A stretch of DNA of 64,000 nt, taken from positions 1 to 64,000 of the forward strand of contig QPGO01000116.1 of NCBI GenBank assembly GCA_008632985.1. Reading direction: 5' to 3'. Shown here piece after piece: positions 1 to 64,000 of this stretch. How positions within the stretch are numbered: the first letter of the stretch is position 1; every line of letters starts with the position of its first letter. Source of the stretch: Psammoneis japonica. Its lineage: Eukaryota. A program made the position numbers and the translations under genes. A model generated the notes under the pieces. It was not told the origin of the DNA and searched no databases. It saw only the letters and a program-made list of their open reading frames with translations.

Positions 1-3000
1 ATTCGTTGCCCCATTCCTCCAAGGCGATCATCCTTGAGCATTCTCGTCCACCTCCCCGCAACCCGCGAGCCAGCAACTGCCATGAGTCCATTGCGGCCAA
101 CCTTCACGACCAACGCCTTGGGAGTGACGGTGATGTCAACTTGTCCAACACGACTCCTGCTGACTCTGGTGACCCCGCTCCAAATGTGGTGCCACTTCGG
201 ACAATCCCATCCTGGCGCACCTCACCAAGCGCAAGCCACTGCCACCCGGTGATCTGCAACGTCTGTTGTCTCCTAACCAAGCCCCCAACGCTAGTCGACC
301 GGGGCCATCCGCCGCTCCCTCTACCCCGCCAGCTCCTGCCGATGACATGGAACTTAACGGCCACACTGCCGCCGCGTTGATGACCACAATGTCATTTGCT
401 CTGCCTCTGCTCATCGCTCCACACGCACTGGTGCTCAGTCGATCGTGGGGCCAACGGCGGCATTGCTGGGACGACGTTCGCGTCATTGCACGCACCTCTC
501 GCCAAGTCGACGTTCAGGGCATTGACGACCATCAATTGGTGGACATCCCCATTGTCACCGCTGGTGCCGTCATTGAGACCCAGCGTGGTCCCGTCATCGC
601 CATCCTCCATCAGNNNNNNNNNNNNNNNNNNNNNNNNNNNNNNNNNNNNNNNNNNNNNNCAAACAGGATGTCAACGATCGCTCTGTCAAGGTGCCCAACG
701 GCTTGCAATGTGTTGCCACTCCTGATTTCCATGTCATCCCCATTGACATCAAGGGCGGCCTGCCTTGTGTTGCCATGCGACCTTGCACTGACGCCGAATG
801 GGACACCCTGCCCCGTGTCATCCTCACCGGTGATGACACATGGGATCCTTCCGTCCTCGATCACTCTGCCACTGACGACGACCAGTGGTGCGACGTGATC
901 TCTGACCTGCAGGACGATCCCACTGCCAACCCATTTGATGAATGCGGCAACTGCCGTCATCGTGTCGTTGTCAACGAGACCATCATGTCCGCTTCCTTGT
1001 CTGCCGATCACGCGTCTGCCCTCGATGATCACCTCATTCCAAACAACGACGTGTTCTGTGAGTGTCATCCACATGCGATTGACCCCAAGGACGATGACGT
1101 TCCGCCCCCGGAGCGCACTGTGCAGCCCAAGGACCCCCCCTTCGAGTCTCTTCGGCCTTGCTTTGGCTTCCTGCCCACCGATGCGGTCCATCGTACTTTT
1201 GACTGCACCACGCAGTGCGTCTGCATGCCCGCCGGTGCACACCTTAGGAAGGCCTGCAAATCACCCAACCCCGCCCTCAATGTGCACCGCCGCAACGAGC
1301 CTGTCACCACTGACACCGTTTGTGCCAACACCCCGGCCGTCGACTCTGGTTGCACCAGCGCCCAACTGTTTGTTGGCACCGAGTCTGCCGTCACTGACGT
1401 CTGCGGCACCAAGACGGACAAAGAGTTTGTCAACACACTCGAGGATCAATCCATGAGCGTGGTGCCATCCAAACTCCATTGGCAACCGTGCTCAAGTTGA
1501 ATCAGCAACAAGGTGCTCGGGATTCTACGAGCCCTCTTCATCTCCAGCTGGCAAGTGAGCCTCACCAGCAACACCAAAACTTTGCCGAGCATTGACACCA
1601 GACCGTGAAGCGCATGGCAAACACTGTCATGGATTGTTTCGGTTCGCCTGCCCACACATGGCTGCTGGTGCTCATGTGCGTGTGCTTCACACTCAACACA
1701 CAGTGTCCCCACGTCTCCACTGGCGCACGCCCCTCGAGACTCTCACTGGCTCCACCCCGGACATCAGTCCATTGCCACGCTTTCACTGGTGGGAACCCAT
1801 GTGCTTCCACCTCAATGACTCCGATTGGCCATCCAAATCCCGTGAGTTGCGTGGACGCTTTGTTGGCATTGCTGAGCACGTCGGCCACCAGATGACCTTC
1901 AAGATTCTCTCTGACGAGACTCAGAAGATCCTCTGCCGGTCCAACGTACGATCCGCTGCCACCGATCCTGCCGTTCGAAACCTGCGTCTTGATCCTCCTG
2001 ATGGGGAGCCACCTGAACCCATCATCAAATCTCGCCATGACGACAACCCGTCGATTCACCGATGGGGAGATCAGGACACCAAGATGCCAGTTTTCGATCC
2101 GCAAGACATCATTGGACGCACCTTCCTCATGCAGCCACAAGAGGACGGACAACGCCACAGAGCTCGCATTGTCAAGGCCATCGAAGACCACGAATGGAAA
2201 GTGAACGGCAATCCTGAGCTCACTGAGTTCATCTGCTCTGTCAACAACGATGAATGCGAGGAAGTCCTTGCCTGCAACGACATCATGAATCACATTGAGC
2301 AAGAAGACGAAGACACTGCTGTTTGGAAATTTCGACGCATCGTGTCACACGAAGGACCTCTGAAGCCTCATGACCCAACCTGGAATGGCTCAAGCTACAA
2401 CATTGTGCTTGAATGGGAAAGTGGGGAGATCACGTCCGAGCCTCTTGCCATCATCGCCAAGGACGACCCCGTCACCTGCGCCATCTATGCACGAGAGAAC
2501 GGACTTCTCGACACTGATGGCTGGAAGCGGTTCCGCACCATCGCGAGGCGCCAGAAGAAGCCATTTTGCATGGCCAACCAAGCCAAGCTTCGCTCCTTCC
2601 GCACTGCACCTCGCCACAAGTGCGGATGCGAAGTTCCCCGGGACTGCAAACACGCCATGTCACCAGACGAACGCAACGGCAACCGCAAATGGGGAGACGC
2701 AACTAATCTCGAGATGGACCAACTCGGGGAGTGCGAAGTCTTCCATGACTGCGGGCCCTTCGAGTCTTCCACTCCTCCTGCGGGACACAAGAAGATCCGA
2801 GTGCACCCAGTGTGTGACGTGAAACACGACAGTCGCCACAAGGCACGACTCGCAGCCGATGGGCACCTCACGGACGTGCCCAATGACAGTGTCTGCTCCG
2901 GAGTGGTCTCCCTCCGTGGCCTTCGGCTGATGATTTTCCTGGCCAAACTCAACGAGTTGGAGACATGGGCCACCGACATTGGCAATGCCCACCTTGAAGC

Positions 3001-4396
3001 CACCACCAAGGAGAAGCTCTACATTGTAGCCGGACCCGAATTTGGCAATCTCGAAGGACACATCCTTGTCATCCACAAGGCCCTGCATGGACTGCACAGC
3101 TCCGGTCTCCGCTGGCACGAGCGCTTCGCCGACTGCCTGCGAGCTGAAGGCTTCTTCCCCTGCCGTGCCGAACCCCACATTTGGATGCGCAGGAACGGCG
3201 ACCACTGTGAATGCATTGCCGTTTATGTGGATGACCTCGCCATTGCTGTGAAGGACCCTCAATCTTTCGTTGATGCTCTCACGGAAAAGCACAAGTTCAA
3301 GCTCAAGGGTGCGGGACCCATTGAGTTCCATCTGGGTTGCGACTTTTCCCGGGATCCCGACGGCACCTTGTGCCTGTCTCCGTGCAAGTGCATCGAGCGC
3401 ATGGTCGACAGCCACACCCGACTGTTTGGGGAGAAACCTGCCACCAACGCCCTGTCACCGCTGGAGAAGGGTGACCACCCCGAGCTGGACACTTCCGAAC
3501 TGCTGGGGCCCGATGGCATTCACAAGTTCCAGTCTCTTGTTGGTTCACTCCAATGGGCAGTGTCCCTTGGTCGAGTTGACATTGCCACAGCCGTCATGTC
3601 ACTCTCTGGCTTCCGAGCTGCGCCCCATCAAGGCCACTTGGATCGTGCCAAACGCGTCTGTGGGTGCCTCTCCAAGATGCGACACGGCGCTCTCCGCATT
3701 CGCACGGAAGAGCCCGACTGTTCGGATCTCCCTGCTCCGGCCTGTGAATGGATGCATTCCGTGTGCGGCGAAGCAGAAGAGATGATCCCGAAGGACGCTC
3801 CACCGCCCCTTGGCAAGTTCGTCACTGCCACCCACTACGTCGATGCAAACTTGTGCCATTGCATGCTCACCGGACGCTCTGCCATGGGAATGCTCCACTT
3901 CCTCAACAAATTCCCGGCTGATTGGTCCTCTAAGAAGCAAGCCACCGTGGAGACTGCGACCTGCGGGTCTGAATTTGTTGCCGCAAGGACTTGTGTCAAG
4001 CAGATTGTCGACCTGCGCATCACCCTGTGCTGCCTTGGCGTCCCGATCCACAATGTCAGTTGCATGTTCGGTGACAACAAGTCGGTTGTAGACAGTGCCA
4101 CCATCCCGCACTCCAAGTTACACAAGCGACACACCGCACTGTCGTTCCACCGTGTGCGTGAGGCAATTGCCTCTGGTTGCCTTGAGTTCCACTTCATCGA
4201 AGGCTCCCGCAACCCTGCTGACATTCTCAGCAAGCATTGGGGTTGCTCCCAAATCTGGGACCTTCTCCGCCCCCTCATGTTCTGGAACTTCATTCCATCC
4301 GAAGTCGAATCTGTTTCTGTGGCTCCTCAAGCAAACTGGGGAGTGACAGGATTTGAACAGGATTTGGGTGCGCGCGAAGCATCGCGCGCTGTTTAG
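1..4396 (+). pseudogene. Frameshifted, hypermutated copia gag-pol (PR-IN-RT-RH)
   Basis: ORF pieces 266-898, 691-1500 and 1592-4396 lie in different frames. Many conserved Tyr are replaced by Cys/His. Confidence 0.9.
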
Positions 4397-4619
4397 TTTA
4401 CCGTGCACAGTTTTGTGTGCTTTAGTTCCGCGCGTTCACGCGCGATGTAGTTTGCTTTCGAGCCACAAGGCTCACAAGAACAATGACAGTAGCCCGATTG
4501 TGCCAACTCACACGTCTTTCGGCTCCTGCAACGGTCTCTGAGCGGAGACTCATCTGCCATTTAGACAGCAGTGAGGAGTTGTTGTTTGAATTCTTGCCAT
4601 TTGCCTTCAATTTCTGTCA
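4344..4619 (+). repeat. 3' LTR, family A (276 bp)
   Basis: TG...CA termini with 6-bp inverted repeat. Near-identical to 6352-6627 and to the reverse complements of 26470-26745 and 33115-33389. Confidence 0.95.
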
Positions 4620-4938
4620 GGCCCAGTGCAGGATTGCAGCCCTTGCACAGGCCCGCACTTCGAGACCAGTTGGGACACTCCACCCATGGCTTCCAAAGCT
4701 GCAGTCTTTGCACCCCGCAAACCACGTGCTGCCAACCTCCACGTGTTGACCACTGTCACCCTTCACAGTCTTCGTTTGGGAAGTGATGGAGATGACAACT
4801 TGCTTCTCACATCTCCTGATGGGGGAGCCTCCTTTTCCCGTCATTGAATCTGTTCACAACAGTTCAACCGGTTCATCAGATCAGGAGTTCAGGACATCCA
4901 AGCAGCTTCGTTGTCTTCGGATCCTCCAAGCATCGCAC

Positions 4939-5808
4939 CATGAGACCAGGCCTCCTGACCAGATGCTCCAAGTCTCGTACCTCGAGACCAGGACTCCTGA
5001 TTGGATGCCTCAAGTCTCGTGCCTCGAGACCAGGCCTCCTGATTGGATGCCTCAAGTCTCGTGCCTTGAGACCAGGCCTCCTGACTGGATGCTCCAAGTC
5101 TCGTACCTCGAGACCAGGCCTCCTGATTGGATGCTCCAAGTCTTGCACCTCGAGACCAGGCCTCCTGATTGGATGCCTCAAGTCTCGTGCCTCGAGACTG
5201 GGCCTCCTGGTTGGATCCCCCAAGTCTCGCACCTCGAGACTGGGCCTCCTGATTGGATGCCCCAAGTCTCGCACCTCGAGACCAGGTCTCCTGATTGGAT
5301 GTCCCAAGTCTCGCACCTCGAGACTGGGCCTCCTGATTGGATGCCTCAAGTCTCGTGCCTCGAGACTGGGCCTCCTGATTGGATGCCCCAAGTGTCGTAC
5401 ATCGAGACTGGGCCTCCTGATCGGATGCCCCAAGTCTCGTGCCTTGAGACCAGGCCTCCCAACTGGACTCTCCACGTCTCGTGCCTCAAGACCGGGCCTC
5501 CCAATTGGATCCTCCACGTCTCATACCTCAAGACTCGGCCTCCGGATTGGATCCCTCAAGTCTTGCGCCACGAGACTCGGCCTCCTGATTGGATCCCCCA
5601 AGTCTCGCACCTCAAGACTTGGCCTCCTGATTGGATCCCCGAAGACTCGTGTCACAAGACTGGCAAGTCCTTTTGGATCCCAGAAGTCTTGCAGCACGGG
5701 ACTGGTTGCCCCAATCAGACATCTGCAGCCTTGCACCACAAGATGTCTTGCTCCAATCCGATCCCCGAAGGCTTGCACCTTGAGACTCGTTTCTCCAATT
5801 GGATCAGT
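4939..5808 (+). repeat. 42-bp tandem repeat, about 20 units (consensus peptide LETRPPDWMPQVS[Y/C/H])
   Basis: CTCGAGAC at 4981 and 5023 gives a 42-bp period. Units degenerate towards the 3' end. Confidence 0.95.
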
Positions 5809-6351
5809 CTCTCAGGAGATGCAGCTGAGCTTGCAATCGGATTGGTGGAACACAAGACCACCGCTTGTGCCTTTGAACTCATGCTTGCTCTGTTCCCCGA
5901 GTCGTGCAAACGCCATGCCACCCTGCACGAGCACTGCTCTGTTTTTCTAGCAGCAGCCCAGTGTGGCAACCGTCCCAAGAACCAACAGACGGCCATCAGT
6001 CTTTATGACCTTTGCTCAGGAAGTGAAGGCGATGTCAACTTGTTTGCATTGTCCTGCAATGTTGCCCCGCCGTTCAACATTGTCAACCAGACCAAGCTTT
6101 GCTCCTTCCATTGCAAGTGCGGATGTGGAATCCCACAAGATCCCAAGTGTGCCTTGAGCTTTGAAAAGCACAACGGCATCTGCAATTGGGGAGACGCAGC
6201 TCATCTCAAGATGACCCACTTGGAGAATGCAACGTTGCTCTCGGATCTTGATCCTTTCTTGTCTCCTCATGTTTTGGTGCTTTGACTCCAAAGTTCTTTG
6301 TTCAATCCAAAGTCGAATCTGTTTCTGTGACTCCTCAAGCAAACTGGGGAG

Positions 6352-6627
6352 TGACAGGATTTGAACAGGATTGAGGTGCGCGCGAAATGTCGCGCACTGT
6401 TTAGTTTGCCACGCACAGTTTTGTGTGCTTTAGTTCCGCGCGTTCGCGCGCGATGCAGTTTGCTTTCGAGCCACAAGGCTCACAAGAACAATGACAGTAG
6501 CCCGATTGTGCCGACTCACACATCTTTCAGCTCCTGTGACGGTCTCTGAGCAGAGACTCATCTGCTGTTTAGACAGCAGCAAGGAGTTGTTGTTTGAATT
6601 CTTGCCATTTGCCTTCAATTTCTGTCA
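6352..6627 (+). repeat. LTR, family A (276 bp)
   Basis: Preceded by PPT AACTGGGGAG. Termini TGACAG...CTGTCA. Confidence 0.95.
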
Positions 6628-7149
6628 AGGTGGCTCACCATGAGATGCTGCAGAAGAGCAGCCTTTGCAAAAAAATCCCACCAGATGGACAAGGCAATGT
6701 TGGCACAGAAGAGAGCTGCATGAGCAGAGGCCAAGGAAGAACATCTGGCCACCGCCTGTGTTCATTCTTGGAGCAGCAGTCTGAAGGTGATGTGGGGTGT
6801 GATCAAAACCCCAACAAGTTTCCACCCAACAGGGGATGACAGATGCCCAAGGACCGTGGTGCAAGCATGTGGCATGCTGTCAAACTGGCGCAGCTGATCC
6901 AACATGCAGCACACCACATCAACAGGCAATGACTGTGCAGCATCGCCAATGTCAACAGAGCCTCTTCCAAAGGTGGGGGGGGCTGATCTGCAGACCTCAT
7001 CACATGCTGTCTTGCAACAACAACACTCCATTGCAAACTTTGTGGAAGTGGCAGAAAGTGGGGAACTTGATGATGCCAATGACCTTGGTTTCCAGTTTTG
7101 CACAGTGACCAAGGAAGACAATGAAAGGGGATCAGCTGACTTTCAGCTG

Positions 7150-8130
7150 ACTTTCAGCTGACACACCAGGCACAAGCAGTCAGATGATGGTGGCATGCAC
7201 CAAAGCTGGACATTGACCAGCAACCAGCCCATGTGCAACACATTTGTGAGTGCAGGCATGCTCCAGAACATCCAGCCAAGGCAAAAGAGAAATGTCAGGT
7301 CACTTGCAACAACCATGAATTCAACACATTCATCATCCACAAGAACAGCAGCAGCACCCAGAAATTCAAAGAGCCCACATCAGGATCACATTTCTGTGAC
7401 ACCACATCACCAGAGCATCAAGCACAAGCAGCCATCACACTGGTCAATGGTGGTCAACACGGTTGCAGGAAACAAGGCCACACGCTTGGCTTGCCATGAT
7501 GTCAAGCAGGCCCAACCAGCAAGAACAATCCAGAATGAAGACCATGACACCAAATTGCAGGGGCAATCACCCTCTGACCAACCAGGAACACCCAAGGCAG
7601 ACACTTCTTTGTCAGCCTTGAGCCAGGATGCCACATCAACTTCTGGAGCTGTGGAAGCCATGAATCCAGGCACTCCTGAGAGGTGTGGGGGATGACATTG
7701 CTGCTGCTTGTTTCAGCAACGCCAATTGTGCTGACAGTTGTCATGTGATGCAAAGGCCCTGAACTGGGATGATCATTTTTGTGCCCCTCGCCCCAATCTT
7801 TTTGCACTTGGCATGGCAGAACACTGTTGCATTTTCAACCTTTGAGTTGGAGGTTGTTGTGATGAAGACAATCAATGCATTTTGCTGCACACTGTGGATG
7901 GACCCGCTGGTCTCTTCTGAGACAATGAAGCCACATTTGAGAACCCCAAGTCAAACAGAACCTGCACTTGAAAAAAAGTGCAACACAGCTGCACATGTCA
8001 ATGAGCTCATGCAATGCAGGTGGCTGGAACATCACAGGTTGCATGGGGAGGAGGACACAGAAATTCAGCCAATGTTCTCACCAAGTTGGTGCCTGGGCTG
8101 ACTCATCAGTTGCATCTTAAACATGACTGG
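7150..8130 (+). mobile_element. Highly degenerate relic of another copia family
   Basis: Fragments AKAKEKCQVTC...FIIHK...FKEPTSGSHFCD and VNTVAGNK...DVKQAQPARTIQ resemble diatom copia pre-integrase regions. NSANVLTKLVPG (~8065) resembles the RNase H C-terminus. Recognised by eye only. Confidence 0.5.
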
Positions 8131-9704
8131 CAGCATCATTTTCAGCAACCACAAACCCATTCTCTTGAAAGACAGAAAAGCAAAGGACAAATGCAATGGA
8201 CACACAGTTTCCATGGCTGCCTCTCATGGGTTGCTGTTTTTGCAGTGTTCATTTTGCTTCTCATCACTGCAGCCAGAGAAGAAAACAAGGGGCTGGCCAT
8301 TTGAGCAAACAGCAGATCAACAAACCCTGTCCATGCTCTTTGAGATGGGGACAAAGAACTCTGGGAATCTAGAAGCATGAGAGTGCAACATGCAGCAGAT
8401 GGGGTCATGACTTGGGGTGCATGCTCTCCAAGTTAGGATGAAGCAATTGTGGTTGGTGTTGCAACCGAAATGAAGTTGGCAGCCCAGCTGTGTTCCAGCA
8501 GCAAATGGACAGATCTTCTGCTCTTCTTGTCTCTCAACAACAATGCTGACCACAATTGGAAGAATGTCTTTGATGTCAAGCACAAGTCGCAAAGTGGAAA
8601 TGCCATGCCAGTGTGGAACAAAGGTGCAGAGTTCATGTGCTGCTTCTTCACATTGGATGGTGATGCACAAAGCAAATGTTCTCAGTTCAAACTTGATGGG
8701 AAAAAAGTGGCACCAATGATTGATGATTGTTTTTGGTGTCCAATCTAAACTCAAACAGAAGAGACTGGAGTGGCTTTTTGCAGCCTGTGAACAGAAAAAC
8801 AAGCCAAACTCTTCCAGAGTGGCGCGCCACACATTTTCCAGCTCTGAATGGAGTGGTGAATGTTCTGTTGCACCACCAAGAGAAATCTCAGTCAATGTGA
8901 AACAGCTTGCACTTTCTGGCAGGTGTGGGTGGATGTGTCAACAAATTGAGTTGCCCTGGGGTTCATGATGCCTGCAAAAAAAAAAACCATCACAGGCCCC
9001 ACTGTGCACTCCAACACCCCAGCCTTCTTTTGCACCAATTCAAGAACCCTTGGTGCATCAAACAGCTCTCCCAACTCATCCACCAACAAGACAAACCGCA
9101 GGGGAAACCCCACCCAATTCACCAACAACCTTGATGCCTGCCCAGGATCCAACTTTGACACCAACAAATTTCTCCAACAGCCCAAACACTTGATCCTGTG
9201 GCAAGAGCAACATTGAGCCCAACAAGTTTGCCAACCACACTGCAAACATTGAATCCTGTGTCACCTCCCATGCTGTCTGTGACTCAGGGACCAACACCCA
9301 TCCCTTCAAACTCAACCATGCCCATGCCAAATTCAAACCCCTGCTTCATTTTAAACACCTTGTCCAACACAAAAAGAGCCTCACCTGTCCCAGCAAGGCA
9401 TCTCACTCTGGCACCAGCTGGTGCACCAAAGAAGGCCCAAACACTGCCAGAAGTGAGCGACAATGACAAGAAAATTAAAGTGGCTTCAGAGCTGGGGGTC
9501 CTTGGGTGCTGGCAGGAACGCCAAAACAACAATGAGTGCAAATCTTCAATGTGTCAGAGTGGTGCTTGTGTGGCATGGTCTGCTTGCTTCCCAATCAAGC
9601 ACAAAACTGGCATGCACTCTTTGACAAAGACAGAGCCAACAATCAACACTGTGTTTGATGCCTCTGCTTTTTTTGACTCAAGCGGCCACCAAGCTTGTGC
9701 AGCA

Positions 9705-10138
9705 TGCATGCAGACAAAAGGTCATTTTTGTCATGCCCTTTGTGACATTTAAAGGCTGTGACACGTCGCCGTGACACATTAACTCTTGTCAGCAGCTGTG
9801 GGTTGCACTCCTCCCCATGCATCGCGCGTCCATGCGGCTCTTTACTAACGTGTGCTGCTGACACTGCACGGTTTTGGCGGAACAGTGTGGGTGCGTGCGA
9901 AGGAACACACAGAACTGCACAGAGTTTTGCGCGTTCGACAGTGATCAACGTTGCTGCAGACAACTCCCACTCAGGGTTTCGAACCCCTGGCCTCCTGCCT
10001 GATGGTTGCGATGCACCACTCCGCTGTGAATTCATGATGCAGTGTGCATGCAGACAAAAGGTTATTTTTGTCACGCCCTTTGTGACATTTAAAGGCTGCA
10101 ACACGTTGCCGTGATGCATTGGCTCTTGTTGGCAGCTG
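9705..10138. repeat. Pair of ~94-bp imperfect direct repeats (9705-9798 and 10045-10138)
   Basis: Both read TGCATGCAGACAAAAGGT.ATTTTTGTCA.GCCCTTTGTGACATTTAAAGGCTG...GCAGCTG. Confidence 0.85.
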
Positions 10139-11209
10139 CACATTGCACTTGGCACAATCAAGTTGACCAGACATGCAGCATGATGCAAAGCTGCACCATG
10201 TTCGCGGAGAAGATGGAGGTGCTCAATGTCTTTGTGGTGGATCTGTTTGAGTTGGACTTGTCATTTTGTGATTTTGGATGCCATGGAATTGATCGACTTT
10301 TGTGCTGTGACACAAAACGCACCCACGATTTAGGCTGCAAATGCTTCCCTGTTGGAACCTGTCTTCAAATCGTCCTGGTCATTCACAACTCAAGGCGGTG
10401 TGGTTGCGCAGGTCATGCCAATGAAAATGTTGCCACTGCAACAATGCATCCTGCCTCCTCTCTGGTGTTGGCACATGAGCTTTGTCATTCGCTCTTTGAA
10501 CCAGGCAATGAGTGCCATTGTGGGCGTGGCAATGACTCGGCCTCACGGGGAAGGCAAACAAGCCAAAAGGTTGTGACAGAGTGAAGTGCATCCCTGGTTG
10601 CACAAACAAGGCCTTTTTGGTAAAGGCGATCCAAGCGGACTGCCCAACCGCTAAAGTGTGAAAGCTGTTTCTATTTAAAATGATTTGAGGGTCTTGTCAC
10701 TGGCTTGTCAATTTTGTTTTGGCCAAAAGTTGTCATCCAGCATGTGTCGAATTGCACTGCTCTCCCAACACCCCGTAGAGTCTTTGGGACTGCCCTTGGG
10801 TCTAAAGTCAACGACGCTCGTGTGTTGGCCCCGCAAGATTGCCGAGGTAGACAAAAATCATGGTGGGCAATTCAAATCCCGCGTCTTGGAGGGAATCCTT
10901 GCCACGCACCACGGCGAGTTGAAAGCCACCGTTTGTCGCGGCAAATGAAATGATCCAAGCCAGAGCTTCTCCGTCTGACGACGCTTGGCAAAAGGAAGGA
11001 AAACACTAGTCTAGTTGGAGAAATTTGATAAATAGGAAAAAATACAGCCCGCATAACCGAAACGATTTCTCAAAACTGTTGCACGACGAAAGTGTTTGGA
11101 GCAGCAGAGCACGCGAAGAAGGCATCTTGCCGAGGGAAATGCGTTGTAGGATACAAGAAATTTGAAGAACACCTCACGAAATACTGCATGGATAGTTTCC
11201 AAACGTGGC

Positions 11210-13126
11210 TCACAGTTCATCACTCTTTGCCGTGACACTTTCAAGCATCTCCTTAGCTTGCAATGGAGTATAGCCATATTTCTTCATGTTGCCACTCAAC
11301 GTTTCCCAACTTGGAGAGTATCGATCATAACAGCAAAACGGAGACACCTTGTCCAAGTGGTCAGAGCAACCTTCACTCATATGAAATGCATCCATGGTTG
11401 AATTCCAGATAGGTATTTTCACGGATCTCTGCTCCCTCTCCTCGGCCTTGAAGTTGATCTGTGCTCGAAGAGTGCATTCGGAGACGAGACAGTTACACAT
11501 ATAAAGAGTCCAAACCTCTCCATCACCTGTCCTGATAGATAAAAGACGGGTCCAAGTTTCGTCGTTTGTTTTTAAACCCGGTGAAAAGCGCAGCACTCTA
11601 CTCCCCGGAAAAGCGCCGTCAAGTTCATAATGTAAAACAGATTCGGTTGCCGTCATCTCTGTGTCTTTCCTCTCCACGTATCCAAAGAAGCGTAGTATAC
11701 CGCCCACTACCATTTTCATGGTCCAGTCGGAAAGTGGAGTCCCCGTTACGTCTCCATTGTTGGGTAGCCAGTCTCCTCTATCAATCTTGGTACAGATGGC
11801 GACCTTCCATGGAAACAACATCGATAAGGTAGTGGCACCTGTTACTCTGTAGCTTTCAATCTGGGTGTGAAAGTCATATCGAGGAGCCAAGACCTCTCCG
11901 ATCATCTCGAATGCTTTGCCCCTGACCCAGTCAACATTTACAATTGAGGGGTTCTGATGAGTTGTGTAAAAGGCAAGGTGGAAGGAAACGTCGTTGTTTC
12001 GGATTAAAGTGGCATTAAAGTGGTTGGCGACCGTTCCAAGACTTTCGTGCTCTTCAAAAAACACCTTGGGAGATGAGATCCAGGTTGGTGCAATGTCGTT
12101 TATTCTTCGGAGGACCTTCAAATCGTACATTAACAAATGATTCTCAAAAAACTGAGATACGTCAAAGAGCCACGGCAGCGATCGGCGGGTGAGTTCCTCT
12201 GGCTTCTGCTGGGCTTGCCAGTTTCCATTATCGGTTCCATGAAAGACTTCAACCCTTTTCATATCCGGCACAGATTCCCATAAGACTGTGTTCATAGCTA
12301 ATATGTCCATTTGACGCTTGGGCATCTTCAATTCCAAGTCTTCACTGGGGCATGGCGTGTTTCCCTCTGCGTCATAATTTACTTCGAGAGACTCGCCTCT
12401 TTGACGATACTCCTGAGCAAGCGCCAAATCCATGGCCATTTTTCGAATCATCGTCTCCGTCGAAACAAACAAGTCGTGCTCTCGAGGGAGCTGGTGAACG
12501 TCGCAAGCCGCAACCACGAGGTAGTCAATGGGAAATCCAATGGATTCCAGGTGCGCCGCAAACTTCTCACCGACATACCTCGACATTCCGTTTCCTGCAT
12601 ACCCATTGGTGAAAAACAAATGCGCACCTGCAGAAGTCTCTTTGGTAACATTTTGGACAACCCTGTCGACGCCCAATCCCCGCGCAATGTCTTGAGGAAA
12701 AAGAAACAAGGTATGGTACCTCGGCGACAAGTAGTCCTCAAAGGAATGGCATGCAAAGAGAAGCTCGCGGTGCGATACTACGACGAGAATCCTTTCACTG
12801 TCAATGCTTGGGCCATGGATGGTCCAAGTATGCATCTGGTGAAGGACATCGTTATAAGGCCGTTCCGTCTTGTCCAATAACGATCGTTTAATTGGCATGG
12901 TGCGCCGTTCTGCTTCTTCCTGATGATGGGCGGGGTGGATCAAGAGAGCATTTTGGCCAATCATTGATGCATAAAGGATGTTCCACATCCCACAATAGAG
13001 TAGCAAAAGGGAGAGAATGGCAAAGATGTGACTCTTTGCTGTTCGCATTGCCCTTCTGCCTCCATTTTGAAGCCGGGTACACAATACACTATGGTTCGAA
13101 GCAGCAGTCCTGTTTGTGGCATCCAT
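11210..13126 (-). CDS. Uncharacterised ~638-aa protein with N-terminal membrane anchor (type II membrane protein-like)
   Basis: Uninterrupted ORF with normal Tyr and TpA content and a hydrophobic segment IFAILSLLLLYCGMWNILY. Start taken at the ATG at 13126 and is uncertain. Confidence 0.75.
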   Translation of the reverse strand: MDATNRTAASNHSVLCTRLQNGGRRAMRTAKSHIFAILSLLLLYCGMWNILYASMIGQNALLIHPAHHQEEAERRTMPIKRSLLDKTERPYNDVLHQMHTWTIHGPSIDSERILVVVSHRELLFACHSFEDYLSPRYHTLFLFPQDIARGLGVDRVVQNVTKETSAGAHLFFTNGYAGNGMSRYVGEKFAAHLESIGFPIDYLVVAACDVHQLPREHDLFVSTETMIRKMAMDLALAQEYRQRGESLEVNYDAEGNTPCPSEDLELKMPKRQMDILAMNTVLWESVPDMKRVEVFHGTDNGNWQAQQKPEELTRRSLPWLFDVSQFFENHLLMYDLKVLRRINDIAPTWISSPKVFFEEHESLGTVANHFNATLIRNNDVSFHLAFYTTHQNPSIVNVDWVRGKAFEMIGEVLAPRYDFHTQIESYRVTGATTLSMLFPWKVAICTKIDRGDWLPNNGDVTGTPLSDWTMKMVVGGILRFFGYVERKDTEMTATESVLHYELDGAFPGSRVLRFSPGLKTNDETWTRLLSIRTGDGEVWTLYMCNCLVSECTLRAQINFKAEEREQRSVKIPIWNSTMDAFHMSEGCSDHLDKVSPFCCYDRYSPSWETLSGNMKKYGYTPLQAKEMLESVTAKSDEL

Positions 13127-13787
13127 TTTTATTCCTGTTTTGATTGTGTGAGTCTTTGCCAGAGACTTATTGGAGAAGAAGCGAGGGCTCATTGATCGAT
13201 CCGCGGTGCCAACAATAAGCCACTCAACGCAACTTTTCAACGGACGGAAAATTTTCTGCTCACGTGTTTTTGGTCCCGCGCATGCATCTGTGACAAAACC
13301 ACGTGGAGGTTCTACTTCACAAGTGGAAACCCACATGATTCCTTGAACATCAACCAAAATCGATGCAGCATCGATTGGTTTCTTTGGCTTGAACTGTTTA
13401 TCTTTTACGAGATTGTGATGCTCTATGGTCCGGCAATGGCATCACGGCAACACGGCATCGCACACACTGTGCTTTTTTTGCCCTGCGCCGATCTCTAACA
13501 TTGATTTTAATCAAAGACGGTTTTGATGATAAAGCAGCAGTGTTTTGGTGTGCCGCGGCATCATGCGCGGCCTTTGCGCATTGATTTCTCACATTTCCGT
13601 TGAAAAGATGCTTCAAAACCAAAACACTGCAACTGTCACCCCTGTGGTAGGGGAGAATATGGTGATGTCATGGTTACGTGGCAGTTTATATCTTATTCAT
13701 TTTATATTTTTACACAAATGTCCTCACATTTGTTTGTGCATTTGCACACAAATGCCAATGGCAACAGGAAAAATCCTGAACCATGTT

Positions 13788-13923
13788 CTCCCCCAAAACT
13801 CCAACCACCAAAAACCGAGGGGTCGGAAGCACACTTTTGGGAGCTCTTTTTCTCCGCACAAAAAACACGCGTTTTGACAACTCGACCATGACGACCTCCC
13901 GTTCTTCGTCCCCTGCACCTGAC
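13788..13923 (+). repeat. Left terminal inverted repeat
   Basis: CTCCCCCAAAACTCCAACCACCAAAAACCGAGGGGTCGGAAGC...ACCATGACGACCTCCCGTTCTTCGTCCCC is the reverse complement of 20182-20320 with few mismatches. Confidence 0.92.
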
Positions 13924-15869
13924 TGCTCCTCCGTCCACACATGTGCCGAACCACCTTCTTCTCCCGTTTCTGCTGACATGCGTGGTGTGCTTCCTTCTAG
14001 CGGGATGCATCAAATTTTGGGCAACCAACATGCTGCTGCTGCACATGATGTTTGCACGGATGCTGCCGCTTCCAGCCAAATTGACGGCACCTTTTCCGAC
14101 GACGCTGCCTCCGCATCCATCTTGCGGGTCTCTCTTGATGTCTTCCAAAAGGCTCCGTGTGCTTGGCAGAGTGACATGTTGCGCCATGTGCTTCAAACAG
14201 GTCCCACTCGTCCCGCGCAACCTTTGTTGCTTGTCCGCCCCACTGGTGGTGGAAAGTCCCTTGTGCGAGACATTGTTGGTGTTTGCCTCAAGGGTGTCAT
14301 CCTCACGATCGTTCCCTTGTTGTCCTTGGGCTCGGATCAATGCCGTAAAATCATGAACCGTGCCATGCAACATCCATCACACGGTCCTGTTGCTTCCTTC
14401 CATTTGGATGAAGCACTCCAAAATCCATTGTGCATGCAGGCGTTTTATTCTTTGATGCAACGTTTGCCAATGGCGGTTCGTGGGACGACATTCCTTTTTT
14501 GTTCGCCTCAGTTGCTTGTGTCCAATGAGCAGCTTGTGAATCTCATTCTGAGATTTGCATCCAACGGATTGCTGCGGCTCCCAGCCTTGGATGAAATTCA
14601 TCTGTTTGTGAGTTTCGGGCTTTCTTGTCGGGTGGAGTTTCAACAACTTCGCAATGTCTTTTTCCATCACATTCAGCGGTGTTCCATTCCATTCCTCCTG
14701 ATGACGGCAACCTGCACTGTGCGTGCCGTCTCGTCCATGGAGGGTTTGATTGGATTCAAAATTCAAGACTGCTGTTGGCCACCTCCCTGGCATGTGATGC
14801 ACAGGAATGTTTCGTTCCTTGTTTCTTGCAGTGACCGCCCATTCACGGTGACATCCAATGTGCTGGCTCCGTTGCTGGGTGCTGCAACTGACGCGACCAA
14901 ATGTGTTGTGTGCTCTAACCGCCGCACAAAAATTGAATCCTTCCAAACAAATCTTTGAGATGTGGCTGGATCACAGCGACGCATGCCATTTGTTGGACGT
15001 CATTTTGCTGGTTGGTGCGCTCACCAAGGAACAAAAGGCTCACCACAATTCAACATTCATTGAAACAGATGCGTCCACACCCGGACGCTCCCTGTCGACC
15101 TCGGTTTCTTTGTGCCACAAGTGGTGCTTCCAATGCCGGCATCGATTCTCAACACATTGCCGGTGTTTTCCAAATTGATTTCCCTCTGTCCATCATTGAC
15201 ATGAATCAAGAGAAAGGCCACGCTGGACGCAGTGCGGCTTTGTCTGGTTGCTTCTACCAAGCTTTCATTTCTCTTGAAACTTTTCTTCATTTGTTCCTTC
15301 GCATCACAGACCCGGCGGAAAAAAAGGTCTCGCGCGATGCACGGCGAAACGAGCTTCATGACTTGATGCAGGTTCTCCGTCTGCTTGTTTTGCCCGTTTG
15401 TTGCCATCAAGCATCCTGGGAGGTGCTGCATTCTCATCCGACGCATGCAAGGATGGTCGACCCCCGTTTTTTGAATCCGTGTGGAGCCTGTGCCCATTGT
15501 CACGGAAAACACTTGGATCTCCACCCCGCTTTGAATCGTCCGGGCATTGTGTCCATGCTGTTCAATGTGTTCGTGCATGGCGAACATGCAATCCGGAACC
15601 TGCGCCTTGTGGATGCGGTTGTCGATGCCACTCACCGGTTCCCCGGCGCACCAGCTTTGTTGTTCCGAATCTCTGCGGCAAAGGTGGAGCCCAAGGTGGT
15701 CAAGCAAACCATCTTGGTTCTCATTGCGGCTGGCATGCTTGTTTGCGAGCCCACTGAGGACGAATCCAACAAGCATTGCATGACGTCAGCCCTTGCATTG
15801 GTTGCACCCGGCGCTGCGGAATTTGCAATGCATCACGATTCGTTTTGGGATTGTGTCCGCACCAAATAA
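13888..15869 (+). pseudogene. RecQ-like superfamily 2 helicase (frameshifted)
   Basis: Motifs RPTGGGKS (I), IVPLLSLGSDQ (Ia), LDEIH (II), MTAT (III), ATSGASNAGID (V) and QEKGHAGR (VI), plus a Cys cluster CCH...CGACAHC (RQC-like Zn site). Frame change near 14950-15080. Confidence 0.9.
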
Positions 15870-15919
15870 GAACAGTGGCAGTGTCACCTGCAACAGTCAC
15901 AAGTGATTGACAAACATTG

Positions 15920-18900
15920 TCACACAAGCGATCGCAGCCGATCAAATGCTTCTTGTGGCATTGCATCAACTTCTTCACCGGTGTTTTCACGAAACAAGGG
16001 ATCCTCCAATGATTCCCAAAGTCTTTCCTCACGTGCTTTTGCCCGACATCGTGTCTGTTGTAAATTTTTCTTTTCCATTTTTTCTTTGCCTACTTCAAAG
16101 ACGTTCTTGAATCCAAGGACGTTCACCGCGGCCTGTGTTATTTTGCCTGCGTTGCGATTGCCCACTTTTACATCAACCATCTCCGACGCAAACACAGACG
16201 CACCTTGTTCCACTTCATCTTCCGTCTCCTCCTCCGTTTCCTCCGCCTCATCATCATGAAGCGCACCAATCATCATGGGATCCATTGTCACCAATGCACC
16301 AGGCTCATTGACATTGTCATCCGATGTGTGGCTTGCTTGTGCCAGCCCCTCGAGCTCTTCCGCCATTGAAGCCGCAGCTCCTTCCACACGTGTCTCGTCC
16401 TCGTTCCCATCATTGTCGTGTGTCGCATCCGCCACCGACGACAGCAGCATCTCTTCCTCCGTCTGACAGTCTTCTAGCCAACGTTCCATCCTTTCGTCTT
16501 CTGTCTCCGCGTTCAATTCGGTCGTGAGGTTGGGCAATTCCTTCCAAAACAAATCCCGGCTGCATCTGCGTCCAGGGATTTCTACTGTGGCTTGTGTCAA
16601 ATGAAGCAACTCGGCTGCCAACTGCTTCTCAAGCACTCGGCTTGGCACTGACGTGGCCTTCTTTTGGTTGTCGCTGTCACGCTTGGGGTCGTTGTCCTGC
16701 AGGTCCACGCATTTGCGCTCAAACGTCTCGCTGTCTGCCAGCCTAGCGCACTCATTGGACGAGAACTGGATGCACTTGGCAATCATCGCTGCATTGCCAG
16801 AGTGCGTCTTCCAACCTTCGATTGTGTTCTGGAAATTCATCTTGTGGCAATGCCGTTGCATCAACTCTGTCAATCCATCCAGGGCCCAGCATGCCATGGG
16901 GTTGCCGGACCGGTCTGTGCCCTCGTAAAGAGGGTGGGCGCGGTTTGCTCGCATCATTTGCAACACTTCAAAAGGTGGCTTGCCACACAACTGTTCAATG
17001 GTTTCGACGCCAATGTTAAAATGGTGCGTCTTGCCTGCTGCCAAGAAGACAGGATTGAACGAGTTGTACAGCCACTTGATCACAACGGCATCGCCACACC
17101 TCACCGACGCCTGGAACAAACGACAACAGTGAATCAGTTTTGCATGTTGCAGCACCATGCAAAACACTTCATCGGCAGTCGTCGACATGGCTCTGTCCAC
17201 CCACGCCATGTGTTGCTCGGATGCGAACAAAGCACATTCGCCAGGTCCTTGTAACGCGATCCACTGATTGCACAATTCGTTGTCATTCAACAGCACAGTG
17301 CAAAAGGTGTTTGTGAGTTGACGTTCTGCTTCGGCACCCAACATCATGGCCATTGCAGCGGCTTGTTGGTGGCACTTTGTCACGTCTGTTCCACGGATCC
17401 GCTTCCACCCCAGTGCAGCTTGGAATGGCTGCAGCAACGACCCGCAGTGCAGAGCATAAATGGCACCCAAAAAATGGAAGCTGCCTCCATGCAGATCACC
17501 TGTAGAGTTGATGACCTGCCCCATCGCCTTTTCCAACACGCCAGCGGCAACATGCCAGTCCACGTGGCTGTGCGCCGAGGCCTGCATCAATTCCCGGAAG
17601 GACTTGACTCACATCTGAGACAGTCCATCACCCACCACCATCAACCAACGTGTCCGGTGGTCGTCAGCAAGGGCTGGGTCTTGCACAGCCTCGCCCGAAA
17701 CACCACGGGAAGACGTCGCCTCAATGATGTTGAACAGTTGCAAAAGGCCCAATGCCACCTTACCCGCGCCCTTGTCAGTGGTTTCGTCCTCACAAGAGAC
17801 AGCAGGAATCATGACGGAAACCCGTTTTGGCATGCCCCGCCAAATCTGCGCAGCACTACGTTGGAAATTTCGACAAGACTGGTGGAACCCCCGAGGCACG
17901 CGATTCGGAGACAGCCTGATTGTGACGTTCAGGGATTTCATGGTGTCTGCACCAGTCGCATTCTGAAAGGCAAAGACGGTGTCTCGGTCACGAGGAATGC
18001 AGTGGCGCTGCACACAAGCCATGGATGCCAAGCGAACAACACTCGAGCACCGAGAGACACGAGTGCCTGTGGAATCCACACTGTCAAAGAATGCGTCAAA
18101 GCACTGGACGTCGATGATGCGGGCATTGTTGGCCAGCGTTGGTTCAACAGTGTCACAGGCCGGCATCCCGAATGGCGATGGTGTCGATTGATCGACGCAG
18201 GTGATGACAGTCGGAGGCAACAGGGCCGTGGGGCAAGCGTCAAATCGAGGTGGCACGTGCGGCTTTACAAACATGCGAGACGCAGTTTTGGTCACCGCGG
18301 CGGATTCACCCTGGCGTTGATGTTTGAGGCTGCCAACAATCTGAAACCAAAGAGTCGCCAAGGCAAAGTGCGTAAAGCAAGTGCTCAAAGGGCAATGGTC
18401 ACTGCCACACAGTGTGTCACTCACCTGAGAATTGTCAAAAATGGCAATTCCAAAGTTGCCGGAATCCTTTGGGGTCTCATTGGTTTCTGAAAGGACCGTG
18501 GCATGGCTGGCAAAGGGACGCATCTTGCGCAAAAGAGTGCTCTGATGCGCCGACTGGCCAAAGCAAACAGACATCTTGGAACGAGACGCAGAATCAAAAG
18601 AGCCACAGGACGCAGCAGCGTTGCAGCACGCCCACCATGTGAACACTTTAGGGTTCCGGATGCGCATGATCGACATGAAGACATAAAAAACAAATCGATC
18701 CCAGACAGGAAGCAAGTGTTGCGCGCGAGATTGTTCTTTGCGAGCCTCGCAGCTCAACAATGAGCTGAGAACAATGTAACACTGCGGCATCGTTTCGCGA
18801 AACCGCTTTGCCATGTCGGTCAGGGCAACTTGAGACAGAATTGGAGAAGTTAATTCGATGAAACGACCAAAACAGGCACGCAAGGCATCCTCACACTCCG

Positions 18901-20220
18901 TCTCTACAAAATCACAAAAGGACTTCAATGCTTGGTCGTCCGAATCAATGGTGAAGAGTCGCCTGATCCGGTCAGTCAAAATTTCGCCAGACTTGCAGTG
19001 CGCCAGTTGAGCATCCTTTTCGTTTTTAAGCAAAACCATGTCATGCTCACGACAAAGAACATTGACCGCGTGGCCATCCCCCCACAGCTCCTGCAGACAT
19101 CAGTTCATCATGGCGGCGCGACGCTTTGTGTCCTTCATTTTCTTCAATTGCGTTGCAACGTTGCCCGCACGAGGGGATGCCGCCCACAACTGGAATGCAG
19201 TTACATTGTGGAACACATCCGAGTGCTTTAACTCATGTGAAGGAGCATCAGGGAGAGCGGCAGGTGCAGCACCAACGCCGCCACCACCGGCGGAAGTGCA
19301 TGGATGGGAAACTTCGGATGGCGTCAAATTGGGTTTGATGAGTTTCTCCCGTGATGGATTGGAGCACACCATCATTTCAACACTGTAGAAAAAGCTGTTG
19401 CACATCCGAACCGCCGAAGAATGGTGCTTTGCACAGACGGACCGGAGGAGTGGTTGCCACGTTAAATGGAAGGTGGGATGCGATGGCGATGCAAGCACAA
19501 CGAATTTGGTTCCAACTTGTAGCCTGACAACATCTTCCAGCATTAAACGCCGATGGCCGGAAGAAAGAATAGATGGCACAGTGTCCCACGGCATGCCCGG
19601 AAGTGGCGGCGGCGCTTGTCATTGCGAAGACGTCTTGGTTTCTGCAATTCCGATTCCGTGTTGCAGGAACGAGCAGGAAGCTTCCTGTCACCAGCAGAGG
19701 AGCTTGACGGTCGCCGCTTTTCATCAGATGGGTCAAGCTGAATGTCAAAGTCATGCATGGCCTCCTTGACAGCATGCGAGGTGTTGGGCGGAGAGAAGGA
19801 AGCGGCCGAGCAATCTGCATCAATGATGGGATCACGGAGAAAAGCAAGCATCGCATCTTTGAACAACTGAACCTTGACGTCGGTTTGTTGCTTTTGTTTT
19901 TTGACCTGTTTTCGGAGCTGCACCCCAGACCGCTTGAGAGAAGGCTCATCTGTGCCTTCCATGACATGACGATGCGAACGAGAATCCAGTTTCTCCGGGG
20001 ACGCAATGACAGGAGTGGACCAATCACGGCGCTGTGTTTGTGTTTCAGGCACAGGATCCGGCGAACAGAAGCCCAAATCCTCCGGATGGCAAATCGGCTG
20101 TGTTTGGGTAACGACAGCGGGTGCAACGGCACCGGCCAACACAGGAGGAACTGCCGCATCAGATGTGGCAGGCGGGGACACGTCAGGTGGTGTGGGGGAC
20201 GAAGAACGGGAGGTCGTCAT
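15920..20220 (-). pseudogene. Large transposase-like gene (Academ/DUF6589-like), disrupted
   Basis: ORFs 17609-19039 and 15920-17590 are in one frame, separated by a single TGA (probably CGA to TGA in GDGLSQM*VKSF). Motifs IFDNSQ, VVGDGLSQ, GDLHGGSFH and LDGLTE. Probable 84-bp GT-AG intron at 18341-18424. The 5' part is in other frames. Confidence 0.65.
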
Positions 20221-20320
20221 GGTCAAGTTGTCAAAACGCGTGTTTTTTGTGCGAAGAAAAAGAGCTGCCAAAAGTGCGCTTCCGACCCCTCAGTTTTTGG
20301 TGGTTAGAGTTTTAGGGGAG
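20182..20320 (-). repeat. Right terminal inverted repeat
   Basis: GGGGACGAAGAACGGGAGGTCGTCATGGT...GCTTCCGACCCCTCAGTTTTTGGTGGTTAGAGTTTTAGGGGAG. Confidence 0.92.
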
Positions 20321-20736
20321 CTGTGGAATGGGAATTTTTACTTGTGGAATGCACACACTCGTGTGGATGTTAAGATTGAAACTCAACGCACGGCGAAGCC
20401 GTGCGCGCACAACCACGCACACACACACAGCTCCCCTGCCACAGGGGTGTGCAACTGTCACCATGGCCTGCACCGGGCTGAGCTTCCAAATGATGGCTCA
20501 AGTGGGGCAAGCCAATTTCCAGTCAACAAGCTGAAAAATTTGTTCATTTGCAGGAGCTGATTCTCCTGAGCACACGCACACACGCGTGGGATCGCATTCA
20601 ACGATTTCGGTGCTCATGGTGTGCGATTCGCTTTTCGTCTTGAGGATGGTCTTAAGTCGACTTTTTTGGCATGCTCAAGGAAGCAGTGAGGTGGCACGAC
20701 CTCGAAAATGGGGGAGCTGTCAAATCAGCCACGCGT

Positions 20737-20879
<143 letters not shown>

Positions 20880-23049
20880 CGCTCACAATGTGATGAGTGT
20901 GCTGCTGCAGCAGCTTGGGAGAATGTGCACGTTGCCATGCTGGTTTTGCAAGGAAATTTGCTGCTGCCAGCTCTGCTCTCTGCCTCATCCCAAAGCACAC
21001 CAACAATGGCTGTGATGGTCGCAGGCTGGTGGTTCCCATGCTGGAGATTGCTGGCTGGCGTGCGCAGCGGTGGCTGTGGATGGTGCGTTGTTCTCAAGAA
21101 GAGAGGTGGCAGCTGAGCCATCAAGCAGCACAGGAGGGGCTGTGCCATCAAGAACCTGCAGCAGCAATTTGTTTGACAAGGTGGTGGTGTGCAAGAACCC
21201 AAGCTTGGTGTGTGACAACACTGCTGTTGCTTCAGCACAGAGGAGGAAAAGATTGTTTGTGTTTTGTCAGAGTTTTTTTTTCTGGCTCCAATGGGCTCAT
21301 CCAAAATGGGTTCTGCTGCCAAGTGGCTGGGGTGTGTGAGGTGCACAAACAATGGACCATGCAGCATTCCAGGAGCATCCCCCCCATCACAGTTTGCACT
21401 GTCCTTTGCTGCAAGGGCAGCACAATGTTTGCCATTTCTGTCCCTTGTTCTTGCTGCGCCAGTTGCCTGGTGGTGGTGGTGGTTGGAATTTGGCATTCTG
21501 GGAGGCACATGACCCACTTTGCCAGCACCCTGCTTTTGTTGGCATCATTGGGTCATTGTTTGAGTTTTTTCATTTGGCCTGGCTTCTTCACACCAAAAGC
21601 AGCAGCAAAACAAAAACTCTGGGTTGTTCTTGGGTGTGTGCCACAGCACCCATGATGGAGCTCTGCATGTGAAATGTGGCACACACATCATGATGATGAG
21701 GAGAAAGGAGTCATTGTGTTTCACTGCCAGGCAGCAGTGGCTCTGCCCTTTTTTCCACTCTCATTCTTTTGCCCAGCACACACACTTTGGGTGCAAAAAG
21801 CCTCATGTGTGGTGGGGCAGCACTGCACACCATGCTCTTGTCTGTGTGCAGTGTGGCACATGCTGCACATTTTCCTCATGTGTTGTGTGCAAGAGAACAG
21901 CAGCAGAAGAACAGACAGACAAACACCAAATGTGCACAAGCCACACACCACAAGAGGTGTCTCCTCAACATCATCATCTTTCATCTTTCTCCAAGGTGTG
22001 TGTCACCAACATTTCCATGCAGAGTCTTGCCGTCTTTTGGCACAAATGTTGGTGCACAAGATGCCCTCCTTTTTCTCTTCTTCTTTTCTTTGTGTGAAAA
22101 CACACACAAGATTTTCTGCTGGGTGCCAGCCGGCACGCATGAAGGAGAGTCTTTTTGTGAAGAAAAATGTGCTGCTGTGCTGTGAGATTCTTGCTGTTCC
22201 AGTGTGGTGAGTCCAGCAAAGTTGAGCTGGCAGAGTGCTTTGCAGCATGTGTGGCAGGCTCACACATTGCACCAGCCACTTTGTGTGTGTGTGTGTGTGT
22301 GCATGTGTGTGTGTGAGCCCCCACTTGACTGGTGCTGGTGCAACTGAAATTGGTGGTGGCACGTTCAGAACCAAGTGCCAACCAAGCCCTTGGATTTGTG
22401 GGTGCAAATGAATCTGCAGATTGCATCAAGGCACCCAAGAAGCACCTGGAGCCCTGCTTGGTGACTTCTGGTGCTGCTGATGCCACAAGGGAGACATTGG
22501 TGCACAAGATTCAACGGGGGTCAATGCACGTTTGGGCCCACGAGAAAGTTTGCCATTGCATGAAACAGTCGCCCATTTTCCCACGACAGCACCCACCCTT
22601 TTCCCCTGCACACAATGCTGGTTTGGTGGTGCTTCTTTGCCATGAGTCATTTTGCATTTTCAACCAGCCCGGTTCCTTTGCCAGGCTGGCGTGGATTCTT
22701 GCTCATCTTTGCTTGGATCTTCTTCTCCTTTTTTTCTTGTCCTGTCAATTGGTTTTGGCTTTTGTTTGTCTCTCTTCCTTGTCCTTGCTGGAAAGCTCCA
22801 GCGTGGCTTGTGTTCTCACCACCTTCTGTGCAGGTTGTTTGTTGGTCATCATTTCCTTGCCCTTTTTGTTGCTCTTCTTCTTCTTCTTCTTGTCATTGCT
22901 GCACCCTCCTGCATTGAACCACACCCAGCTCACTTGCCCTGCATGTTTTCACCTCCTTCGTCATCTCCCTGCCAGTCACACTGTCTTGTTGGGTCAGCAC
23001 ACTTGGGTGCCGGGGTGTCTTCCTCCTCCTCATTGCCTCCATTGTCATT

Positions 23050-23520
23050 TCCCTCTCAAATTTTCTTTTCCTTCATGGCCTTGTGATCCCAAAGTTTCCA
23101 GCAGCTCTCCGGTGTCAACAGCTCCAGAGCCTTGTCATTTGCCACACATGGCTCTGCAGCTTTGGATGAGGATGCAGAACAGCCAGGGTTCAAGTGGATG
23201 TCATTGGCAGGTGTCAGCCACTGTCTGGTCTGTGCATCAGCCCACTGGAAGAAGGAGGTCATTCTCTGGATCAAAATCTTTGGGGAGATTGTTGCATGTG
23301 TTGGAGCACCATTTGTTGCAAACAACTGTTTCTCTGAGGGTTGCAGTCATCTGTGGGAACAAACTTTTGGAGCTGCTCCTGCATCAGTTGGTTGACATTG
23401 AGGTTGTGGTGGTCGTCAAAAAGGGAGTGGGCAAGCAAGTCCCCCAACATGTCCAGCATTTGGGAGCAGGCAACTTGGCACCCACAAATGATGTGTGTGT
23501 CTGGCTTTGGCATGCACACC
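23050..23520 (-). mobile_element. Degenerate transposase relic, possibly Plavaka-like
   Basis: The minus frame reads KWCSNTCNNLPKDFDPENDLLLPVG*CTDQTVADTCQ*HPLEPWLF. Restoring Tyr/Arg gives WY...P..YTDQT..D.YQRYPLEPW.F, reminiscent of Plavaka-type transposases. By-eye recognition. Confidence 0.45.
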
Positions 23521-25029
23521 CTCTTGCGGAGGCATTTTAGCAACTTTTTGTGCTGAAGAGCCTTGGACACATCGAACTTCTTTTTCTGGAGTGAGCAGCA
23601 AACTGCAAAATCCTCCAGTGGTGTCAGAACTGTCGCACAGTGTGGCCAGCAGAAGAGAAGCTTCCTCTGCCAGCGCAAAGCTGCAACCAAGCAGAAGGGA
23701 TGATGCTTCCTCCTCAGCATCATCAGCGGGTTTTGCTGGCGGATTTTTGGCACCCGCTGTGTTGAAGTCTGAGTTTGCAAAAGGCAAGTGAACTGAAAAT
23801 CAACATGGTGTTGTCAATGTGTCTGAGGCTCACTGCTTGTTGTCTCACTCAACTTTCTTGCCGCAGGCCTGTTCCAGCCCCAGGTGATGAGAAATCCATC
23901 ACGCAAGAGGCCGATTGTCTGTGCAGTTCAGTGCAATGAACTCCTTCAATTTTGATCTTTTTGAAAATCCAAAGGTGAGCGTGTGCCAGAAAACACATGC
24001 AAAGTGCACAATCGCCCTTTGATTTGGCAAAAACCCGATTTTGAAGGAGTTTGATGCACCAAATGCAAAAACGGGCCAGCAATTGGAGTCGAACCTGTGT
24101 GCATCACCTGGAGATGGAACAGGCCCGACTCAGCCAATTCTCATTGTCTTTCCCAGCATGAGCACATCAACAAATCCAACGTCGTCGTCACATCATCTGA
24201 CCCATTTGAGCAATGGCGTTGACCAGATGATTTTTTTAAAGACTTTGACAAAGGAGCTGCAATGCATTCAGCCAAGCATTCTTGAGTGAGAGAGAGTCAG
24301 GCAGATGTGAGCAAAAATGCACAATGATGCTGGCACGCGGCTCGAGAAAGAAGCAGCCAAACAATGTTGACAAAAATTGAAAATGTTCTGATGCTGTCAT
24401 TCTGTGAAATGACAAATGACAGTGAACAGAGCTTCTCCCTGGCTTGTGTGCACTCTAGATTGATCGCAAAAACACAAATGTCAAATCTGAAAATTGAAAA
24501 CTGTGGCTTGTGAATGAGCACTCATGGATTGTTTCATCCACCGATGGCATGAAAGAGGTCAAACACAGTTGTCACGTGGTCAAAGCCAAATTAGAAAGCA
24601 GAGCATGGTGACAAAATTGGTTTGATGATGCCATCATCTGATCTCAGTGTCAAGAGCGGGTTAAGTTCACCTCGTTGCACTGCGAGTCACGTGTCTTGAA
24701 TCCCGTGTGACCCGCTCAACTCGATTTTTTTGGAAGTTTTAGCACTCTAGACTTTGACCCCAGCCAGAGCCACAAAAGCACAAGACATGAGCATTGTTGG
24801 TCTCATGTTCTTCAAACGAATGTCTTGTGACAATGAAGTGGGTGTGCATTGTTTGTGGCATCTGGTGGTTCAAAACAGAGCTGACTTTTCGTGGAGCACC
24901 TTTGTCACATGGGCAAGTGCGAGAGTCAATGTTCAGTGATTGGTTGGCCCCAGCAACTGGCGTTCACCCCCATTCCAGCAGGCCCCCAAAAGTGTGTTGA
25001 ACTTTGCGTCTGTGTGCTTTCAGTCGATC

Positions 25030-25465
25030 AAGGTGGGTTTCCTTGAGTTTCATTTTGTCGAAGGCTCCCGCAACCCAGCTGACATCCTCAGCAAGCGTTG
25101 GGGCTGCTCCCAAGTCTGGAGCCTCCTTCATCCTCTAATGTTTTGGAACTTTGATCCCAAGGCTTTCAACCAATCTGACCTTGAATCTGTTGCAGTTGAC
25201 CCCTCAAGCAAACTGGGGAGTGACAGGATTTGAACAAAATTTTAGTTTGTCACACACAATTGTGTGTGCTCTCAGTTCCACGTGTGTCATGCGACACAGT
25301 TTGCTTTCAAGCCACACTGCTCACAAGAACAATGACAGCAGCACCAATGTTGTGACACCAGTCTTTTGGCTCCTGCAATGGTCTCTGCACAGAAACCCAT
25401 CTGCCATTTAGACAGCAGCAAGGAGTTGTTGTTTTCTTCCACCCAGTCATCTTCATTTTCTGTCA
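25030..25465 (+). mobile_element. Remnant of a family-A-related copia: RNase H C-terminus, PPT and diverged LTR (25221-25465)
   Basis: FLEFHFVEGSRNPADILSKRWG, then AACTGGGGAG, then TGACAG...CTGTCA (245 bp). Confidence 0.88.
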
Positions 25466-26469
25466 TCTGGTGACAGAAAGTTCCTCCAGCTGGTGATCTG
25501 GATGAGGAGGGCAATCCACTCAGACATGGGAGCACATGGCAGGATCATCCAGGGAAGTTTTTTGGCAAACTCGCGCCAGTTGTGTGCCAAATTTTCTGCA
25601 AGGCAAAAGTCAGCAGCAAAGTGGTGCAGAACATGCTCAACACTTGCAGCATTGTTGGTTGCACAAAGGTGCAGCACATGAGCAAGAACTTCATCAGAGG
25701 CAGCTCAACACTTGGATGGGTCACAAATCATTGATGGAGCACATCAGCACATCCAGCCAGGACATGCCATTGGGGTCTTGTGGCAGAGAGTCAAGAGCCA
25801 GGCCCTTCACAACATTGCCAGGGCAAGAGCCACAGCTGGCTGATTTTGCAGAAGAAGAAGAAGAAGAAGGTTTCACCAGCTCACTGATTCCCAACAAGGC
25901 AGGAATGTTGGAGGTGAGGGTGCGGCGTGCCTCCCTGGACAACAAAACATCACAAGATTCTGCCACGGGAGGTGCCAGGTGTTCGAAGGAGAGAGGGTCT
26001 TAGCCTTCTTGGTGGGGATGGTGCCATCTTCATGCTTCCTTCTGATTTTGCACTTGGCTCTTGACCGGTGCTTTTGTTCACACAATCATCTTCCAAGCAG
26101 TCAACCCGGGATGTGTGCCAGGCTGCTCCTTTTGACAATGCTTCCCAAACTCTTGCTCTCCAACAAGGAATTGATTTTTGCTTTGTGCACATCCCAGCAA
26201 GCAATGGAGTCACCATCCTTTGTCACCAGGTCCTTCATGTTGTTGAGTTTGTCTCTGAGACAGGCCTTTGCACAACATCCTCTTTGGACCTGACTTGTCA
26301 CTTGACTTGCATGTGACAAGAAAGCTGTTGACAAATGTGCTCCACTCCTTCTGCTGGGCAATGACCTTTTGAAAAATCTTCAAGAACCAACATCTTGTGT
26401 GTCACTCTGCTGGCACATCAGATGCACTGCATGACCATTTTGGTGACAAAGCAGGCACCATGAAGGTTG

Positions 26470-26745
26470 TGTCAGAAAATGAAGGCAAATGGCAAGAATT
26501 CAAACAACAACTCCTTGCTGCTGTCTAAATGGCAGATGAGTCTCCGCTCAGAGACCGTCACAGGAGCCGAAAGACGTGCAAGTCGGTACAATCGGGCTAC
26601 TGTCATCATTCTTGTGAGCCTTGTGGCTCGAAAGCAAACTACATCGCGCGTGAACGCGCGGAACTGAAGCACACAAAACTGTGCACGGTAAACTAAACAG
26701 CGTGCGACACTTCGCGTGCACCCAAATCCTGTTCAAATCCTGTCA
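26470..26745 (-). repeat. 3' LTR, family A
   Basis: Reverse complement of the 276-bp LTR. The PPT complement CTCCCCAGTT follows at 26746. Confidence 0.95.
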
Positions 26746-29700
26746 CTCCCCAGTTTGCTTGAGGAGCCACAGAAACAGATTCGACTTCGGATGGAATGAA
26801 GTTCCAGAACATGAGGGGGCGGAGAAGGTCCCAGATTTGGGAGTGACCCCAATGCTTGCTGAGAATGTCAGCAGGGTTGCGGGAACCTTCGATGAAGTGG
26901 AACTCAAGGCAACCAGAGGCAATTGCCTCACGCACACGGTGGAATGACAGTGCGGTGTGTCGCTTGTGTAACTTGGAGTGCGGGATGGTGGCACTGTCTA
27001 CAACTGACTTGTTGTCACCGAACATGTAACTAACGTTACGGATCGGGACGCCAAGGCAGCGCAGGGTGATGCGCAGGTCGACAATCTGCTCAACACAAGT
27101 CCTTGCGGCAACAAATTCAGACCCGCAGGTCGCAGTCTCCACGGTGGCTTGTTTCTTAGAGAACCAATCAGCCGGGAATTTGTTGAGGAAGTGGAGCATT
27201 CCCATGACAGAGCATCCGGTGAGCATGCAATGGCACAAGTTTGCATCGACGCAGTGGGTGGTGGTGACGAACTTGCCAAGGGGCGGTGGAGCGTCCTTCG
27301 GGATCATCTCTTCTGCTTCACCACACACGGAATGCATCCATTCATGGGCCGGAGCAGGGAGATCCGAACAGTCGGGCTCTTCCGTGCGAACGTGGAGAGC
27401 ACCATGTCGCATCTTGGAGAGGTGCCCACAGACGCATTTGGCACGATCCAAGTGGCCTTGACGGGGCGCAGCTCGGAAGCTAGAGAGTGACATGACGGCC
27501 GTGGCAATGTCAATTCGACCAAGGGACACTGCCCATTGGAGTGAACCAACAAGAGACTGGAACTTGTGAATGCCATCGGGTCCCAGCAGTTCGGAAGTGT
27601 CCAGTTCGGGGTGGTCACCCTTCTCTAGAGGTGACAGGGCGTTGGTGGCAGGTTTCTCCCCAAACAGTCGGGCACAGCTGTCGACCATGCGCTCGATGTA
27701 CTTGCGCGGAGACAGGCACAAGGTTCCGTCGGGTTCCCGGGAAAAGTCGCAACCCAGATGGAACTCAATGGGTCCCGCACCCTTGAGCTTGAACTTGTGC
27801 TTTTCCGTGAGAGTGTCGACGAAAGATTGAGGGTCCTTCATGGCAATGGCGAGGTCATCCACATAAACGGCAATGCATTCACAGTGGTCGCCGTTCCTGC
27901 GCATCCAAATGTCGGGTTCGGCGCGGCAGGGGAAGAAGCCTTCAGCTCGCAGGCAGTCGGCGAAGCGTTCGTGCCAGCGGAGACCGGAGCTGCGCAGTCC
28001 ATACAGTGCCTTGTGGATGACAAGGATGTGTCCTTCGAGTTTGCCAAATTCGGGTCCAGCTACAATGTAAAGCTTCTCCTTGGTGGTGGCTCAAGGCAGG
28101 CATTGCCAATGTCGGTGGCCCATGTCTCCAGCTCGTTGAGTTCGGCCAGGAAAATCATCAGCCGAAGGCCACGAAGGGAGACTGCTCCGGAGTAGACACT
28201 GTCGATGGGTACGTCCGTGAGGTGCCCGTTGGCTACGAGTCGTGCCTTGTGGCAACCGTCGTGTTTCACGTCGTACACCAGGTGCACTCGGATCTTCTTG
28301 TGTCCCGCAGGAGGAGTGGAAGACTTGAAGGGCCCGCAGTCATGGAAGACTTCGCATTCGTCGAGTTGGTCCATCTCGAGATTGGTTGCGTCTCCCCACT
28401 TGCGGTTGCCGTTGCGTTCGTCTAGTGACATGGCGTGTTTGCAGTTCCGGGGAACTTCGTATCCACACTTGCAGCGAGGTGCAGTGCGGAAGGAGCGAAG
28501 CTTGGCTTGGTTGGCCATGCGAAATAGCTTCTTTTGGCGCCTCGCGATGGTGCGGAACCGCTTCCAGCCATCCATGTCGAGGAGTCCGTTCTCTCGTGCA
28601 TAGATGGCACAGGTGACGGGGTCGTCCTTGGCGATGATGGCAAGAGGCTCGGACGTGATCTCCCCACTTTCCCATTCAAGCATGATGTTGTAGCTGGAGC
28701 CTTTCCAGGTTGGGTCGTGAGGCTTCAGAGGTCCTTCGTGCGACACGATGCGTCGAAATTTCCAAACAGTGGTGTCTTCGTCTTCTTGCTCAATGTGATT
28801 CATGATGTCATTGCAGGCAAGGACTTCCTCGTATTCGTCATTGTTGACAGAGCAGACGAACTTAGTGAGCTCGGGATTGCCGTTCACTNNNNNNNNNNNN
28901 NNNNNNNNNNNNNNNNNNNNNNNNNNNNNNNNNNNNNNNNNNNNNNNNNNNNNNNNNNNNNNNNNNNNNNNNNNNNNNNNNNNNNNNNNNNNNNNNNNNN
29001 NNNNNNNNNNNNNNNNNNNNNNNNNNNNNNNNNNNNNNNNNNNNNNNNNNNNNNNNNNNNNNNNNNNNNNNNNNNNNNNNNNNNNNNNNNNNNNNNNNNN
29101 NNNNNNNNNNNNNNNNNNNNNNNNNNNNNNNNNNNNNNNNNNNNNNNNNNNNNNNNNNNNNNNNNNNNNNNNNNNNNNNNNNNNNNNNNNNNNNNNNNNN
29201 NNNNNNNNNNNNNNNNNNNNNNNNNNNNNNNNNNNNNNNNNNNNNNNNNNNNNNNNNNNNNNNNNNNNNNNNNNNNNNNNNNNNNNNNNNNNNNNNNNNN
29301 NNNNNNNNNNNNNNNNNNNNNNNNNNNNNNNNNNNNNNNNNNNNNNNNNNNNNNNNNNNNNNNNNNNNNNNNNNNNNNNNNNNNNNNNNNNNNNNNNNNN
29401 NNNNNNNNNNNNNNNNNNNNNNNNNNNNNNNNNNNNNNNNNNNNNNNNNNNNNNNNNNGACAGTGTTCGCCATGCGCTTCACGGTCTGGTGTCGACGTTC
29501 GGCAAAGTTTTGGTGTTGCTGGTGAGGCTCACTTTGCCAGCTAGAGATGAAGAGGGCGCGCAGGATCCCGAGCACTTTGTTGCTGATCTCAACTTGAGCA
29601 CGGTCGCTAATGAGTTTGGATGGGGCACCACGTTCACGGATCTGATCCTCGAGTGTGTTGACAAACTCTTTGTCCGTCTTAGTGCCGCAGACGTCAGTGA

Positions 29701-32169
29701 CGGTAGACTCGGTGCCAACAAACAGTTGGGCGCTGGTGCAACCAGAGTCGATGGCCGGGGTGTCGGCACAAACGGTGTCAGTGGCGAGAGGCTCGTTGCG
29801 GAGGTGGAACGTCATCGCCCTTGGGGTCAATCGCACGCAGATGACACTCGTAGAACACGTCGTCGTTCGGAATGAGGTGATCATCGAGGGCGGACGCGTG
29901 ATCGGCAGACAAGGAAGCGGACAAGATGGTCTCGTTGACAACGACACGGTGACGGTAGTTGCCGCATTCGTCAAATGGGTTGGCAGTGGGATCGTCCTGC
30001 AGGTCAGAGATCGCGTCGCACCACTGGTCGTCGTCAGTGACAGAGTGATCGAGGACGGAAGGGTCCCATGTGTCATCACCGGCAAGGATGACATGGGGCA
30101 GGGTGTCCCATTCGGCATCAGTGCAAGGTCGCATGGCAACACAAGGCAGGCCAGCCTTGATGTCAATGGGGATGACATGGCCATCAGGAGTGGCAATGCG
30201 TTGCAAGCCGTTGGGCACCTTGACAGAGCGATCGTTGACATCCTGTTTGTGCCATTCGAGCTGGCCGCAGGAATGGATGGTCTTGCCCTTTCCCGTGCAT
30301 GCGCACTGATGGAGGATGGCGATGACGGGACCACGCTGGGTCTCAATGACGGCACCAGCGGTGACAATGGGGATGTCCACCAATTGATGATCGTCAATGC
30401 CCTGAACGTCGACTTGGCGAGAGGTGCGTGCAATGACGCGAACGTCGTCGCCAGCAATGCCGCCGTTGGCCCCACGATCGACTAGAGCGCCAGTGCGTGT
30501 GGAGCGATGAGCAGAGGCAGAGTAAATGACATTGTGGTTGTGACGCGGCGGCAAGTGCGGCCGTTAAGTTCTGTGTCATCTGCAGAAGCTGGCGGGGTAG
30601 AGGAAGCGGCGGATGGCCCGGTCGACTGGCATTGGGGGCTTGGTTAGGAGAAACAGACGTTGCAGATCACCGGGTGGCAGTGGCTTGCGCTTGGTGAGGT
30701 GCGCCAGGATGGGATCATCCAAAGTGGCGTCCACATGTGTGGCGGGGTCACCACAGTCAGCAGGAGTCGTGTTGGACAAGTTGACATCACCGTCACTCCC
30801 AAGGTGTTGGTCGTGAAGGTTGGCCGTAACAGACTCATGGCAGTTGCTGGCTCGCGGGTTGCGGGGAGGGGACGAGAATGCTCAAGGATGATCGCCTTGG
30901 AGGAATCGGGCAACGAATCCCAGAGCCGTTGGTGGTCGGGAGGGAGACGTCTCCATTGGACACCGGTGAGGCTGGGACCGCGGGTGCAGGCAGCATTGGC
31001 TTGAAGGACGTCAACGTCGCTGTCAATGTCGTAGAACACATCGTCGGACGGTTCCTCGGAGCAGATGTCGTGTGCGTGCATGGCGCGTCGGGGAGCTCTG
31101 GGTGTCGTCTTGGGTTGAAACGTGCTGTCGTACTGAGCTGCCGCGGAGAGGAGCAAGCCACAGCATTGATCGTATGTGAGGCTCTTGCCACTCTGCGCAC
31201 GATGCTGATCAGCTTGGTTCTTGACAGCACGGAGTTCCTCGACAGGGTGCACGGCATTCTCGAGCATGACGCACTTCTGTCCTTCAGAGAAGTGGTCACT
31301 GGCAGGGATGAGTGCCTCGCACTTGCACAACTGATCTTGCCAATGAAGGATGAACCCGTGGGTCGGACCTTTCCAAGTGCCATCACCAAGACGTGCGGTG
31401 GTGAGGTGCGTGAGCAGGGTGGAGGACTCGATGGATGCACGGGTGGAGGCAAGCGTGCACTCAGACAAGGAGCGGCAGACGGTCTGTGCGTCAGAAGACC
31501 CCACATTTTCGCGAATGAGAGCCTTGCCCTTGTCGGTGAGAAGGATGCGTTCGAAGACGGCGAACATGTGCTTTTGCTGTTCAGCAAAGAGCAGTTTGTC
31601 TTCGGGCTGGTCGGTTTGTACGACGAGTCTAGAATGCACTCGACGTCTTGGGCACGGGCTTGTGCCACAAGTGAGGTGTGCCAAGTGTGCCACTGCTTGT
31701 CGGATTTGAGAGCCGTGAAAGCGGTGGGATCACGCTTGATGCCTCGCTTGAAGTCTCGCACCGGGTCGCGTGCCTTGGTCGGGTTGGTGACGTGTGGAGG
31801 TGCAAGGGGTGAGCTGCCGATGGACACAGAAGACATGCAGTCGGGGCTGAGGCGGCAGGCAAGGAACTCGTCATGCGCGAACAAAGAGGAGTCGTTGGCA
31901 ACGTCAAGACCTTTGTGTGCTTTGACAATGCACAGACTGACCAGTGCTGCTAACATGTTCTTATAACCACGGGGCAAAGGGATTGCATCAGTGCCATTGT
32001 CGCACTCAAGCGAGTCGATTTGGGACGGCATGAACGTGAACAGTTCCTGATGCGAGTCCGTGCCGTCTTGGGCCAAAGCCAAACGAAGAGGACTTCCAGC
32101 ACCTTGGGCAAGCACGGTTCCAACAACGTGCTCGAAACCATCGGTTTGTTGCTGACGAGTGAGAACCAT
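26693..32169 (-). pseudogene. Frameshifted copia gag-pol
   Basis: Gag from MVLTR (ATG 32169) with DFKRGIKRD, protease LVDRGANGG, integrase SEPHQQHQNFAERR, RT AVYVDD and RNase H. Split over several frames. Confidence 0.9.
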
Positions 32170-33100
32170 GGCAGACAAAAGTGGTGTCAGGACAATCAGT
32201 TCTGGTTGGGAAGCGAAGGCAGACTCGAAACTTGGGTGAGAACAGACTTGACTTGAGGTGGACTTGACTTGAAATCTTGAACTGTCTTAAAATCAGAAGT
32301 CGCCGGGCTTTGTTGTCCCGTTCGTTGTCAAGTGCTAAACTTCCTGTCCGGTCCGTAGAGTTGTGCCGGCACGTCCGAACCCGCAGCTGGTGGCGCTTTG
32401 GGTTGCTTACGAGCGGAGCAGCGGGTTGTAAACCCCTGCAGGCAAGCTGACTGGAGGTGGACAAGACCCCCGAACCGTTCTTGTTTTATGTCGGTTGGAT
32501 TTCCCGATCAGGCTGGCCAGTTGACGCAGGCGTTGGGCGCTGTGGACGAACGAACAAACGCGGGAAAGCACCCTCGCCCCAACGCAGGCTGCAATCACGG
32601 CTGCTTGCTCTCACAGTCGTCCTCGTGGACCCAGCAGAACTGTGGAGCACCAGCAGTCCGGGGCAGATCAGGTGCAATGGACTCGGTGTGCTTGTAGAGT
32701 GGTGGCAAAACCGCAGTCCGAAGAGTGGATAAAGGTTCTTGGCCGTGAAGACATGTGTGTGTGCACACACATGTGTCTTCAGCGACTAAGATCCTTGAAT
32801 GTGCAGGGTTCCTGACCGTCAACCGAGGAACAGGTGTGTCAAGGGATGTTGATCAAGGACAGACTTGGATGTGACCGTTGAACATAAGTCTACAGCGATC
32901 AAAGGTAGCACAATCAATCCAGATGTCCAGCGGCAAGGAGACTTGACGGTGACGTTAACTTCCTGCCGATGCCCTGGTATTGAATGCGCGTAGACTTGCC
33001 GATGTATGTAGAATATATACGGAGGTCCACGTAGAATTGAAATGGCGTCGTTGGTAAATCAACGACGACGATGGCGGTTGCTCAATGGGTTGACGATGAG

Positions 33101-33114
33101 CAAGACTGTTAATC
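33101..33114 (-). promoter_or_regulatory. Putative primer-binding site complementary to a tRNA-Asn(GUU) anticodon arm
   Basis: Directly after the 5' LTR the element reads GATTAACAGTCTTG, the complement of CAAGA-CTGTTAA-TC, which is a 7-nt anticodon loop with GTT. Confidence 0.6.
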
Positions 33115-33389
33115 TGACAGAAACTGAAGGCAAATGGCAAGAATTCAAACAATGACTCCTTGCTGCTGTCTAAACAGCAGATGAGTCTCCGCTCAGAGAC
33201 CGTTGCAGGAGCCGAAAGACGTGTAAGTCGGTATAATCGGGCTACTGTTATTGTTCTTGTGAGCCTTGTGGCTCGAAAGCAAACTACATCGCGCGTGAAC
33301 GCGCGGACTAAAGCACACAAAACTGTGCGCGGTAAACTAAACAGCGCGCGACACTTCGCGCGCATCCAAATCCTGTTCAAATCCTGTCA
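33115..33389 (-). repeat. 5' LTR, family A
   Basis: Reverse complement of the LTR (275 bp). Retains more TpA than the other copies. Confidence 0.95.
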
Positions 33390-35900
33390 TTTGTCATTGT
33401 CATGATGCACTCAGCTCTTGATTCCATTCTGGCTGAGGTGTCTGACTCAGCCAAGTGCAGTCAGGAGATGATGAGAAATCAACAACAGCATTTTTCATGG
33501 AATCTAGAACAATTGTGCATGCATGAGAAGAATTTTCAAGCTTGCGACAGGCAGCTCCTTGATGTTTTGCCATTCAGGAATTGTGCTGTGCTTTCAGGGA
33601 AGAGTGCAGGTGTGGCATGCACAGAGACCTTTTTTTGTTGTGTTTTTTTGTTGACACCACAAAGTGCAAAGAGGAGAGTGCACACAGAGACTGCCCACCC
33701 CAAGTCACCAAGAATGTCATGCTGTCCAATGATGTGCAAACACAAAAACAACTGGACAAAATGTCTTGCAAGCAGAGAGATGCAATGCATGGCATCTAAT
33801 GCCCCCATCATGCACTTCACAGATGCAGCCCAGCAGAGCTGGTGAGAACTTGTTGCACATGTGCTGTGGTGAGGATGTGAGCACTCAGTCATGGAATGAC
33901 CATTTTCTGCAGTGTCAGGACAGTGCATTGTGAAATCAATTTCCCCTGTCTTGAAATTCAAATTTGAAAAATGGCGTGCTGACCCAAGGTGACAGACAAG
34001 CTGTTTGGTGCAGAAAGTCCAGGAGTGACACCCAGCTTGTGCACCCCATTGGACAAACCTTGGTGGAGGACCAAAAAGAGTTCAGCATGCACCCAGCAAC
34101 TTCAACTTGGATGCACCCAGAATGCGTCATTTGCAAGATGTGCAGTGAGACTTGTCATCTTAACAAGGATTCTTGCCTCTGGATGGTGGAATGTTGGACA
34201 ACAAACTTGGCACCAAGGGCTTTGGTGCTGGCCAGCACTCTCCACCATCGCAATGGCACAACATTCCAAGTGGCTCTGTTGGGAAGTGCTTCATCACAAC
34301 ATTGGCAGAGTTGCTGCACACGGGCTCAAGACATGAAAGCAGAGCTTGGAGCAGGTTCACAGTGTGCCAATCAGTGATTTTGCAGCAGGGTTGCAATGCA
34401 GAAGGAGGCAAGGACATCAGGACCTGGGACATGGACAAACACAAAATTCTGGCCCAGTCAATGATCAGCTGCTTGAGTGCAATCTAAAGTCTGCTCAGAG
34501 GGAGGAGATGTGCCAGAGCAGTGTGTCACAAAACATTCAATGGAGTGGCATCATGAGAAAAGCCAAAGGGAGCATCATCACAGGCACATTTCTGAGGAGT
34601 GGGAAAAAGGTGGAATGCTTGCCTGGATGATGCTGATGAGAAGACCAAAAAGATGCCATGTTTGAGAACTTGGAGTCAAACACCTGGGCCAGAGAGTTCT
34701 GGGAGAAGATCATTTTCACACATTCAGCAAGCCACCTGGGATCCAAGCTGTCATCATTGCTTGCTGATGGCGCCATCAAGACTTTCACATGAAGACTGTC
34801 TGCAAGAGCACAAGTCTTGGCAGATCTGATGCCAGTGCAGCATCAGATGGCTTCTCCATTGCAAAAAGGCCAGCAGGTTGCTTGGAGAAGTGTGGAGCAT
34901 GTTCACAAATTGGCTGGCAAATGAGTCACTCTCTGTGGGATGCCTGCCATGCACACTCATGGCAAAAAGAAGCAGCTGATTGCACCAGACAAACATGCCT
35001 CTGGATGCCCATCTGGCTGGCACAGGAGAGGTGCAGCAGAGAGCCACAGCCAAAGCAATTCTTTCAGCAGTTGCCAGAGCAAAAGCCAAGGTGAGAGTGA
35101 TCCACTGTCTGTTCAGTGGAACGACCCTCTCCACTGACACCCCAACACACCAGGAAAATCAAAAGCATGGCAAAAACAGGATTGAAGATCTTCCAGTGCA
35201 GAAGAGAAGTGGTGAGAGTCATGACTGCCAGACAAACAGAGAGACAGCAAAATGGAAACAAAAAATCCCTTGCGGCACCCTGTGCTGAACAATGGCTGAC
35301 TCACAAAACCAGTCAAATCAATCATCAACAACACCAACAGACTGGGAGGTTGCTCAGAGTGTGAGCAGGACAGCAAGCTGGGAGGTCTGCGGGGTGACAC
35401 TAGAGTGTGCTGTGAGAAGGCCTTCCTGACCTTGCCCAATCCAAGAAGAAATCAGGTGGGCGACAGGAAGAGCCAAGCTGGCATCTGACAACAACTCCAA
35501 GCTGTGCAGCCGCCCCCACACAACAATGGGGAGCTTGCAACATTGGCAGGGTTCTTGGCAGACTTGGACTTCTCCCACCAGCTCACAAGCTGAATGATCA
35601 TTTTCCACATGCACTCACCCCTTGACATGCTGGTGACTCCACAGCAGTGGGAAAATCTGGGTCCTCAGAGATTTTTTCTTGACTCTCATCTGAGCTGAAG
35701 GCCCCGCCCAAGCATGCATGATGGACACTCCTGTTCTGCCAACAACTCTGAGAATGCCCTGGCAGGCCAGTCCCAGAATGCAACCTGCTGGAAAATGCCA
35801 GGACCTGCTTTGGAGACCACAGTTCATTGGCGAGATGGAAGCACGCAACAGATGGTTGGCAGAGAAAGCTGAGTTGTGGACCTCTGTCATGTCATCCAAG
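33390..35900. other. Unidentified degenerate repeat-derived sequence, depleted of both TpA and CpG
   Basis: Same composition as the identifiable relics, with no credible ORF. An abrupt switch to normal composition occurs at ~35905. Confidence 0.55.
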
Positions 35901-36112
35901 GCAATTCGTACCGTATCGCATCAAGGTGGCACACAGCAAATGAGCGCGACATAATGCGCATCCCTCCCAACGCAATTCTCACAAAAACCACCGCACCACA
36001 AAAACAAAAATGACGATGGTGAGTTCCTGAACAGCTCCGACCACGATTTCCATGCCAGTGCTAGAGGATTGGCACCCTGTGATCGTCTTTGTTTGATAGG
36101 ATTCTTCACAAG

Positions 36113-37618
36113 ATGAACTGTCAGGTGACGGAGTCGTCATCAAATTTCGGTAGCAGAAGCTCAAGAAAATCCTCACAACGGGTTGCTCTCTTGCATTCCG
36201 ACGAGTACACCAAAGTCTTGCACAGTGCCATGCAGTATATTCATCAAGACCGCGACTTATTGTTAGCTAGATTACTGGATTATTGCGGGTTTCTTCATGA
36301 AACACCCAAATTCCTCAAGGTTGTAAAGCCCAAAAAAGCAACGAGACAACATCTCGAGAGATTTCATCACGAGCATTATCTGAATGTTCTGGAACCACTC
36401 AAACTAGAAGTAGTGTCCAGTTCCTTTTCACCCGAGTTGTTGGCCTCGCTGGGTCTTACTGAGGATTGTGTTTTGCCCACGAGCGTACAGGAACGCAAGA
36501 CTCTATGGGAGTATTGTCGACACGTAGTTGGTGCATCCCTACAGGCGGTCGACTTGCTGGCAACCAATCAGGCTAATGTCGCAATCAATTGGGGTGGGGG
36601 TCGTCACCACGCCCATGCGGATCAGGCGGGTGGGTTTTGCTTCGTCAATGACGTGGTCTTGGCCATTCGACGATTGCAAAAGACTTTTCAGAGAGTCCTT
36701 TACATGGATATTGATATTCATCACTGCGACGGAGTCCAACGTGCCTTTTATGATACGGATCGAGTATTGACCGTATCGTTTCATCGACATGCACCAGGTT
36801 TCTTTCCGTCAACATCGGGGTCTGTGAAAGAAAAGGGCCGACATGGCACACCGGGAGTAGGGCACAATCTCAACATTCCACTAGCGAAATCGACAAGAGA
36901 CTTGGACTTTTGTCATTTGTTTCGATACACTCTGGAGAGTCTACGCAGTTCGTACTGTCCTGATGTGCTGGTCCTCACCGTGGGCGCTGATGGACTGAAA
37001 TCTGATCCTCTTGTTGGAGAAACAGACGGTTGGAGCCTCACCCCCGAGGGACTTGCCGAATGCGTCCGTGTTGCCAGCGAGTTTTGCTCTTGTACTTCTC
37101 AAAGAGAAAAAAGTTGCGATACGATGAAGAACGGAGTCCATATTGTGAACGATGATAAATTGAGTGATGCTGACATTGTTGGTGATTGTAAGCTTTTAAT
37201 TCTTGGAGGTGGAGGCTACAATCCGGTGCAGACTGCTCGCACGTTTCTGCTTGCCACTGCAGCAGCCTGCGAAGCAGCACGACCAGGAATGATGTGGAAG
37301 GAGTTACCAGACGACATTCCTCGCCACGACTACTTTCCCCGATATGGTCCAGAATTTATTTTAATCCATCGAGAATCACCCTTGGCAAATTCTGAGTATG
37401 CTGCTGTTGATGCGGATTTCATTTCGGAAGCCAAAAAGCATGTGGATTTCTCAACCGCGTATCTACGAGCACAACGAAAGAAGTTGATTTCTGCACCTAC
37501 GTTTAGTTTCATGGACGAGCGTGACCCAGTCGTCGGAATGCCAGGCAAATCTACGGGGAAGAAGCGAGCTCGAAGAAAGAAGAGGCCGCTCGTGTCGTCG
37601 GCTGGCAACGAAGAATAA
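36113..37618 (+). CDS. Class I histone deacetylase (HDAC8-like)
   Basis: NWGGGRHHA, AGGFCFVND, YMDIDIHHCDGV, SFHR...GFFP, GADGL..DP and GGGGY motifs. Confidence 0.93.
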   Translation: MNCQVTESSSNFGSRSSRKSSQRVALLHSDEYTKVLHSAMQYIHQDRDLLLARLLDYCGFLHETPKFLKVVKPKKATRQHLERFHHEHYLNVLEPLKLEVVSSSFSPELLASLGLTEDCVLPTSVQERKTLWEYCRHVVGASLQAVDLLATNQANVAINWGGGRHHAHADQAGGFCFVNDVVLAIRRLQKTFQRVLYMDIDIHHCDGVQRAFYDTDRVLTVSFHRHAPGFFPSTSGSVKEKGRHGTPGVGHNLNIPLAKSTRDLDFCHLFRYTLESLRSSYCPDVLVLTVGADGLKSDPLVGETDGWSLTPEGLAECVRVASEFCSCTSQREKSCDTMKNGVHIVNDDKLSDADIVGDCKLLILGGGGYNPVQTARTFLLATAAACEAARPGMMWKELPDDIPRHDYFPRYGPEFILIHRESPLANSEYAAVDADFISEAKKHVDFSTAYLRAQRKKLISAPTFSFMDERDPVVGMPGKSTGKKRARRKKRPLVSSAGNEE

Positions 37619-37970
37619 GCTCCATACAAACACTACTACAGTCAGTTCGTAATCTCTGCTGCTTGGGCATCGCCCGAGCAAATAGCTAGGGAAAAGTAAT
37701 GAATACTGTAGGTAGCAGGCCTTTGAGGAGCTCACACCAATTTGTCGATATGTCTAGAGTCGGCATTAAGTATGTCCTGTACCAACTTCTTGTGGAACGA
37801 TAATTAAGTTTCTTCTGAGCTGGTTCGAGTTCGCCCTCTGGCGGTGACGGACTCGAGCGAATGATCTTGTTAGAACTACCGGTAGTATACGTACCATATC
37901 ATCTCAATGTTGTGGTGGATGAGGGTCTTAGCGGTGCATAAAAAAAAAAACTTTGGCAAACTAGGAGATA

Positions 37971-38996
37971 TTAGGTCTGTTCAATATCCATTTCTTTCGT
38001 TTCATCATCCGCCGCCTTAGTATCTTCGGCAACGCGTTTTCCCGATTCTGTGTCCCGTTTTCGTTCTAGCTGTTGGTCATACTCCTCTTGTGCTGCAAGG
38101 GCGGCATTTCTCACCAGTTCGTAACGGTTGACTACACCCAGAGCCGCCGCCGAGGCTTGAGAATTACCAGCCACAACGTTAGCAGTCGATGCAGGCCTCG
38201 ATTGCAAGAAGAACCCTGGATCCAAGCCAGCCGCGGCACGAGCTTGGTGTGCAATCAAAATATCTTTGGACGACAGCGCTCCATTTTCTCGTCCATTATC
38301 AGATGCAACTCGACGCGCCGCCGTTACCAATCGCTGTGCATATGCTTTCGCCAGTGTTGATACAACAACAGTGATCTCTTCAGATTCACCAGGCGCAACC
38401 ATATCTTCAAGGGAGCGCTTTGATCGACCACCGTTTCGTCGTCCATTCTCACTATTAGATACTGAAGTAGAACCACTGTTGTGCCCATTGCTTCCAGTCC
38501 CATCGCGGATATATGGACATCGCCGTGGCAAAGCGTTATTGGCATTCTGGGCTTCACCGCCAATTCCCAAGGTAGAGGAGCCCAGGAGCTGCCGAGTCTT
38601 TTCTCCACGAGCATAAGCTCTTTCATGCGATGCAGCAAGGCAGTGCACAACATAAGATGATATAGCGTCGCCGCGAAAGGTGGACCGTTTGAAAGCTTCA
38701 AAACGAACCCGTTCCATGCGATTGAACGTACTCAGCACCTGAGCCATTGCTTGGCCGTCGGCTGTTGCCATGCTGAATACCGACACAAGGTGTAGAGAGG
38801 AGATGAAGCATCAGTACCACCAAAAAATAAAGGTTTAGGCAAGGCGTGTTATTCCCTCTTGATACTTACGATACTCTTGAAGACGAGGACGTTTTCTCTT
38901 CGTTGCTGTTCTTGTTTGTCTTCGCAGATTTCGACTTTTTCTGCTTCTTTTTTGTTTTTGTGGGCTTGGTAGGCTTAGCTCCCTTTTCCTCCGGTT
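37971..38996 (-). CDS. TAF11 (TAFII28)-like histone-fold protein, multi-exon, 5' end uncertain
   Basis: VLSTFNRMERVRFEAFKRSTF and VVVSTLAKAYAQRLVTAARRV. GT-AG intron 38773-38869 joins an upstream Lys-rich exon in frame. Further upstream exons are likely. Confidence 0.65.
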
Positions 38997-39662
38997 CTAG
39001 AGATTGAAGTGACAGATGTAAAAGACGTAAGAGGAACTGAGGCGACGTGTAAGCACATTCAACAACGTTGGAAGTTGGAAAATACCTGCTTACCAACTGT
39101 CGTGGCCGCCTCTGACCTTGGCCGTTTGATTGAGCGATGATCCATCTTGAGGCTTCCAACAAAATGCTCGTCTAATGTATTCCTTTCAACTCACACTTTA
39201 CAGTTGTTGTAGGGTAGAGTACCGTAGCCTCTAGCCAGAAACAGCTCCAACAAGCATGCAAGCAGCAGCAATAAGAGCAGCAACGACCTCCGCTCCGCAA
39301 CGACCAAAAAAGGAGTCGGCGAGTTCGTGAGCTCTCCAGTCGGCGAGGTCCGGTCCGGTCCTCGAGCTATACTCTCCATCGTTTTGATTTGAATTTTTAT
39401 GGACACCTGTGGACAAACGGGACACTGCGTAGCCAGGGTGTATTTTAGTACTTAGTGATTCGTGGACAAGCGTGCCAAGGCGTGCCAATGTGTGCCAAGT
39501 GACTCACGAACGATGGGGAGTGATATACTCGCGCGAAAAGCTGCGCGAGAAAGGTTCTGAGCCGCATGCGAACCCAAGCCCGCCGTTCGTGCGTCGGCCG
39601 TCTGTCGGCTGTCGTTGTCGACTGCAAACTGCAAATTCCGAAAAAAAATTGACGAGGATTGT

Positions 39663-39689
39663 GTTGTTGTTGTTGTTGTTGTTGTTGTT
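39663..39689. repeat. (TTG)n microsatellite
   Basis: Directly visible upstream of the aminotransferase. Confidence 0.9.
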
Positions 39690-39769
39690 AGCCCCATCAG
39701 TTTCTTCCTATAACAGTATAGACTAGAGTACATACAGTATGTGGTCATGATCTGAACCTGGTATAAATC

Positions 39770-41402
39770 ATGGAAGAGCTTCAGCCAATCCTCTTGTCTA
39801 CAGCGTTGTTTCTAGCCACGTCCCTCTATTTTGTTCGGATAGAAAGGTTAGATGCCGATCGTGACAAGTACGGGACCAATTATGCGACGCCGAATTGGAA
39901 AAAGAAGAGAGAAACCTTGTCGCCGTTAAAGCGACTTAGCAAAGAAAACGTGTCTGCCCTTCGATCCAGGTACTTTTCGAAGGCTGTGAGTGTGTCCTAC
40001 TCAAATTCAGGCGCACTGATGATTGTTAAGGTATGTACAGTAGCTGTGTCATGATATCGCAAAGACTCTTTGAGGATTAAAGTGTCAGTTCACTTTTCTA
40101 TTCGTCCAGGGTAAAGGCTCTATGCTTATGGATGATTCAGGACGATGGTATCTTGACACAAGAAACAACGTGGCTCATGTTGGTCACTGCAATGAAAACG
40201 TAGTCCGAGCTGTACAGGAGCAGGTTGCAACACTAAACACAAATACTCGATATCTGCACGCCAACGCAAGTGTATTGGCAGAGAGGCTTATCGGAAAACT
40301 TGTGAAACCATTAGAAGTTGTTTTCTTTGTCAATTCTGGAAGCGAAGCGAACGACTTGGCGTTACGATTGGCACGAGCATTCACGAAATCCAAGAATAAC
40401 ATTGTGGTGGACGGCGGTTATCATGGCCATACATTGTCGTGCCTCGAGGTCAGTCCTTACAAGTATGAGCACTCAAAAGAATTTGATTTAGGTGGCGACT
40501 CTCGTAGTCCTGGAGAGCATGTTTTCAAGGTACCGTGTCCCGACATATATCGTGGACCCCATCGAGATGCGACATCAGCTGGTGCTGACTATGCTGAATA
40601 TGTAAAGGATGGATGCCAGTACTACAGACAGAAGCAGGATAAAGTCGGTGCATTTATTGTTGAGGGTGGCATGAGTGTCGGCGGAGTCATTCTTCCGCCA
40701 ACAGGATATCTGGAGGCGAGTGTTGGAGCTGTACGTGAGGCGGGAGGAGTTTATATTGCTGATGAAGTGCAAACAGGGTTTGGGCGGCTAGGCGAATGTT
40801 ATTGGGCATTTCAGCATTCCTTCGATAAGAGCACAGAGTCTTCTGTAGTACCTGACATTGTAACGGTAGGCAAGCCTTTCGGAAACGGAATGCCACTCGC
40901 TGCGGTTATCACAACACGCAAAATATCCGATGCTTTTGAATCCATGGGCGTAGAATACTTCAATACCTTTGGTGGAAATCCCGTTTGTTCAGCTGCAGGT
41001 CTTGCCATGCTTGATGCCATGGATTCAGAGAATCTCCAGCAGAATGCGGCCAAGGTAGGGAAGTACTTCAAGAGTCAGTTTCTCATTCTTAGGGCCACTA
41101 CATTGGATATCATTGGCGACGTCAGAGGGTCGGGACTGTTCCTTGGTATTGAACTCGTTCGGAATAAAATGACACTTGAACCCGCCACAATTGAGACTTC
41201 CTTCCTTTGCACTGTCCTAAAGGAGAAATACGCAATTCTAACAAGCATCGATGGACCATGCAATAATGTGCTGGTTGTTAAACCGCCATTGGTGTTTAGT
41301 ATGGATGACGCTGATTTCTTCATCGAAAGCTTTGAGAAGGCCGTTCTTAATGACTTGGCAAAGGTGAAAGACATACAGTCGTTATCCATGACGCCTACCT
41401 GA
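39770..41402 (+). CDS. Class III PLP-dependent aminotransferase (AGXT2L / ethanolamine-phosphate phospho-lyase-like)
   Basis: NNVAHVGH, FVNSGSEANDLALRLA, ADEVQTGFGR, DIVTVGKPFGNG and FNTFGGNP. Intron 40031-40109. Confidence 0.92.
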
Positions 41403-41550
41403 AGCAGCGCAGTACAATAATGCTTTGACAAATTTTTGAAAAACTTTATGACAGACTTATCGATTGTTTAGCTTTGTAGCAAAAGGAAATGCTCTGTAGA
41501 AAGATGTGATTTATTTCTCACTGGGCAATATTAGAGGGTGCTGCGCATGC

Positions 41551-42465
41551 TCAGGCTTCCTTGACCGAGATACCATCCGATCCAGCAATGATGACAGCTG
41601 TTGTCATATCACAGAAGAGACCATGCTCTACAACTCCAACGACATTCTTGAGCTCCTGGCCCATTGTAGGGGCATCTTTAATTGGCTCCTCAAAGTGGAG
41701 ATCAACAATGTAGTTGCCATTGTCGGTAACAGCCGGTTCGTCACCATCGATTTCGTTGTTGGAGGAGGATCCAAGACGCAAAACAGGCTTGCACTTTCCT
41801 TTGCACGAGGGCAAATCGCCAATTGTGCGCATGGTATGTTCGTGGCAGAAGGGAACAATCTCAACAGGGATAGGGAATCCAGGTCCAAGACCATCGCATA
41901 TCTTGGATTCGTCCACTAACGAAAACGGAAACACCAATTTAGGTTTGATACAATACCAGCAAGAGACAACAGGCCAGGTCGGTAGTTTACTTCTCAACCA
42001 CTTACCAATAACGATGAACTTGTCAGAGCAGACCTCCACAATCTTTTCCCTGAACAAAGCTCCGCCGCCTCCCTTGGTAAGGTTGAGATCAGGATCGACT
42101 TCGTCGGCACCGTCTATCGCAACGTCCAGCTTGGAATGGGTGTCGAGTGTCACCAAGGGAATGTCAAGGCTCTCAGCTTGCTCTTTTGTACGAATCGAGG
42201 TAGGAATGGCAAGGATGTCTTTGAGTTCGCCAGACTTGAGCAATTCGCCAACGCGCTCGACAGCATAGTAGGCAGTGGATCCCGTTCCGAGTCCAACCAC
42301 CATGCCGCTCTTAACGTAATCATCAACGGCCTTGTATCCGACCATCTTTTTCAATTCGTCCTGGCTCAACGCCATGGAAAGCGAAGTGCTCTTTCGGGAA
42401 ACAAAAGCAGGGCTGCTGAACGCAGCAGCCGAAGCCATAAGAGTAGCAGCGATAGTGAGACGCAT
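41551..42465 (-). CDS. rpiA: Ribose-5-phosphate isomerase A, plastid-targeted
   Basis: GLGTGST, DGADEVD, KGGGGALFREK and GVVEHGLF. Bipartite presequence MRLTIAATLMASAAA-FSSPAF. 90-bp in-frame intron 41916-42005. Confidence 0.95.
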   Translation of the reverse strand: MRLTIAATLMASAAAFSSPAFVSRKSTSLSMALSQDELKKMVGYKAVDDYVKSGMVVGLGTGSTAYYAVERVGELLKSGELKDILAIPTSIRTKEQAESLDIPLVTLDTHSKLDVAIDGADEVDPDLNLTKGGGGALFREKIVEVCSDKFIVIGKWLRSKLPTWPVVSCWYCIKPKLVFPFSLVDESKICDGLGPGFPIPVEIVPFCHEHTMRTIGDLPSCKGKCKPVLRLGSSSNNEIDGDEPAVTDNGNYIVDLHFEEPIKDAPTMGQELKNVVGVVEHGLFCDMTTAVIIAGSDGISVKEA

Positions 42466-42829
42466 GGTTGTGATGTTAGTAACACTCAATCAAGAGAGAA
42501 AAAATGATACGACGCAACCGACGGCATTGTGTCCGTCTGTTTCTTCCGCTTGGCGGCTGACGTACGCGCGCAAAATTTTGAAAGATATTTGAACGTCATG
42601 ATGATGTCACGATGCGACGACCCACGCATTTTTTCGAAAAAGCTTCCCGCGCCACATCCTGCCACCCGCCACCCGCATTCATCACACGATCGACATCGCC
42701 CATCACAAAACTCGTGGTTCACGTTACAGCCGTCACTTCCTCCTTCCGTTTTTCCATTGTCAGTCCCTACATTGTGTCTGCTGATAAATGATCAGACCCT
42801 TCGTTACTACGTCAAAAAGAGTAAGACCA

Positions 42830-43642
42830 ATGTCGTCACAAGAAGAATTGAAAAAGCTCGCGGGTTACAAAGCTGTTGACGACTACGTCAAGAGCGGCAT
42901 GGTGTTGGGGCTGGGAACAGGGTCGACCGCCAAGTATGCGGTAGAACGAGTTGGTGAAAAGCTCGAGTCTGGTGAACTGCAAGATATTATTGCTATTCCG
43001 ACATCTGTCCGTACAAGAAAACAAGCTGAAGGTCTCGGTATCCCGTTGACAACTCTCAACGAACATGGTGAATTGGACGTGGCAATTGACGGAGCCGACA
43101 ATGTCGACCCAAAGCTGAATCTGGTAAAGGGTGGAGGAGGAGCGCTGTTTCGAGAAAAAATTGTGGAAAATCGGGCAAAGAAATTTGTTGTGATTGGTGA
43201 GTGCACGACATGACTTGATTTGCCAACCAGTGCGTGTCATTTTTGGCTAGGCGTTCTGATCTCCTTTGTTTATGTTGCAGTGGACGAATCCAAACTCTGT
43301 GACGGGCTAGGACCTGGATTCCCAGTTCCAGTAGAAATTGTTCCATTTTGTCATGAGCACACAATTCGTATGATTTCGAATCTAGATTCGTGTAAAGGCT
43401 GCAAACCGCAACTTCGAATGGGTTCCTCCTCCAACAATAGGGTGGACGGTGACAAGATTGCCGTTACAGACAACGGCAACTACATTGTGGATTTGCACTT
43501 TGAAAAGACCATTCAAGACGTTTCTATAATGGCCAACGAGCTCATTAACGTTGTTGGAGTTGTAGAACACGGACTGTTTTGTAACATGGCGTCTGTTGCG
43601 ATTGTTGCTGCCCGAGACGGGATAAGAACTTTGAATCCATAA
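42830..43642 (+). CDS. rpiA: Ribose-5-phosphate isomerase A, no evident presequence (likely cytosolic)
   Basis: Same motifs, with DGADNVD. Intron 43197-43280. Confidence 0.93.
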
Positions 43643-43715
43643 TGGGGTTATGTTATTAAAGTAGAAACACGGGAGCTATTGTGCTTTTCTGAACGGCAGC
43701 TTCCGTACTGTATTG

Positions 43716-44555
43716 TTAGAGCCTGGAAGATGGCTGAGTTTTGGGTAGCTTCCGAAATGTATCACGATTGAAGCGATGAACTTTTTGCATCCCCCGTATC
43801 CACGCCTCGTAATCCTTTCCTTTGAATTTAAAATGCTTGCCTGTATCTTCGTGTGGAAGAATCATGAATTGCCCTCGAGTCACGGCGTCCACGGTAATCT
43901 GTGCGACTTGTTGCGGTTTAAGAATCTTTCCTCCCCACACTGGAGTTGGATCGATCCCAAACAGCATGTTTGTTTGAACCGCCTGAGGACACAGACAGGA
44001 CACTTGAATACCCTGATCTGCATAAGACATTTGAAGCCATTCAGCTACTGCTACGGCAGCATGCTTGGTAACGGAATAAGGCAGATTCCCAGCAAGTGTC
44101 AAGAGACCTGCAGCCGATGCCGTCACAACGAGGGTTCCCGAACCGCGCTGTACATACTTGGGAAACAAGTGGCGTGCCACATGAACTGACTGCATCACAT
44201 TAACTTTCCATAATTTATCCCACTCCTCGTCTGTTACATCAATATCTCCGCTCAACACGTTTGAACCGACAAATCCTGCAATGCCGGCGTTCGCAAAAAA
44301 GGCATCAATGTTTCCACACTTGTGTTCCGTTTCGAGAATAATACGTCGAATATCAGCTTCGACACCACAGTCAGCCGTCACGGCGACACCCACACCTCTT
44401 GGTAGTTCGCTTGCGACAGTTTCAGCTACATTGTGAAGATCCACCACAACTACATGTTTCGCACCCGCCTGAGCTAAGCAATGGCAAAGTGCTCTGCCAA
44501 TTCCTGAAGCACCACCCGTCACGACGCAAACAGAATCTTTGCAGTGAAATGGCAT
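43716..44555 (-). CDS. Short-chain dehydrogenase/reductase
   Basis: TGGASGIG, NAG and YSVTK (YxxxK). Confidence 0.93.
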   Translation of the reverse strand: MPFHCKDSVCVVTGGASGIGRALCHCLAQAGAKHVVVVDLHNVAETVASELPRGVGVAVTADCGVEADIRRIILETEHKCGNIDAFFANAGIAGFVGSNVLSGDIDVTDEEWDKLWKVNVMQSVHVARHLFPKYVQRGSGTLVVTASAAGLLTLAGNLPYSVTKHAAVAVAEWLQMSYADQGIQVSCLCPQAVQTNMLFGIDPTPVWGGKILKPQQVAQITVDAVTRGQFMILPHEDTGKHFKFKGKDYEAWIRGMQKVHRFNRDTFRKLPKTQPSSRL

Positions 44556-45013
44556 ATTGAACGACCAGTATTGTTATGTTGTACGGAGTATAATTTTATG
44601 CAGGCGTCACCTTTCACCTTTTAGCCAGCATCAGCCCTGCCGTTCGATCTGGATCGTCAATCGTCATGGTCGGTCGCGAGTGGCGATCTTTGATCTTCTG
44701 TGGTTCGGGCGCGACGGAAACCACAGGAAGATTTCAAGCAGACAAACAAGCAGCGGAACTTCTCATTCGAGTTCGCTTCGAGCTATTTTTCTACGTAGAA
44801 CTTCGTACTTATTTCCCGTAGATCACTCGCCAACCCGCCCTCGCTCTTCTTGAACCTTGAACAGCGGCACAAAGACACCGATTCAATCAGAACCTTGTTG
44901 TTGCACCGCCTGCCCCCGCATAGCAGTCGTTAGGGCCCTACTGTCACATAAGCTTTGCTAAGACGAGTGTTCTGACGAAATTCGTGAAAAGGCTCTTTGT
45001 TTGTCCCTTCAAA

Positions 45014-47078
<2,065 letters not shown>

Positions 47079-47661
47079 ACAACGCGAAATCCGGAGTTTG
47101 TTGAAGAAGTGCTAGGGCCCTACTCAAATGTTGATATGTGTGTGTTGGTGTAGTTTTTCCTACGCGTCTGCTTTGTAGTTCTGCACCAGAGAGATTGGGT
47201 AGGGCTTGTTACACAATAGATTTAGGTTTCCTAGCCCTACATCTTAGTGAATACTTTTAGTTGGGGAAGGGGCGGGCAGGCATTTTACAGCGATATTCCG
47301 TTCGACTCGCTCGTTTTCATGACCAGAGGTCGTCGAGCTTCGTCGCCTTTCGACGGCCAGTTCGCCTAGCTGTTTGCCAGCAGCATTGTTGACAGGTGGC
47401 CATAGTTTAAAGACTGATGCAACTATTGAACTGTAACACACAACGTAGATCATCAAAGCTTCGTCAACAACGTCCAACGTCTTCGCTTGCCGAGGTAATG
47501 ACAGTTTTGGAAGTTTATTGGTTAGGGAAACTACCTCTACTCTAGAGCTAGAGTAGTACGCGGATTGACTTCGGCGCGCGACACAGGCAATGGTTTTTGT
47601 CTGGACCTCAGACCTCGCAACTCACGGTCCGCCCGCCACCCACGAGCGAACCGCGAGGTCT

Positions 47662-47895
47662 AGTCACGACTCAACGTCATTCTGGTCGCATCTCACGACT
47701 ACAACCCAGACTCAGATTTTCTCTTCGAAATAATTAGCTCATCACAAAATCGATTCAAACAGAAGCAACGACATTCGTCATAATTTCTAGACAACGACTT
47801 TCAACAAGCGTCTGTTTACCTCTGTCGCCATTCATATTGCTACCAACCTCCGAGGTCTTGTCCATCCTACTCAGCTACAGGACTGCATCTCGACT
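47662..47895 (+). repeat. 5' LTR, family B (AGTC...GACT)
   Basis: 227/234 identical to the 3' LTR by manual alignment. Confidence 0.95.
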
Positions 47896-48057
47896 GGTTG
47901 TAGAGACCAATTTGCGCGTTGACGAGAGCTCCTGACCGAGTCATCGTCACGGACGCTTTCGGTTTTTGATTTTGAAGCAAACCCGGGAAATAGCTGAGTC
48001 TCTCTCGCTTCTCTCGTCTTCACTCTAACAAGAACCTCCCACACTGCACTCTCTGTC

Positions 48058-51000
48058 ATGGCCACCATCGATCCAGATGTTCTGGCAAAGGCGTTTGCCG
48101 ATGCAATGGCCGCTGACGCCACGGCGACTGCTCCTCCGGCTCCAACCAAGCCGTTACGTGGTGGAATTCACCCAACCCACGGGGTTTACATTGGTGGTTC
48201 CAAACTCAACAACAACTGCGAACAATCCAACGATGGAACCTGCCGACTCGCCTCTCAGCGCCATCATCCCAAGGCTCTTGACTCGACAGAACGATCTCTC
48301 CGCGATCAACAAGCTTCCGCAATGACTTCCAAGTTCAACGGTCGACTTGAGATTTCGGACGGTCCCATCAACGAGCTTGACAAGGACCATTTCGTCAAGA
48401 CTGTTCGAGATCTGGCAGAAGCCCACGGTCAGCAGACGTTCCACCATGTCAAGGACAGCGACGACAAGGTTCAACATGTCTTCGACCATCTTCACGAGTT
48501 TACTGTGACCGATCTCGTGAACGAGCACACGGTTAGGAAAGCAGCTGCCGATGATGCCAAGTGCGACGAGATCGAGCTCGACGATGTCGGGCTCTCTCAA
48601 CTTCTCGTTCACTCAAGAATCACCAATGCCTTTCGCGAGAAAATCGAGACCAAGTTCAACCATCTTTCGGACTGCCAAGACTACCCTGGATCTGTTCTGT
48701 TCATGATGGCTCTCGACACTTGCAATGCCAGCGCTCTAACGGATGTTGAGACGGCCAAGAAGCAGCTAGAAGACCTCAGTTTGGTTGACTGTCCCGGCGA
48801 GGATTGCACGGACTTTGCTGCCGAAGCTCTTCGCATCGTGAAAATCATGCAGACCGACTGCGCGCTTCCGGCGAACACAAGCTCCAAGCTGCTCCACAAG
48901 ATCTCCTCTACGTCCTCTGAATGCTTCGATTGCCGAGTCTACAACAAGCTCGACGACGTCAAGGCTGTGGAACGCAAGTGCCGCCTCAAGAATCCTGCTG
49001 ACATCGTGTCCGACAGTGATTGCAGAACGCTCGGACCGGTCGGTGTCATTGCGTGGATTCAAGAGCAACACAACGAACTCGTGAAGGACGGGGAATGGCC
49101 TGCATTAGTCGCCAAGCTACCCGAGAGTAATCTTTCGACTACGGATGACCCTGGGAAGACGAAGCACTGTCATGGTTGCGGTCTCGAGGGGCACACCAAG
49201 AAGACGTGTCCGAAGTGCAACGCCAAACCGCCGCGCGACGATCCTCCTCCCAATCCGCCGCCTGCAGACGACCCTTCCAAGAAGAAGAGGCGACCCATCG
49301 CTGTCTGGCGCACTAAATTTGACGGAGAAACGAAGAAGGACAAGAATGGCAAGGAATGGAAGTGGTGTGCCACGTGCAAGGCGAAGGGTGCCGACAAACC
49401 TGGAATCCACCAGAAGCACTCTACCGCGGAACATGCCGACGACCGCAGGCAACCTCCCAAGGAGACCCCAGCCGGGAATTTGTCTTCCGTTGCTGATCCG
49501 GATAGTGGCGTGCCCATGGGTCCGCCCGCTCAGACCACCAAGGCACCAGAGGGAGACGAATCCGACCCCAACGAGTTGGTTTTCACGGGAATGTGGTGCG
49601 CGGCTACGGATCCCGTTGCCGACCCGGATTTCTGTTCCGCCCCTGTTGCCACTGCAATTGTTGTTACTCCGGCTTCTTCGGCCGAGAGGGAGAGCGACAC
49701 AGTCGTTAGCACTGAGGTGGTTTGCATCGAAACGAGCCCACCTGTACTCACCTCAGTCGTGGATCCAGTCGTGTCTCCCATCGTGGTTGAGACTGTCACT
49801 CCCGAAGACGCCGATGACTTCTACGAACACTCCGACGCTTTCTCCACCTTTGAAAACGAACCACCGGCTATTGAGTTGTTTCCGGCCTCGAAGCTGTGCT
49901 CCATCAAGCATCCAGATGAGTTCTTTGATGCTCCCGCACATTTGACGGATATGCTGTCAGACGACACCAAGTTAGATCTCATCCTTGAACACGACGTACA
50001 CTTTGAAGACGCACACTACGACTTGCCTCCGTGTGTTGCGTATCGTGGCTTCGATTTCTACGATCCAGAGGTCCTGGATGCGGATGGTTGTCACGAGGAC
50101 GTCGAAGACGAGCCCACTTCGCGTCGCTCACTCTTGGGTCGAGTCAAGCTGTTCATGTTCTGGCTCGCCGCCATGTTTTGGGAAACGGTGCTACATCTTT
50201 GCTTTGCTCCGATCCCATGTGTTCCTCGAGCTCTACGCCGCCAGCGCAAACTCCCAACTTTGCACGGGTTTCCAGCCTCCTGGATGGTCCTGTCCGTTGC
50301 AGTGATGGTGTGGTCAGCAGTTTACGCCGGTCAACAGCCCGAGTGTCCCTTCTCGCACGTACCAAGTCGTTTTTCGACCGCCAGCTCTCAAGTCTACCAC
50401 ATTGTGGAAGAGCTAGATGACCGGATAGTGTCAGATGCGGGGTCACTGTTCGAATGTCACAGGATCAAAGGCACGCAAGTGCTCACCGAGTTTGTCGCGC
50501 GCCATCCGTCACACGCACTGAGCACTCGTCTCAAGGCCTGCTGGGAGAGCCTGGAAGTAGCTGAACGGTCTGATGCGACAGACGAATCAGCCTTCTTTGA
50601 CACCTGTGAGGAACTGGAACCTCTCGACGACCAGAAGCATTTCTTTGACGCTCTTGAGGACTTCAGCCCGGATTTCTTCCGGTTTGACGAGCTCTGTCTG
50701 CCGCATCACATCGTGGACACCACCCATTTTCAAGACCCTGTGGAGCTGTTGGAGGAAGCAAGTGTTAGACCAGTCGTCTATGACACCTCCACCATCCAAC
50801 TGCTCACCGGACAATCACAAGCTGACCTCCTTGCATCCGATCCGCAGGCACTCATCGGTCTGTCGGACGAGGCTCTCACGGTCGTCATGGACACTGGTGC
50901 CACGTTAGCCATTGCCCCCGACAAAGATGATTTTACGGGGCCTGTGACTGTTCCCAAGAAACCCTTACAGATCAATGGGATTGCCAACGGTCTTACCATC

Positions 51001-54000
51001 CAGGGTGCCGGTCCGGTTGCGTGGGTGTTCACAACGCCGAGTGGGGCTGCCATCCAACTGAACACCATGGCATGCCACGTCCCTGGAGCCCGTCAGCGCC
51101 TGCTGTCGCCTCAACGCCTCTTCAACGAAGAGAAGGGGATACGTGGGAAGTGTGAGGGCGATGAAACCACTTTCCGTTTACATGTTGACGGGACAGGCAA
51201 GTTGGTCATGCCATGTCATCCATCAAGCCACTTGCCCATTGCGTCGATGACCAAGGGCGCATCTGCCGCTCCTCAAGTGAACCTTCAGGTCCTTAACGAG
51301 GAGAATCAAAACCTCACGGCAGGCCAAAAGCTTCTTCTCGAAATGCACGCCCGTTTTGGCCATTTGAACTTTGGTCGCGTCCAAGCACTTCTCCGCGCAG
51401 TTCCGCTCCTTTCGAACCGTTTCAAGTCCGCAGCGAAGTGTGACCACCCAAGATGCGAGGTGTGCGAACATGCTAAAGGTCACAGACGCTCTCTTGGATC
51501 TACTCACAAGTCGACAGTCCCTGAACGCGACGGGGCCCTTCGAGCTGACCATCTTCGACCGGGTCAGGCTGTCAGCGTTGATCATTTTGAGTCGCGCCTT
51601 TTAGGCCGCACCTTCGACTCTTGTGGCAAAGCCACGTCCAAGCAATTCAAGGGCGGTTGTGTCTTTGTCGACCACGCCTCTGGCCATGTCCAGGTCGAGC
51701 ACCAACTAGGTTTCTCCGCTGTTGAGACGATGCGCGCGAAGCAAGCGTTTGAGAAACATGCTTTGGACCACGGGGTCATCGTCCAAGAATTTCTTACCGA
51801 CAGTGGCGCTTTCAAGGCCAACGCTTTTGTACAACACACACGAGAACATGAACAACGTCTCCGTTTTTGTGGAACCAACGCCCATCATCAGAACGGCGTC
51901 GCAGAGCGGGGCATCCGCAGCATCTCCAACATGGCGAGAGCGATGTTGCTTCATGCATCAATCCACTGGAAGGGGGGAATTGACAGCTCCCTATGGCCCA
52001 TGGCAGTTTCTCATGCCACGCACATCTATAATGTCACCCCAACTTCCAAAGGACATTGCCCAGCGGACATTTTCACCGGTTCGACAGTGCCAAGACATCG
52101 GTTGCGCGACATTCACACATGGGGATGTCCAGCGTACGCACTTGACCCGACCCTCGCTTCCGGGAAGAAGCTCCCGCGTTGGGAGCCTCGCACTCGTCGC
52201 GCTTTGTTCGTGGGACTCAGTGCCATCCATTCCAGTGAGGTTCCTTTGGTCCTCAATCTTCAAACTGGAAGTGTTGCACCTCAGCATCATGTGGTCTTTG
52301 ACGATCTCTTCACTGCCGCACCATCAATCGAGAGGGAGACGGATCCACCTGATCACTGGGAACACTTGTGCCTCAACCAATCGATGTGCATCCCTCTGGA
52401 GAAGGATCAGGCAGTTCATTTGCACGATGAGTGGCTTGCCCCTCCAGAGCGTCAACGTAAAGAAAGAGAACCAGCCAGAGCAACACGTGTTCGCGGGCAT
52501 TTTGAGCCTGCTCCATCGATTGCTGTGCTGGATTCACCCACTTCTCGCGACGACGTTGCCGATCGAGTCGCACCTGTGACTTGGCAGCCAACGCCACCAG
52601 TCCCACCTGCGACTCAAACTCCTGCAGACTCTACGGACTCTACACCAATTCAGCCACCTGAACCTCAAGACAGTGACGGACTTCCGCCACCCGAAGCGCC
52701 GACGGAACCAACAGCTCCTCCCCCAGTCGAGACACCTCCTGTGACGAATCCAGAGGGAGTGCCAGGGCTGCGACGGTCTTCACGGTCAACCAAGGGACAG
52801 TTCAACTCTGCCAAGTTTGTAGATGAGGTCCACTTCAGCTCCGTCAAGGAAATGCCGCTGCCGATCAGACACGAGGCTCAACTGGCATGTCTGGCGACTC
52901 TCGAGACGGATTTGGACAGTGGTGCCATCAATGTCGGCGATCCACGAGCCTACGCAGCTAGCAAGAAAACCAAGGACCCTGATGTGCCTTCGTTGCACAA
53001 TGCTCTGAAAGGTCCGGACTCCGACGAATGGATTGAGGCAATGAAAATTGAAGTCAACGCACTCATGCATCGTCGAGCCTGGAAAGCAGTCGAGCGTCAG
53101 CCGCATGTGAATGCACTTCCAGGCACATGGGCACTAAAGCTCAAGAGACTCCCAGATGGAACCCCTCTCAAGCACAAGGCCCGACACTGCATCCGCGGTG
53201 ATTTGCAGAAAGAAGGAGTCGACTGCTTCGAAACCTGCGCGCCGGTTGTGCAATGGTCCAGCATCCGACTCATGCTCACTACGGTGTTAAAGGAGGGATG
53301 GACCACACGACAAGTGGACTGTGCCACAGCCTTTTGCCAAGCTGATGTCGCCGAGGAAGTTCACACAACACCGCCGAAGGGATTTGCGCCAAGGTCGGGA
53401 CTCAACATGGTTCTCAAACTTTTGAAAGGACTGCACGGCCTAAAACAGTCTCCCAAGGGCTTCTACGAGAAGTTACGAGCTGGTTTAACCGAGCGCGGAT
53501 GGGCACCTTCAGCCATAGATCCCTGTTTGTATTTCAAAGAGGGCATGATGCGTGTGGTGCACGTCGACGACACCGTTTTTGCTGGAGCTTCAGCTGAAGC
53601 TCTAGAAGCCGAAATTCGCAAGTTAGGAGTCTCCGACGACGAACATCGCCACGCATTTGAACTTAGAGACGAAGGAGAAGTCGGTGACTTTCTCGGTGTC
53701 AAGATCGAAAAGCTCTCCGAGGGTCGATTTCTGCTCACTCAACCCGGTCTAATTGACAAGGTCCTGCGTGCCGCACAGATGCAGGATTGCAATGGAGCAT
53801 CTGCTCCAGCTCTACCTGCGGCTGTTGGTGCCGACACGGACGGCCTGCCTTTTGATGAACCCTGCGATTGTCGCTCAGTTGTTGGAATGTTGATGCACTT
53901 GGCAGCGAACAGCCGGCCAGACATTGCATGTGCCACACATCAAGCAGCTCGATTCTCGTTTGCGCCCCGAGCGTCCCACGCTGCTGCAGTGAAGCGGACA

Positions 54001-54648
54001 CTCCGATGCCTCAAAGCAACTGCTGCTGAAGGTCTCATTCTCAAGCCTGCGCAAGATCATCGAGTTGATTGTTGCGTCGATTCTGACTTCGCGGGGTCAT
54101 TTGGTGTGGAAGATGGTCAAGACCCAGTTTCTGTCAAGTCCAGGACTGGACACCTTGTCCACTGCGCCGGCTGCCCGCTCATCTGGGTGTCCAAGCTGCA
54201 GACTCTTGTGGCATTGTCGACTGTGGAAGCGGAACATGTCGCACTTTCTCAAGCTGTGCGCGATCTCATCCCTGTTCGTGAAGTTCTCAAGGAGCTCAAC
54301 CACCACGCATTCGGAAAGTCTGACCGCCAAAACCCAATCACGACTCACTCCAAGGCTTTTGAGCTCGCAACCCAAGGCACCGATGACTCGCCTGTAGAGC
54401 AGAATGTCCTGCCTACGTCCGTTGTGTACGAAGATAACTCCGCGTGCCTCAAGTTCGCACGCATGCCCAAGTTGTCTCCGCGAACCAAACACATCGGCAT
54501 CCCGCACCACTGGCCCAGGACTAAAGTCGAACAATTGGAGATCGACATCCAACCTGTCAGCACTCTAGAGCAACTAGCCGATCAGTTCACGAAGGGACTA
54601 CGGACCGATGCATTCCGCACGGCTAGAAAGGCTCTTATGGGCTGGTAA
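48058..54648 (+). CDS. Copia gag-pol polyprotein, open frame but probably inactivated by missense changes
   Basis: Zinc knuckle CHGCGLEGHTKKTC, protease MDTGA, integrase HARFGH...CEVC / VDH / TDSG / NGVAER, RT with HVDD in place of YVDD, and RNase H CVDSDFA / ADQFTK. Confidence 0.93.
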   Translation: MATIDPDVLAKAFADAMAADATATAPPAPTKPLRGGIHPTHGVYIGGSKLNNNCEQSNDGTCRLASQRHHPKALDSTERSLRDQQASAMTSKFNGRLEISDGPINELDKDHFVKTVRDLAEAHGQQTFHHVKDSDDKVQHVFDHLHEFTVTDLVNEHTVRKAAADDAKCDEIELDDVGLSQLLVHSRITNAFREKIETKFNHLSDCQDYPGSVLFMMALDTCNASALTDVETAKKQLEDLSLVDCPGEDCTDFAAEALRIVKIMQTDCALPANTSSKLLHKISSTSSECFDCRVYNKLDDVKAVERKCRLKNPADIVSDSDCRTLGPVGVIAWIQEQHNELVKDGEWPALVAKLPESNLSTTDDPGKTKHCHGCGLEGHTKKTCPKCNAKPPRDDPPPNPPPADDPSKKKRRPIAVWRTKFDGETKKDKNGKEWKWCATCKAKGADKPGIHQKHSTAEHADDRRQPPKETPAGNLSSVADPDSGVPMGPPAQTTKAPEGDESDPNELVFTGMWCAATDPVADPDFCSAPVATAIVVTPASSAERESDTVVSTEVVCIETSPPVLTSVVDPVVSPIVVETVTPEDADDFYEHSDAFSTFENEPPAIELFPASKLCSIKHPDEFFDAPAHLTDMLSDDTKLDLILEHDVHFEDAHYDLPPCVAYRGFDFYDPEVLDADGCHEDVEDEPTSRRSLLGRVKLFMFWLAAMFWETVLHLCFAPIPCVPRALRRQRKLPTLHGFPASWMVLSVAVMVWSAVYAGQQPECPFSHVPSRFSTASSQVYHIVEELDDRIVSDAGSLFECHRIKGTQVLTEFVARHPSHALSTRLKACWESLEVAERSDATDESAFFDTCEELEPLDDQKHFFDALEDFSPDFFRFDELCLPHHIVDTTHFQDPVELLEEASVRPVVYDTSTIQLLTGQSQADLLASDPQALIGLSDEALTVVMDTGATLAIAPDKDDFTGPVTVPKKPLQINGIANGLTIQGAGPVAWVFTTPSGAAIQLNTMACHVPGARQRLLSPQRLFNEEKGIRGKCEGDETTFRLHVDGTGKLVMPCHPSSHLPIASMTKGASAAPQVNLQVLNEENQNLTAGQKLLLEMHARFGHLNFGRVQALLRAVPLLSNRFKSAAKCDHPRCEVCEHAKGHRRSLGSTHKSTVPERDGALRADHLRPGQAVSVDHFESRLLGRTFDSCGKATSKQFKGGCVFVDHASGHVQVEHQLGFSAVETMRAKQAFEKHALDHGVIVQEFLTDSGAFKANAFVQHTREHEQRLRFCGTNAHHQNGVAERGIRSISNMARAMLLHASIHWKGGIDSSLWPMAVSHATHIYNVTPTSKGHCPADIFTGSTVPRHRLRDIHTWGCPAYALDPTLASGKKLPRWEPRTRRALFVGLSAIHSSEVPLVLNLQTGSVAPQHHVVFDDLFTAAPSIERETDPPDHWEHLCLNQSMCIPLEKDQAVHLHDEWLAPPERQRKEREPARATRVRGHFEPAPSIAVLDSPTSRDDVADRVAPVTWQPTPPVPPATQTPADSTDSTPIQPPEPQDSDGLPPPEAPTEPTAPPPVETPPVTNPEGVPGLRRSSRSTKGQFNSAKFVDEVHFSSVKEMPLPIRHEAQLACLATLETDLDSGAINVGDPRAYAASKKTKDPDVPSLHNALKGPDSDEWIEAMKIEVNALMHRRAWKAVERQPHVNALPGTWALKLKRLPDGTPLKHKARHCIRGDLQKEGVDCFETCAPVVQWSSIRLMLTTVLKEGWTTRQVDCATAFCQADVAEEVHTTPPKGFAPRSGLNMVLKLLKGLHGLKQSPKGFYEKLRAGLTERGWAPSAIDPCLYFKEGMMRVVHVDDTVFAGASAEALEAEIRKLGVSDDEHRHAFELRDEGEVGDFLGVKIEKLSEGRFLLTQPGLIDKVLRAAQMQDCNGASAPALPAAVGADTDGLPFDEPCDCRSVVGMLMHLAANSRPDIACATHQAARFSFAPRASHAAAVKRTLRCLKATAAEGLILKPAQDHRVDCCVDSDFAGSFGVEDGQDPVSVKSRTGHLVHCAGCPLIWVSKLQTLVALSTVEAEHVALSQAVRDLIPVREVLKELNHHAFGKSDRQNPITTHSKAFELATQGTDDSPVEQNVLPTSVVYEDNSACLKFARMPKLSPRTKHIGIPHHWPRTKVEQLEIDIQPVSTLEQLADQFTKGLRTDAFRTARKALMGW

Positions 54649-54669
54649 GCTCTCTCGGTTGAGAGGGAG

Positions 54670-54903
54670 AGTCACGACTCAACGTCATTCTGGTCGCATC
54701 TCACGACTGCAACCCAGACTCAGATTTTCTCTTCGAAATAATTAGCTCATCACAAAATCGATTCAAACAGAAGCAACGACATTCGTCATAATTTCTAGAC
54801 AACGACTTTCAACAAGCGTCTGTTTACCTCTGTCGCTATTCATATTGCTACCAACCTCCGAGGTCTTATCCATCCTACTCAGCTGTGGGACTGTATCTCG
54901 ACT
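54670..54903 (+). repeat. 3' LTR, family B (AGTC...GACT)
   Basis: Follows the PPT and is followed by the TSD GGTCT. Confidence 0.95.
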
Positions 54904-55310
54904 GGTCTAATGCTTTTTTCGCGAGGTCCAACGGTTTTTTCAAAAAAAGCACTGGACCTCGAGACCGCGAAAATGGAAAAGCGAAGCTGTCGATCATTGC
55001 TGATCAATTGATCATTCATCATTCCGCCATGACAACAACAACCTGCCGCAGTTGCCATCAAGTGCCCTGCTTGCCTCTCCCTGTTATTGAATCAGTTTGT
55101 ATCGAAAGAGCGTCTTCAGTCGGTTTATCATTGAGTACCTAAGGTCTGATGGCCTGTTTGTAGCGTGTGAAGCAGGTGGTAAGTGGTAAGTCCAGACGGA
55201 TCCGCGGTATTTTCAGTCCTGCTTGCGAAGCTGACACCGTGTATGCACGTTTCAAGCTCAACAGTCTCTGGAGACGAATCTCTCCTTACTACGAATCACT
55301 TGCACGAACT

Positions 55311-58300
55311 ATGACACTCATTTCCTTGATATTATCCCTTCTGTCACAGATCAAGTCGGTGTTTTTGGCTTTGATTGGGAACAGAACGGCGGCTGTGGCG
55401 GCAGAAGAAGTCGACGCGATGAAGAGACAACTGGAAGAGCGTCATCGTCAAGCTCGCCTACAACGTTTCGAGACTCCCAGTAATAAGGAGAATCAAACGG
55501 ACCCAAAGGACAATGACAAAAAGGAGAGTGATGATGCCAGAGTGGTACCGAAAAAGACATTGGAGGGGGGGCAAAACTCTCCAAAGCAGCAGCATACGGA
55601 CGGAAAAATACACGAAGAGGGCATACTGCGAGGCGGTCATTTGAAGAAGCAAGGCTCGTTGAACCCGTCACCTCTCTCTGCGGTCCAGAAAATCGATTGT
55701 CGACCTTCTGGACAAAAGAAAAGGCGCATTCCTACATCGCCGTCTCTGATGCTGGGTCAAGTCTTGTCTCACGTGATTGGTCACGAGGTTGTGCTAGCTG
55801 ATGTCGGCAAATCTACAGCAAGCAAAGCAATTCATATACAGCTGCCACTCAAAATCAGCAATAATGAAGACGATTGGGGTCGTTTGTCAAGCTATTTCGT
55901 TGACACAGTCATTCCGAACCGAAAGATATGGAAACGCGTATCTGCGACTCTACGAGAGACCGTCACCATCCACGCTCGACTACAAGTAGTCCTTCGAGAC
56001 GGTTGGAAGCACCAGAAGCATGTCGAGTTGGAGCGATGCTTGCGAGCTGTATCGACCGAAATCATTATGCCACGTGCAGCGAAACTTGTTGAGAATGATA
56101 TGAAGAATTGCCAAGACTTCGGTGAGATCGATGACTTATTTTCCGAAAACTACACGTCCATGCCTACGAGTACTTCACAAGCGATAGCGGGACCTGTGGA
56201 TGAGATTGTCAGCCTATTAGAGGCGCCGGCACCAATCATCACTGCCGTCTTTATGCAAGATCTCTTTCAAGCCGTCGACTCGAAAACTAACTTGGAGAGT
56301 TTTCTTGTCCAACACATGCTGCGACGTATCCGGTCGGTCACGTCTTCTCAAGTCCTGCAGAGTCGCTTGACTGGAGTGACCAACCTCCTGCTACTTTCAC
56401 CCGAAGCTGTCGGTCAAATTATGGCAGGTCGTATCGCTTCGACGCAAGAACTCTCCAAACAGTCCACCGGTCGAGAGCTCGAAAAGGAAATGTGGTTGGC
56501 GCCACTCATTGCAGTGTCTGCTTACTGCATTCCCAATGCAGGGGATGAGCTTGCCGATGCCAAGCCGTCCGTGTTTGCCAAGCAACTACAAGACTTGCCA
56601 AATTTTCCCGTGTGCATCTTTGATTATGACAGTAAGGCTGCATCGACGGCGTACTACAATGTGCGAAACAACAGCCGTCGCATCATGTCTAATGCTCGAC
56701 AGGTTGTAGGATCGGCCTTGCAAGTCCTCTTTCGAAGGGCCGGCAAAGCCGCGGTCTTTCAGTGGCTTAGTCATGTGGCGCAAAGCAAGTAAGCTATAAA
56801 AGGTGTGTGTCTTTCATCCTTGCTTCACATCTAATTCGTTCTCTTTCTTTCGTTGCCAGTGAGACTATGGCTGCTTTGGCGAAACCAGATCTCTTAGCGG
56901 TGGATGGTATGACAGCTACGTGCGCATCCCGAGCGTTCCTTCTCGGAGTGTCGTCGTCGCTTGTTCAATTTTGCAGCGATAACTTAGCCAGACAGTTCGA
57001 AAAAAGGGGGCTTAGTGCCTTTGATGCACTCTACATGACTCGGGGTGGAGCTGACGGGTTTTTCCAAAGCAACGCTTCTCCGCTCTTGCTCGGGTCAACA
57101 CAAGAGCAACTCATGGAGACAGGAGCGGATTTTTCGGGTGCTACTGAATTTTTCTTTTTATCGTGTGCACTCTTGCGGGTCAGTTTGTACCCATTGTTGC
57201 GTGTGGAGGACGAGTTTCTTCATATCTATGGGAAGACCTTGGACGCATTGCAAGACGCAACCCGTAAATCTCGACCCTTGTCCTCTCACGCGCTTCAGCA
57301 GGCCTCTCCGATTGTATCGTCGTGGTTGGGATTCAAGACGTTTCTCGAAGATCCTGAGGTCGTAGCAAATATGACAAACTTCTCCCTATTGCAACTGGAA
57401 TGGCTATTGGCCACCGTTCGACGGGGCTCGAGCAGTGTTGTTGCCTGCATTCCTGACTGGTTGTGCAAAGGTCCTTCTCAGTGGCTGTCGTTGGCAGCGC
57501 GACAATCACGGTATGAACTCAAGCCTCGCCAGGCTGAAAAGGCGGTCGAGCTAGCCATTGACTTTTTGCATCTAGGAACTGGCGCGGCGGACGACTCTTC
57601 GAAAATAGCTCCGTCATTTTCACCAATCGTCGTGACTGCGCTGATTCGTATTGCTTCTAGCTGTGTGCAAGCGGGGGTGGATCGGGCACGCCAGAAAGAA
57701 ATGCAGAAGCATTATCGACGACGACCATTGGAGAAGCATGGTGATGGTCTTGAGCAGCCAGATGAAGAAGAAATCGATATCTATCTGTCGTTTGACCACA
57801 GCGATCTCGGCGTGGCGGTTTTCACTAACAAGCTTGTCCAGACGGACCTTTGCCCCGTTCTGATGCAGACCTTTCAGTCTCTGGATATTATTGAGGGGCT
57901 CGATGTTGATCGCGAACTGAATTTCGATAAGTTTGCAGTCAAGCTGGAAATTACCGATCTGTTTCTTCGACTCTGGTCACACCCCAACGGACAATGCCGT
58001 CAGTCGGTGTTGAAGCTTGCCCCGCGAAGAATTGCTAAATTTGCGTCGTCCATCTCCGCGGCTGTCGGGTATTTACTTGATGATGCATGTCTTCGTATGG
58101 CAGATGTTTGCAAGTATTCCAATCGCCAACCGGAACGACGTCAAAGCCGACGAGATCAGCACTTCGAGAAAGCGCAGACTCGAGCTGCCATTGGAAACTT
58201 TCTTGGGGCTCGAAAGCTACTTTTGCTCTTGACGCGCCTTTCGCAAGAACCATCTCTTGCTCGTATTCTGGGAGGGCACCATGGTGGCTCTCAGAAGGCC

Positions 58301-60367
58301 GCCGTCGCCTCCGATCTCGCTGTTATGGTCATTCACTTTGTGGATTTGTTGACTTCGGCTGATGGGGGGACACATCCCGACCTTGAGTATCAGCGTGATG
58401 CAATCGATCCAACGGCATCTCTTCTTGCCTGCGAATGCATAATGACGCCTGCCGAGAAGGACAGAGTTGCTACTTTGGTTGTCAGAAGTAGATACTTGGC
58501 TCGTTCAAGGATTGGATTCGACGCATCGATCATGTGTCATCAGTTGCTGGCGTTAGGCGCCAAGTGGCATCTTGCCGCGCGTGAGGAGTACCCGGATACA
58601 AATGAAACGCCGATCGTTTCGGCTTTGGCGGCTCATGATGATTGCGATGTCGCTCGCTACAAAAGGGTCCTTGAAAGGCTCATTGACATTCCTGCGGAAA
58701 TACTTGGCAGCGAGGCTGACAATGCTCGGTTGATTTTCAAGCATGATGGATACGTAAGCTGTCAAAACTGGTCGGCAAAGTACGAGAATTCAACCCCGTC
58801 CGAAAGTAGCAAGCGAGATCGTCTCGGTGTCAAACAACGCCAGACAACTCATGATGCAGTTTCTACCTTGTCAAGTGTCCATGACATTTCTACTTTTCTC
58901 GCTGATCTCGAGGCTTGCATCGGCCGTAGACTGGCGGTCATCTCATCCAAACTGATTCCCAAGGATCAGAGACGCGAAGTTGAACGAGCTATCTTGAGTA
59001 GCGGACCAAAAGAATTGAGCGATGACGGTTACGGAGAGCAGCTATCCGAGTGGGTTGTTTCTTCTTCACCATTTGCAACTGCGGGTTCGTCTGGGTCTTT
59101 TTCTCACTATTTTGATTCTACGGCACGAAAGCACGGATCGTCTGGTTCCGGTAAAGTTCTTGTGAAGGAAGCTCGCCGATGCTACAAGACGCTTCCGACG
59201 CCGCATGCGAATTCTGCGTCGTTCCTCTGTTTTGCGGAAGAAAGGATGGACCTGTGCCGTGCAGTCATTACGGGTAAGTCATCCTGCTTTCGGATTTCTC
59301 GTGACTGTCGTGACTGAAATTCTCATCCCTCGTTATTTGACATTGAATACCGCCATCAAGGTCCGGTGGATACACCGTATTCACTCGGAATCTTTGTTTT
59401 CGACGTATACTACCCGGCTCAGTACCCTCAAATACCGCCGCTTGTGACATTCATGACTACAGGTACGGAATGAGACGCAGAACCACGTCCCATCTTCTTT
59501 TGTTACGTCGACTGCTCGTCTTTGTCATTCCTGTCTTGACTGAAACACAAACTTATGTCTGCATGCTTTTGTTTGTTAAGGCGGTGGGATGACGCGTTTC
59601 GGCCCAAACCTTTATCAAGACGGCAAAGTGTGCTTATCTCTGCTCGGAACCTTCCACGCCCTCGACGACAGCGAACGTTGGAACCCAAAGCAATCGTCTC
59701 TTGCTCAGATCCTACTGTCGATCCAGACGCAGCTCTTGGTTGCCGAGCCGTATTTCAATGAACCAGGTATGCTTGATGTTGTTAATTGAACATATTCATA
59801 TGGTCGAGGTTGTGTATCGCTGCTCAACCCTTTCTTATCGCTATTTTCTTTGTTCTCCTTGCAGGGGCCGAACGGATGAGAGGAACGCAGGCTGGCAGCG
59901 ATGCATCCCAACGGTACAACAGCAACTTGCGTCTGGCCACGCTTCGGCATGCCCTGGTTGGACCCTTGCGTGATCCACCGAATGGTTTTGAGGAGGTCAC
60001 TCTTCGCCATTTCTCAATGTGCCGTAAGCGAATTGTTGCCCAGTCAAAGCGTTGGATGTTGGAGGCCAAGGGCACTTCCTTGTATCCACGTTTTGAACGA
60101 GCTTTTGCGGAGTTGCTGTTCCTTCTTTCTTCAACAGAGGGCATGGAAACCCATGAAAGCCTGCCGCCGCTAGCGGAAGATTTAGCAGCGTTGGCTAGGC
60201 TCGATCCCGACTTTTCCTATCAGGACAGTCGAAAGAACAGCGCTTCTCCAAACACCAATGACGAGGACGATGGCAGCAACCGTAACCCTTGGGCCTTTCC
60301 TCAAAGCGAAATAGAAGGTTCCGGAGTTACCGAGGAGGACGTTTCCGATGAAGAGCTGTACATCTAG
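55311..60367 (+). CDS. Large multi-exon protein with Ufd2-core-like region and C-terminal ubiquitin-conjugating (UBC/E2, BIRC6-like) domain
   Basis: Spliced UBC reads [17 protein letters not shown]...[18 protein letters not shown]...[19 protein letters not shown]...EPYFNEPG. Upstream are TEFFFL and [22 protein letters not shown] introns near 56789, 59274, 59463 and 59767. Confidence 0.8.
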
Positions 60368-61011
60368 TGCCAACCACAGGTCTCTCTTCGGATAAGAACT
60401 GTGAGCTGAATTAGACTTTGCATCAACAATGAACTACGTTTCTTCTTTCTCACTGAAGCTGAGCTCTAGATTTCTGTTTCACTCGCTGATGTACTTGTTC
60501 GCAATTTGCTAGCTTCTCCGGACCATCCCCTTCATATTGATAAATGCAATTGTGTTGTTATAAAATCCCTAAGCCTTGGGCCAAAGGAACATGGGGCTTT
60601 TGTTAGAATCCGTTGTGATTATCTCCGTTGGCATCAGAAATGGTGCAAATGCGTACCAAACTGGCTTTCTCTCGAGGAGAAGTGGGTACAGTAAGTATGC
60701 AGCATTGTCACTACCTATGCCACTGGAAACTCTGTGCCAAGACACTTTTAAAATACTCTCACCTTGGCCCCGGCAAGAGTAAGCATAAGCACACGAAATA
60801 GAATCTCCTATCACGAAAGAAAACGTTAGGCCCTAGCGGTAGAGATGGTTCGGTGCATTCGTACTCTACGAGAGGAGAGTCTAGGCATGATGCTGTATGC
60901 GTGTCAAGATAAGATGACACGACGAGGTAAAGGTTGCACAAACATGAAAGCTCAGAATTATTTCTGCTGGAAACTTTTCATGCCAACCCATGCACTGGCG
61001 GTAGGTTCACG

Positions 61012-61374
61012 TTACTTCGTCTCGCTGTTGCGAAAAGGACTTGTATCCTTTGTAAACCACTTGGAAAGACCAAGGGTACAAACACAGACGATGCACTTAC
61101 GAAAATCTGCATCGTCCTCTTTTCTTTGCGCTTGCACCTCATCATGCTGAGCCTGCAGTTTTTTTCGCTCTTCATTCATCTCTCCTGTGCCCGGCGCTTT
61201 GGCGTCATCGGGTTTTCGAGCTTCCCATAGCTCCTCAATCTTGGTCATGAGTTCTTCCTTGTGCTCGTCAACATTGTCAATCTCCAAGGACTTCTTGGCT
61301 TCTTCGATCATTTCTTTCGCATCAACATACCGGCACCCCGTCTTTTGACAAACTTCTGCTTCAAAGCCACGCAT
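61012..61374 (-). CDS. Small charged protein of unknown function (paralog of 62048-62470)
   Basis: MRGFEAEVCQKTGCRYVDAKEMIEEAKKSL aligns with the neighbouring + strand ORF. Confidence 0.75.
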   Translation of the reverse strand: MRGFEAEVCQKTGCRYVDAKEMIEEAKKSLEIDNVDEHKEELMTKIEELWEARKPDDAKAPGTGEMNEERKKLQAQHDEVQAQRKEDDADFRKCIVCVCTLGLSKWFTKDTSPFRNSETK

Positions 61375-62047
61375 GATTGAGTAAGTATCGTTGTTGAATT
61401 TTCAGAGAAAGATGGCGACGTCGAGTCCTTGTTGATCGTTTGCTTGAGCGATCGGAAAGCTGGAGAGGGGCTTTGGTTTTGCGACAGCTTCTGGGCTAGA
61501 GTATACAAACAAAGAAAGACTTTGTGTGGATAGTTTTACACACCAAGTTGTTGACGTGCTGTAAAAGGTACTGTAACGACGCACACTCCGCCCGGCTCTC
61601 GCTCTCTCCTAGAGTAGCTAGTAGACTCTACCTACCGGTACTCTTCATAGACCTCAAGAAGGTCAAGTCTTGAATCTTGTGAGAGCTTTCGGCAATTTTT
61701 CGCACACAAGAATCCGCATTTTGAAATTTCATTTGGTGTCTTCTTTGACAGCTGCAGATAAGTTATGAATACATGTAGGATAATATGAATATTTGATCTT
61801 CCTAAAGTATGGAGCATTTTGAATGATCCAGTCGCACGAAGTAAGATTCGAAAGATTCAATGTCCATTGTACGTTTGTATATACTGAAAAATAACAAGAC
61901 TCAGAACTCCATCCGCCAGCCAAAGAACCGAAGAAGATAGAGGAACGACGATCGATCAAAAGATCCAAGATGTCACAACATCATTGAGAACCCCACAAGT
62001 TGACGTCGAAGAAAAATCACAGCTGTTGAAACGAATTAGAAGAAAAG

Positions 62048-62470
62048 ATGCGTGGACTCGAAGCGATTGTTTGCGACAAGTACGGCTGCACTTATGCAGA
62101 GGCGAAAGAAATGATTTCAGAAGCTAAGGCTTCCTTGAACGTGGAGGATGTGACCAAGAGCCAAGACGAGATGCTCACGAAGATTGGAGAGCTGTGGGAG
62201 GAGCGCAAGCCATCTGACGAAGAACTCGAGGCTCGCAAGGACGAAAGGACTGATTCTACCAGGAAAGCCTTGGATGACCAGTTGGCGCATGCTCAGGAAA
62301 AGAGGGAGAAGGGAAATCGCGACTGGTTCTGCTGCCTCACCTTGGGAGTATACCCCTGGTGCAGCAAGAAGAGGAGCCCCATTAAGGAGGACTTCGATAA
62401 AAGAGTTGAGGACCACAAGAAGCGTGCCGACGCCGCCCCTGAGAAGCAGGAAGAAGCTGTTGAAAACTAA
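62048..62470 (+). CDS. Small charged protein of unknown function (paralog of 61012-61374)
   Basis: MRGLEAIVCDKYGCTYAEAKEMISEAKASL. Shares TKI.ELWE.RKP and C..TLG...W with the paralog. Confidence 0.8.
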   Translation: MRGLEAIVCDKYGCTYAEAKEMISEAKASLNVEDVTKSQDEMLTKIGELWEERKPSDEELEARKDERTDSTRKALDDQLAHAQEKREKGNRDWFCCLTLGVYPWCSKKRSPIKEDFDKRVEDHKKRADAAPEKQEEAVEN

Positions 62471-63284
62471 GTGCAGCGGATGTAGGTATTGCACCCAGGG
62501 CCAGTGTATGACTGGCGCTTGGTTCTTGCAGAGACATTTTTGTCTATGACTCAATGTTGTCGATGATATATATGTAGTTTGTGTTTGTCGGTGTTTTGTT
62601 CACTCTGTAAGATATGTGAGTCACAATCCGACTAGGTAGTAGTTTTTAAAGATAATGTGTGAACTTTCAGCCTCACAATTGGGTACAGTGACGGTCGATA
62701 CTCGATACATTCAACAAACGAAGATCGGAGAAAACTGCCTAACACAGACTGCAGTAAAATCCTCATACCTGTACGCAACAATATCATTGTCTCTAGGTCA
62801 ATACCTCCCAAATTGAAGTACTGTCAAGCGAAAACAGTCAGGGAGAGGCAGATGACATGCCGCGTTCGTCACCACACACCACACCCCACACCCACCACCA
62901 TTGGGCCTGGAGATGATCGTCTGATTCAGCAGGCCCCATGAAATGGACGGCCTGCTTTCTTATCGCAATCTTTCATCAAAACAGACCCAAATGAGTTCGT
63001 CCTATCGGTATCCGGTACGTTATGGTAGTCTAGGATTACGTCGTCGGAAAATGGAGCTATCCGAGAGACGGATTAGAAAGTTCTGTCTGTCATCGGTTCA
63101 CTTGCCTGAAGTCTGCTCAGCTGTCGGGAGTCGTCGAGTTGGGCGCCCCAGCCTGCAACCCCGCCTGCAAACGACATCGACCAAATAGGCCTACAGTACG
63201 GTACTAACAACCTTAGAGGGCCCTCCCTGGAGGTGTCTTGGCTAGGGATGCTAGTAGTCTAGAGCAGAGCTATGGTAGGACTAG

Positions 63285-63289
63285 ATCTC

Positions 63290-63330
<41 letters not shown>
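63285..63330. repeat. (CT)n microsatellite
   Basis: Directly visible. Confidence 0.9.
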
Positions 63331-63332
<2 letters not shown>

Positions 63333-63655
63333 AGTTGGGACCCTAAGAGTAATTCGACATGAGTTACGTTTTCTTTTTAGAGAGCAGAAGTCTCTCTCTC
63401 TGATGCCATTGTTCAGCCATATTTACGTCGATTTAGACTGTGGCCATTGCTCTCTAACTTTTAGCATTGGCCCGGCATACCTTCAGCGGAAGCAAATACT
63501 AGGTAGAGTAGACGAGCAAAGATGCGGCAGGGGCACCGCAGCTCTGAGAATAAAAGAACTGTCCAAGTACCCGGTTCACACATATCCCAGCTAGAAACTT
63601 GAGAATAACTCATGGTATTACAAAAAATTATCCTGAATATCATTATCTCTGCGAC

Positions 63656-64000
63656 TTACGCAGTCTCTCCATCCTTATTCTCCTCCTTGATTGTAAAAAT
63701 CTTTTCTTCTTCTGGTGTATCGTCCTTGAGTAGATTCTTAACAATGTTGAGCACAGACTTTGTCGACTTTCCCTCAATGGTACGTCGGAACCGTTCCTCA
63801 TTCACGTCCACGCCGCCAATGCTCTCGATGCGACGCATCAGTTTCTCAGCTTCTTCCCCGTCAATCGTGGAAGATCCGTCCTTATCCGTACGCAGAATAA
63901 CATCCAGCAGGTTCTGTAAGACACTCGTTTTGACCTGGTTCTGCATCTCTTTCAAAATCTCACGATTCTCAGCCACTTGTCCCTCAAAAGTGGCGATCGA
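63656..64000 (-). CDS. 3' end of an EF-hand-containing protein (partial)
   Basis: DKDGSSTIDGEE EF-hand loop. The ORF runs towards the window edge. Confidence 0.7.
   Translation of the reverse strand, partial: SIATFEGQVAENREILKEMQNQVKTSVLQNLLDVILRTDKDGSSTIDGEEAEKLMRRIESIGGVDVNEERFRRTIEGKSTKSVLNIVKNLLKDDTPEEEKIFTIKEENKDGETA

What the first reader, a model, noticed from the sequence alone, without database searches (positions are those of the whole stretch)
1..54903. Repeat-targeted TpA to TpG/CpA hypermutation: a candidate RIP-like genome defence running A:T to G:C
Seen: TpA is nearly absent from all transposon-derived sequence (1-10.6 kb, 13.7-35.9 kb, and much reduced at 48-54.6 kb) but normal in every host gene. 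Conserved Tyr codons in unrelated elements (two copia families, a DNA-transposon helicase and transposase) read Cys (TAY to TGY) or His (TAY to CAY), so A to G occurs on both strands. Known: fungal RIP and 5mC decay give C to T and create TpA/TpG. ADAR editing of retroelement RNA or APOBEC editing of its cDNA would be strand-biased and could not easily explain a DNA transposon. Inference: a mutator acts on integrated repeat DNA, for example a TadA/Tad2-like adenine deaminase, decay of a modified adenine, or Pol eta-like error-prone synthesis (WA to WG). I do not know of such a system described for diatoms, but cannot search the literature here.
Basis: partly seen in the sequence, partly recalled or inferred. 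Interest (0 to 1): 0.95.

Follow-up and report, generated by a model that had tools for sequence, protein, structure and literature searches.

The report
TpA-erasing hypermutation of diatom transposons
In this stretch of a diatom genome, every transposon copy has had most or nearly all of its T-A steps rewritten to T-G or C-A, much of it demonstrably after it settled in the chromosome, while neighbouring host genes are untouched; this kind of targeted DNA scrambling has been reported only once, in an unrelated alga, and its enzyme is unknown.

Summary
TpA observed/expected is 0.08-0.17 in the transposon blocks and 0.48-0.62 in the host blocks, with sharp edges.

The direction is TA to TG/CA. 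At 27 columns where at least 70% of 120 copia homologues carry Tyr, copy A keeps 4 and reads Cys 14 and His 5. Other conserved residues are kept in 416 of 477 columns. Of 19 polarised A>G/T>C changes, 18 lie at TpA. A TIR-bounded DNA element shows the same change, with 16 of 26 Tyr reading His or Cys.

The hits are independent per copy and post-integration. They appear as TG-versus-CA differences between two copies, between the two LTRs of one element, and among units of a tandem array. Both strands are hit equally (46:38). The favoured context is T-A-T, then T-A-C, then T-A-G or T-A-A. Eighty related elements from metagenomes are not depleted.

The same signature was measured directly in Bigelowiella natans (bioRxiv 10.64898/2026.01.13.699255). 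This is therefore a new member of a barely known kind, and I found no report of it in diatoms. The enzyme and the targeting signal are untested, because no genome is held for this window.

The parts
1..4620 (+). Copia copy A, cut by the window start. Its Pol ORF is 1559-4396 and its 3' LTR is about 4344-4620. TpA o/e is about 0.1.
   Evidence: Pfam RVT_2 at E = 9e-24. It is 94.5% identical to copy B. Tyr makes up 0.5% of the ORF. Tyr is kept in 4 of 27 conserved Tyr columns, with Cys 14 and His 5.
4621..6627 (+). TpA-poor unit between two LTR copies. It holds a 42-bp tandem array of about 17 units at 4942-5650, and a further LTR with about 50 bp of internal sequence at 6301-6627.
   Evidence: TRF. 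One column pair of the unit reads TA in 4 units, TG in 7, CA in 5 and CG in 1 of 17. A CpG column pair reads CG in 14, TG in 2 and CA in 1. LTR matches are and the LTR alignment.
6628..10600 (.). Unclassified block depleted in both TpA and CpG.
   Evidence: TpA o/e is 0.00-0.16 and CpG o/e is 0.07-0.62 per kb. No Pfam family reached its curated cut-off.
13788..20320 (.). TIR-bounded DNA element. The 132-bp inverted ends are at 13788-13919 and 20189-20320. It holds an SF2 helicase remnant at 14140-15848 (+) and a DUF6589-like gene at 16022-18529 (-).
   Evidence: The inverted repeat is 93% identical. The helicase ORF has 1645 homologues, the best at E = 2.4e-48, and 5 of the 6 homologues scanned match both DEAD and Helicase_C. 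P0241 aligns by tblastn at E = 3.6e-134. Of its 26 aligned Tyr, the window reads His 9, Cys 7 and Tyr 3.
20321..26469 (.). Block depleted in both TpA and CpG, with the remnant of another copia 3' end at 24991-25191 and a diverged LTR reaching to 25465.
   Evidence: TpA o/e is 0.00-0.14 and CpG o/e is 0.09-0.67. tblastn hits to the copia Pol C-terminus. The segment 25036-25465 is 72% identical to 4175-4619.
26470..33389 (-). Copia copy B, with its 3' LTR at 26470-26746 and its 5' LTR at 33114-33389. An N gap lies at 28889-29458.
   Evidence: The LTR pair differs by 14 events: 4 TA/TG-or-CA singles, 4 TG/CA doubles, 3 CpG-type and 3 other. Tyr is kept in 6 of 25 readable columns, with Cys 13 and His 3.
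33390..35900 (.). Unclassified block depleted in both TpA and CpG, ending sharply at the promoter side of the HDAC gene.
   Evidence: Contigs of run X1 cover 33365-35211 and 35205-36089 with 1 other letter each.
47662..54906 (+). Copia element 3, of a second family. Its LTRs are at 47662-47898 and 54670-54906. Its 2216-aa frame at 47998-54648 is open but Tyr-poor. Depletion is partial.
   Evidence: Pfam RVT_2 at E = 3.7e-33. The LTRs are 97% identical, and all 7 substitutions between them are of TA/TG/CA type. Tyr is 16 of 2216 residues, His 102 and Cys 61. TpA o/e is 0.26 inside and 0.54/0.59 in the LTRs.
36000..47600 (.). Host genes that serve as the internal control: HDAC, TAFII28-like, class-III aminotransferase, ribose-5-phosphate isomerase and an SDR.
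   Evidence: Pfam. TpA o/e is 0.62 and CpG o/e is 0.99. X1 contigs cover 42353-45588 and 45613-47611 with 0 other letters.

Best explanation
A host process mutates transposon DNA after it has integrated. It converts the T:A/A:T step 5'-TA-3' into TG or CA on either strand. It stays confined to within about 100 bp of the element ends and spares host genes.

Shown here: the direction, the TpA specificity, the equal use of both strands, and the independence of hits between copies. Also shown: action on elements that never pass through RNA, a 3'-neighbour hierarchy of T-A-T, then T-A-C, then T-A-G or T-A-A, and a rate per TpA about nine times that of CpG decay in the same copies.

Inferred: the agent is an enzyme guided to silenced TE chromatin. 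I think it is most likely (about 40%) a DNA-acting adenine deaminase of the TadA/ADAT2 kind, which makes inosine at the A of T-A-Y; inosine is then copied as G.

Because TA to TG/CA never creates a new in-frame stop, the copies are disabled by Tyr to Cys/His and similar changes while their reading frames stay open. A second, slower and ordinary process, CpG to TpG/CpA, runs in the same DNA.
For: Polarity. At 27 Tyr columns of 120 homologues, copy A reads Tyr 4, Cys 14 and His 5. Other conserved residues are kept in 416 of 477 columns (Fisher p = 8e-16). In 56 columns where copy A departs from a residue that is at least 80% conserved, the single-step transitions are TA>TG 12, TA>CA 6, CG>CA 7, CG>TG 3 and other T>C 1. 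None is an A>G outside TpA.

Control. In 80 related copia loci, TpA o/e has median 0.73 and minimum 0.33. Replacement of Tyr by Cys or His has median 3.3% and maximum 32%, against 67% in copy A and 50% in copy B.

DNA level and post-integration. The DUF6589-like gene of the TIR element reads His 9, Cys 7 and Tyr 3 at 26 Tyr positions of its homologue. Copies A and B differ at 27 TG/CA double sites, where 1.9 would be expected from CpG, and at 30 TA-versus-TG/CA sites. At 5 Tyr codons one copy reads Cys and the other His, and at 4 only one copy is hit. The LTR pair of element B has 4 TG/CA doubles and 4 singles, and all 7 LTR differences of element 3 are TA-type. One tandem-array column pair reads TA 4, TG 7 and CA 5.

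Strand symmetry. Post-split events are 46 TG to 38 CA, with no strand runs.

Context. A 3' T gives the lowest survival in all 4 TE sets with both baselines.

Specificity. ApA, TpT and ApT are unchanged and the edges are sharp.

Precedent. TpA to TpG/CpA arose de novo in mutation-accumulation lines of B. natans at integrated viral DNA.
Against: No enzyme, chromatin or small-RNA data could be examined, because no genome is held.

The read support comes from contigs of one sample, which may be the sample the window was assembled from, so it is not independent.

The family has subfamily structure. At several places nearly all family contigs carry one state where the window differs. An example is 47877, where all 39 contigs read G against the window's A. 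Some changes are therefore inherited from already mutated source copies, and the direction of the single LTR differences in element 3 is not proven.

The LTRs of element 3 keep a normal TpA level (o/e 0.54 and 0.59) while its interior is at 0.26. A simple 'every base of the repeat' model does not explain this.

The context model did not predict which strand was hit at 30 sites better than chance (logL -20.2 against -20.8).

The T-A-Y preference does not match the anticodons that ADAT2/3 edits, none of which has U at position 35. This point is recalled, not tested.
Confidence: 0.75

Rival explanations
1. The footprint is the same but the chemistry differs. The T of TpA, in the context R-T-A, is enzymatically modified in TE chromatin, for example oxidised to 5-hydroxymethyl- or 5-formyl-uracil by a TET/JBP-type enzyme. 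It then mispairs with G and gives T>C.
For: Sequence alone cannot tell A>G at the A of T-A-Y from T>C at the T of R-T-A on the other strand. Every result here is symmetric with respect to this choice. That dinoflagellate 5hmU is enriched at TpA is recalled, not tested.
Against: Nothing here speaks against it. No such enzyme or base is documented for diatoms in the papers I read. The B. natans authors favour adenine deamination.
Confidence: 0.2
2. It is a passive by-product rather than a dedicated system. Silenced TE chromatin lacks a repair pathway or uses an error-prone polymerase whose errors happen to fall at TpA.
For: The effect is confined to TE blocks that also show CpG decay, and so are probably methylated heterochromatin.
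Against: The specificity is extreme. 18 of 19 polarised A>G/T>C changes are at TpA, and ApA, ApT and TpT are untouched. The rate is about 76 times background per base. The edges are sharp to about 100 bp. A Pol eta-like WA mutator should also deplete ApA, and it does not.
Confidence: 0.12
3. The editing happens during retrotransposition. An adenosine deaminase edits the genomic RNA (sense A>G) and the minus-strand cDNA (sense T>C), so each new copy arrives already mutated.
For: The copies carry independent patterns. Tyr codons of the copia copies favour Cys over His, 27 to 8. Interiors are more depleted than the LTRs in element 3.
Against: A TIR-bounded DNA element with helicase and DUF6589-like genes is depleted just as strongly. 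So are a tandem array and unclassified blocks. The two LTRs of element B differ by 4 TG/CA doubles and 4 TA singles. Events known to be post-split are strand-symmetric, 46 to 38. This mechanism could contribute, but it cannot be the whole story.
Confidence: 0.07
4. TpA poverty is intrinsic to the families. The elements evolved without TpA through selection or codon usage, and Cys/His are their normal residues.
For: Many TG/CA states are shared by most family contigs. Ten of the 15 doubly mutated Tyr codons have the same state in copies A and B.
Against: Tyr columns that are 70-100% conserved in 120 homologues are lost. None of 80 related loci is below o/e 0.3. Copies A and B differ by Cys against His at 5 Tyr codons, and one copy still has Tyr at 4. 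Four unrelated kinds of sequence share the depletion.
Confidence: 0.03
5. It is an assembly or base-calling artefact, for example modified bases in TEs being read as G or C.
For: The platform of the assembly and of the runs is not on record.
Against: Contigs built independently by Logan from run X1 match the TpA-free block 33365-36089 with 1 other letter each, and match host DNA with 0. The pattern gives coherent TG/CA/TA polymorphism among copies and array units.
Confidence: 0.02
6. GC-biased gene conversion among repeated copies drives A:T to G:C.
For: TE blocks are 4-6 points richer in G+C than host blocks.
Against: The gain is confined to TpA, and other A/T-containing dinucleotides are unchanged. 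Conversion would homogenise copies. It would not produce TG-versus-CA differences.
Confidence: 0.02

Closest known systems
TpA-targeted hypermutation of integrated NCLDV and virophage DNA in Bigelowiella natans (Mettrop et al., bioRxiv 10.64898/2026.01.13.699255). I read the abstract, Results and Discussion, and ran term searches.
   Same: In both, the changes are A>G/T>C confined to TpA, giving TpG or CpA according to strand. In both, the process is confined to foreign or mobile DNA. Both leave a long-term footprint of TpA loss with CpA+TpG gain. In B. natans the TpA-poor CDS are enriched for reverse transcriptase and DDE domains.
   Different: That work measured de novo events in mutation-accumulation lines, at about 1000 times the baseline rate. 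Here only the accumulated footprint is seen. The hosts differ (a diatom against a chlorarachniophyte). The targets here are LTR retrotransposons, a TIR element, a tandem array and old relics. Depletion here is near saturation (o/e 0.08-0.17 against 0.45 for their NCLDV region). Their main hypermutable region is single-copy. Their main text holds none of the words 'context', 'flanking' or 'trinucleotide', so the T-A-Y hierarchy seen here has no counterpart there.
Repeat-induced point mutation (RIP) of ascomycete fungi
   Same: Both cause dinucleotide-specific transition hypermutation of integrated repeated DNA on both strands, leaving host genes alone and killing transposons.
   Different: RIP runs C>T, mostly CpA to TpA, and so enriches TpA (as described in the abstracts listed, for example PMC2621366). 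Here TpA is destroyed and G+C rises. RIP creates stop codons and this process cannot. Dependence on duplication, a RID-type enzyme and premeiotic timing are all untested here. Passages of PMC9998398 report that many diatoms encode DNMT4 relatives of RID of unknown function.
ADAR hyperediting and APOBEC editing of retroelements. The neighbour preferences are recalled; the general comparison is in the B. natans Discussion.
   Same: Both involve deaminase-type clustered transitions that inactivate mobile elements. ADAR also favours a 5' U.
   Different: Those systems act on RNA or cDNA, so they are strand-biased and limited to retroelements. Here both strands are hit equally and a DNA element is affected. 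The 3' neighbour preference here, T then C then G or A, is the reverse of ADAR's recalled preference for 3' G.
ADAT2/TadA-family adenine deaminases with reported DNA activity (BjADAT2 and TbADAT2, as cited in the preprint)
   Same: Their natural target adenine (A34) follows the invariant U33, which is a UA step. DNA deamination has been reported for some members, according to the preprint's text.
   Different: No enzyme from this diatom could be examined. The preference for T or C after the adenine is only partly like TadA's U-A-C (recalled).
5-methylcytosine decay at CpG in methylated diatom transposons (passages of PMC9998398)
   Same: It also yields TpG/CpA. It is present here as a second process: CpG o/e is 0.07-0.25 in the older blocks, and copies A and B differ at 67 CG/TG-or-CA sites.
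   Different: It cannot remove TpA. It runs about nine times more slowly per site in the same copies.

Membership tests
B. natans-type TpA hypermutation of foreign DNA | The substitutions are A>G/T>C transitions at TpA, giving TpG or CpA. | tested here: met
   18 of 19 polarised A>G/T>C changes are at TpA. Tyr columns read Cys or His in 19 of 27. TG/CA doubles number 27 against 1.9 expected from CpG.
B. natans-type TpA hypermutation of foreign DNA | Both strands are hit. | tested here: met
   Post-split events are 46 TG to 38 CA (binomial p = 0.45), with no strand runs.
B. natans-type TpA hypermutation of foreign DNA | The process is confined to integrated foreign or mobile DNA, and host genes are spared. 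| tested here: met
   TE windows have median o/e 0.10 (maximum 0.29) and host windows 0.56 (minimum 0.34). The edges are within about 100 bp. This covers one window only.
B. natans-type TpA hypermutation of foreign DNA | A de novo rate orders of magnitude above the genomic baseline, seen in mutation-accumulation lines. | not testable with these tools
   Only an indirect estimate is possible: about 76 times background per base since the A/B split.
Fungal RIP | C>T transitions, mostly CpA to TpA, that raise TpA and lower G+C. | tested here: not met
   The direction is the opposite: TpA is lost and G+C is 4-6 points higher in the TE blocks.
Fungal RIP | Triggered by sequence duplication (homology sensing). 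| tested here: inconclusive
   All targets are or were repeats. However, the block 33365-36089 is covered by contigs at the same depth as host DNA. The 237-bp LTRs of element 3 are little affected. A 68%-identical host paralogue pair is unaffected.
Fungal RIP | A RID/DNMT4-type enzyme and premeiotic timing. | not testable with these tools
   No genome is held.
ADAR-type RNA hyperediting of retroelements | A>G on the transcribed sense strand only, in elements that replicate through RNA. | tested here: not met
   T>C on the sense strand is as common. A TIR DNA element, a tandem array and LTR pairs are affected.
Pol eta-type WA mutagenesis | A>G at both TpA and ApA. | tested here: not met
   ApA o/e is 1.07-1.23 in TE blocks and 1.09-1.25 in host blocks. 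No A>G outside TpA appears in the polarised set.
5mC deamination at CpG | CpG to TpG/CpA with CpG depletion. | tested here: met
   It is present as a separate, slower process. It does not account for the TpA loss.
TadA/ADAT2-type adenine deaminase acting on DNA | A deaminase-fold enzyme is present, nuclear and active on DNA at T-A. | not testable with these tools
   Only the footprint (T before the target A, pyrimidine after it) is compatible. No proteome is available.

The most novel reading that the evidence does not exclude
A guided DNA-editing enzyme that recognises the 5'-TA-3' step (adenine deamination at T-A-Y, or thymine modification at R-T-A) is an old genome-defence module of the SAR supergroup. 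It is used by both diatoms and chlorarachniophytes. It is directed to transposons and integrated viruses by chromatin or small RNAs. It disables them by missense scrambling and G+C enrichment instead of by stop codons.
Probability: 0.35. Interest if true: 0.9.

Novelty: new member of a known kind. Interest (0 to 1): 0.75.

Why it matters
If the reading holds, diatoms, which are major primary producers with transposon-rich genomes, would be a second eukaryotic lineage with a targeted A:T to G:C mutator of mobile DNA. That would suggest the B. natans phenomenon is widespread, not a curiosity.

The window adds constraints that an enzyme hunt can use:
- dsDNA-level symmetry between strands;
- no processive single-strand runs;
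- a T-A-Y (or R-T-A) motif;
- confinement to within about 100 bp of element ends;
- a rate about nine times that of CpG decay in the same copies.

A natural TpA-specific A-to-G DNA editor would also interest base-editing work.

There is a practical consequence for annotation. TpA-free relics keep long open frames in several phases: 86 ORFs of at least 150 aa in this window, and a 2216-aa frame that is open but has lost most of its Tyr. Gene callers and TE-age estimates based on divergence will be misled in such genomes.

Tried and rejected
- Whole genome. None is held for this window, so there could be no genome-wide profile, no family consensus and no search for deaminases or Y-family polymerases.
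- Sequencing runs. Four rows from one sample and one study were returned, all kept as contigs, and no RNA holder was listed. X2 contigs skip GT..AG stretches in host genes and give no cover on the TE parts of the laid stretch. I use neither point as evidence on expression.
- Summed contig depth over the copia parts is 1000-3500 times that of the host parts. The tool warns that this is not a copy number. I conclude only that the family is highly repeated.
- Pfam gave nothing above its cut-offs for the blocks 6.6-10.6, 20.3-26.5 and 33.4-35.9 kb.
- The Atlas search on ORF 15920-17608(-) gave only scattered low scores. tblastn later showed that this ORF continues the DUF6589-like gene.
- P0241 itself scores 25.9 bits against DUF6589, just under Pfam's cut-off of 27. 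I therefore write 'DUF6589-like'. It was the only homologue found (1 protein at E <= 1e-3).
- Element 3 against the 120 homologues: the alignment is poor (other residues are kept in only 0-53% of their conserved columns). Its result (Tyr kept in 1 of 20 columns, Cys 4, His 3) is weak support only.
- Helicase: only one conserved Tyr column was available, and it reads Cys.
- The context model's prediction of which strand was hit at 30 sites was no better than a coin.
- The runs test for strand-coordinated clusters was negative.
- No target-site duplications were recognisable around element B, element 3 or the TIR element. That B's two LTRs belong to one insertion is therefore likely but not proven.
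- L036 is the only metagenome relative with reduced TpA (o/e 0.33) and Tyr to Cys/His at 32%. It is only 68% identical in DNA to the window copies and shows no context hierarchy, so it remains a lead only.
- Earlier notes of this scan: nothing was found for this genome, for this sequence, or for the four words 'TpA depletion transposon hypermutation' together. The eight notes shown under 'TpA' concern phages and bacteria.
- Supplements of the bioRxiv preprint, with its mutation tables, are closed. They may hold flanking-base data that I could not see.

Full report
OBSERVATION. The window splits cleanly into two kinds of DNA. In the blocks 1-10600, 13788-28888 and 29459-35900, TpA observed/expected is 0.08, 0.09 and 0.17. 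In the three host blocks it is 0.48, 0.62 and 0.57. In 1-kb windows, the 31 TE windows have median 0.10 and maximum 0.29, and the 24 host windows have median 0.56 and minimum 0.34 (Mann-Whitney p = 2.9e-10; per-kb table). TpG and CpA rise to 1.5-1.7. ApA, TpT and ApT are the same in both kinds of DNA. The edges are sharp: TpA per 100 bp drops from 3-6 to 0-1 at 13788 and returns at about 35900. G+C is 4-6 points higher in the TE blocks. The sub-blocks at 7-9, 21-26 and 34-36 kb are also CpG-depleted, at 0.07-0.25.

WHAT THE BLOCKS ARE. The host genes are an HDAC, a TAFII28-like protein, a class-III aminotransferase, ribose-5-phosphate isomerase, an SDR and a Ufd2-like protein. The named relatives of the aminotransferase are all diatoms, at no more than 68% identity. 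The organism is therefore a diatom or a close relative that is not itself in the protein collection.

The depleted DNA has five components:
- Two copies of one copia family: A at 1-4620 (+) and B at 26470-33389 (-). They are 94.5% identical, with LTRs of about 277 bp running TGACAG...CTGTCA.
- An LTR-flanked unit with a 42-bp tandem array of 17 units at 4942-5650.
- A 6.5-kb element at 13788-20320, bounded by 132-bp inverted repeats. It encodes an SF2 helicase remnant with 1645 homologues, the best at E = 2.4e-48; 5 of the 6 homologues scanned match both DEAD and Helicase_C. On the other strand it encodes a DUF6589-like protein (Atlas score 0.95; one homologue, P0241; tblastn E = 3.6e-134 over residues 3-784).
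- Unclassified relics at 6.6-10.6, 20.3-26.5 and 33.4-35.9 kb.
- A second copia family, element 3, at 47662-54906. Its LTRs are 97% identical and its depletion is partial.

DIRECTION OF CHANGE. The 120 homologues of the copy A Pol (53-66% identity) average Tyr 4.1%, Cys 1.2% and His 3.5%. The copy A ORF has Tyr 0.5%, Cys 4.1% and His 5.7%. At the 27 alignment columns where at least 70% of the homologues have Tyr, copy A reads Tyr 4, Cys 14, His 5, Phe 2, Trp 1 and Ser 1. Copy B, readable at 25 of those columns, reads Tyr 6, Cys 13, His 3, Phe 2 and Trp 1. All other conserved residues are kept in 416 of 477 columns in copy A (Fisher p = 8e-16).

I took the 56 columns where copy A departs from a residue that is at least 80% conserved and asked which single base change explains each. 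The result was TA>TG 12, TA>CA 6 (including Leu CTA to Pro CCA twice and Val GTA to Ala GCA once), CG>CA 7, CG>TG 3 and one other T>C. No A>G fell outside TpA. One column was ambiguous, 15 needed transversions and 11 needed more than one step.

As a control, I fetched 80 related copia loci from metagenomes. Their TpA o/e has median 0.73 and minimum 0.33, and none of the 80 is below 0.3. The Tyr residues of reference P0134 are replaced by Cys or His in a median of 3.3% of positions (maximum 32%). The figures for copy A and copy B are 67% and 50%. The family is not intrinsically TpA-poor.

THE PROCESS ACTS ON INTEGRATED DNA, COPY BY COPY. Four lines of evidence support this.

(a) The TIR-bounded element does not replicate through RNA. 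It is depleted as strongly as the copia copies. At the 26 Tyr positions of P0241, its DUF6589-like gene reads His 9, Cys 7, Tyr 3, Phe 3, Trp 2 and other 2, while Phe is kept at 19 of 34 and Trp at 7 of 7 (p = 3e-5). The single conserved Tyr column of the helicase reads Cys.

(b) Copies A and B were compared over 3796 aligned dinucleotide columns. The classes are TA/TA 16, TA/TG 19, TA/CA 11, TG/CA 27, CG/TG 36, CG/CA 31 and CG/CG 227. The next commonest double difference occurs 4 times. Only about 1.9 TG/CA doubles are expected from independent CpG decay, so most come from an ancestral TA hit on opposite strands in the two copies. The Tyr codons confirm this. At 5 codons one copy has Cys and the other His. 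At 4 codons only one copy is hit. At 10 codons both copies have the same state, and at 3 both keep Tyr. With the observed 77% Cys share among hits, 9.7 of 15 identical outcomes are expected from fully independent hits and 10 are seen. The common ancestor therefore had at least 12 of these 22 Tyr, and possibly all of them.

(c) LTR pairs are identical at integration. In element B they differ by 14 events: 4 TA-versus-TG/CA singles, 4 TG/CA doubles, 3 CpG-type and 3 other. In element 3 all 7 substitutions are of TA/TG/CA type. The two TIRs differ by 2 TA-type singles, 1 double, 3 CpG-type and 2 other. In the five-copy LTR alignment, one column holds CA, CA, TG and TA.

(d) In the tandem array, one dinucleotide of the unit (context G-TA-C) reads TA in 4 units, TG in 7, CA in 5 and CG in 1 of 17. 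A CpG two bases upstream reads CG in 14, TG in 2 and CA in 1.

PROPERTIES.
- Strand use. Events that are certainly post-split are 30 TG to 22 CA in copy A and 16 to 16 in copy B. Together that is 46 to 38 (p = 0.45). The order of TG and CA along each copy is random, with 28 runs against 26.4 expected in A and 18 against 17 in B. There is no sign of processive single-strand action.
- Context. The surviving TpA are not a random sample. A model in which each strand's adenine survives independently according to its 3' neighbour fits four separate TE sets against two baselines (R2 0.71-0.90). Survival is always lowest with 3' T (0.07-0.23). Survival with 3' C (0.07-0.54) is second-lowest in seven of the eight fits, and in the eighth it ties with 3' T. 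It is higher with G or A. In the oldest blocks almost only CTAA, CTAG and TTAA remain. The motif is thus T-A-Y, or equivalently R-T-A if the thymine is the target.
- Rate. The fraction hit is 0.67 at Tyr codons and 0.11 at Arg CGN codons. This gives a rate ratio of about 9, and about 76 times the background rate per base (rough, and inferred).
- Reading frames. TA to TG/CA cannot create a new in-frame stop, so reading frames persist. There are 86 stop-to-stop ORFs of at least 150 aa. Element 3 has a 2216-aa open frame in which Tyr is only 16 residues, with His 102 and Cys 61.

READS. One DNA run (X1, kept as contigs; possibly the sample the window came from, so not independent) holds 78% of the sampled words. 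Its contigs cover the host stretches 42353-45588 and 45613-47611 with 0 other letters. They cover the TpA- and CpG-free block at 33365-35211 and 35205-36089 with 1 other letter each, at the same depth as host DNA. Of the 10,174 X1 contigs laid at 80% likeness or more, the depth lies overwhelmingly on the copia parts. The changes against the window are mostly transitions in both directions (A>G 201, G>A 187, T>C 224, C>T 164). An assembly artefact is unlikely.

CAVEATS AND UNEXPLAINED POINTS.
- At several places nearly all family contigs carry one state where the window differs. Examples are 47877, where all 39 contigs read G; 29836 and 31878, where the window has CG and the family has TG; and 31173, where 81% read C. 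The families therefore have subfamily structure. Some TA>TG/CA states were inherited from source copies that were already partly mutated, and the direction of single TA/TG differences in the element 3 LTRs is not proven.
- The LTRs of element 3 keep normal TpA (o/e 0.54 and 0.59) while its interior is at 0.26. Targeting may depend on length, transcription or chromatin position.
- Tyr codons of the copia copies favour Cys over His, 27 to 8. Part of this is the T-A-Y context. A sense-strand bias in that family cannot be excluded.
- No target-site duplications were recognised.

COMPARISON WITH WHAT IS KNOWN. A 2026 preprint on Bigelowiella natans reports mutation-accumulation lines in which 231 of 302 nuclear single-nucleotide mutations fall in an integrated NCLDV region and a virophage region. 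230 of those 231 are A>G or T>C, and all of these are at TpA. The rate is about 1000 times the baseline. A set of TpA-poor CDS is enriched for reverse-transcriptase and DDE domains. The authors propose an ADAT2-like DNA adenine deaminase. The text holds no mention of diatoms or stramenopiles and none of the words 'context', 'flanking' or 'trinucleotide'.

Seven literature searches of the held library returned no report of TpA-directed hypermutation in diatoms. Passages of PMC9998398 say that diatom TEs are CG-methylated and that many diatoms carry DNMT4 relatives of the fungal RIP enzyme, of unknown function.

Fungal RIP is the nearest functional analogue, but it runs in the opposite chemical direction. 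ADAR/APOBEC-type editing fails on strand symmetry and on the DNA element. A Pol eta-like WA mutator fails because ApA is untouched.

MECHANISM. Shown: a TpA-specific, strand-symmetric, element-confined, post-integration mutational process. Inferred: it is enzymatic and is guided to TE chromatin. My split among causes is as follows:
- adenine deamination to inosine at T-A-Y by a TadA/ADAT2-type enzyme, about 40%;
- a thymine-directed modification at R-T-A, about 20%;
- a passive heterochromatin repair or polymerase bias, about 12%;
- editing during retrotransposition as the sole cause, about 7%;
- intrinsic composition, artefact, or biased gene conversion, 2-3% each.

Whether repetition itself is the trigger (RIP-like) or the chromatin state is the trigger cannot be told from one window. 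In B. natans the main target is single-copy.

VERDICT. The enzyme, the trigger and the defence role remain open. This is a new member of a kind described once, in a different SAR lineage, and it adds new constraints on the motif, the symmetry and the confinement.

Noticed in passing
window 4942-5650: A 42-bp tandem array of about 17 units (86% matches) lies between two LTR copies of the copia family, inside a 511-aa open frame with no Pfam family. It may be the interior of a non-autonomous LTR element.
   Followed up: partly
window 41605-42363 and 42839-43588: An inverted pair of 68%-identical segments covers the ribose-5-phosphate isomerase gene and a second copy beside it. Both have normal TpA.
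   Followed up: no
window 43195-43280, 40031-40578: Contigs of run X2 skip an 84-base stretch with GT..AG ends inside the SDR gene, and also skip stretches inside the aminotransferase region. X2 is recorded as 'DNA?' but looks RNA-derived, and the single-ORF gene models used here may contain introns.
   Followed up: no
window 29459-33460 and 47468-49458: Summed contig depth in run X1 is about 65,000-209,000 over copia copy B and about 4,100-6,500 over element 3, against about 55-60 over host genes. The tool warns that this is not a copy number, but both families must be highly repeated.
   Followed up: partly
L036:1-2561: One of the 80 metagenome relatives has TpA o/e 0.33, and 10 of its 31 aligned Tyr positions read His (8) or Cys (2). 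It is only 68% identical in DNA to the window copies. It may be a second, milder case in another organism.
   Followed up: partly
window 11210-13441 (-): A 743-aa open frame with host-like composition (TpA o/e about 0.5) and no Pfam family sits untouched between two heavily mutated TE blocks.
   Followed up: no
window 1-35900, all frames: Because TAA and TAG vanish, and with them TTA and CTA on the other strand, long overlapping ORFs appear in several frames of the TpA-free DNA. ORF length is not evidence of an intact gene here.
   Followed up: yes
window 16022-18529 (-): The DUF6589-like gene has only one detectable homologue in the 5.8-billion-protein collection. Its nearest Atlas clusters are mostly from Basidiomycota. 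This is an odd distribution for a diatom transposon gene.
   Followed up: no

Follow-up and report, generated by a model that had tools for sequence, protein, structure and literature searches.

Post-insertion loss of TpA steps by transition to TpG and CpA in retrotransposon copies of the diatom Psammoneis japonica

The window is a 64,000-nt stretch of contig QPGO01000116.1 from Psammoneis japonica, in which copies of two Ty1/copia-type families (A and C) lie among other repeats and host genes. The features identified were the following (o/e, observed over expected).

1..4619, + strand: copy A, a Ty1/copia-type LTR retrotransposon of family A, running off the contig start and interrupted by an assembly gap (614-659); TpA o/e 0.11
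1559..4396, + strand: open frame of copy A, with reverse transcriptase (RT; Pfam RVT_2, residues 407-616) and an RNase H-like end; 0 stops; Tyr mostly changed to Cys or His
2221..4300, + strand: TA-erased segment of copy A, 10 TA remaining over 2080 nt and six Cys/His pairs relative to copy B
4344..4619, + strand: 3' LTR of copy A, with TG...CA termini and a purine run immediately 5'
6301..6627, + strand: additional family-A LTR, including 51 nt of upstream sequence
13788..20320, no strand assigned: element flanked by 132-nt inverted repeats and carrying a DEAD-like helicase frame; TpA o/e 0.10
20500..26400, no strand assigned: older repeat block depleted in TA (0.03) and CG (0.25)
26470..33389, - strand: copy B, family A, with LTRs at 26470-26745 and 33114-33389, an assembly gap at 28889-29458 and a 1-base deletion in RT
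33400..35900, no strand assigned: similar block poor in TA (0.03) and CG (0.09)
36000..47600, no strand assigned: block of host genes (HDAC, aminotransferase and ribose-5-phosphate isomerase among others) whose TA content is ordinary, used as control
47662..54903, + strand: full-length copy of family C, the second copia family, with a 2216-aa open frame, LTRs at 47662-47895 and 54670-54903, and a 5-nt target-site duplication

The RVT_2-type RT was confirmed in both families (PF07727; E 9e-24 in family A and 4e-33 in family C). No rve match was found at E 0.001; a SH3_retrovirus match lay 5' of the RT in family C, and motifs spotted by eye 5' of the RT are possibly integrase-like. LTRs were present in family A (copies A and B), and an exact 5-nt target-site duplication was found in 11 of the 18 family-C copies. 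Copy B, which belongs to a different sublineage of family A from copy A, showed no evident target-site duplication. The RVT_2 RT, the LTRs and the short duplication resemble those of the diatom Ty1/copia CoDi elements, and family C, as some CoDi families, is without TG/CA ends (PMC2806351); the text of that paper mentions neither TpA nor dinucleotides. No RT match was found in the 13788..20320 element, which we infer to be a DNA transposon, and its low TpA content therefore shows that a non-retro element was affected too. The additional LTR at 6301..6627 differed from that of copy A chiefly at TA- and CG-class steps, while the two LTRs of the family-C copy were separated by six events, all six of the TA/TG/CA kind. 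The named relatives of the aminotransferase in the host block were diatoms.

Across the window, TpA o/e was 0.03-0.29 in the repeats and 0.57-0.62 in the gene blocks; the values were 0.10 in 2221-4300 against 0.62 in 36000-47600 and 0.57 in 55000-64000. A 703-aa RT-RNase H stretch contained 5 Tyr, 34 Cys and 38 His. Changing TAC or TAT to TGC, TGT, CAC or CAT removes Tyr and creates no stop codon, and the frames thus remain open. Copy A (2200-4619, +) and copy B (26470-28888, -) were 94.5% identical over an alignment of 2420 nt. The 114 substitutions between them in 2221-4300 included 21 adjacent pairs, against a mean of 6.2 and a maximum of 20 in 10,000 trials of random placement, and 15 of the 21 were TG/CA. 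Two of these 15, at 3415 and 3997, were CpG-class columns; the non-Tyr pairs at 2404 and 3247 look like a single hit set against an inherited CA, and a few third-position pairs look inherited. The first-pass annotation had quoted eight peptide pairs between copies A and B and read them as independent Cys and His replacements of a shared ancestral Tyr. All eight occur in the translations; four contain Cys/His pairs (codons 2615, 3413, 3743 and 4244), and the others are Cys/Tyr (2255, 2627, 3389, 3836 and 4061). Two further Cys/His pairs were found at codons 2990 and 3665.

The direction of change was set by outside relatives and by insertion junctions, and TpA was found to be lost, not gained. 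Of the 31 TA-class first-codon-position columns, 27 had Tyr as the most frequent residue in 120 outside relatives and none had Arg, which bears out the proposal of an ancestral Tyr. At the six Cys/His sites the relatives were mostly Tyr (97/120, 120/120, 114/120, 117/120, 67/120 and 100/116) and rarely Arg; His also occurred naturally in a minority of them at two of these sites (16/120 at 3743 and 10/116 at 4244). As exceptions, Phe outnumbered Tyr in the relatives at 2627 and 2813, where some genomic copies retain TAC. In the 31 copies of family A, 68 columns held 2096 states, namely 512 TA, 1001 TG, 582 CA and a single CG; this near-absence of CG, together with Tyr in the relatives, gives the direction as TA to TG/CA and not the reverse, as the first-pass annotation had argued. 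The 332 columns of the 18 family-C copies comprised 1447 TA, 2495 TG, 1939 CA, 19 CG and 14 other states (~5900 in total), and among 21 columns compared with family-C relatives the residue was Tyr in 12 and Arg in 0, the remainder being mostly Phe or Leu.

In the same copies, CpG decay runs as a distinct and slower process. The 154 CG columns of family A, none of which contained TA, held 4751 states, of which 449 were due to this decay, and it yielded Arg to Cys/His changes at other sites. Across copies, TA loss correlated with CG loss (Spearman 0.71).

The change follows insertion and occurs separately in each copy, as shown by the LTR pairs of family C, in which 138 of 176 substitution events were TA-class and 24 CG-class. 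Of the seven non-exact target-site duplications in this family, five differed solely at TA steps; some of these steps were created by the insertion junction, and one difference is also explained by CpG decay. The agreement between copies in the choice of TG or CA matched chance (z SD of 1.00 for 153 pairs and of 0.97 for 465), in copy sets where inherited sublineage markers were clearly detectable. Both Cys and His were found in both family-A sublineages at all six Cys/His sites. Taken with the chance-level agreement, this indicates that the hits were independent, and so the suggestion that copies A and B mutated independently held. TG/CA ratios were linked to sublineage at 6 of 41 family-A columns, which shows that some states were inherited. 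TA loss grew with copy age, and copies seem to have spread from unhit templates only.

The process was highly specific for its dinucleotide. TA steps lost 75%, while A to G following A, C or G reached only 0.4-0.8% (AA 0.83%, CA 0.39%, GA 0.41%), which places AA ~90-fold below TA. The per-base TA hazard had a median of 210 times that of other substitutions (range 42-470) and a median of 25 times that of CpG decay. On either strand, the A to G fraction was 0.46-0.51 with a pyrimidine 3' of the A and 0.20-0.28 with a purine there, and an A two bases upstream was favourable; the most favourable context was ATAY. ATAT was nearly gone (1% left), TAG was among the least affected contexts, and in an outside pair (L093/L095) the 3' pyrimidine preference was not significant (p=0.10). 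Both strands were affected, as the TG and CA counts of family C show, and the two outcomes were interleaved in every copy. Strand tracts were absent at the six lags examined, with same-strand adjacency of 0.509 against 0.506 when shuffled. Loss in family C was 0.77, 0.67 and 0.83 at codon positions 1, 2 and 3, with no sign of codon-position selection or sparing of Tyr codons.

Several kinds of repeat were affected and host genes were not. LTRs adjoining ordinary DNA were partly spared, the hit fraction of LTRs dropping as the TA content of the flank rose (Spearman -0.65, n=36). In two elements the two LTRs differed by flank, 4/14 against 13/13. The rDNA was also spared, with six loci retaining 115-116 TA in the SSU gene.

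These observations describe a host process that converts T:A to C:G at the TpA steps of silenced repeats in chromosomal DNA, copy by copy once these have inserted. We hold this description with high confidence, and it comprises the direction, the TpA and transition specificity, the action on both strands, the timing, the independence, the lack of tracts, the ATAY context, the partial sparing of ends next to ordinary DNA and a rate that far exceeds CpG decay. As to mechanism, adenine in DNA would be deaminated to hypoxanthine, which the next replication would read as G; the sequence looks the same whether A went to G or T went to C on the opposite strand. The agent may be a TadA/ADAT2-type enzyme, putatively steered to heterochromatin and not by the pairing of homologous copies. 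TpA hypermutation in Bigelowiella natans is probably a process of the same kind. The whole statement, the description together with this enzyme class, we consider moderately probable.

An unlikely alternative is a heterochromatic base mark at TpA, such as methylated adenine or a modified thymine, that is mutagenic through deamination (spontaneous or by an enzyme) or mispairing and would make the loss a by-product of silencing, like 5mC at CpG. TpA is palindromic as CpG is, single sites are hit on either strand free of tracts, TA loss tracks CG loss across copies, and the edge effect follows domain position, all of which such a mark would accommodate. A loss 25 times (median) that of CpG decay, leaving 1% of ATAT, is hard to reach by a passive route, however, and symmetric adenine methylation in algae and ciliates is known from ApT, not TpA.

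Targeting could also be triggered by homology, duplicates being recognised by pairing as in repeat-induced point mutation (RIP), but mutated by an enzyme that acts on adenine where the fungal one acts on cytosine. Such a route concerns targeting and is compatible with a deaminase, and we regard it as rather improbable. It fits the variety of repeats hit, the escape of host genes and the location of duplicated C5-methyltransferase genes within TA-erased loci. Against it stand the flank-dependent difference between equally repeated LTRs of one element, the retention of TA in the rDNA and the absence of strand tracts; moreover, the larger hypermutable region of Bigelowiella is single-copy (bioRxiv 10.64898/2026.01.13.699255).

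A pol eta-like, error-prone polymerase that misinserts at A:T while copying silenced repeats was judged improbable as the cause. Pol eta favours A to G at TA and AA steps, and AA did stand slightly above CA and GA. Nevertheless, pol eta yields many AA hits and transversions, whereas AA here fell ~90-fold under TA and non-transition states numbered 14 of ~5900 at TA-class columns, a spectrum that largely refutes this explanation.

Changes made at the RNA or cDNA stage, by ADAR editing or RT error, and then inserted are very improbable. Two editase-domain genes are present in the genome, and ADARs prefer a 5' U according to the discussion of the Bigelowiella preprint (bioRxiv 10.64898/2026.01.13.699255). 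ADAR hyperediting is an A to G change on one strand before insertion, whereas the changes here affected both strands after it, with TG and CA interleaved within every copy, an RT-less element affected and TAG among the least affected contexts. The differences at TA steps between LTRs of one insertion and in host target-site DNA rule out this origin, barring mis-assembly. A base-calling or polishing artefact of the assembly is equally remote: the three sequencing runs found share a single sample that lacks a library record and are thus not independent, but contigs of run X1 carry G at 3765 in ~2/3 of the depth, matching 20/31 copies (short contigs with few informative sites), loss scales with copy age, and the signature recurs in separate metagenome assemblies. 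Reverse polarity or a CpG origin, whether Arg to Cys/His by CpG decay or TA made from CA/TG by fungal-type RIP, has a negligible chance and is refuted for the Tyr sites. CpG decay does run in these copies and covers 2 of the 15 TG/CA pairs in 2221-4300, yet CG is 1 in 2096 TA-class states, relatives carry Tyr and TA is depleted, not enriched.

RIP of ascomycete fungi, which is premeiotic and RID-dependent, changes CpA to TpA, creates stops and lowers GC. The process described here shares with RIP a high density of transitions at one kind of dinucleotide, which strike repeats on both strands after insertion and disable them. Unlike RIP, with its C:G to T:A change and gain of TpA, it removes TA, is free of stops and tracts, spares rDNA, and apparently spares sequence by flank and not by homology.

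The closest precedent comes from the rhizarian Bigelowiella natans, in which integrated NCLDV and virophage DNA undergoes TpA hypermutation; it was measured in two viral inserts with the help of mutation-accumulation lines (main region, TpA Rho 0.45; bioRxiv 10.64898/2026.01.13.699255). There the rate was ~1000-fold over background per generation in asexual lines, with activity in some lines only, and an adenine deaminase was proposed as the putative cause in a study that terms itself not conclusive (bioRxiv 10.64898/2026.01.13.699255). Both systems show T/A to C/G transitions only at TpA, on both strands, regionally, at the DNA level and far above background, as well as TpA-poor, CpA/TpG-rich windows with transposon domains. 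In the present data transitions were near-exclusive (14 other and 19 CG states of ~5900) and confined to TpA on both strands, and selfish DNA was hit with host genes spared. In contrast to Bigelowiella, the targets here are transposons of a diatom, with many dispersed LTR copies and other repeats reaching a TpA o/e of 0.03, and timing, independence, ATAY context and edge sparing were read from the copies, the rate being available only as the relative hazard of 42-470x. The spectrum itself is already described in Bigelowiella, and here it is seen in a diatom and in retrotransposon copies. This 2026 preprint was the sole description of the spectrum found, and its available text mentions no diatom, LTR or copia (bioRxiv 10.64898/2026.01.13.699255). 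Our literature search, which covered few subscription journals, turned up nothing on the loss of TpA from the repeats of diatoms, and by term search a 2025 diatom transposon preprint mentions none of TpA, dinucleotide, hypermutation or RIP (10.1101/2025.10.24.684338).

TadA-derived editors favour YAY and TAT (PMC11983105, PMC10188366). The present preference resembles that of these editors and of ADAT2 on DNA in the A to G change, the strong 5' T, the 3' pyrimidine (T > C) and TAT as the best context; it differs in that engineered editors also edit CA, here at the background of 0.39%, and the favourable A two bases upstream is a point that those papers leave unaddressed (PMC11983105, PMC10188366). 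Diatom transposons are also CpG-methylated by DNMT5 and subject to decay (PMC9998398). That decay has the same targets, the same TG/CA products and the same copies, while the TA process uses separate columns, decay starting at CG, and is ~25x faster.

The signature was present in 3 of 49 related metagenome loci and in 4 of 270 proteins; 46 of the 49 loci and 119 of the 120 closest proteins were without it. We know of no natural enzyme tied to a TpA-erasing signature. A profile search of the genome gave five matches to PF14437, nine to PF00383 and four to PF02137 (two genes). By motif and Pfam these appear to be an organelle-type TadA, an ADAT2, a dCMP deaminase, a deaminase fused to a 2OG-Fe(II) oxygenase, a small deaminase, RibD, ADAT1 and an editase-domain gene, the last with relatives widespread across centric and pennate diatoms. 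The presence of the ADAT2-like gene fits the deaminase reading, but ADAT2 is expected in every eukaryote, while most of the related loci and closest proteins lack the signature, which speaks against it. The search found no deaminase expansion or chromatin-domain fusion, and the set reads as ordinary, with the proviso that intron-split or divergent genes could escape it. C5-methyltransferase genes are also present, the duplicated ones in TA-erased loci.

TpA erasure may be a genome defence. We propose tentatively, and with some doubt, that a heterochromatin-guided natural double-stranded-DNA adenine deaminase could serve as a defence that chlorarachniophytes share with diatoms, making it the adenine analogue of RIP across SAR, patchy among diatom-type genomes, with ATAY pointing to the TadA/ADAT2 family. 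If true, it would be a native counterpart of engineered adenine base editors. The many dated retrotransposon copies in the diatom make timing, independence, context and targeting readable from sequence, and since diatoms are transformable and editable, the enzyme is testable. In such genomes, TA-class differences inflate ages based on LTR divergence, and dead copies retain long open frames that annotation may mistake for live genes.

The first-pass annotation held that two Ty1/copia copies of family A, copy A (1-4619, + strand) and copy B (26470-33389, - strand), carry Cys versus His where their ancestor had Tyr, each copy having been mutated independently from TA to TG or CA. Copy A is a Ty1/copia element, given that a frame matching RVT_2 is followed by an LTR:

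1559-4396, + strand, frame matching Pfam RVT_2 (copy A)
4344-4619, + strand, LTR of copy A, 3' of the RVT_2 frame

Alignment of copy A (2200-4619, +) with copy B (26470-28888, -) gave 94.5% over 2420 nt, and all eight quoted peptide pairs were found in the translations. Four of these are Cys/His pairs (codons at 2615, 3413, 3743 and 4244), to which the alignment adds two (2990 and 3665), while Cys/Tyr pairs lie at 2255, 2627, 3389, 3836 and 4061. Within 2221-4300, the 114 substitutions comprised 21 adjacent pairs, with 15 TG/CA pairs; random placement averaged 6.2 adjacent pairs and never exceeded 20 in 10,000 trials. Ten TA remain in these 2080 nt (TpA o/e 0.10), compared with o/e values of 0.62 and 0.57 in the two gene blocks of the window. 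The named relatives of the aminotransferase near the elements, a minority of 120 rows, belong to diatoms such as Cylindrotheca, Attheya, Seminavis, Fistulifera and Nitzschia (54-66% identity), which makes the host a diatom.

The inferred direction needed a test, because TG and CA could derive from TA or CG, and Cys and His from Tyr or Arg. An own-genome search yielded 447 candidates, of which 40 were scored, with 41 places at 95-100% listed; copies A and B and the best 29 loci outside the window formed a set of 31, which is biased towards A's states. In this set, 68 variable pyrimidine-purine columns of the TA class held 512 TA, 1001 TG, 582 CA and 1 CG, and 154 CG-class columns held 4302 CG, 242 TG, 207 CA and no TA. 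Seventeen columns were mixed, and TA and CG occurred together in just one; a CpG origin of the TG/CA states fits these counts poorly. Among the best 120 of 1526 outside relatives (52-67% identity), Tyr was the most frequent residue at 27 of the 31 TA-class first-position columns; Arg led at none of these but did so at 35 of the 45 CG-class columns. The exceptions were led by Phe (2627, 2813) and Met (3854, 4178), and His was a natural minority at 3743 (16/120), 4244 (10/116) and 3290 (33/120). Family C, a second copia family (window copy 47662-54903, +), provided a polarity test free of outgroups. Exact 5-nt target-site duplications were present in 11 of 18 elements; of the other seven, five differed at TA steps alone (one being also compatible with CpG decay) and two elements were unexplained. 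Some of these TA steps arose at the LTR/target junction. The duplications agree with a TA start. The split column classes and the Tyr-bearing relatives bear out both the ancestral Tyr and the polarity; the original observation was right.

The two LTRs of one element are identical when inserted. Twenty family-C stretches were taken, 17 with two LTRs, which together with the window copy gave 18 pairs, the LTRs being trimmed one base short. The pairs differed by 63 TA/TG, 36 TA/CA, 39 TG/CA and 24 CG-class events, 10 other transitions and 4 transversions. As 138 of these 176 events are TA-class, the change is post-insertion. Where both copies had changed, copies agreed on TG versus CA at chance level in family C (153 pairs; z SD 1.00, maximum 2.2) and in family A (465 pairs; z SD 0.97, maximum 2.4). 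This test can see inheritance, since family A falls into two sublineages, one of 13 copies including A and one of 18 including B, told apart by eight columns, none TA-class. At all six Cys/His sites, Cys and His were each present in both sublineages. Sublineage linkage at p<0.05 was found in 6 of 41 testable family-A columns, with about 2 expected; every one of the 18 copies in B's sublineage had CA at 2404 and 3247, and these A/B pairs therefore represent one hit versus an inherited state. Independent mutation thus holds for the Cys/His sites but not for these two pairs. Because outcomes are not common to copies, spread apparently started from unhit templates, which would be compatible with inactivation of hit copies.

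In family C, 332 columns held 1447 TA, 2495 TG, 1939 CA, 19 CG and 14 other states. Losses per copy were 61-88% for these TA steps, 3-22% for CG steps and 0.15-2.3% for other sites, and the three increased together across copies (Spearman 0.6-0.7). The per-base TA hazard was a median 210 times (42-470) that of other substitutions and 25 times (8-50) that of CpG decay; A>G following A, C or G amounted to 0.4-0.8%. TG and CA outcomes were interleaved (same-strand adjacency 0.509 versus 0.506 shuffled), and hit versus spared sites were clustered (0.682 versus 0.655, SD 0.002). With A as target, the hazard peaked in ATAT (2.29), followed by ATAC (1.83), and was smallest in CTAA, GTAG and TTAG (0.25-0.26), a pyrimidine preference seen on both strands and again in family A. 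The LTR hit fraction decreased as 500-nt flank TA content rose (Spearman -0.65, p 2e-5; 36 LTRs from 18 elements, not fully independent). Age does not explain this fraction, as one element's two LTRs may differ (4/14 hit versus 13/13). The SSU gene retains 115-116 TA in six rDNA loci (six of eight matches taken), where selection and homogenisation could mask hits. TA loss was as severe as in retroelements in an element without RT:

13788-20320, element with 132-nt terminal inverted repeats, two long unknown frames on the - strand

This element has a weak DEAD-helicase match (E 0.003), with TA erased and CG kept.

The change is DNA-level, TpA-only, transition-only, located in repeats, post-insertion, site by site, on either strand and weaker at domain edges; it eliminates Tyr codons and creates no stops. 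From this pattern we infer a candidate cause, in which adenine would be deaminated by a TadA/ADAT2-type enzyme steered to repeats by chromatin. TadA-derived editors favour YAY and TAT, similar to the context here (PMC11983105, PMC10188366), and transposons in diatoms are known to bear both CG methylation and repressive histone modifications (PMC9998398). Own-genome searches returned an ADAT2-like gene, a TadA-like gene, two editase-domain genes (the second with relatives throughout diatoms) and other ordinary deaminases, none of which stood out as the candidate enzyme. Locus L054 (contig G000 C79) fuses a zinc deaminase domain and a 2OG-Fe(II) dioxygenase in a single 491-aa frame. A modified-base route may also produce the TpA change, A to G and T to C being indistinguishable from sequence. 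Pol eta and RNA editing fit the pattern described poorly. So does an assembly artefact: contigs of sequencing run X1, which may be the assembly's own sample, show transitions alone at 20 listed places, and at 3765 about two thirds of their depth carries G.

The process is barely known so far. In integrated viral DNA of Bigelowiella natans, a preprint (bioRxiv 10.64898/2026.01.13.699255) describes 231 mutations, every one at TpA and 230 of them A>G or T>C, a spectrum identical to that of the diatom repeats, with a mutation rate raised about 1000-fold and ADAT2 proposed; its text makes no mention of diatoms, LTRs or copia. A literature search for TpA loss in diatoms found no report. RIP is similar in effect, but the TpA change does not follow its defining direction. 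New here are a second SAR lineage and transposons as targets.

Among 49 metagenome loci gathered with copy A's protein, a query favouring signature-bearing loci, three (L078, L093, L095) combined a TpA o/e of 0.15-0.32 over the match with Cys/His at Tyr columns. L093 and L095 are 94.5% alike, with 46 of 73 substitution events TA-class. Their best own-genome matches reach 67-71% among 40 scored, and they therefore come from other genomes. The signature was also found in one protein of the best 120 of 1526 (P0054) and in three of 150 (P0383, P0375, P0317), the best own-genome match of P0383 being 46%. Most relatives lack it, although collapsed assemblies may mask some. The metagenome relatives L075, L076, L099 and L109-L112 show strong CG loss (o/e 0.07-0.22) with ordinary TA, so CpG decay occurs in other genomes without TpA erasure and the two are separable.

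Further observations concern individual loci. The frame 4750-6285 (+), without a Pfam match, contains a 42-nt tandem repeat (4919-5799) encoding a unit of 14 aa; at one position the residue varies between Tyr, Cys and His across units, the same signature within an array. An island of ordinary TA (0.49) with sharp borders lies at 11000-13700 between two TA-erased blocks; its 743-aa frame had no Pfam match. The inverted pair 41605-42363 and 42839-43588 (68% alike) flanks a ribose-5-phosphate isomerase gene, and its ordinary TA content marks an old host duplicate that was not hit. Loci L129-L131 (contigs G000 C301, C297) hold C5-cytosine methyltransferase genes nearly without Tyr (TpA o/e 0.07-0.10), compared with 0.36-0.57 at five other such genes; these seem to be surplus gene copies hit by the TpA change. 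Family-C LTRs end in AGT...ACT, not TG...CA, and several hit copies retain open frames of about 2200 aa. Locus L043 is a near-identical, possibly allelic copy of 46530-50254 on another contig; away from gaps, the two differ by two substitution events, both TA-class, a tiny number hinting at recent activity. Two family-C loci, L040 and L047, have an unusual 3' end and flank in common, without a target-site duplication, and perhaps represent a sub-structure or recombinant.

What the first reader, a model, noticed from the sequence alone, without database searches (positions are those of the whole stretch)
6628..35900. Context rule of the mutator: surviving TpAs are almost all Y-TA-R
Seen: in the most decayed tracts the remaining TpAs are mostly CTAG, TTAG, CTAA or TTAA (e.g. 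CTTAAA ~8116, TCTAGA ~8368, GTTAGG ~8432, TCTAAA ~8744, TCTAGA ~24454, TCTAGA ~33503, TCTAAT ~33795, CTTAAC ~34159, TCTAAA ~34483, ACTAGA ~35399). TAC, TAT, GTA and ATA are essentially gone. Resistance is not absolute: the two TIRs differ at two CTAA/CCAA sites. Inference: an enzyme-like sequence preference favouring TAY/RTA, comparable to the UAC substrate of TadA. It is hard to explain by base-composition drift or codon selection.
Basis: partly seen in the sequence, partly recalled or inferred. Interest (0 to 1): 0.8.

Follow-up and report, generated by a model that had tools for sequence, protein, structure and literature searches.

The report
Flanking-base rule of a TpA mutator
In the oldest transposon relics of this diatom-like genome every remaining TA dinucleotide has a pyrimidine before it and a purine after it, which suggests that the process turning TA into TG or CA prefers an A followed by T or C and so gives a fingerprint for the still unknown enzyme.

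Summary
The window is eukaryotic, and its best named gene homologues are diatom proteins. Its transposon territory has lost TpA (o/e 0.15) and gained CpA/TpG. In the three tracts that have also lost CpG (11.3 kb), 23 of 23 remaining TAs are Y-TA-R (background 24%, p 5e-15). Over the whole stated range only 80 of 259 TAs (31%) are YTAR.

In elements that keep their CpG there is a gradient. TAs with TAT on either strand fall to 3-12% of gene density. TAC-type TAs fall to 17-48% and YTAR to 20-58%.

Polarity is shown: 14 of 17 conserved Tyr columns of one copia element now read Cys or His. In contexts that tell the strands apart, 14 of 16 events hit the A that is followed by a pyrimidine.

TpA-to-TpG/CpA hypermutation of foreign DNA has been described once, in Bigelowiella natans (2026 preprint). 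That paper's main text gives no flanking rule. T-A-Y is opposite to the U-A-R preference of ADAR and fungal Tad2/Tad3 editing, and only partly TadA-like.

The enzyme is not identified. The rule could not be checked genome-wide because no genome is held.

The parts
6628..9500 (.). Saturated relic tract B1: no CpG, and TA only in YTAR context
   Evidence: 6 TAs, all YTAR; CG 5.2 per kb; CA+TG 234 per kb. It starts directly after the LTR that ends at 6627.
20501..26500 (.). Saturated relic tract B2. It contains an old copy of the copiaA 3' end and LTR at 25036-25465.
   Evidence: 12 TAs, all YTAR. 25036-25465 is 72% identical to 4175-4619, and it reads TG/CA where the younger copies have CG or TA.
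33501..35900 (.). Saturated relic tract B3, with a sharp border to host genes at about 35900
   Evidence: 5 TAs, all YTAR. The 100-bp bins go from 0 TA and 0-2 CG to normal values at 35900-36200.
1..4619 (+). copiaA copy 1 (Ty1/copia, RVT_2), TA-depleted but CpG-retaining; cut by the window start
   Evidence: RVT_2 E 9e-24. 94% identical to the reverse complement of 26470-30918. Density relative to genes: TAT-type 0.03, TAC-type 0.17, YTAR 0.20.
26470..30918 (-). copiaA copy 2, paired with copy 1 for the polarity and direction counts
   Evidence: 183 of 207 differences are transitions. In mixed contexts 9 of 10 TA-versus-product sites follow the T-A-Y rule. There are 25 CA/TG alternations.
13788..20320 (.). 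6.5-kb element bounded by 132-bp inverted repeats, with no reverse transcriptase found; TA-depleted and CpG-retaining
   Evidence: The TIRs are 93% identical, with two CCAA/CTAA differences. Only sub-threshold DEAD/Helicase_C matches. Density relative to genes: 0.05/0.21/0.28.
47662..54906 (+). copiaB, the least decayed element: two 237-bp LTRs with near-normal TA and a TA-depleted interior
   Evidence: The LTRs are 97% identical. The interior has 89 TAs in 6.8 kb, at 0.12/0.48/0.58 relative to genes. The LTRs hold 10 and 11 TAs in 237 bp each. 14 of 17 conserved Tyr columns read Cys or His. It is a high-copy family: 3035 contigs laid on it.
33115..33389 (-). Solo LTR of the copiaA type lying undecayed beside relic tract B3
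   Evidence: 10 TAs and 76 CG per kb, against 0 TA and 0 CG in the next 100 bp.
36001..47661 (.). Host genes used as the internal control (histone deacetylase, class-III aminotransferase, ribose-5-phosphate isomerase, SDR, TAFII28-like)
   Evidence: Pfam hits. TA 42 per kb, YTAR 18% and RTAY 31% of TAs.
54907..64000 (.). Host genes used as the internal control (Ufd2-like and others)
   Evidence: Pfam hit. TA 37 per kb.

Best explanation
Transposon DNA in this genome is exposed to a mutational process that turns TpA into TpG or CpA, that is, A:T to G:C transitions at TpA on either strand. The process reads the next base. The A is changed most readily when followed by T, less readily when followed by C, and rarely when followed by A or G. 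On the other strand this reads as a T preceded by a purine. A TA therefore lasts only if it reads TAR on both strands, which is Y-TA-R.

Transitions never move a flank between the Y and R classes, so a YTAR site cannot drift into a susceptible context. Ordinary C-to-T changes in the very abundant CA/TG pool keep creating new TAs, and only those in YTAR context persist. The old tracts therefore settle at a floor of about 2 YTAR per kb and hold nothing else. These old tracts have also lost their CpGs, most simply through long-term cytosine methylation and deamination.

Shown: the polarity, the restriction to TpA, the order TAT > TAC > TAR, and the all-YTAR end state.

Inferred: that the agent is an enzyme acting on DNA, most likely an adenine deaminase (A to inosine, read as G) as proposed for Bigelowiella natans; that it is aimed at transposons; and that regeneration maintains the floor.
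For: TpA restriction and products: TA o/e is 0.15 in 6628-35900 against 0.47 in the rest of the window, with CA 1.67 and TG 1.57. Some 1-kb bins have 0 TA and CA/TG o/e of about 2.0. AA/TT (1.13-1.20) and AT (0.81-0.92) are not depleted.

Polarity: 14 of 17 conserved Tyr columns in copiaB are Cys or His. Logan contigs of the same family show 5 sites where this copy has CA and the others TG, or the reverse. There are 25 such alternations between the two copiaA copies.

Context order: density relative to genes for TAT-type, TAC-type and YTAR is 0.12/0.48/0.58 (copiaB), 0.09/0.36/0.48 (copiaA2), 0.05/0.21/0.28 (TIR element), 0.03/0.17/0.20 (copiaA1) and 0/0/0.29 (class B). A two-strand additive Poisson model beats uniform depletion with three different baselines (chi2(3) of 81-105) and leaves a residual deviance of 11-18 on 12 df.

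Which strand is hit: 14 of 16 events in informative contexts.

End state: 23 of 23 YTAR, with a further lean to Y at -2 and R at +2 (34 of 46 against a 49% background, p 5e-4).

DNA level: the TIR-bounded element without RT and the non-coding relics are affected like the retrotransposons. Both product directions are about equal (Cys 7 and His 7). Inserted copies differ at these sites.

Precedent: de novo TpA>TpG/CpA mutations in integrated viral DNA of B. natans mutation-accumulation lines, where TpA-poor clusters are enriched for RT and DDE domains (bioRxiv 10.64898/2026.01.13.699255; I read the abstract, Results and Discussion).
Against: The density data in CpG-retaining elements do not separate TAC from TAR well. 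CTAG (YTAR) is as depleted as GTAC (RTAY) with both the gene and the metagenomic copia baselines. With the copia baseline the fitted extra loss for TAC is -0.09.

Between the two copiaA copies, YTAR sites differ as often as mixed sites (11 of 16 against 12 of 23). A pure-survivor reading does not predict this. I estimated that ordinary transitions could account for only about 2 of these 11 differences as new TAs.

The all-YTAR state goes with CpG loss and not with the depth of TA loss. A second process or a chromatin-dependent regime is therefore not excluded.

The product test (YTGY+RCAR)/(YCAY+RTGR) gave 1.14 in class A and 1.37 in class B, against 1.29 in genes and 0.99 in the intermediate region. 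That is no clear support.

The direction evidence rests on only 16 events, and copies of a family are not fully independent.

Everything comes from one 64-kb window. None of the 80 related copia loci from metagenomes shows the depletion. No enzyme was seen.
Confidence: 0.6

Rival explanations
1. There are two regimes or two agents. An early burst removes most TAs with only a TAT preference and leaves TAC-type and YTAR in parallel. A separate slow process then clears TAC-type TAs, and it works only in silenced, CpG-methylated chromatin. On this reading the YTAR rule belongs to the second regime and not to the mutator as such.
For: At equal TA depletion, CpG-retaining bins keep TAC-type 16, YTAR 7 and TAT-type 3, while CpG-poor bins keep YTAR 15 and TAC-type 1. 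TAC-type and YTAR fall in parallel across four CpG-retaining elements. If TAC-type had tracked YTAR, about 47 would be expected in class B; 0 were seen. CG density is bimodal, 55-76 per kb or 5-16 per kb.
Against: Direction data from CpG-retaining elements already show the T-A-Y strand bias (14 of 16). There is no general C-to-T loss at ApC in class B (AC o/e 0.95). Non-CpG C>T changes from the class A consensus to the class B copy number 20 among 405 aligned columns (about 226 G+C positions). That is too few to convert all TAC to TAT. Greater age alone would also link CpG loss with TAC loss.
Confidence: 0.2
2. The modified base is the thymine and not the adenine. An enzyme acts on T in R-T-A, for example an oxidase that makes 5-hydroxymethyl- or 5-formyluracil, which mispairs with G. 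This gives T to C. The footprint is identical because R-T-A is the complement of T-A-Y.
For: Sequence alone cannot tell A-centred from T-centred chemistry; every count fits both. That oxidised thymine mispairs with G, and that TET/JBP-type thymine oxidases exist, is my own recollection and comes from no call.
Against: No such enzyme or base was seen here. The only published proposal for this footprint is adenine deamination.
Confidence: 0.12
3. RNA-level A-to-I editing of transposon transcripts (ADAR- or ADAT-like) is fixed in the genome by reverse transcription.
For: Known A-to-I editors favour U before the edited A (passages of PMC9600606; Discussion of the preprint). Most affected elements here are LTR retrotransposons.
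Against: The TIR-bounded element with no RT found, and the non-coding relics, are equally TA-poor. The copiaB LTRs, which also pass through RNA, keep near-normal TA. Both strands are hit about equally. Inserted copies differ by CA/TG alternations. ADAR and fungal Tad2/Tad3 editing prefer G or A at +1 and disfavour C, the opposite of T-A-Y.
Confidence: 0.05
4. No special mutator is involved. The pattern is compositional drift, codon usage, selection against TA or stop triplets, or inheritance from TA-poor ancestors.
For: TA is under-represented in most genomes; it is 0.59 even in this window's genes.
Against: Tyr is replaced by Cys or His at 14 of 17 conserved columns. Related copia loci from metagenomes have TA o/e of 0.41-0.91, none below 0.4 (0 of 80). 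64 of 124 1-kb windows here are below 0.25, against 1 of 751 in those loci. The borders at element ends are sharp. YTAR means TAA or TAG on both strands, which selection against stop triplets would remove first.
Confidence: 0.02

Closest known systems
TpA-targeted hypermutation of integrated viral DNA in Bigelowiella natans (Mettrop et al., bioRxiv 10.64898/2026.01.13.699255, 2026; I read the abstract, Results and Discussion)
   Same: A:T to G:C transitions confined to TpA, giving TpG or CpA. TpA-poor, CpA/TpG-rich clusters. Enrichment of reverse-transcriptase and DDE domains in TpA-poor sequence. The targets are foreign or mobile DNA.
   Different: That organism is a chlorarachniophyte, while this window's genes are closest to diatom genes. 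Here the targets are LTR retrotransposons and a TIR element, and depletion reaches zero TA per kb. The paper's main text has no occurrence of 'flank', 'context', 'trinucleotide' or 'CpG', so the T-A-Y rule and the link with CpG loss are not in it.
Repeat-induced point mutation (RIP) of Neurospora and other fungi
   Same: Transition hypermutation of repeated or mobile DNA with a dinucleotide preference, leaving a compositional scar. This comparison is from my general knowledge; listings of RIP papers appeared.
   Different: The direction is opposite. RIP turns CpA into TpA and so enriches TpA and creates stop codons. Here TpA is destroyed and no new stop codon can arise, which leaves long open frames in all six phases (71 ORFs of 150 aa or more). 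I could not test dependence on duplication or on a sexual cycle.
TadA and TadA-derived adenine base editors
   Same: Adenine deamination with T/U before the target and C after it. ABE8e A48E edits within YAC (passages of PMC13109818). That the natural substrate is the UACG anticodon loop is my recollection.
   Different: Here TAT is hit harder than TAC. The substrate is chromosomal DNA in a eukaryote. No deaminase gene was seen.
Fungal sexual-stage A-to-I mRNA editing by Tad2/Tad3, and metazoan ADAR editing
   Same: A to G changes with a strong preference for U at -1 (passages of PMC9600606).
   Different: Those editors prefer G or A at +1, and C at +1 reduces or abolishes editing. Here purine at +1 protects. 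They act on RNA.
Decay of methylated CpG in diatom transposons (DNMT5-dependent methylation; PMC9998398, abstract and passages)
   Same: CpG loss with TpG/CpA gain, restricted to transposon-derived tracts (CG o/e 0.17 in class B). Diatom TEs are known to be CpG-methylated.
   Different: It explains only the CpG half of the pattern. Methylation itself cannot be read from the sequence.

Membership tests
TpA-to-TpG/CpA hypermutation of foreign or mobile DNA (B. natans type) | Mutations are A>G / T>C transitions that fall on TpA | tested here: met
   TA o/e 0.03-0.17 with CA/TG 1.4-1.84 and other A- or T-containing dinucleotides normal. Tyr to Cys/His at 14 of 17 conserved columns. CA/TG alternations between copies.
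TpA-to-TpG/CpA hypermutation of foreign or mobile DNA (B. natans type) | [quoted passage not shown] | tested here: met
   In the non-overlapping 1-kb bins, runs of consecutive bins with TA o/e of 0-0.16 and CA/TG of 1.5-2.05 cover 6001-11000, 14001-19000, 20001-27000 and 34001-36000.
TpA-to-TpG/CpA hypermutation of foreign or mobile DNA (B. natans type) | Confined to foreign or mobile sequence, with host genes spared | tested here: met
   The depleted tracts are copia elements, a TIR element and their relics. Host genes at 36001-47661 and 54907-64000 keep TA o/e near 0.6. The borders are sharp.
TpA-to-TpG/CpA hypermutation of foreign or mobile DNA (B. natans type) | De novo occurrence at a rate about 1000 times background, in only some lines | not testable with these tools
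   This needs mutation-accumulation or resequencing data. Only assembled contigs of one sample were available.
Repeat-induced point mutation (RIP) | C to T at CpA, raising TpA and lowering CpA/TpG in repeats | tested here: not met
   The opposite is seen: TpA 0.03-0.17 and CpA/TpG 1.4-1.84 in repeats.
TadA-like specificity (U/T-A-C) | T before the target A | tested here: met
   Only TpA is depleted among NpA dinucleotides.
TadA-like specificity (U/T-A-C) | C is the preferred base after the target A | tested here: not met
   TAT-type sites are 2-3 times more depleted (log scale) than TAC-type sites in every element. The fitted extra loss is TAT +1.4 to +1.55 against TAC -0.09 to +0.59.
ADAR / eukaryotic ADAT mRNA-editing specificity (U-A-R) | Purine favoured and C disfavoured after the edited A | tested here: not met
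   Purine after the A protects: 23 of 23 survivors read TAR on both strands, and 14 of 16 directional events hit the T-A-Y strand.
Polymerase eta WA signature | A>G at both TA and AA | tested here: not met
   AA/TT o/e is 1.15-1.20 in the depleted tracts, the same as or above genes at 1.13. The WA motif itself is my recollection.
Methylated-CpG decay | CpG depletion with TpG/CpA gain limited to silenced repeats | tested here: met
   CG o/e is 0.17 in class B, against 0.86 in class A and 0.99 in genes. There are 13 CpG C>T changes from the class A consensus to the class B copy, which has 25 CpG sites in the consensus.
Methylated-CpG decay | The tracts carry 5-methylcytosine | not testable with these tools
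   No methylation data were available.

The most novel reading that the evidence does not exclude
Diatom-like algae and chlorarachniophytes share a genome-defence enzyme that edits double-stranded chromosomal DNA of transposons and integrated viruses at T-A-Y, changing A to G (or T to C at R-T-A). It would be a mirror image of fungal RIP that scrambles proteins without ever creating stop codons. Its specificity differs from every characterised A-to-I editor, so it would be a new natural DNA A:T-to-G:C editor.
Probability: 0.3. Interest if true: 0.85.

Novelty: new member of a known kind. Interest (0 to 1): 0.65.

Why it matters
TpA-directed hypermutation of foreign DNA has so far been reported once, in one chlorarachniophyte, and the enzyme is unknown. 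This window shows the same footprint driven to saturation in the transposons of a genome whose genes look diatom-like. The process may therefore be widespread in marine algae.

The flanking rule has three uses:
- It argues against a moonlighting ADAR- or ADAT-type editor, which prefers a purine after the A. It also sets a concrete assay for candidate enzymes: TAT > TAC >> TAA, TAG.
- It can be tested at once on the published list of de novo mutations.
- It gives a simple statistic for finding old, saturated targets in other genomes: the share of YTAR among residual TAs, together with CpA/TpG excess.

A practical consequence for annotation follows. The process never makes stop codons, so dead elements look like very long intact ORFs, here up to 2196 aa.

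Tried and rejected
- **Product-side test.** If the A followed by Y is the target, YTGY+RCAR should exceed YCAY+RTGR in decayed tracts. The ratios were 1.14 (class A) and 1.37 (class B), against 1.29 in genes and 0.99 in the intermediate region. Differences between baselines are as large as the effect, so the test is inconclusive.
- **Whole genome.** None is held, so no genome-wide count was made.
- **Family variation from public runs.** Only assembled contigs of one sample were available, and no RNA holder was listed. Of 697 variable places on copiaB, 40 were shown, which is too few for per-context rates.
- **Same-family protein copies.** A search with a copiaB segment scored 8000 candidates, 193 passed and 120 were listed. 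The best identity was 61%, so no close copies were found. The representative search added only 3 conserved-Tyr columns.
- **Independent replication.** Of 80 metagenome loci encoding related copia proteins, 0 had TA o/e below 0.4. The search was built from unmutated homologues and is biased against hypermutated copies.
- **Simple constant-rate model.** Rates fitted on class A predict about 10 CTAC/GTAG survivors in class B (my own hand estimate from the fit); none was seen. I therefore added regeneration and age to the model.
- **TAC to TAT feeding by general C>T.** Rejected as the sole cause of TAC loss, because AC o/e is 0.95 in class B and non-CpG C>T changes number only 20 among 405 aligned columns.
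- **Literature.** Searches for the footprint in diatoms or elsewhere found nothing beyond the B. natans preprint: TpA with transposable elements, hypermutation and depletion; diatom with retrotransposon and TpA; diatom with A-to-G hypermutation; Phaeodactylum with copia, transitions and dinucleotide; TpA/CpA/TpG with genome defense; diatom with RIP.
- **Other checks.** Earlier notes of this scan held nothing on this genome or its look-alikes. Rfam and tRNA scans of the window were empty. Pfam at E 0.5 gave the TIR element only sub-threshold helicase matches.

Full report
**What the window is.** No whole genome is held for it. It has no tRNA or Rfam matches. Its unbroken reading frames encode eukaryotic housekeeping proteins: a histone deacetylase, a class-III aminotransferase, ribose-5-phosphate isomerase, an SDR, a TAFII28-like protein and a Ufd2-like protein. 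It also carries three Ty1/copia reverse-transcriptase regions. The best named homologues of the deacetylase are diatom proteins, followed by bolidophyte and brown-algal ones. I therefore call the genome diatom-like and take it no further.

**The background phenomenon.**
- In 6628-35900, TpA o/e is 0.15, CpA 1.67, TpG 1.57 and CpG 0.62. In the rest of the window TpA is 0.47.
- Some 1-kb bins contain no TA at all in complex, non-repetitive sequence.
- Counts in 500-bp bins sort the window into four classes:
  - Class B has almost no TA and almost no CG (6628-9500, 20501-26500, 33501-35900).
  - Class A has low TA and normal CG (1-6500, 14001-20500, 26501-33000, 48001-54500).
  - Class C is the host genes.
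  - An intermediate stretch lies at 9501-14000.
- Class A consists of recognisable elements: two 94%-identical copies of a copia element, a family of 327-bp LTRs, a 6.5-kb element bounded by 132-bp inverted repeats, and a second copia element with 97%-identical LTRs.
- Class B is at least partly older copies of the same families. 25036-25465 is 72% identical to the 3' end and LTR of copiaA, and it reads TG/CA where the younger copies have CG or TA.

**Check of the observation.**
- Within the finding's range, 23 of 23 TAs in class B are Y-TA-R. Only 23.9% of the CA/TG steps in the same tracts have Y..R flanks (p 4.9e-15).
- The ten quoted sites are all there. The 23 sites have unrelated flanks, and the three tracts share no similarity.
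- The TIRs differ at two CCAA/CTAA sites.
- The claim does not hold for the whole stated range, where 80 of 259 TAs (31%) are YTAR and CTAC/GTAG is the largest class.
- In class A, YTAR is 32% of TAs against 18% in genes, and RTAY is 13% against 31%. Both shifts are significant.

**Polarity.**
- TE reading frames have 0.3-0.7% Tyr against 1.7-3.7% in host genes, with raised Cys and His.
- I aligned copiaB to 70 unmutated homologues (3.4% Tyr on average over the 120 listed). There are 17 columns with conserved Tyr. CopiaB has Cys in 7 of them, His in 7 and Tyr in 1.
- Contigs of a public run laid on copiaB show a high-copy family: 3035 contigs laid, and 581 of 697 variable places are transitions. 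Of the 40 places shown, 10 form five adjacent pairs where this copy has CA and the others TG, or the reverse.
- The two copiaA copies show 25 such alternations.
- TA is therefore the ancestral state, and TG and CA are its two products. Much of the change happened independently in separate copies.

**The order of contexts.**
- I grouped TAs by the base that follows the A on either strand. Density relative to genes for TAT-type, TAC-type and YTAR is:

| Element or tract | TAT-type | TAC-type | YTAR |
|---|---|---|---|
| copiaB interior | 0.12 | 0.48 | 0.58 |
| copiaA2 | 0.09 | 0.36 | 0.48 |
| TIR element | 0.05 | 0.21 | 0.28 |
| copiaA1 | 0.03 | 0.17 | 0.20 |
| class B | 0 | 0 | 0.29 |

- A model in which each strand contributes independently, according to the base after its A, beats uniform depletion. 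Chi2(3) is 81-105 with three baselines: host genes, pool-normalised genes, and 432 kb of related copia loci from metagenomes. It leaves little residual deviance.
- In all fits TAT stands out. TAC is only weakly separated from TAR by density.

**Which strand is hit.** Density cannot tell 'A followed by Y' from 'A preceded by R-T'. Direction can. In YTAY and RTAR contexts the two models predict opposite products.
- Between the copiaA copies, 9 of 10 such sites carry the product expected if the A followed by a pyrimidine was changed.
- At polarised Tyr codons preceded by a pyrimidine, 5 became Cys and 1 His. After a purine the counts are 2 Cys and 7 His (Fisher p 0.04).
- Together that is 14 of 16 (p 0.004).
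- The rule is thus T-A-Y on the strand of the A, or equally R-T-A on the strand of the T. Sequence cannot say which base is chemically attacked.
- In the saturated tracts there is a further lean to pyrimidine at -2 and purine at +2 (34 of 46 against 49%, p 5e-4).

**What does not fit a simple picture.**
- The all-YTAR state goes with CpG loss and not with the depth of TA loss. Among bins with 0-2 TAs per 500 bp, CpG-retaining bins hold 16 TAC-type, 7 YTAR and 3 TAT-type TAs. CpG-poor bins hold 15 YTAR and 1 TAC-type.
- YTAR sites are not inert. 11 of 16 at-risk YTAR sites differ between the copiaA copies, no fewer than mixed sites (12 of 23).
- Constant rates fitted on class A would leave about ten CTAC/GTAG sites in class B (my own hand estimate from the fit). 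None is there.
- General C-to-T change cannot have fed all TAC into TAT. AC is not depleted (o/e 0.95), and non-CpG C>T changes number 20 among the 405 columns of the class A to class B comparison.
- My reading is that class B is simply much older and that the residual YTARs are a dynamic floor. Class B is 28% diverged, against 6-8% among class A copies. The CA/TG pool (about 230 per kb) keeps producing new TAs by ordinary transitions. Those in T-A-Y contexts are removed again, and those in YTAR contexts persist. Transitions cannot move a flank between the Y and R classes. This is inference.
- A second, chromatin-dependent regime is a live rival.

**Level of action and targeting.**
- The footprint is strand-symmetric.
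- It affects a TIR-bounded element in which no reverse transcriptase was found, as well as non-coding relics.
- It differs between inserted copies. All this points to chromosomal DNA and not to edited RNA.
- The borders are sharp at element ends.
- A solo LTR lies undecayed next to a saturated tract, and the copiaB LTRs keep near-normal TA while the interior is depleted. The process therefore does not simply spread over a region.

**Comparison with what is known.**
- The same dinucleotide footprint was reported in 2026 for integrated giant-virus and virophage DNA of Bigelowiella natans. There, 230 of 231 de novo mutations in two regions were A>G or T>C, and the GC-biased ones all fell on TpA. 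TpA-poor clusters were enriched for RT and DDE domains. The authors propose an ADAT2-like DNA adenine deaminase.
- That paper's main text contains no flanking-base analysis and no mention of CpG. I could not see its supplements.
- Six literature searches found no report of this footprint in diatoms or elsewhere.
- The T-A-Y rule is opposite to fungal Tad2/Tad3 mRNA editing and to ADAR. Both favour G or A after the edited A, and for the fungal enzyme C after it reduces or abolishes editing (passages of PMC9600606).
- It resembles TadA-derived editors with a YAC preference (passages of PMC13109818), except that TAT is hit harder than TAC.
- It is not the WA pattern of polymerase eta, because AA is not depleted.
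- It is the reverse of RIP.
- The CpG loss fits decay of methylated CpG, which is known for diatom transposons (abstract and passages of PMC9998398).

**Verdict.** The inference of an enzyme-like flanking preference is supported, with the refinement TAT > TAC >> TAR. The caveat is that the clean YTAR end state probably also needs time and regeneration. This is a second instance of a recently described kind of hypermutation, in a different algal lineage, with a new and testable specificity rule. All of it rests on one 64-kb window and on small polarised samples.

Noticed in passing
window 6628-9500, 20501-26500, 33501-35900: CpG density is bimodal across transposon territory. It is 55-76 per kb in recognisable elements, at or above the 56-58 per kb of host genes, and 5-16 per kb in the relic tracts. 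Only short stretches (4620-6300, 9501-10500) are intermediate, at 33-39 per kb. A second process, CpG to TpG/CpA, has run to near completion in the same tracts that show the YTAR-only state.
   Followed up: partly
window 47662-47898 and 54670-54906 versus 47899-54669: The two LTRs of copiaB keep near-normal TA (10 and 11 TAs in 237 bp each), while the 6.8-kb interior is depleted 2- to 9-fold depending on context. The copies may descend from an already mutated but still mobilisable progenitor whose LTRs had to stay functional. This was not tested.
   Followed up: partly
window 33115-33389: A solo LTR with normal TA and CpG lies directly beside a tract with 0 TA and 0 CG per 100 bp. The decay therefore did not spread into the later insertion.
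   Followed up: partly
whole window, e.g. 48058-54648 (+), 1592-4396 (+): TA loss removes TAA and TAG and can create no new stop codon. Dead elements therefore show very long open frames, often overlapping on both strands: 71 ORFs of 150 aa or more, one of 2196 aa. Gene callers will take such frames for intact genes.
   Followed up: yes
window 4919-5800: A tandem array with copy offsets that are multiples of 42 bp (84 to 630 bp), 75-84% identical. It lies between two LTR copies (4293-4619 and 6301-6627).
   Followed up: no
window 13783-15869 (+): Inside the TIR-bounded element, two adjacent frames give sub-threshold matches to DEAD/DEAH helicase (E 0.003) and Helicase_C (E 0.11). No transposase or reverse transcriptase was recognised, perhaps because the proteins are scrambled by the hypermutation.
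   Followed up: partly
window 41605-42363 versus 42839-43588: An inverted pair of 68%-identical segments in host-gene territory overlaps the ribose-5-phosphate isomerase frame. It may be an old inverted gene duplication.
   Followed up: no
window 47500-55100 (contigs of run X1): copiaB belongs to a high-copy family: 3035 contigs laid, 818 of them at least 99% alike. This copy carries private CpG to TpG/CpA changes at 9 or more of the 40 places shown, so CpG decay is also under way in CpG-retaining elements.
   Followed up: partly
window 20740-20890 and 22280-22320: (TG)n/(CA)n-like microsatellite stretches lie inside relic tract B2. They add to its CA/TG excess but contain no TA sites.
   Followed up: no
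window 614-659, 20778, 28889-29458: Runs of N (46, 1 and 570 bases). The long one interrupts copiaA copy 2.
   Followed up: no

Follow-up and report, generated by a model that had tools for sequence, protein, structure and literature searches.

What kind of mobile element holds two convergent genes between inverted repeats at positions 13,788 to 20,320 of the window (the whole stretch of 64,000 nucleotides analysed here), and what purpose does a helicase serve beside a transposase? A sequence-only reading had proposed an AcademH-like transposon in a probable diatom, or else a related new family. The present analysis favours the former: the element is very probably a cut-and-paste DNA transposon of the AcademH type in a diatom, preserved at full length but dead. 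The ends, the 9-bp target site duplication (TSD), the many copies, the two inward-facing genes, the DDE motifs and the RecQ-like partner are directly observed. The AcademH lineage of the Academ superfamily was reportedly described by Kojima in 2020; it is little studied and its published hosts are animals and fungi, whereas the host here is very likely a diatom.

The boundaries of the element lie further out than was first proposed. The sequence-only reading had taken repeats of ~135 bp as the terminal inverted repeats (TIRs); the inverted repeat is real (13788-13919 and 20189-20320, 132 nt, 93% identity by the repeat finder), but it does not form the termini. A search of the same genome with the 132-bp repeat gave 40 scored matches of 116 candidates. 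Outside the repeat, ~150 bp of left flank recur at full length in 19 of 23 other left flanks and partially in the other four, and ~130 bp of right flank are common to all three other copies. Because this flanking sequence recurs between copies, the 132-bp repeats are internal and were rejected as element termini; the ends (CA..TG) lie at 13637 and 20449. The features of the element are as follows.

13628..13636: left TSD, 9 bp, identical to 20450-20458
13637-20449: whole element, 6,813 bp, bounded by 19-bp terminal repeats and flanked by a perfect 9-bp direct repeat
13637..13655, plus strand: left TIR, 19 bp, beginning with CA
13656..13787, plus strand: left-specific subterminal segment, common to copies and weakly alike to the right segment
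13788..13919, plus strand: left inner inverted repeat, 132 bp, putative promoter/5' leader and first 11 helicase codons
13888..15869, plus strand: RecQ-like SF2 helicase gene, ~659 aa
15920..20220, minus strand: Academ-type DDE transposase gene, ~1,405 aa
18436, 17629, 17476 and 16867, minus strand: candidate catalytic or motif residues D, D, H and E, respectively, from motif reading
18341..18424, minus strand: putative intron, 84 nt, phase 0, directly after FDNSQ, now read through in frame
20189..20320, minus strand: right inner inverted repeat, 132 bp, putative promoter/5' leader and first 11 transposase codons
20321..20430, minus strand: right-specific subterminal segment, common to copies
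20431..20449, minus strand: right TIR, 19 bp, one mismatch to the left repeat
20450..20458: right TSD, 9 bp, identical to 13628..13636

The similarity score between the left and right subterminal segments was reached by 3 of 500 shuffles. The 19-bp TIR pattern is common to autonomous and non-autonomous copies and has 104 matches in the 91-Mb assembly (reversed control, 0). Target site duplications were surveyed at 30 two-ended loci, namely the window, 9 of 20 regions from one set and 20 regions from another. An exact 9-bp duplication was present at 21 of these (among which L126 and L132 have identical flanks), a 9-bp duplication with one mismatch at six and an exact 10-bp duplication at one, while two had none; a 9- or 10-bp TSD was thus found at 28 of the 30 loci. 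The collection of genomic copies, by which the sequence-only reading had hoped to define termini and TSD length, has fixed both (19-bp TIR, 9-bp TSD), and its proviso that no other copies might share the ends is contradicted by the terminal matches and duplications.

Apart from the window copy, one other full-length copy, C259, was found (95.1% identity over 6,817 columns), along with a truncated copy, C2 (83%), and a flipped, deleted copy, C333 (L034:428-9383, G000:C333), which carries a copia-like retrotransposon inside. The remaining copies are mostly internal deletions of 1.0-3.6 kb, or elements of 227-266 bp built of the outer ends alone. Four small derivatives of this kind (L114, L115, L118 and L133) are without the inner repeat, yet their 9-bp TSDs are exact; mobilisation can therefore do without the inner repeat, and the cis signals needed lie within the outer 105-150 bp.

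The minus-strand gene of over 1,000 codons, lying tail to tail with the helicase gene, was described correctly at the outset: it has the motifs FDN, GDGLSQ, GDLH and DxxxE, and in C259 a single frame of 1,390 codons stays open throughout. The gene of the window copy is interrupted by a frameshift at 19598 and a premature stop at 17609-17611. The suggestion that it probably contains introns holds for one putative intron of 84 nt, but the other frame breaks are lesions of the window copy; several introns behind these breaks were ruled out, as C259 is open across them. The putative intron (18424-18341) is a GT..AG segment corresponding to a 28-residue gap in all nine homologues compared, which suggests that the segment after FDNSQ is an intron. 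It starts with GT in the window copy and with GC in C259, and ends with AG; the two donor forms are what opposite TpA losses would make from the usual donor.

The plus-strand gene was likewise recognised correctly as a RecQ-like helicase. It carries the DEAD and Helicase_C features of a RecQ-like enzyme; helicase motifs I, II, III and VI are present, with PTGGGKS, DEIH and MTAT among the motif sequences, and there is also a Cys cluster. The window copy has +1 frameshifts at 14954 and 15080, and an Arg to His change in motif VI near 15219. Profile matches of the C259 helicase to RecQ (E 1.6e-15) and DpdF (E 8.9e-18) all fall under the cut-off, while an unmutated relative matches solved RecQ, RECQ5 and BLM structures (best E 1.8e-13). 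Pfam scans of both genes gave no nuclease family, and the accessory gene is the helicase. The two genes end 50 bp apart, tail to tail. With three frameshifts, one stop and TpA loss, the window copy is dead. Contigs of run X1 are without the three frameshifts and the stop; this run may be the source sample and is hence not independent.

Nine homologues of the transposase were found at E 1e-154 to 1e-88 (32-38% identical), and a deeper search gave 573 clusters (50% identity) at E<=0.001. Of the Pfam comparison proposed by the sequence-only reading (DUF6589, RecQ), the part that stands concerns the homologues: DUF6589 matches eight of the nine closest, above the cut-off in five, but the element's own proteins stay below the cut-offs (E 0.037 for transposase against DUF6589). 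Its Atlas neighbours are DUF6589 clusters (features 0.93-0.94; structure TM 0.55/0.77), whose commonest known phyla are Basidiomycota or Mollusca.

The conserved states of the Academ profile, in the accessible part of its source, are D3-N4, G17, d-q near 191, g-f-f-H near 223 and D450-x3-E454 (PMC5751038 File S1). The homologue alignment has invariant DN, GDG, GGxFH and DxxxE, which agree with the profile in order and span a similar length, with a Gly 14 places after DN in most rows; this match was read by eye from motif positions and covers 5 of ~19 profile parts and single rows. Mismatches are seen at the second Asp (D-G here, D-Q in the profile) and after DN (S/A-Q here, W/F-D in the profile), with no Asp three places after the first.

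In the AlphaFold model of homologue P0005 (mean pLDDT 78.5), one of the three acids lies on a strand, one at a strand end and one on a helix; the Glu is preceded by a helical insertion, an arrangement also seen in hAT and P transposases. Among VIA entries, integrases, Hermes, P element and Tn5 come closest to the model (Z 7.5-8.4), and the top 22 rows are all integrases or DDE transposases, including ISCth4 (Z 6.4-8.4), where a Z near 8 is in the range that VIA itself calls common. A Foldseek comparison of the model with the PDB gave nothing at E<=0.001, the top entry being RAG1 (E 0.16). The homologue models as an RNase H/DDE fold, and the concern that the minus-strand protein might lack both this fold and Academ similarity is answered by the fold match and the Academ profile motifs.

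The element resembles AcademH, as the latter is outlined in the accessible parts of the sources, in having a DDE transposase of the Academ type beside a gene for a helicase (DEAD and Helicase_C domains), in its TIRs and 9-10 bp TSD, and in the small number of autonomous copies (PMC10045372, PMC10799480). The TSD length, the Academ motifs, the RNase H fold of the homologue, the RecQ-like partner and the silicon transporters of the genome (discussed below) agree with the AcademH-like assignment first made, and the alternative of a related new family is not needed. Compared with AcademH as known from citing passages, the element may differ in its split terminal repeat (the inner part of which holds both start codons), its invertible interior and its apparently fused sister families.

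A separate lineage, sister to AcademH and deserving its own name as an algal clade with its own helicase subfamily, is an unlikely reading. The 573 transposase clusters, the weak DUF6589 scores, the GDLHGG and GDG motifs that are clade-specific in the homologue alignment, and helicase scores far below the RecQ cut-offs would fit such a lineage; against it, every AcademH feature open to testing is present, and Atlas features and structure place the transposase beside fungal and mollusc DUF6589 clusters. The tree obtained here, without a root and without a fungal or animal reference, cannot show a separate lineage. Far less probable is a helicase-bearing Kolobok (KolobokH, or one like Kolobok-1_CCri). 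The excerpted account of Kolobok does include a RecQ gene and a DDE transposase in opposite orientation in one case, Kolobok-1_CCri, and a Kolobok from the diatom Fragilariopsis (PMC9587614), and the element shares the RecQ helicase as accessory protein. The same excerpts, however, give Kolobok TTAA 4-bp TSDs, RR..YY termini and a C/DxxH signature with a zinc finger (PMC9587614), against 9-bp TSDs and CA..TG here, and the transposase motifs follow the Academ profile. In the homologue alignment, read without a Kolobok profile score, the conserved stretch is GDLHGGxFH and no invariant Cys cluster precedes the Glu. AcademX shares the Academ transposase motifs and was ruled out by the 9-bp TSD and the helicase without a nuclease, since AcademX has a nuclease and a 3-4 bp TSD against 9-10 bp in AcademH, a difference that the accessible text ties to nuclease versus helicase (PMC10045372).

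The copies carry a distinct mutational footprint. The observed/expected ratio of TpA is 0.11 in the element against 0.49 in a neighbouring gene, and 157 of 169 changes at consensus TA steps of the left end led to CA or TG. Between the window copy and C259, 213 of 244 difference events lie in TpA- or CpG-type contexts; the other 31 substitutions (~0.5%) indicate that the insertions are young. The loss of Tyr codons, guessed from the window alone, was confirmed: Tyr makes up 0.4-0.5% of residues against 3.5% in homologues, and at 13 of 15 Tyr columns of the homologues both full copies have Cys or His. The copies probably arose in a recent burst and afterwards decayed through TpA-to-CpA/TpG changes and loss of CpG. 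The same TpA signature, with TpA to TpG/CpA changes confined to foreign DNA, is described in the accessible part of a report on the chlorarachniophyte Bigelowiella natans, where it was measured on integrated viruses, whereas here the footprint lies on a diatom DNA transposon; the word "diatom" has 0 occurrences in the text of that report (bioRxiv 10.64898/2026.01.13.699255).

Local departures from the pattern were also observed. At the left end beside the host gene (13637-13720) TA steps are kept, likewise in C259, and the first 250 bp of the element hold nine TA steps against 0-4 elsewhere. In the window at large (1-11000 and 14000-36000), the TpA ratio of repeat DNA is mostly <0.2, against 0.5-0.7 in gene-rich DNA, and CpG is lost in blocks at 7-9 kb, 21-26 kb and 34-36 kb but kept in the element.

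From DDE transposase biology, the cut-and-paste steps can be outlined: the transposase would bind the outer ends, excise the element and insert it at another site, where the host would fill in the 9-nt stagger left by the joining. The inner repeat calls for its own explanation. Both genes begin inside the inner repeats with identical first codons, and their start regions are copies of each other. The repeat is probably one promoter and leader present twice, by which both genes would be expressed together, while recombination between the two copies would keep them alike and would have turned the interior round. That the interior exists in both orientations is observed: in the window copy and C259 it is the left-type end that carries the helicase, in C2 and C333 the right-type end, and among the 2.2-kb derivatives the transposase start is on the left in 12 and on the right in three. 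Orientation was read in 29 elements, the remainder being autonomous or without one or both starts. Divergence is greater in the flipped copies as well, so that one or two old inversions are enough to account for them.

The role of the helicase is a more tentative matter. A transposition cofactor, which would unwind or clear the target or strand-transfer intermediate, has a little under an even chance; such a role would agree with the greater TSD length of those Academ elements that bear a helicase. It is possible, though rather doubtful, that the helicase instead repairs the donor gap, copies the element or is a passenger. RecQ helicases have established roles in repair and recombination, and derivatives move without a helicase in cis, both of which suit these alternatives; against them, the gene pair is kept in four of six metagenome loci and in several families of the genome, and in two families a single frame spans both proteins. 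That the helicase is nothing but a passenger is unlikely.

Among the six related metagenome loci, the helicase lies tail to tail in four (L051, L053, L054 and L055); in L052 the contig stops just after the transposase, and L056 (1,158 bp), being too short, lay outside this inspection. The window family nests among the tail-to-tail metagenome relatives in a FastTree phylogeny, which is unrooted and has long branches for the fused families. In L053-L055 the termini are of the same CA/C-run kind, and both start codons coincide with, or directly follow, an inner inverted repeat measuring 50-347 bp. No TSD was seen in their flanks, as would be expected if the contigs join flanks of different copies. 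Within each of these three elements the inner repeats are 87-98% alike, whereas between families they are unrelated, the sole similarity being a 32-bp match of the window family to C28; this pattern points to homogenisation inside each lineage.

In the genome itself, a second Academ family, C273 (L074:2388-9716, G000:C273), measures 7,329 bp and has a 9-bp TSD. In this element and its C60 copy (L075), transposase and helicase share one frame of ~2,020 codons with no stop between, and in both copies a decayed minus-strand frame of ~230 codons, possibly a third gene, follows the right inner repeat. C23 (L081:4000-7900, G000:C23) has a very divergent transposase and helicase in the same order, also in one frame. 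A real fusion of transposase and helicase in the C273/C60 and C23 families is somewhat favoured by these frames; some doubt attaches to it because stop codons can disappear through TpA loss and because a fused protein free of such mutations did not turn up. The search for such a protein gave two unrelated hits among 7,999 scored, and none of 17 long transposase homologues had a helicase domain, both of which are weak evidence. Further tail-to-tail families, internally deleted, were also observed, namely C28 (L076:3137-7521, with a 9-bp TSD) and C136, C404, C230 and C55 (L077-L080). In the C136 group the inner repeat measures 635 bp (71%), and the group matches one arm of the 2.2-kb derivatives.

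Taken further, the relatives may represent a large undescribed algal AcademH radiation, in which transposase and RecQ-like helicase would form an obligate unit, co-expressed from a duplicated promoter in a split, interior-inverting terminal repeat and fused (~2,000 aa) in at least two families; we put this forward tentatively, as somewhat short of an even chance. If true, the unmutated metagenome relatives would make the helicase role in cut-and-paste elements directly testable. Apart from that reading, the shared gene starts, the apparent fusions, the minimal mobile ends of ~230 bp and the relatives with open helicase frames provide handles on the purpose of a helicase in a cut-and-paste element. 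Furthermore, the fold model would tie the unannotated family DUF6589 to the DDE fold, and the element provides a further clear example of the process that erases TpA, in this case acting on a DNA transposon of young age.

The assignment also extends the range of AcademH to diatoms. No report of Academ in diatoms was found in the freely accessible articles searched, and none of the AcademH papers among the matches listed concerns algae by title. The element is very probably AcademH in a new host group, where supplements or Repbase entries may already list a diatom family. The host is very likely a diatom, as first supposed, since the genome has 24 silicon-transporter matches, several of full length, and one window gene encodes a signal peptide followed by an ASAF-like motif, which we take to be a plastid motif. 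Silicon transporters also occur in other silicifying groups. At one locus (G000:C38:226311-230342), a single open frame of 1,511 codons spans three silicon-transporter units.

Several neighbouring features of the window were recorded. A host-like minus-strand gene of 743 codons without a Pfam match (11210-13441) starts ~200 bp from the left end of the element. Two inverted copies of a copia-like retrotransposon (1-4620 and 26470-33389, 93-96%) have LTR-like repeats at 4288-4587/6296-6595 and 26470-26745/33115-33389, and a 42-bp-unit tandem array crossed by open frames lies at 4793-5806. Another copia-like retrotransposon (47655-54906), partly depleted in TpA, has 244-bp direct repeats at 96% and an open frame of 2,216 codons. 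Lastly, a head-to-head inverted pair (~72%) was observed at 41583-43610, the minus-strand member of which encodes ribose-5-phosphate isomerase A preceded by a leader of plastid type.

Follow-up and report, generated by a model that had tools for sequence, protein, structure and literature searches.

Architecture of the retrotransposon

The window, that is, the whole 64-kb stretch of DNA analysed here, carries a Ty1/copia LTR retrotransposon, referred to as element A, and two copies of a second family, element B. The features of element A were located as follows.

47657..47661, plus strand: left copy of the target-site duplication (TSD), GGTCT, 5 bp, by direct reading
47662-54906, plus strand: element A, a TSD-flanked Ty1/copia retrotransposon, recognised by its LTRs, RVT_2 frame, purine tract and TSD
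47662..47898, plus strand: 5' LTR, the stretch in register with the 3' LTR; CA/TG at 47829, 47860, 47878 and 47886, TA at 47700-47701 and 47876-47877
48058..54648, plus strand: gag-pol polyprotein, one open frame of 2196 codons, with RVT_2 at residues 1674-1919
53560..53562, plus strand: CAC codon for His1835 in the reverse-transcriptase catalytic motif, HVDD versus the YVDD consensus in 44 homologs
54661..54669, plus strand: polypurine tract directly upstream of the 3' LTR, by direct reading
54670..54906, plus strand: 3' LTR, in the same register as the 5' LTR; TG at 54708-54709, 54884-54885 and 54886-54887, TA at 54837-38, 54867-68 and 54894-95
54904..54908, plus strand: right copy of the TSD, GGTCT, whose first 3 bases overlap the LTR-identical stretch

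The LTR pair of element A is real, as indicated by the direct repeats (spaced 7008 bp apart), the open RVT_2 frame, the purine tract and the TSD. The 5' LTR proper probably ends at 47895. Because the six bases GGTCTA are identical at both flanks, the register of the TSD is ambiguous by one base; empty paralogous sites in public contigs carry the TSD word once. In the polyprotein, RVT_2 was detected with E = 3.7e-33 and SH3_retrovirus with E = 7.9e-5, the latter below the curated cut-off, while no match to the integrase core (rve) reached E <= 1e-3 in this copy. Homologs of the polyprotein carry gag_pre-integrase and RVT_2 domains.

Element A resembles the Ty1/copia elements of diatoms (one of them from Fragilaria crotonensis) in its RVT_2 domain, its single gag-pol frame (about 2100-2300 residues in this group), its short LTRs, its 5-bp target duplication and its purine tract. 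The large polyprotein elements of this type in diatoms are known as 'CoDi'. Element A differs from its relatives in a tyrosine content that is the lowest of all (0.73%, compared to a median of 3.0% in 120 homologs, 0 of which were lower), in reading HVDD for YVDD, and in an identity of 58% with its best homolog.

Differences between the two LTRs

The LTRs of element A align over 237 bp without gaps, and seven columns differ, all of them by transitions (0 transversions). The differences, 5' LTR versus 3' LTR, are listed below.

47701 A / 54709 G
47829 C / 54837 T
47860 G / 54868 A
47877 A / 54885 G
47878 C / 54886 T
47879 A / 54887 G
47886 C / 54894 T

These seven pairs agree, base for base, with those reported in the earlier note on this DNA. 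They comprise five single exchanges between TA and CA or TG and one adjacent CA<->TG doublet, which corresponds to the second TA in GCTATAGG. It had been proposed that all seven differences fall on ancestral TpA; the TA versus CA/TG pattern was indeed found at each of them and the direction is backed by outgroups, while the polarity at the seven sites themselves is what we infer. None of the 13 CpGs differs, as had also been claimed, and the remaining 230 LTR positions are all identical.

A transition would make or destroy a TA at 53 of the 237 LTR positions, and the chance that all differences are of the TA type is P = 1.3e-4 for six independent events or P = 2.8e-5 for seven. For this LTR pair, the suggested comparison of mismatches at TpA with the expectation from LTR composition thus yielded a clear excess. 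Counted as site-lineages, 7 of 28 have changed at TA, against 0 of 418 at other nucleotides (Fisher P = 1.8e-9) and 0 of 26 at CpG (Fisher P = 0.010). Overall, LTR divergence is 3.0%, with 0 differences in the 209 positions outside ancestral TpA (237 minus the 28 nt of 14 TA sites). The claim that the mutator outpaces background mutation holds up in these LTRs, with seven events at TA and none elsewhere, and the accompanying warning that LTR-divergence dating would be inflated follows from this excess of TA events.

Changes were found on both strands, with 3 T>C and 1 A>G in the 5' LTR and 3 A>G in the 3' LTR. All but one of the seven sites fall within the last 70 bp of the LTR, in one 58-bp stretch; this clustering (3' part, 6 of 16 site-lineages; 5' part, 1 of 12; P ~0.1 by hand estimate) is not significant given the positions of TA. 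The expectation that mismatches keep to TpA stood for the LTRs of element A, which show a pure TpA pattern, but not for the other repeat pairs in the window, where CpG and some other differences also occur; the pure pattern is special to the young LTR pair of element A. Provided that this family of ~100 copies is correctly assembled and that no ectopic gene conversion has intervened, the seven events would have occurred in place after integration, as the earlier note had put it.

Direction of change in the polyprotein

Residues 1250-2196 of the element A polyprotein were aligned with 44 homologs (matches of >700 residues, from the best 45 of 120 listed), and a conserved Tyr column was defined as one with Tyr in at least 70% of the 44 homologs. 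Among the 21 columns of this kind, element A keeps Tyr in 3, while 9 now read His and 6 now read Cys, which corresponds to TAY -> CAY/TGY. Conserved His was kept in 15 of 16 columns and conserved Cys in 8 of 9, and a change from His or Cys to Tyr was seen in 0 of these 25. When each homolog was left out in turn, a median of 95% of the conserved Tyr was kept, with no more than 2 His/Cys each. The direction observed at the level of the family is therefore one of TA loss: out of 89 conserved columns that have changed in element A, 35 correspond to one TA>CA/TG step, 1 to a CpG loss and 0 to a TA gain. Moreover, 8 of the 10 Ile>Val changes are preceded by T, compared to a baseline of 25% (P = 4e-4). 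With outgroup polarity, the history of element A comprises 15 T>C and 20 A>G changes on the sense strand of the polyprotein; this strand symmetry bears out the earlier statement that both strands are hit.

A host gene provides the contrast. In the host aminotransferase (40122-41402), which lies 7 kb from element A, the conserved Tyr was kept in 14 of 15 columns (first 60 of 120 listed homologs), and the difference in Tyr retention between this gene and element A is significant (Fisher P = 3e-6). If the changes are read the other way, as RIP-like gains of TA at the intensity seen in the LTRs, the 2196-codon frame, which offers 106 stop-creating targets, would have stayed open with P = 3.9e-4.

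Scanning metagenomes for a 21-nt word of the LTR provided no outgroup, since the 4 loci returned have nothing but this word in common with the LTR, by chance. A low-depth contig from another insertion, covering 85 nt (54820-54904) and deviating at 2 letters, agrees with the 3' LTR version; this is the behaviour expected from a TA-ancestral copy, and it is a hint only.

TpA depletion across the window

The TpA o/e is 0.33 for the whole window, and it ranges from 0.01 to 0.3 across repeats (0.01-0.16 in most repeat bins, 0.23-0.27 in those inside element A) compared to 0.45-0.69 in genic bins; CA+TG in repeats reaches up to 1.96. We applied the 1-kb cut-offs (rhoTpA <= 0.43, rhoCA+TG >= 1.52) from a preprint on Bigelowiella (Mettrop et al. 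2026, bioRxiv 10.64898/2026.01.13.699255). Both cut-offs are passed by 21 of the 63 1-kb stretches scored, that for TpA alone by 19, and neither by 23; those passing both cluster at 1-36 kb, and genic DNA fails the cut-offs. TpA depletion with CpA/TpG enrichment is restricted to repeats and is clustered, as in the Bigelowiella type. Two regions stand out, neither assigned to a strand.

1..11000: TpA-depleted, CA+TG-enriched repeat DNA, with element B copy 2 and a further LTR copy at 6301-6627
13001..36000: second TpA-depleted block, o/e 0.01-0.29 per 2 kb, including element B copy 1

Unannotated DNA within the first region has a TpA o/e of 0.04-0.13. The second block contains one exceptional bin (TpA o/e 0.41), which includes an N gap, and ends sharply at the histone deacetylase gene (36089). 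Between 33.5 and 36.0 kb, TA (o/e 0-0.11) and CG (o/e 0.03-0.35) are both almost gone. The window also has 900 bp devoid of any TA, and its practically TpA-free blocks at 20-26 kb and 33.5-36 kb are single-copy DNA. In the repeat-rich half, none of the NTAN contexts protects or exposes TA, all being depleted to 0.02-0.065 of their CA/TG counterparts. Within element A, TpA o/e is 0.18-0.32 in the interior versus 0.54-0.59 in the LTRs, a lesser depletion of the LTRs that a uniform in-place process does not predict.

Erosion of element B

26470-33389: element B copy 1
1-4619, minus strand: element B copy 2

The two copies of element B are 94% identical over the 3.5 kb compared, with 11 conserved TA, 28 TA<->CA/TG differences and 22 CA<->TG doublets; at CpG, 210 CG are conserved and 64 CG<->CA/TG differences were counted. 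The fitted rates are 0.55 per direction per lineage for TA loss, 0 for TA gain and 0.072 for CpG loss, and a model with free loss and gain beats the equal-rate model (LRT = 38). The 22 doublets compare with ~11 expected under a single homogeneous TA rate (hand calculation) and with 19 under the fitted model, and many of them could also be produced by a two-class CpG model. Four-copy parsimony on the LTRs gives 2 apparent TA gains, in one LTR.

The two copies are unequally eroded: copy 2 has lost 24 TA versus 4 in copy 1, with CpG losses of 39 versus 25 (Fisher P = 0.027). Such inequality fits extra episodes better than a simple clock and gives a hint, though only a hint, of episodic activity. 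A processive enzyme working on single strands would leave strand-coordinated runs; the runs test on element B showed none (P = 0.59 and 0.69). Element B also contains an N gap.

That TA is the ancestral state and has been lost to CA or TG is supported by four independent lines of sequence evidence, namely the Tyr losses of the polyprotein, the scarcity of TpA in repeats, the zero rate of gain fitted for element B and the probability of frame survival.

Variation between copies of element A

In public contigs, depth over element A is ~5000 compared to about 55-340 in the flanks, and the family has ~100 copies; 2957 contigs match the element A region, 819 of them at least 99% alike. The variation between copies is described from 40 listed out of 394 variable places, none of the listed ones being in an LTR. 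Where the present copy differs from nearly all others, these 40 places include 10 CpG losses, 4 TA losses, 2 TA gains and 6 CA>TG doublets. Over the same 40 places, the variation within the family is transition-rich, with a TA/CA/TG-rich spectrum.

Proposed explanation and its alternatives

The seven differences were, in our view, likely left by a mutation process of this diatom-like genome that depends on sequence context. Such a process would convert 5'-TA-3' to CA or TG (T:A to C:G at TpA) on either strand, and would act on the chromosomal DNA of transposons and of other silenced or foreign DNA, with a rate at TpA tens of times above that of other substitutions and several times above CpG decay. 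The lineage of element A would have been exposed to it for long. Since the LTRs were last duplicated, the process would have struck roughly one in four TA sites per LTR, with four events in the 5' LTR and three in the 3' LTR, while no other type of site changed. Since TA loss never creates a stop codon, the 2196-codon frame would stay open despite the overwriting of conserved residues, among them the Tyr of the reverse-transcriptase YVDD motif.

As for the chemistry, the proposal made for Bigelowiella natans may apply: an enzyme would deaminate the adenine that follows a T, and the resulting hypoxanthine would be read as G. We give this chemistry somewhat less than even odds. Alternatively, thymine could be modified at TpA and mispair with G. 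Thymine hydroxylation, of the 5hmU or base J type, is a conceivable mechanism.

The TpA erosion could be real and the seven differences nevertheless imported, through a chimeric assembly or through ectopic or cDNA-mediated conversion from another copy, and they would then carry no information on post-integration timing. The depth of ~5000 over element A, the many near-identical contigs and the N gap inside element B speak for such an import, as do the location of 6 of the 7 sites in one 58-bp stretch, distant from the unique sequence to the left of the 5' LTR, and the fact that variation between copies has the same transition spectrum (in the 40 of 394 places listed). However, the intact TSD and the paralogous empty sites indicate that element A is one insertion. 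Furthermore, CpGs vary between copies (10 of the 40 listed places), yet the two LTRs agree at all 13 of theirs and at the rest of the 230 positions outside the seven sites, and the clustering of sites is not significant given where TA occurs. We regard an import as unlikely. Editing during the retrotransposition cycle, either of the element RNA (ADAR- or ADAT-like A-to-I) or of single-stranded cDNA, with the LTR differences arising from late one-strand editing of cDNA, seems very improbable, as the equal changes on both strands argue against it: editing of this kind predicts one-sided changes, whereas the history of element A is made of 15 T>C and 20 A>G, both strands are affected in the LTRs (3 T>C plus 1 A>G; 3 A>G), and element B has no strand runs (P = 0.59, 0.69). 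Old unannotated DNA at 33.5-36 kb has also lost TA and CG together, which fits in-place decay, and the same signature arises on chromosomal DNA in B. natans, according to the preprint. What such editing would explain is the stronger depletion of the element A interior compared to the LTRs and, through extra episodes, the 24 versus 4 TA losses of the two element B copies; adenosine deaminases moreover prefer a 5' U or T, as stated in that source (bioRxiv 10.64898/2026.01.13.699255).

The opposite polarity, in which CA/TG is ancestral and TA is derived by a RIP-like or methylation-driven C-to-T change at CpA/TpG, deserves hardly any credence. Two LTRs alone leave the direction formally open, and TA gains are apparent at 2 sites in one element B LTR and at 2 of the 40 listed places; diatom DNMT4 enzymes are also related to fungal RID (Hoguin et al. 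2023, PMC9998398). Yet RIP enriches TpA, whereas repeats here have a TpA o/e of 0.01-0.3; the outgroups give 35 TA losses versus 0 gains, and the fitted gain rate is 0; the open frame would have been closed with P = 0.9996; and, to explain the doublet, one CpG would have to have changed in both LTRs, with none of the 26 other CpG site-lineages affected. Fungal-type RIP itself is excluded by a TpA o/e of 0.01-0.3 in repeats compared to 0.5-0.7 in genes, and we rejected it as well for a CA+TG of up to 1.96 and 0 TA gains versus 35 losses. Decay of methylated CpG is present in the older repeats and was rejected as the cause of the LTR differences, with 0 of 13 CpGs differing.

Comparison with known systems

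TpA-restricted hypermutation is so far documented in one 2026 preprint, for integrated viral DNA of the chlorarachniophyte Bigelowiella natans (Mettrop et al. 2026, bioRxiv 10.64898/2026.01.13.699255). According to this preprint, mutation-accumulation lines acquired de novo TpA>TpG/CpA-only mutations in chromosomal viral inserts at ~6e-7 per site per generation, the activity being seen only in some lines; the viral region has a TpA o/e of 0.45, and TpA-poor, CA+TG-rich clusters are often unannotated and enriched in reverse-transcriptase and DDE domains. Diatoms are not mentioned there, and our literature search for a diatom report of TpA-targeted hypermutation found none.

The present case is similar to that of B. 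natans in its T>C/A>G transitions at TpA, which give CpA or TpG depending on the strand (both are seen here, with 15 T>C and 20 A>G), and in the targeting of foreign or silent DNA with TpA-poor, CA+TG-rich clusters. Activity was seen there in some lines only; a hint of episodic activity may be given here by the unequal erosion of the two element B copies. In contrast, the host is a diatom-like stramenopile and not a rhizarian, the targets are LTR retrotransposons and unannotated repeat DNA instead of giant-virus and virophage inserts, erosion proceeds to a TpA o/e of 0.01-0.1 compared to 0.45 in their viral region, and strong CpG decay goes alongside in the oldest blocks. Moreover, the mutations were observed de novo there, whereas here the process is deduced by comparing sequences.

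RIP of ascomycete fungi likewise acts at the DNA level, by transitions only, at a specific dinucleotide and on both strands, marks repeated or foreign DNA and inflates the divergence of copies. It nevertheless converts CpA/TpG to TpA (C to T), so that TpA is enriched and stops are made, whereas here TpA is destroyed, CA/TG accumulate and no stops arise. Deamination of 5-methylcytosine at CpG shares a symmetric, self-complementary pyrimidine-purine dinucleotide and the same products, TG and CA, and is likewise at work in the older repeat DNA of the window (at 33.5-36 kb, CpG o/e 0.03-0.35; in element B, 64 CG<->TG/CA differences); its target is CG with C>T, in contrast to TA with T>C or A>G. 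ADAR/APOBEC editing in animals is a comparable deaminase-type hypermutation of retroelements, and the ADAR type favours A after U or T. These enzymes, however, target replication intermediates, and the changes they cause are strand-asymmetric and shared by both LTRs, whereas those described here are strand-symmetric and the LTRs differ.

Possible implications for genome defence and annotation

A broader reading, which we offer tentatively and doubt slightly more than we believe, is that diatoms, or at least this lineage, possess a DNA-level editing system, linked to genome defence or silencing, by which transposons and other foreign DNA are stripped of TpA. Working as a mirror image of RIP, this system would share its origin with the rhizarian one or have converged on it, and might be widespread across SAR; chromatin state, and not repetition, would direct its effector, either a 5'-T-preferring DNA adenine deaminase or a base modification specific to TpA. 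If such a defence system exists, 'intact-looking' dead elements, long spurious open frames and fast LTR clocks would be its consequences.

If the pattern extends genome-wide, TpA-restricted A:T>G:C hypermutation would gain a second organism, its first stramenopile and its first clear case on LTR retrotransposons. This would point to a process that is old, or has arisen repeatedly, in marine algae, and would make it accessible to study in a group with good genetic tools. For annotation, LTR-divergence dates would be inflated in such species, and an uninterrupted gag-pol frame would no longer prove that an element is young or active, element A itself reading HVDD at the active site. TpA-poor DNA yields long open frames on both strands, which gene finders may call, and eroded transposon or viral genes may lie behind 'orphan' proteins that are poor in Tyr and rich in His/Cys. 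Finally, since all 120 homologous polyproteins have a normal Tyr content, the process may be restricted to certain lineages.

A single Ty1/copia insertion with TA-type LTR differences

Element A, the Ty1/copia LTR retrotransposon of the window, comprises the following features:

47662–54906: element A, with sister LTRs at 47662–47898 (5') and 54670–54906 (3')
48058–54648, plus strand: polyprotein frame, a single ORF of 2196 codons between the LTRs
47657–47662 and 54904–54909: target-site word GGTCT(A), directly outside both ends

Given the direct repeat copies of ~240 bp at a spacing of 7008 bp, the RVT_2 reverse-transcriptase domain in the polyprotein (E = 3.7e-33), the purine tract directly upstream of the 3' LTR and the word GGTCT(A) at both ends, which is single copy in contigs of paralogous unoccupied sites, element A is one TSD-flanked LTR retrotransposon insertion. 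Relatives of its polyprotein reach 58% identity, one being named from Fragilaria crotonensis. When contigs were aligned to the window, coverage of element A was ~100 times that of its flanks. The element is hosted by a low-copy repeat (47400–47660 and 54907–54950) in which the word GCGAGGTC recurs; depth there is ~339 against ~55–70, and paralogous sites lacking the element are represented by several single-copy contigs.

A gap-free alignment of the two LTRs, 237 bases long, shows exactly seven mismatches, all transitions, with the positions and letters listed in an earlier note made from the sequence alone. Five are single, one LTR having TA and the other CA or TG; the other two form an adjacent CA versus TG doublet beside one of the single differences. 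As that note had also observed, no CpG differs (0/13), so that CpG decay lacks its defining feature here, and all remaining positions are identical. In the LTR alignment and chance test that it had proposed, all mismatches are of the TA type: since only 53 of the 237 positions allow a transition that makes or destroys TA, the probability is 1.3e-4 for six independent events and 2.8e-5 for seven. Under the note's reconstruction (14 ancestral TA sites, 28 site-lineages), 7/28 TA site-lineages mutated, compared to 0/418 other nucleotide-lineages (Fisher P = 1.8e-9) and 0/26 CpG site-lineages (P = 0.010). These losses are 3 T>C and 1 A>G in the 5' LTR and 3 A>G in the 3' LTR.

TA is lost, not gained

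Repeat-induced point mutation (RIP), the familiar process relating TA to CA/TG, runs from CA/TG to TA and enriches TA. As two LTRs cannot give direction and RIP runs the opposite way, polarity was tested in several independent ways. Over the window as a whole, the observed/expected ratio (o/e) of TpA is 0.33; 2-kb bins give 0.01–0.16 across most of the repeat-rich half, 0.23–0.27 within element A and 0.45–0.69 in genic parts, with CA+TG up to 1.96 where TA is lowest. TpA is thus depleted in repeats, whereas RIP would enrich it, and RIP is ruled out as the source.

Polyprotein residues 1250–2196 were then aligned with 44 of the 120 listed homologs. Element A retains 409 of 498 conserved columns and 3 of 21 conserved Tyr columns; 9 Tyr are replaced by His and 6 by Cys, exactly what TAY>CAY and TAY>TGY would yield. 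Of the conserved His and Cys columns, 15/16 and 8/9 are retained, none having become Tyr. Under the same treatment the homologs keep a median of 95% of conserved Tyr, with at most two His/Cys each. Considering codons and their neighbours, one TA>CA/TG step accounts for 35 of 89 altered conserved columns, CpG loss for 1 and TA gain for none. Moreover, T precedes 8 of 10 Ile>Val changes (P = 4e-4), and all three Val>Ala changes are GCA. As a host control, the aminotransferase 7 kb away retains 14/15 conserved Tyr, without any His/Cys replacement. Finally, TA loss never turns a sense codon into a stop; if TA were gained at LTR intensity, all 106 stop-creating targets of the 2196-codon frame would be spared with P = 3.9e-4.

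Together with element B, a second copia family described below, these findings settle the direction of the process as TA loss. The polarity claimed in the earlier note thus stands for the process; at the seven LTR sites themselves TA is likely to be ancestral, as follows from that direction.

Rates in element B

The features of element B used here are:

1–4619, minus strand: copy B2
26470–33389: copy B1
4293–4619 and 6301–6627, direct orientation: LTR copies flanking a 42-bp tandem array (4942–5650; 16.9 copies, 86% matches)

The two copies are 94% identical and share only 11 TA in 3.5 kb, over which they differ at 28 TA<->CA/TG sites and 22 adjacent CA<->TG doublets. At CpG, 64 sites differ and 210 are conserved; the remaining differences are 29 transitions and 23 transversions. 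With the ancestral state left free, a model of four states (TA, CA, CG, TG) reproduces these counts: each lineage loses TA at 0.55 per direction, TA gain is 0 and CpG loss is 0.072. Constraining gain and loss to be equal worsens the fit by 2ΔlnL = 38. Other transitions, calculated from the difference counts, amount to ~0.009 per site per lineage. The mutation rate of TA nucleotides is therefore ~60 times that of background and several times that of CpG, in agreement with the earlier suggestion that the mutator far outpaces background. Erosion is unequal (TA losses 24 in B2 and 4 in B1, CpG losses 39 and 25; P = 0.027), a hint of episodic activity as opposed to clock-like decay.

Copy B1 contains a 570-N gap (28889–29458), and no matching 5-bp target duplication was seen at its flanks. 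An older relative of the element B LTR, 72% identical, lies at 25036–25465.

Where and how the process acts

On the sense strand of element A, TA losses comprise 15 T>C and 20 A>G, so that the claim of action on both strands holds; strand runs were tested in element B and none was found. One-sided changes would be expected if sense RNA or a single cDNA strand were edited; ADAR/APOBEC editing thus fails in a defining feature, and duplex chromosomal DNA would be the best-fitting substrate. Depletion borders are sharp and coincide with the limits of elements and genes, with shifts at 33.4 kb, 36.0 kb and the ends of element A. The loss of TA to CA/TG is TA-specific, strand-symmetric, repeat-confined and faster than CpG decay. 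The earlier proposal of a chromosomal mutator is thus favoured by the two-sided changes, while its post-integration timing is our inference, as is a targeting that tracks silenced or foreign state and not sequence context. Our best guess, held tentatively, is that adenine preceded by T would be deaminated enzymatically on either strand; alternatively, a thymine modification at TpA might mispair with G.

Variation among element A copies is less dominated by TA. Transitions account for 327 of 394 variable places. Forty of these places were listed, all outside the LTRs; at each, this copy departs from almost every other copy. With the other copies taken as ancestral, there are 10 CpG losses and 1 transversion at CpG, 4 TA losses, 2 TA gains, 1 CpG gain, 6 CA>TG doublets and 10 other changes. 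The TA share of these changes is below that of the LTR pair, and the doublets exceed the prediction of one homogeneous TA rate; consequently, site-to-site rate differences, episodes or CpG intermediates must be assumed to contribute. No tetranucleotide context explaining this was found in the window. That the LTRs are less TA-depleted than the interior also counts among the remaining doubts. A further doubt concerns this particular LTR pair, whose differences could also stem from a chimeric assembly or from gene conversion between members of the 100-copy family, though this is less likely.

Comparison with B. natans

Our literature search for a diatom report of such TpA loss returned none. In mutation-accumulation lines of Bigelowiella natans, two integrated viral regions gained 231 mutations, of which 230 are A>G or T>C; these all lie at TpA, arise at ~6e-7 per site per generation and are confined to some lines; TpA-poor, CA+TG-rich clusters of that genome are enriched in reverse-transcriptase and DDE domains, and an ADAT2-like adenine deaminase acting on DNA was proposed (2026 preprint, bioRxiv 10.64898/2026.01.13.699255). 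This preprint mentions neither diatoms nor retrotransposon LTRs. Of the 63 1-kb windows scored here, 21 pass its cut-offs (rhoTpA <= 0.43, rhoCA+TG >= 1.52), and each of them lies in the repeat-rich part. Given this and the identical mutation signature, demonstrated there by experiment and here by sequence comparison, we group the element A signature with the B. natans process. Relative to that account, this is a new host lineage and a new class of target, with far deeper erosion alongside CpG decay.

Consequences for dating and annotation

LTR divergence of element A is 3.0%, and zero at positions that were never TA. Since divergence is confined to former TA sites, ages dated from the LTRs would come out far too high, as the earlier note had warned. 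Tyr makes up 0.73% of the polyprotein (median 3.0%; none of 120 listed homologs is lower), the reverse-transcriptase active-site motif reads HVDD (His1835, 53560–53562) instead of the YVDD of 44 homologs, and the domain search of the polyprotein did not detect an integrase core domain. The open frame is therefore no evidence of youth or activity, and this copy may be enzymatically dead though intact-looking.

Since the stops TAA and TAG seldom occur where TpA is scarce, the TpA-poor DNA of the window has many long overlapping frames on both strands; in the repeat-rich half they span 180–540 codons (e.g., 28534–30554). Gene finders could call such frames as spurious genes.

Other features of the window

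Blocks at 33501–36000, 20001–26000 and 6001–10000 have TA o/e of 0–0.11, CG o/e of 0.03–0.39 and CA+TG of 1.7–2.0; they are unannotated and look non-repetitive, and may derive from an old transposon, a viral insert or another source. In the oldest blocks CG was lost along with TA (o/e 0.03–0.35 and 0–0.11), and 22000–22900 is 900 bases of complex sequence with zero TA. One ORF from these blocks had no Pfam match. Two further features lie nearby:

13788–13919 and 20189–20320: inverted repeat pair, 132 bp, 93% identical, enclosing ~6.4 kb of TpA-poor DNA with long frames
11210–13357, minus strand: 715-codon frame, TpA o/e ~0.4 and Tyr 2.9%, both normal

The enclosed DNA gave a weak DEAD-helicase match (E = 0.003, below cut-off), and 13788–20320 could be a DNA transposon bounded by terminal inverted repeats. 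The 715-codon frame, without a Pfam match, is an island amid a TpA-depleted block.

The TpA-poor block at 33501–36000 stops abruptly at the histone deacetylase gene (36089). The host genes around element A (histone deacetylase, class-III aminotransferase, ribose-5-phosphate isomerase, SDR, EF-hand, UFD2) are almost without introns, and the closest named relatives of the aminotransferase all come from diatoms (<=68% identity). Together with the polyprotein relatives, this places the genome in the diatoms or close to them. Inverted segments at 41605–42363 and 42839–43588, 68% identical and covering the ribose-5-phosphate isomerase region, are probably an old inverted gene duplication.
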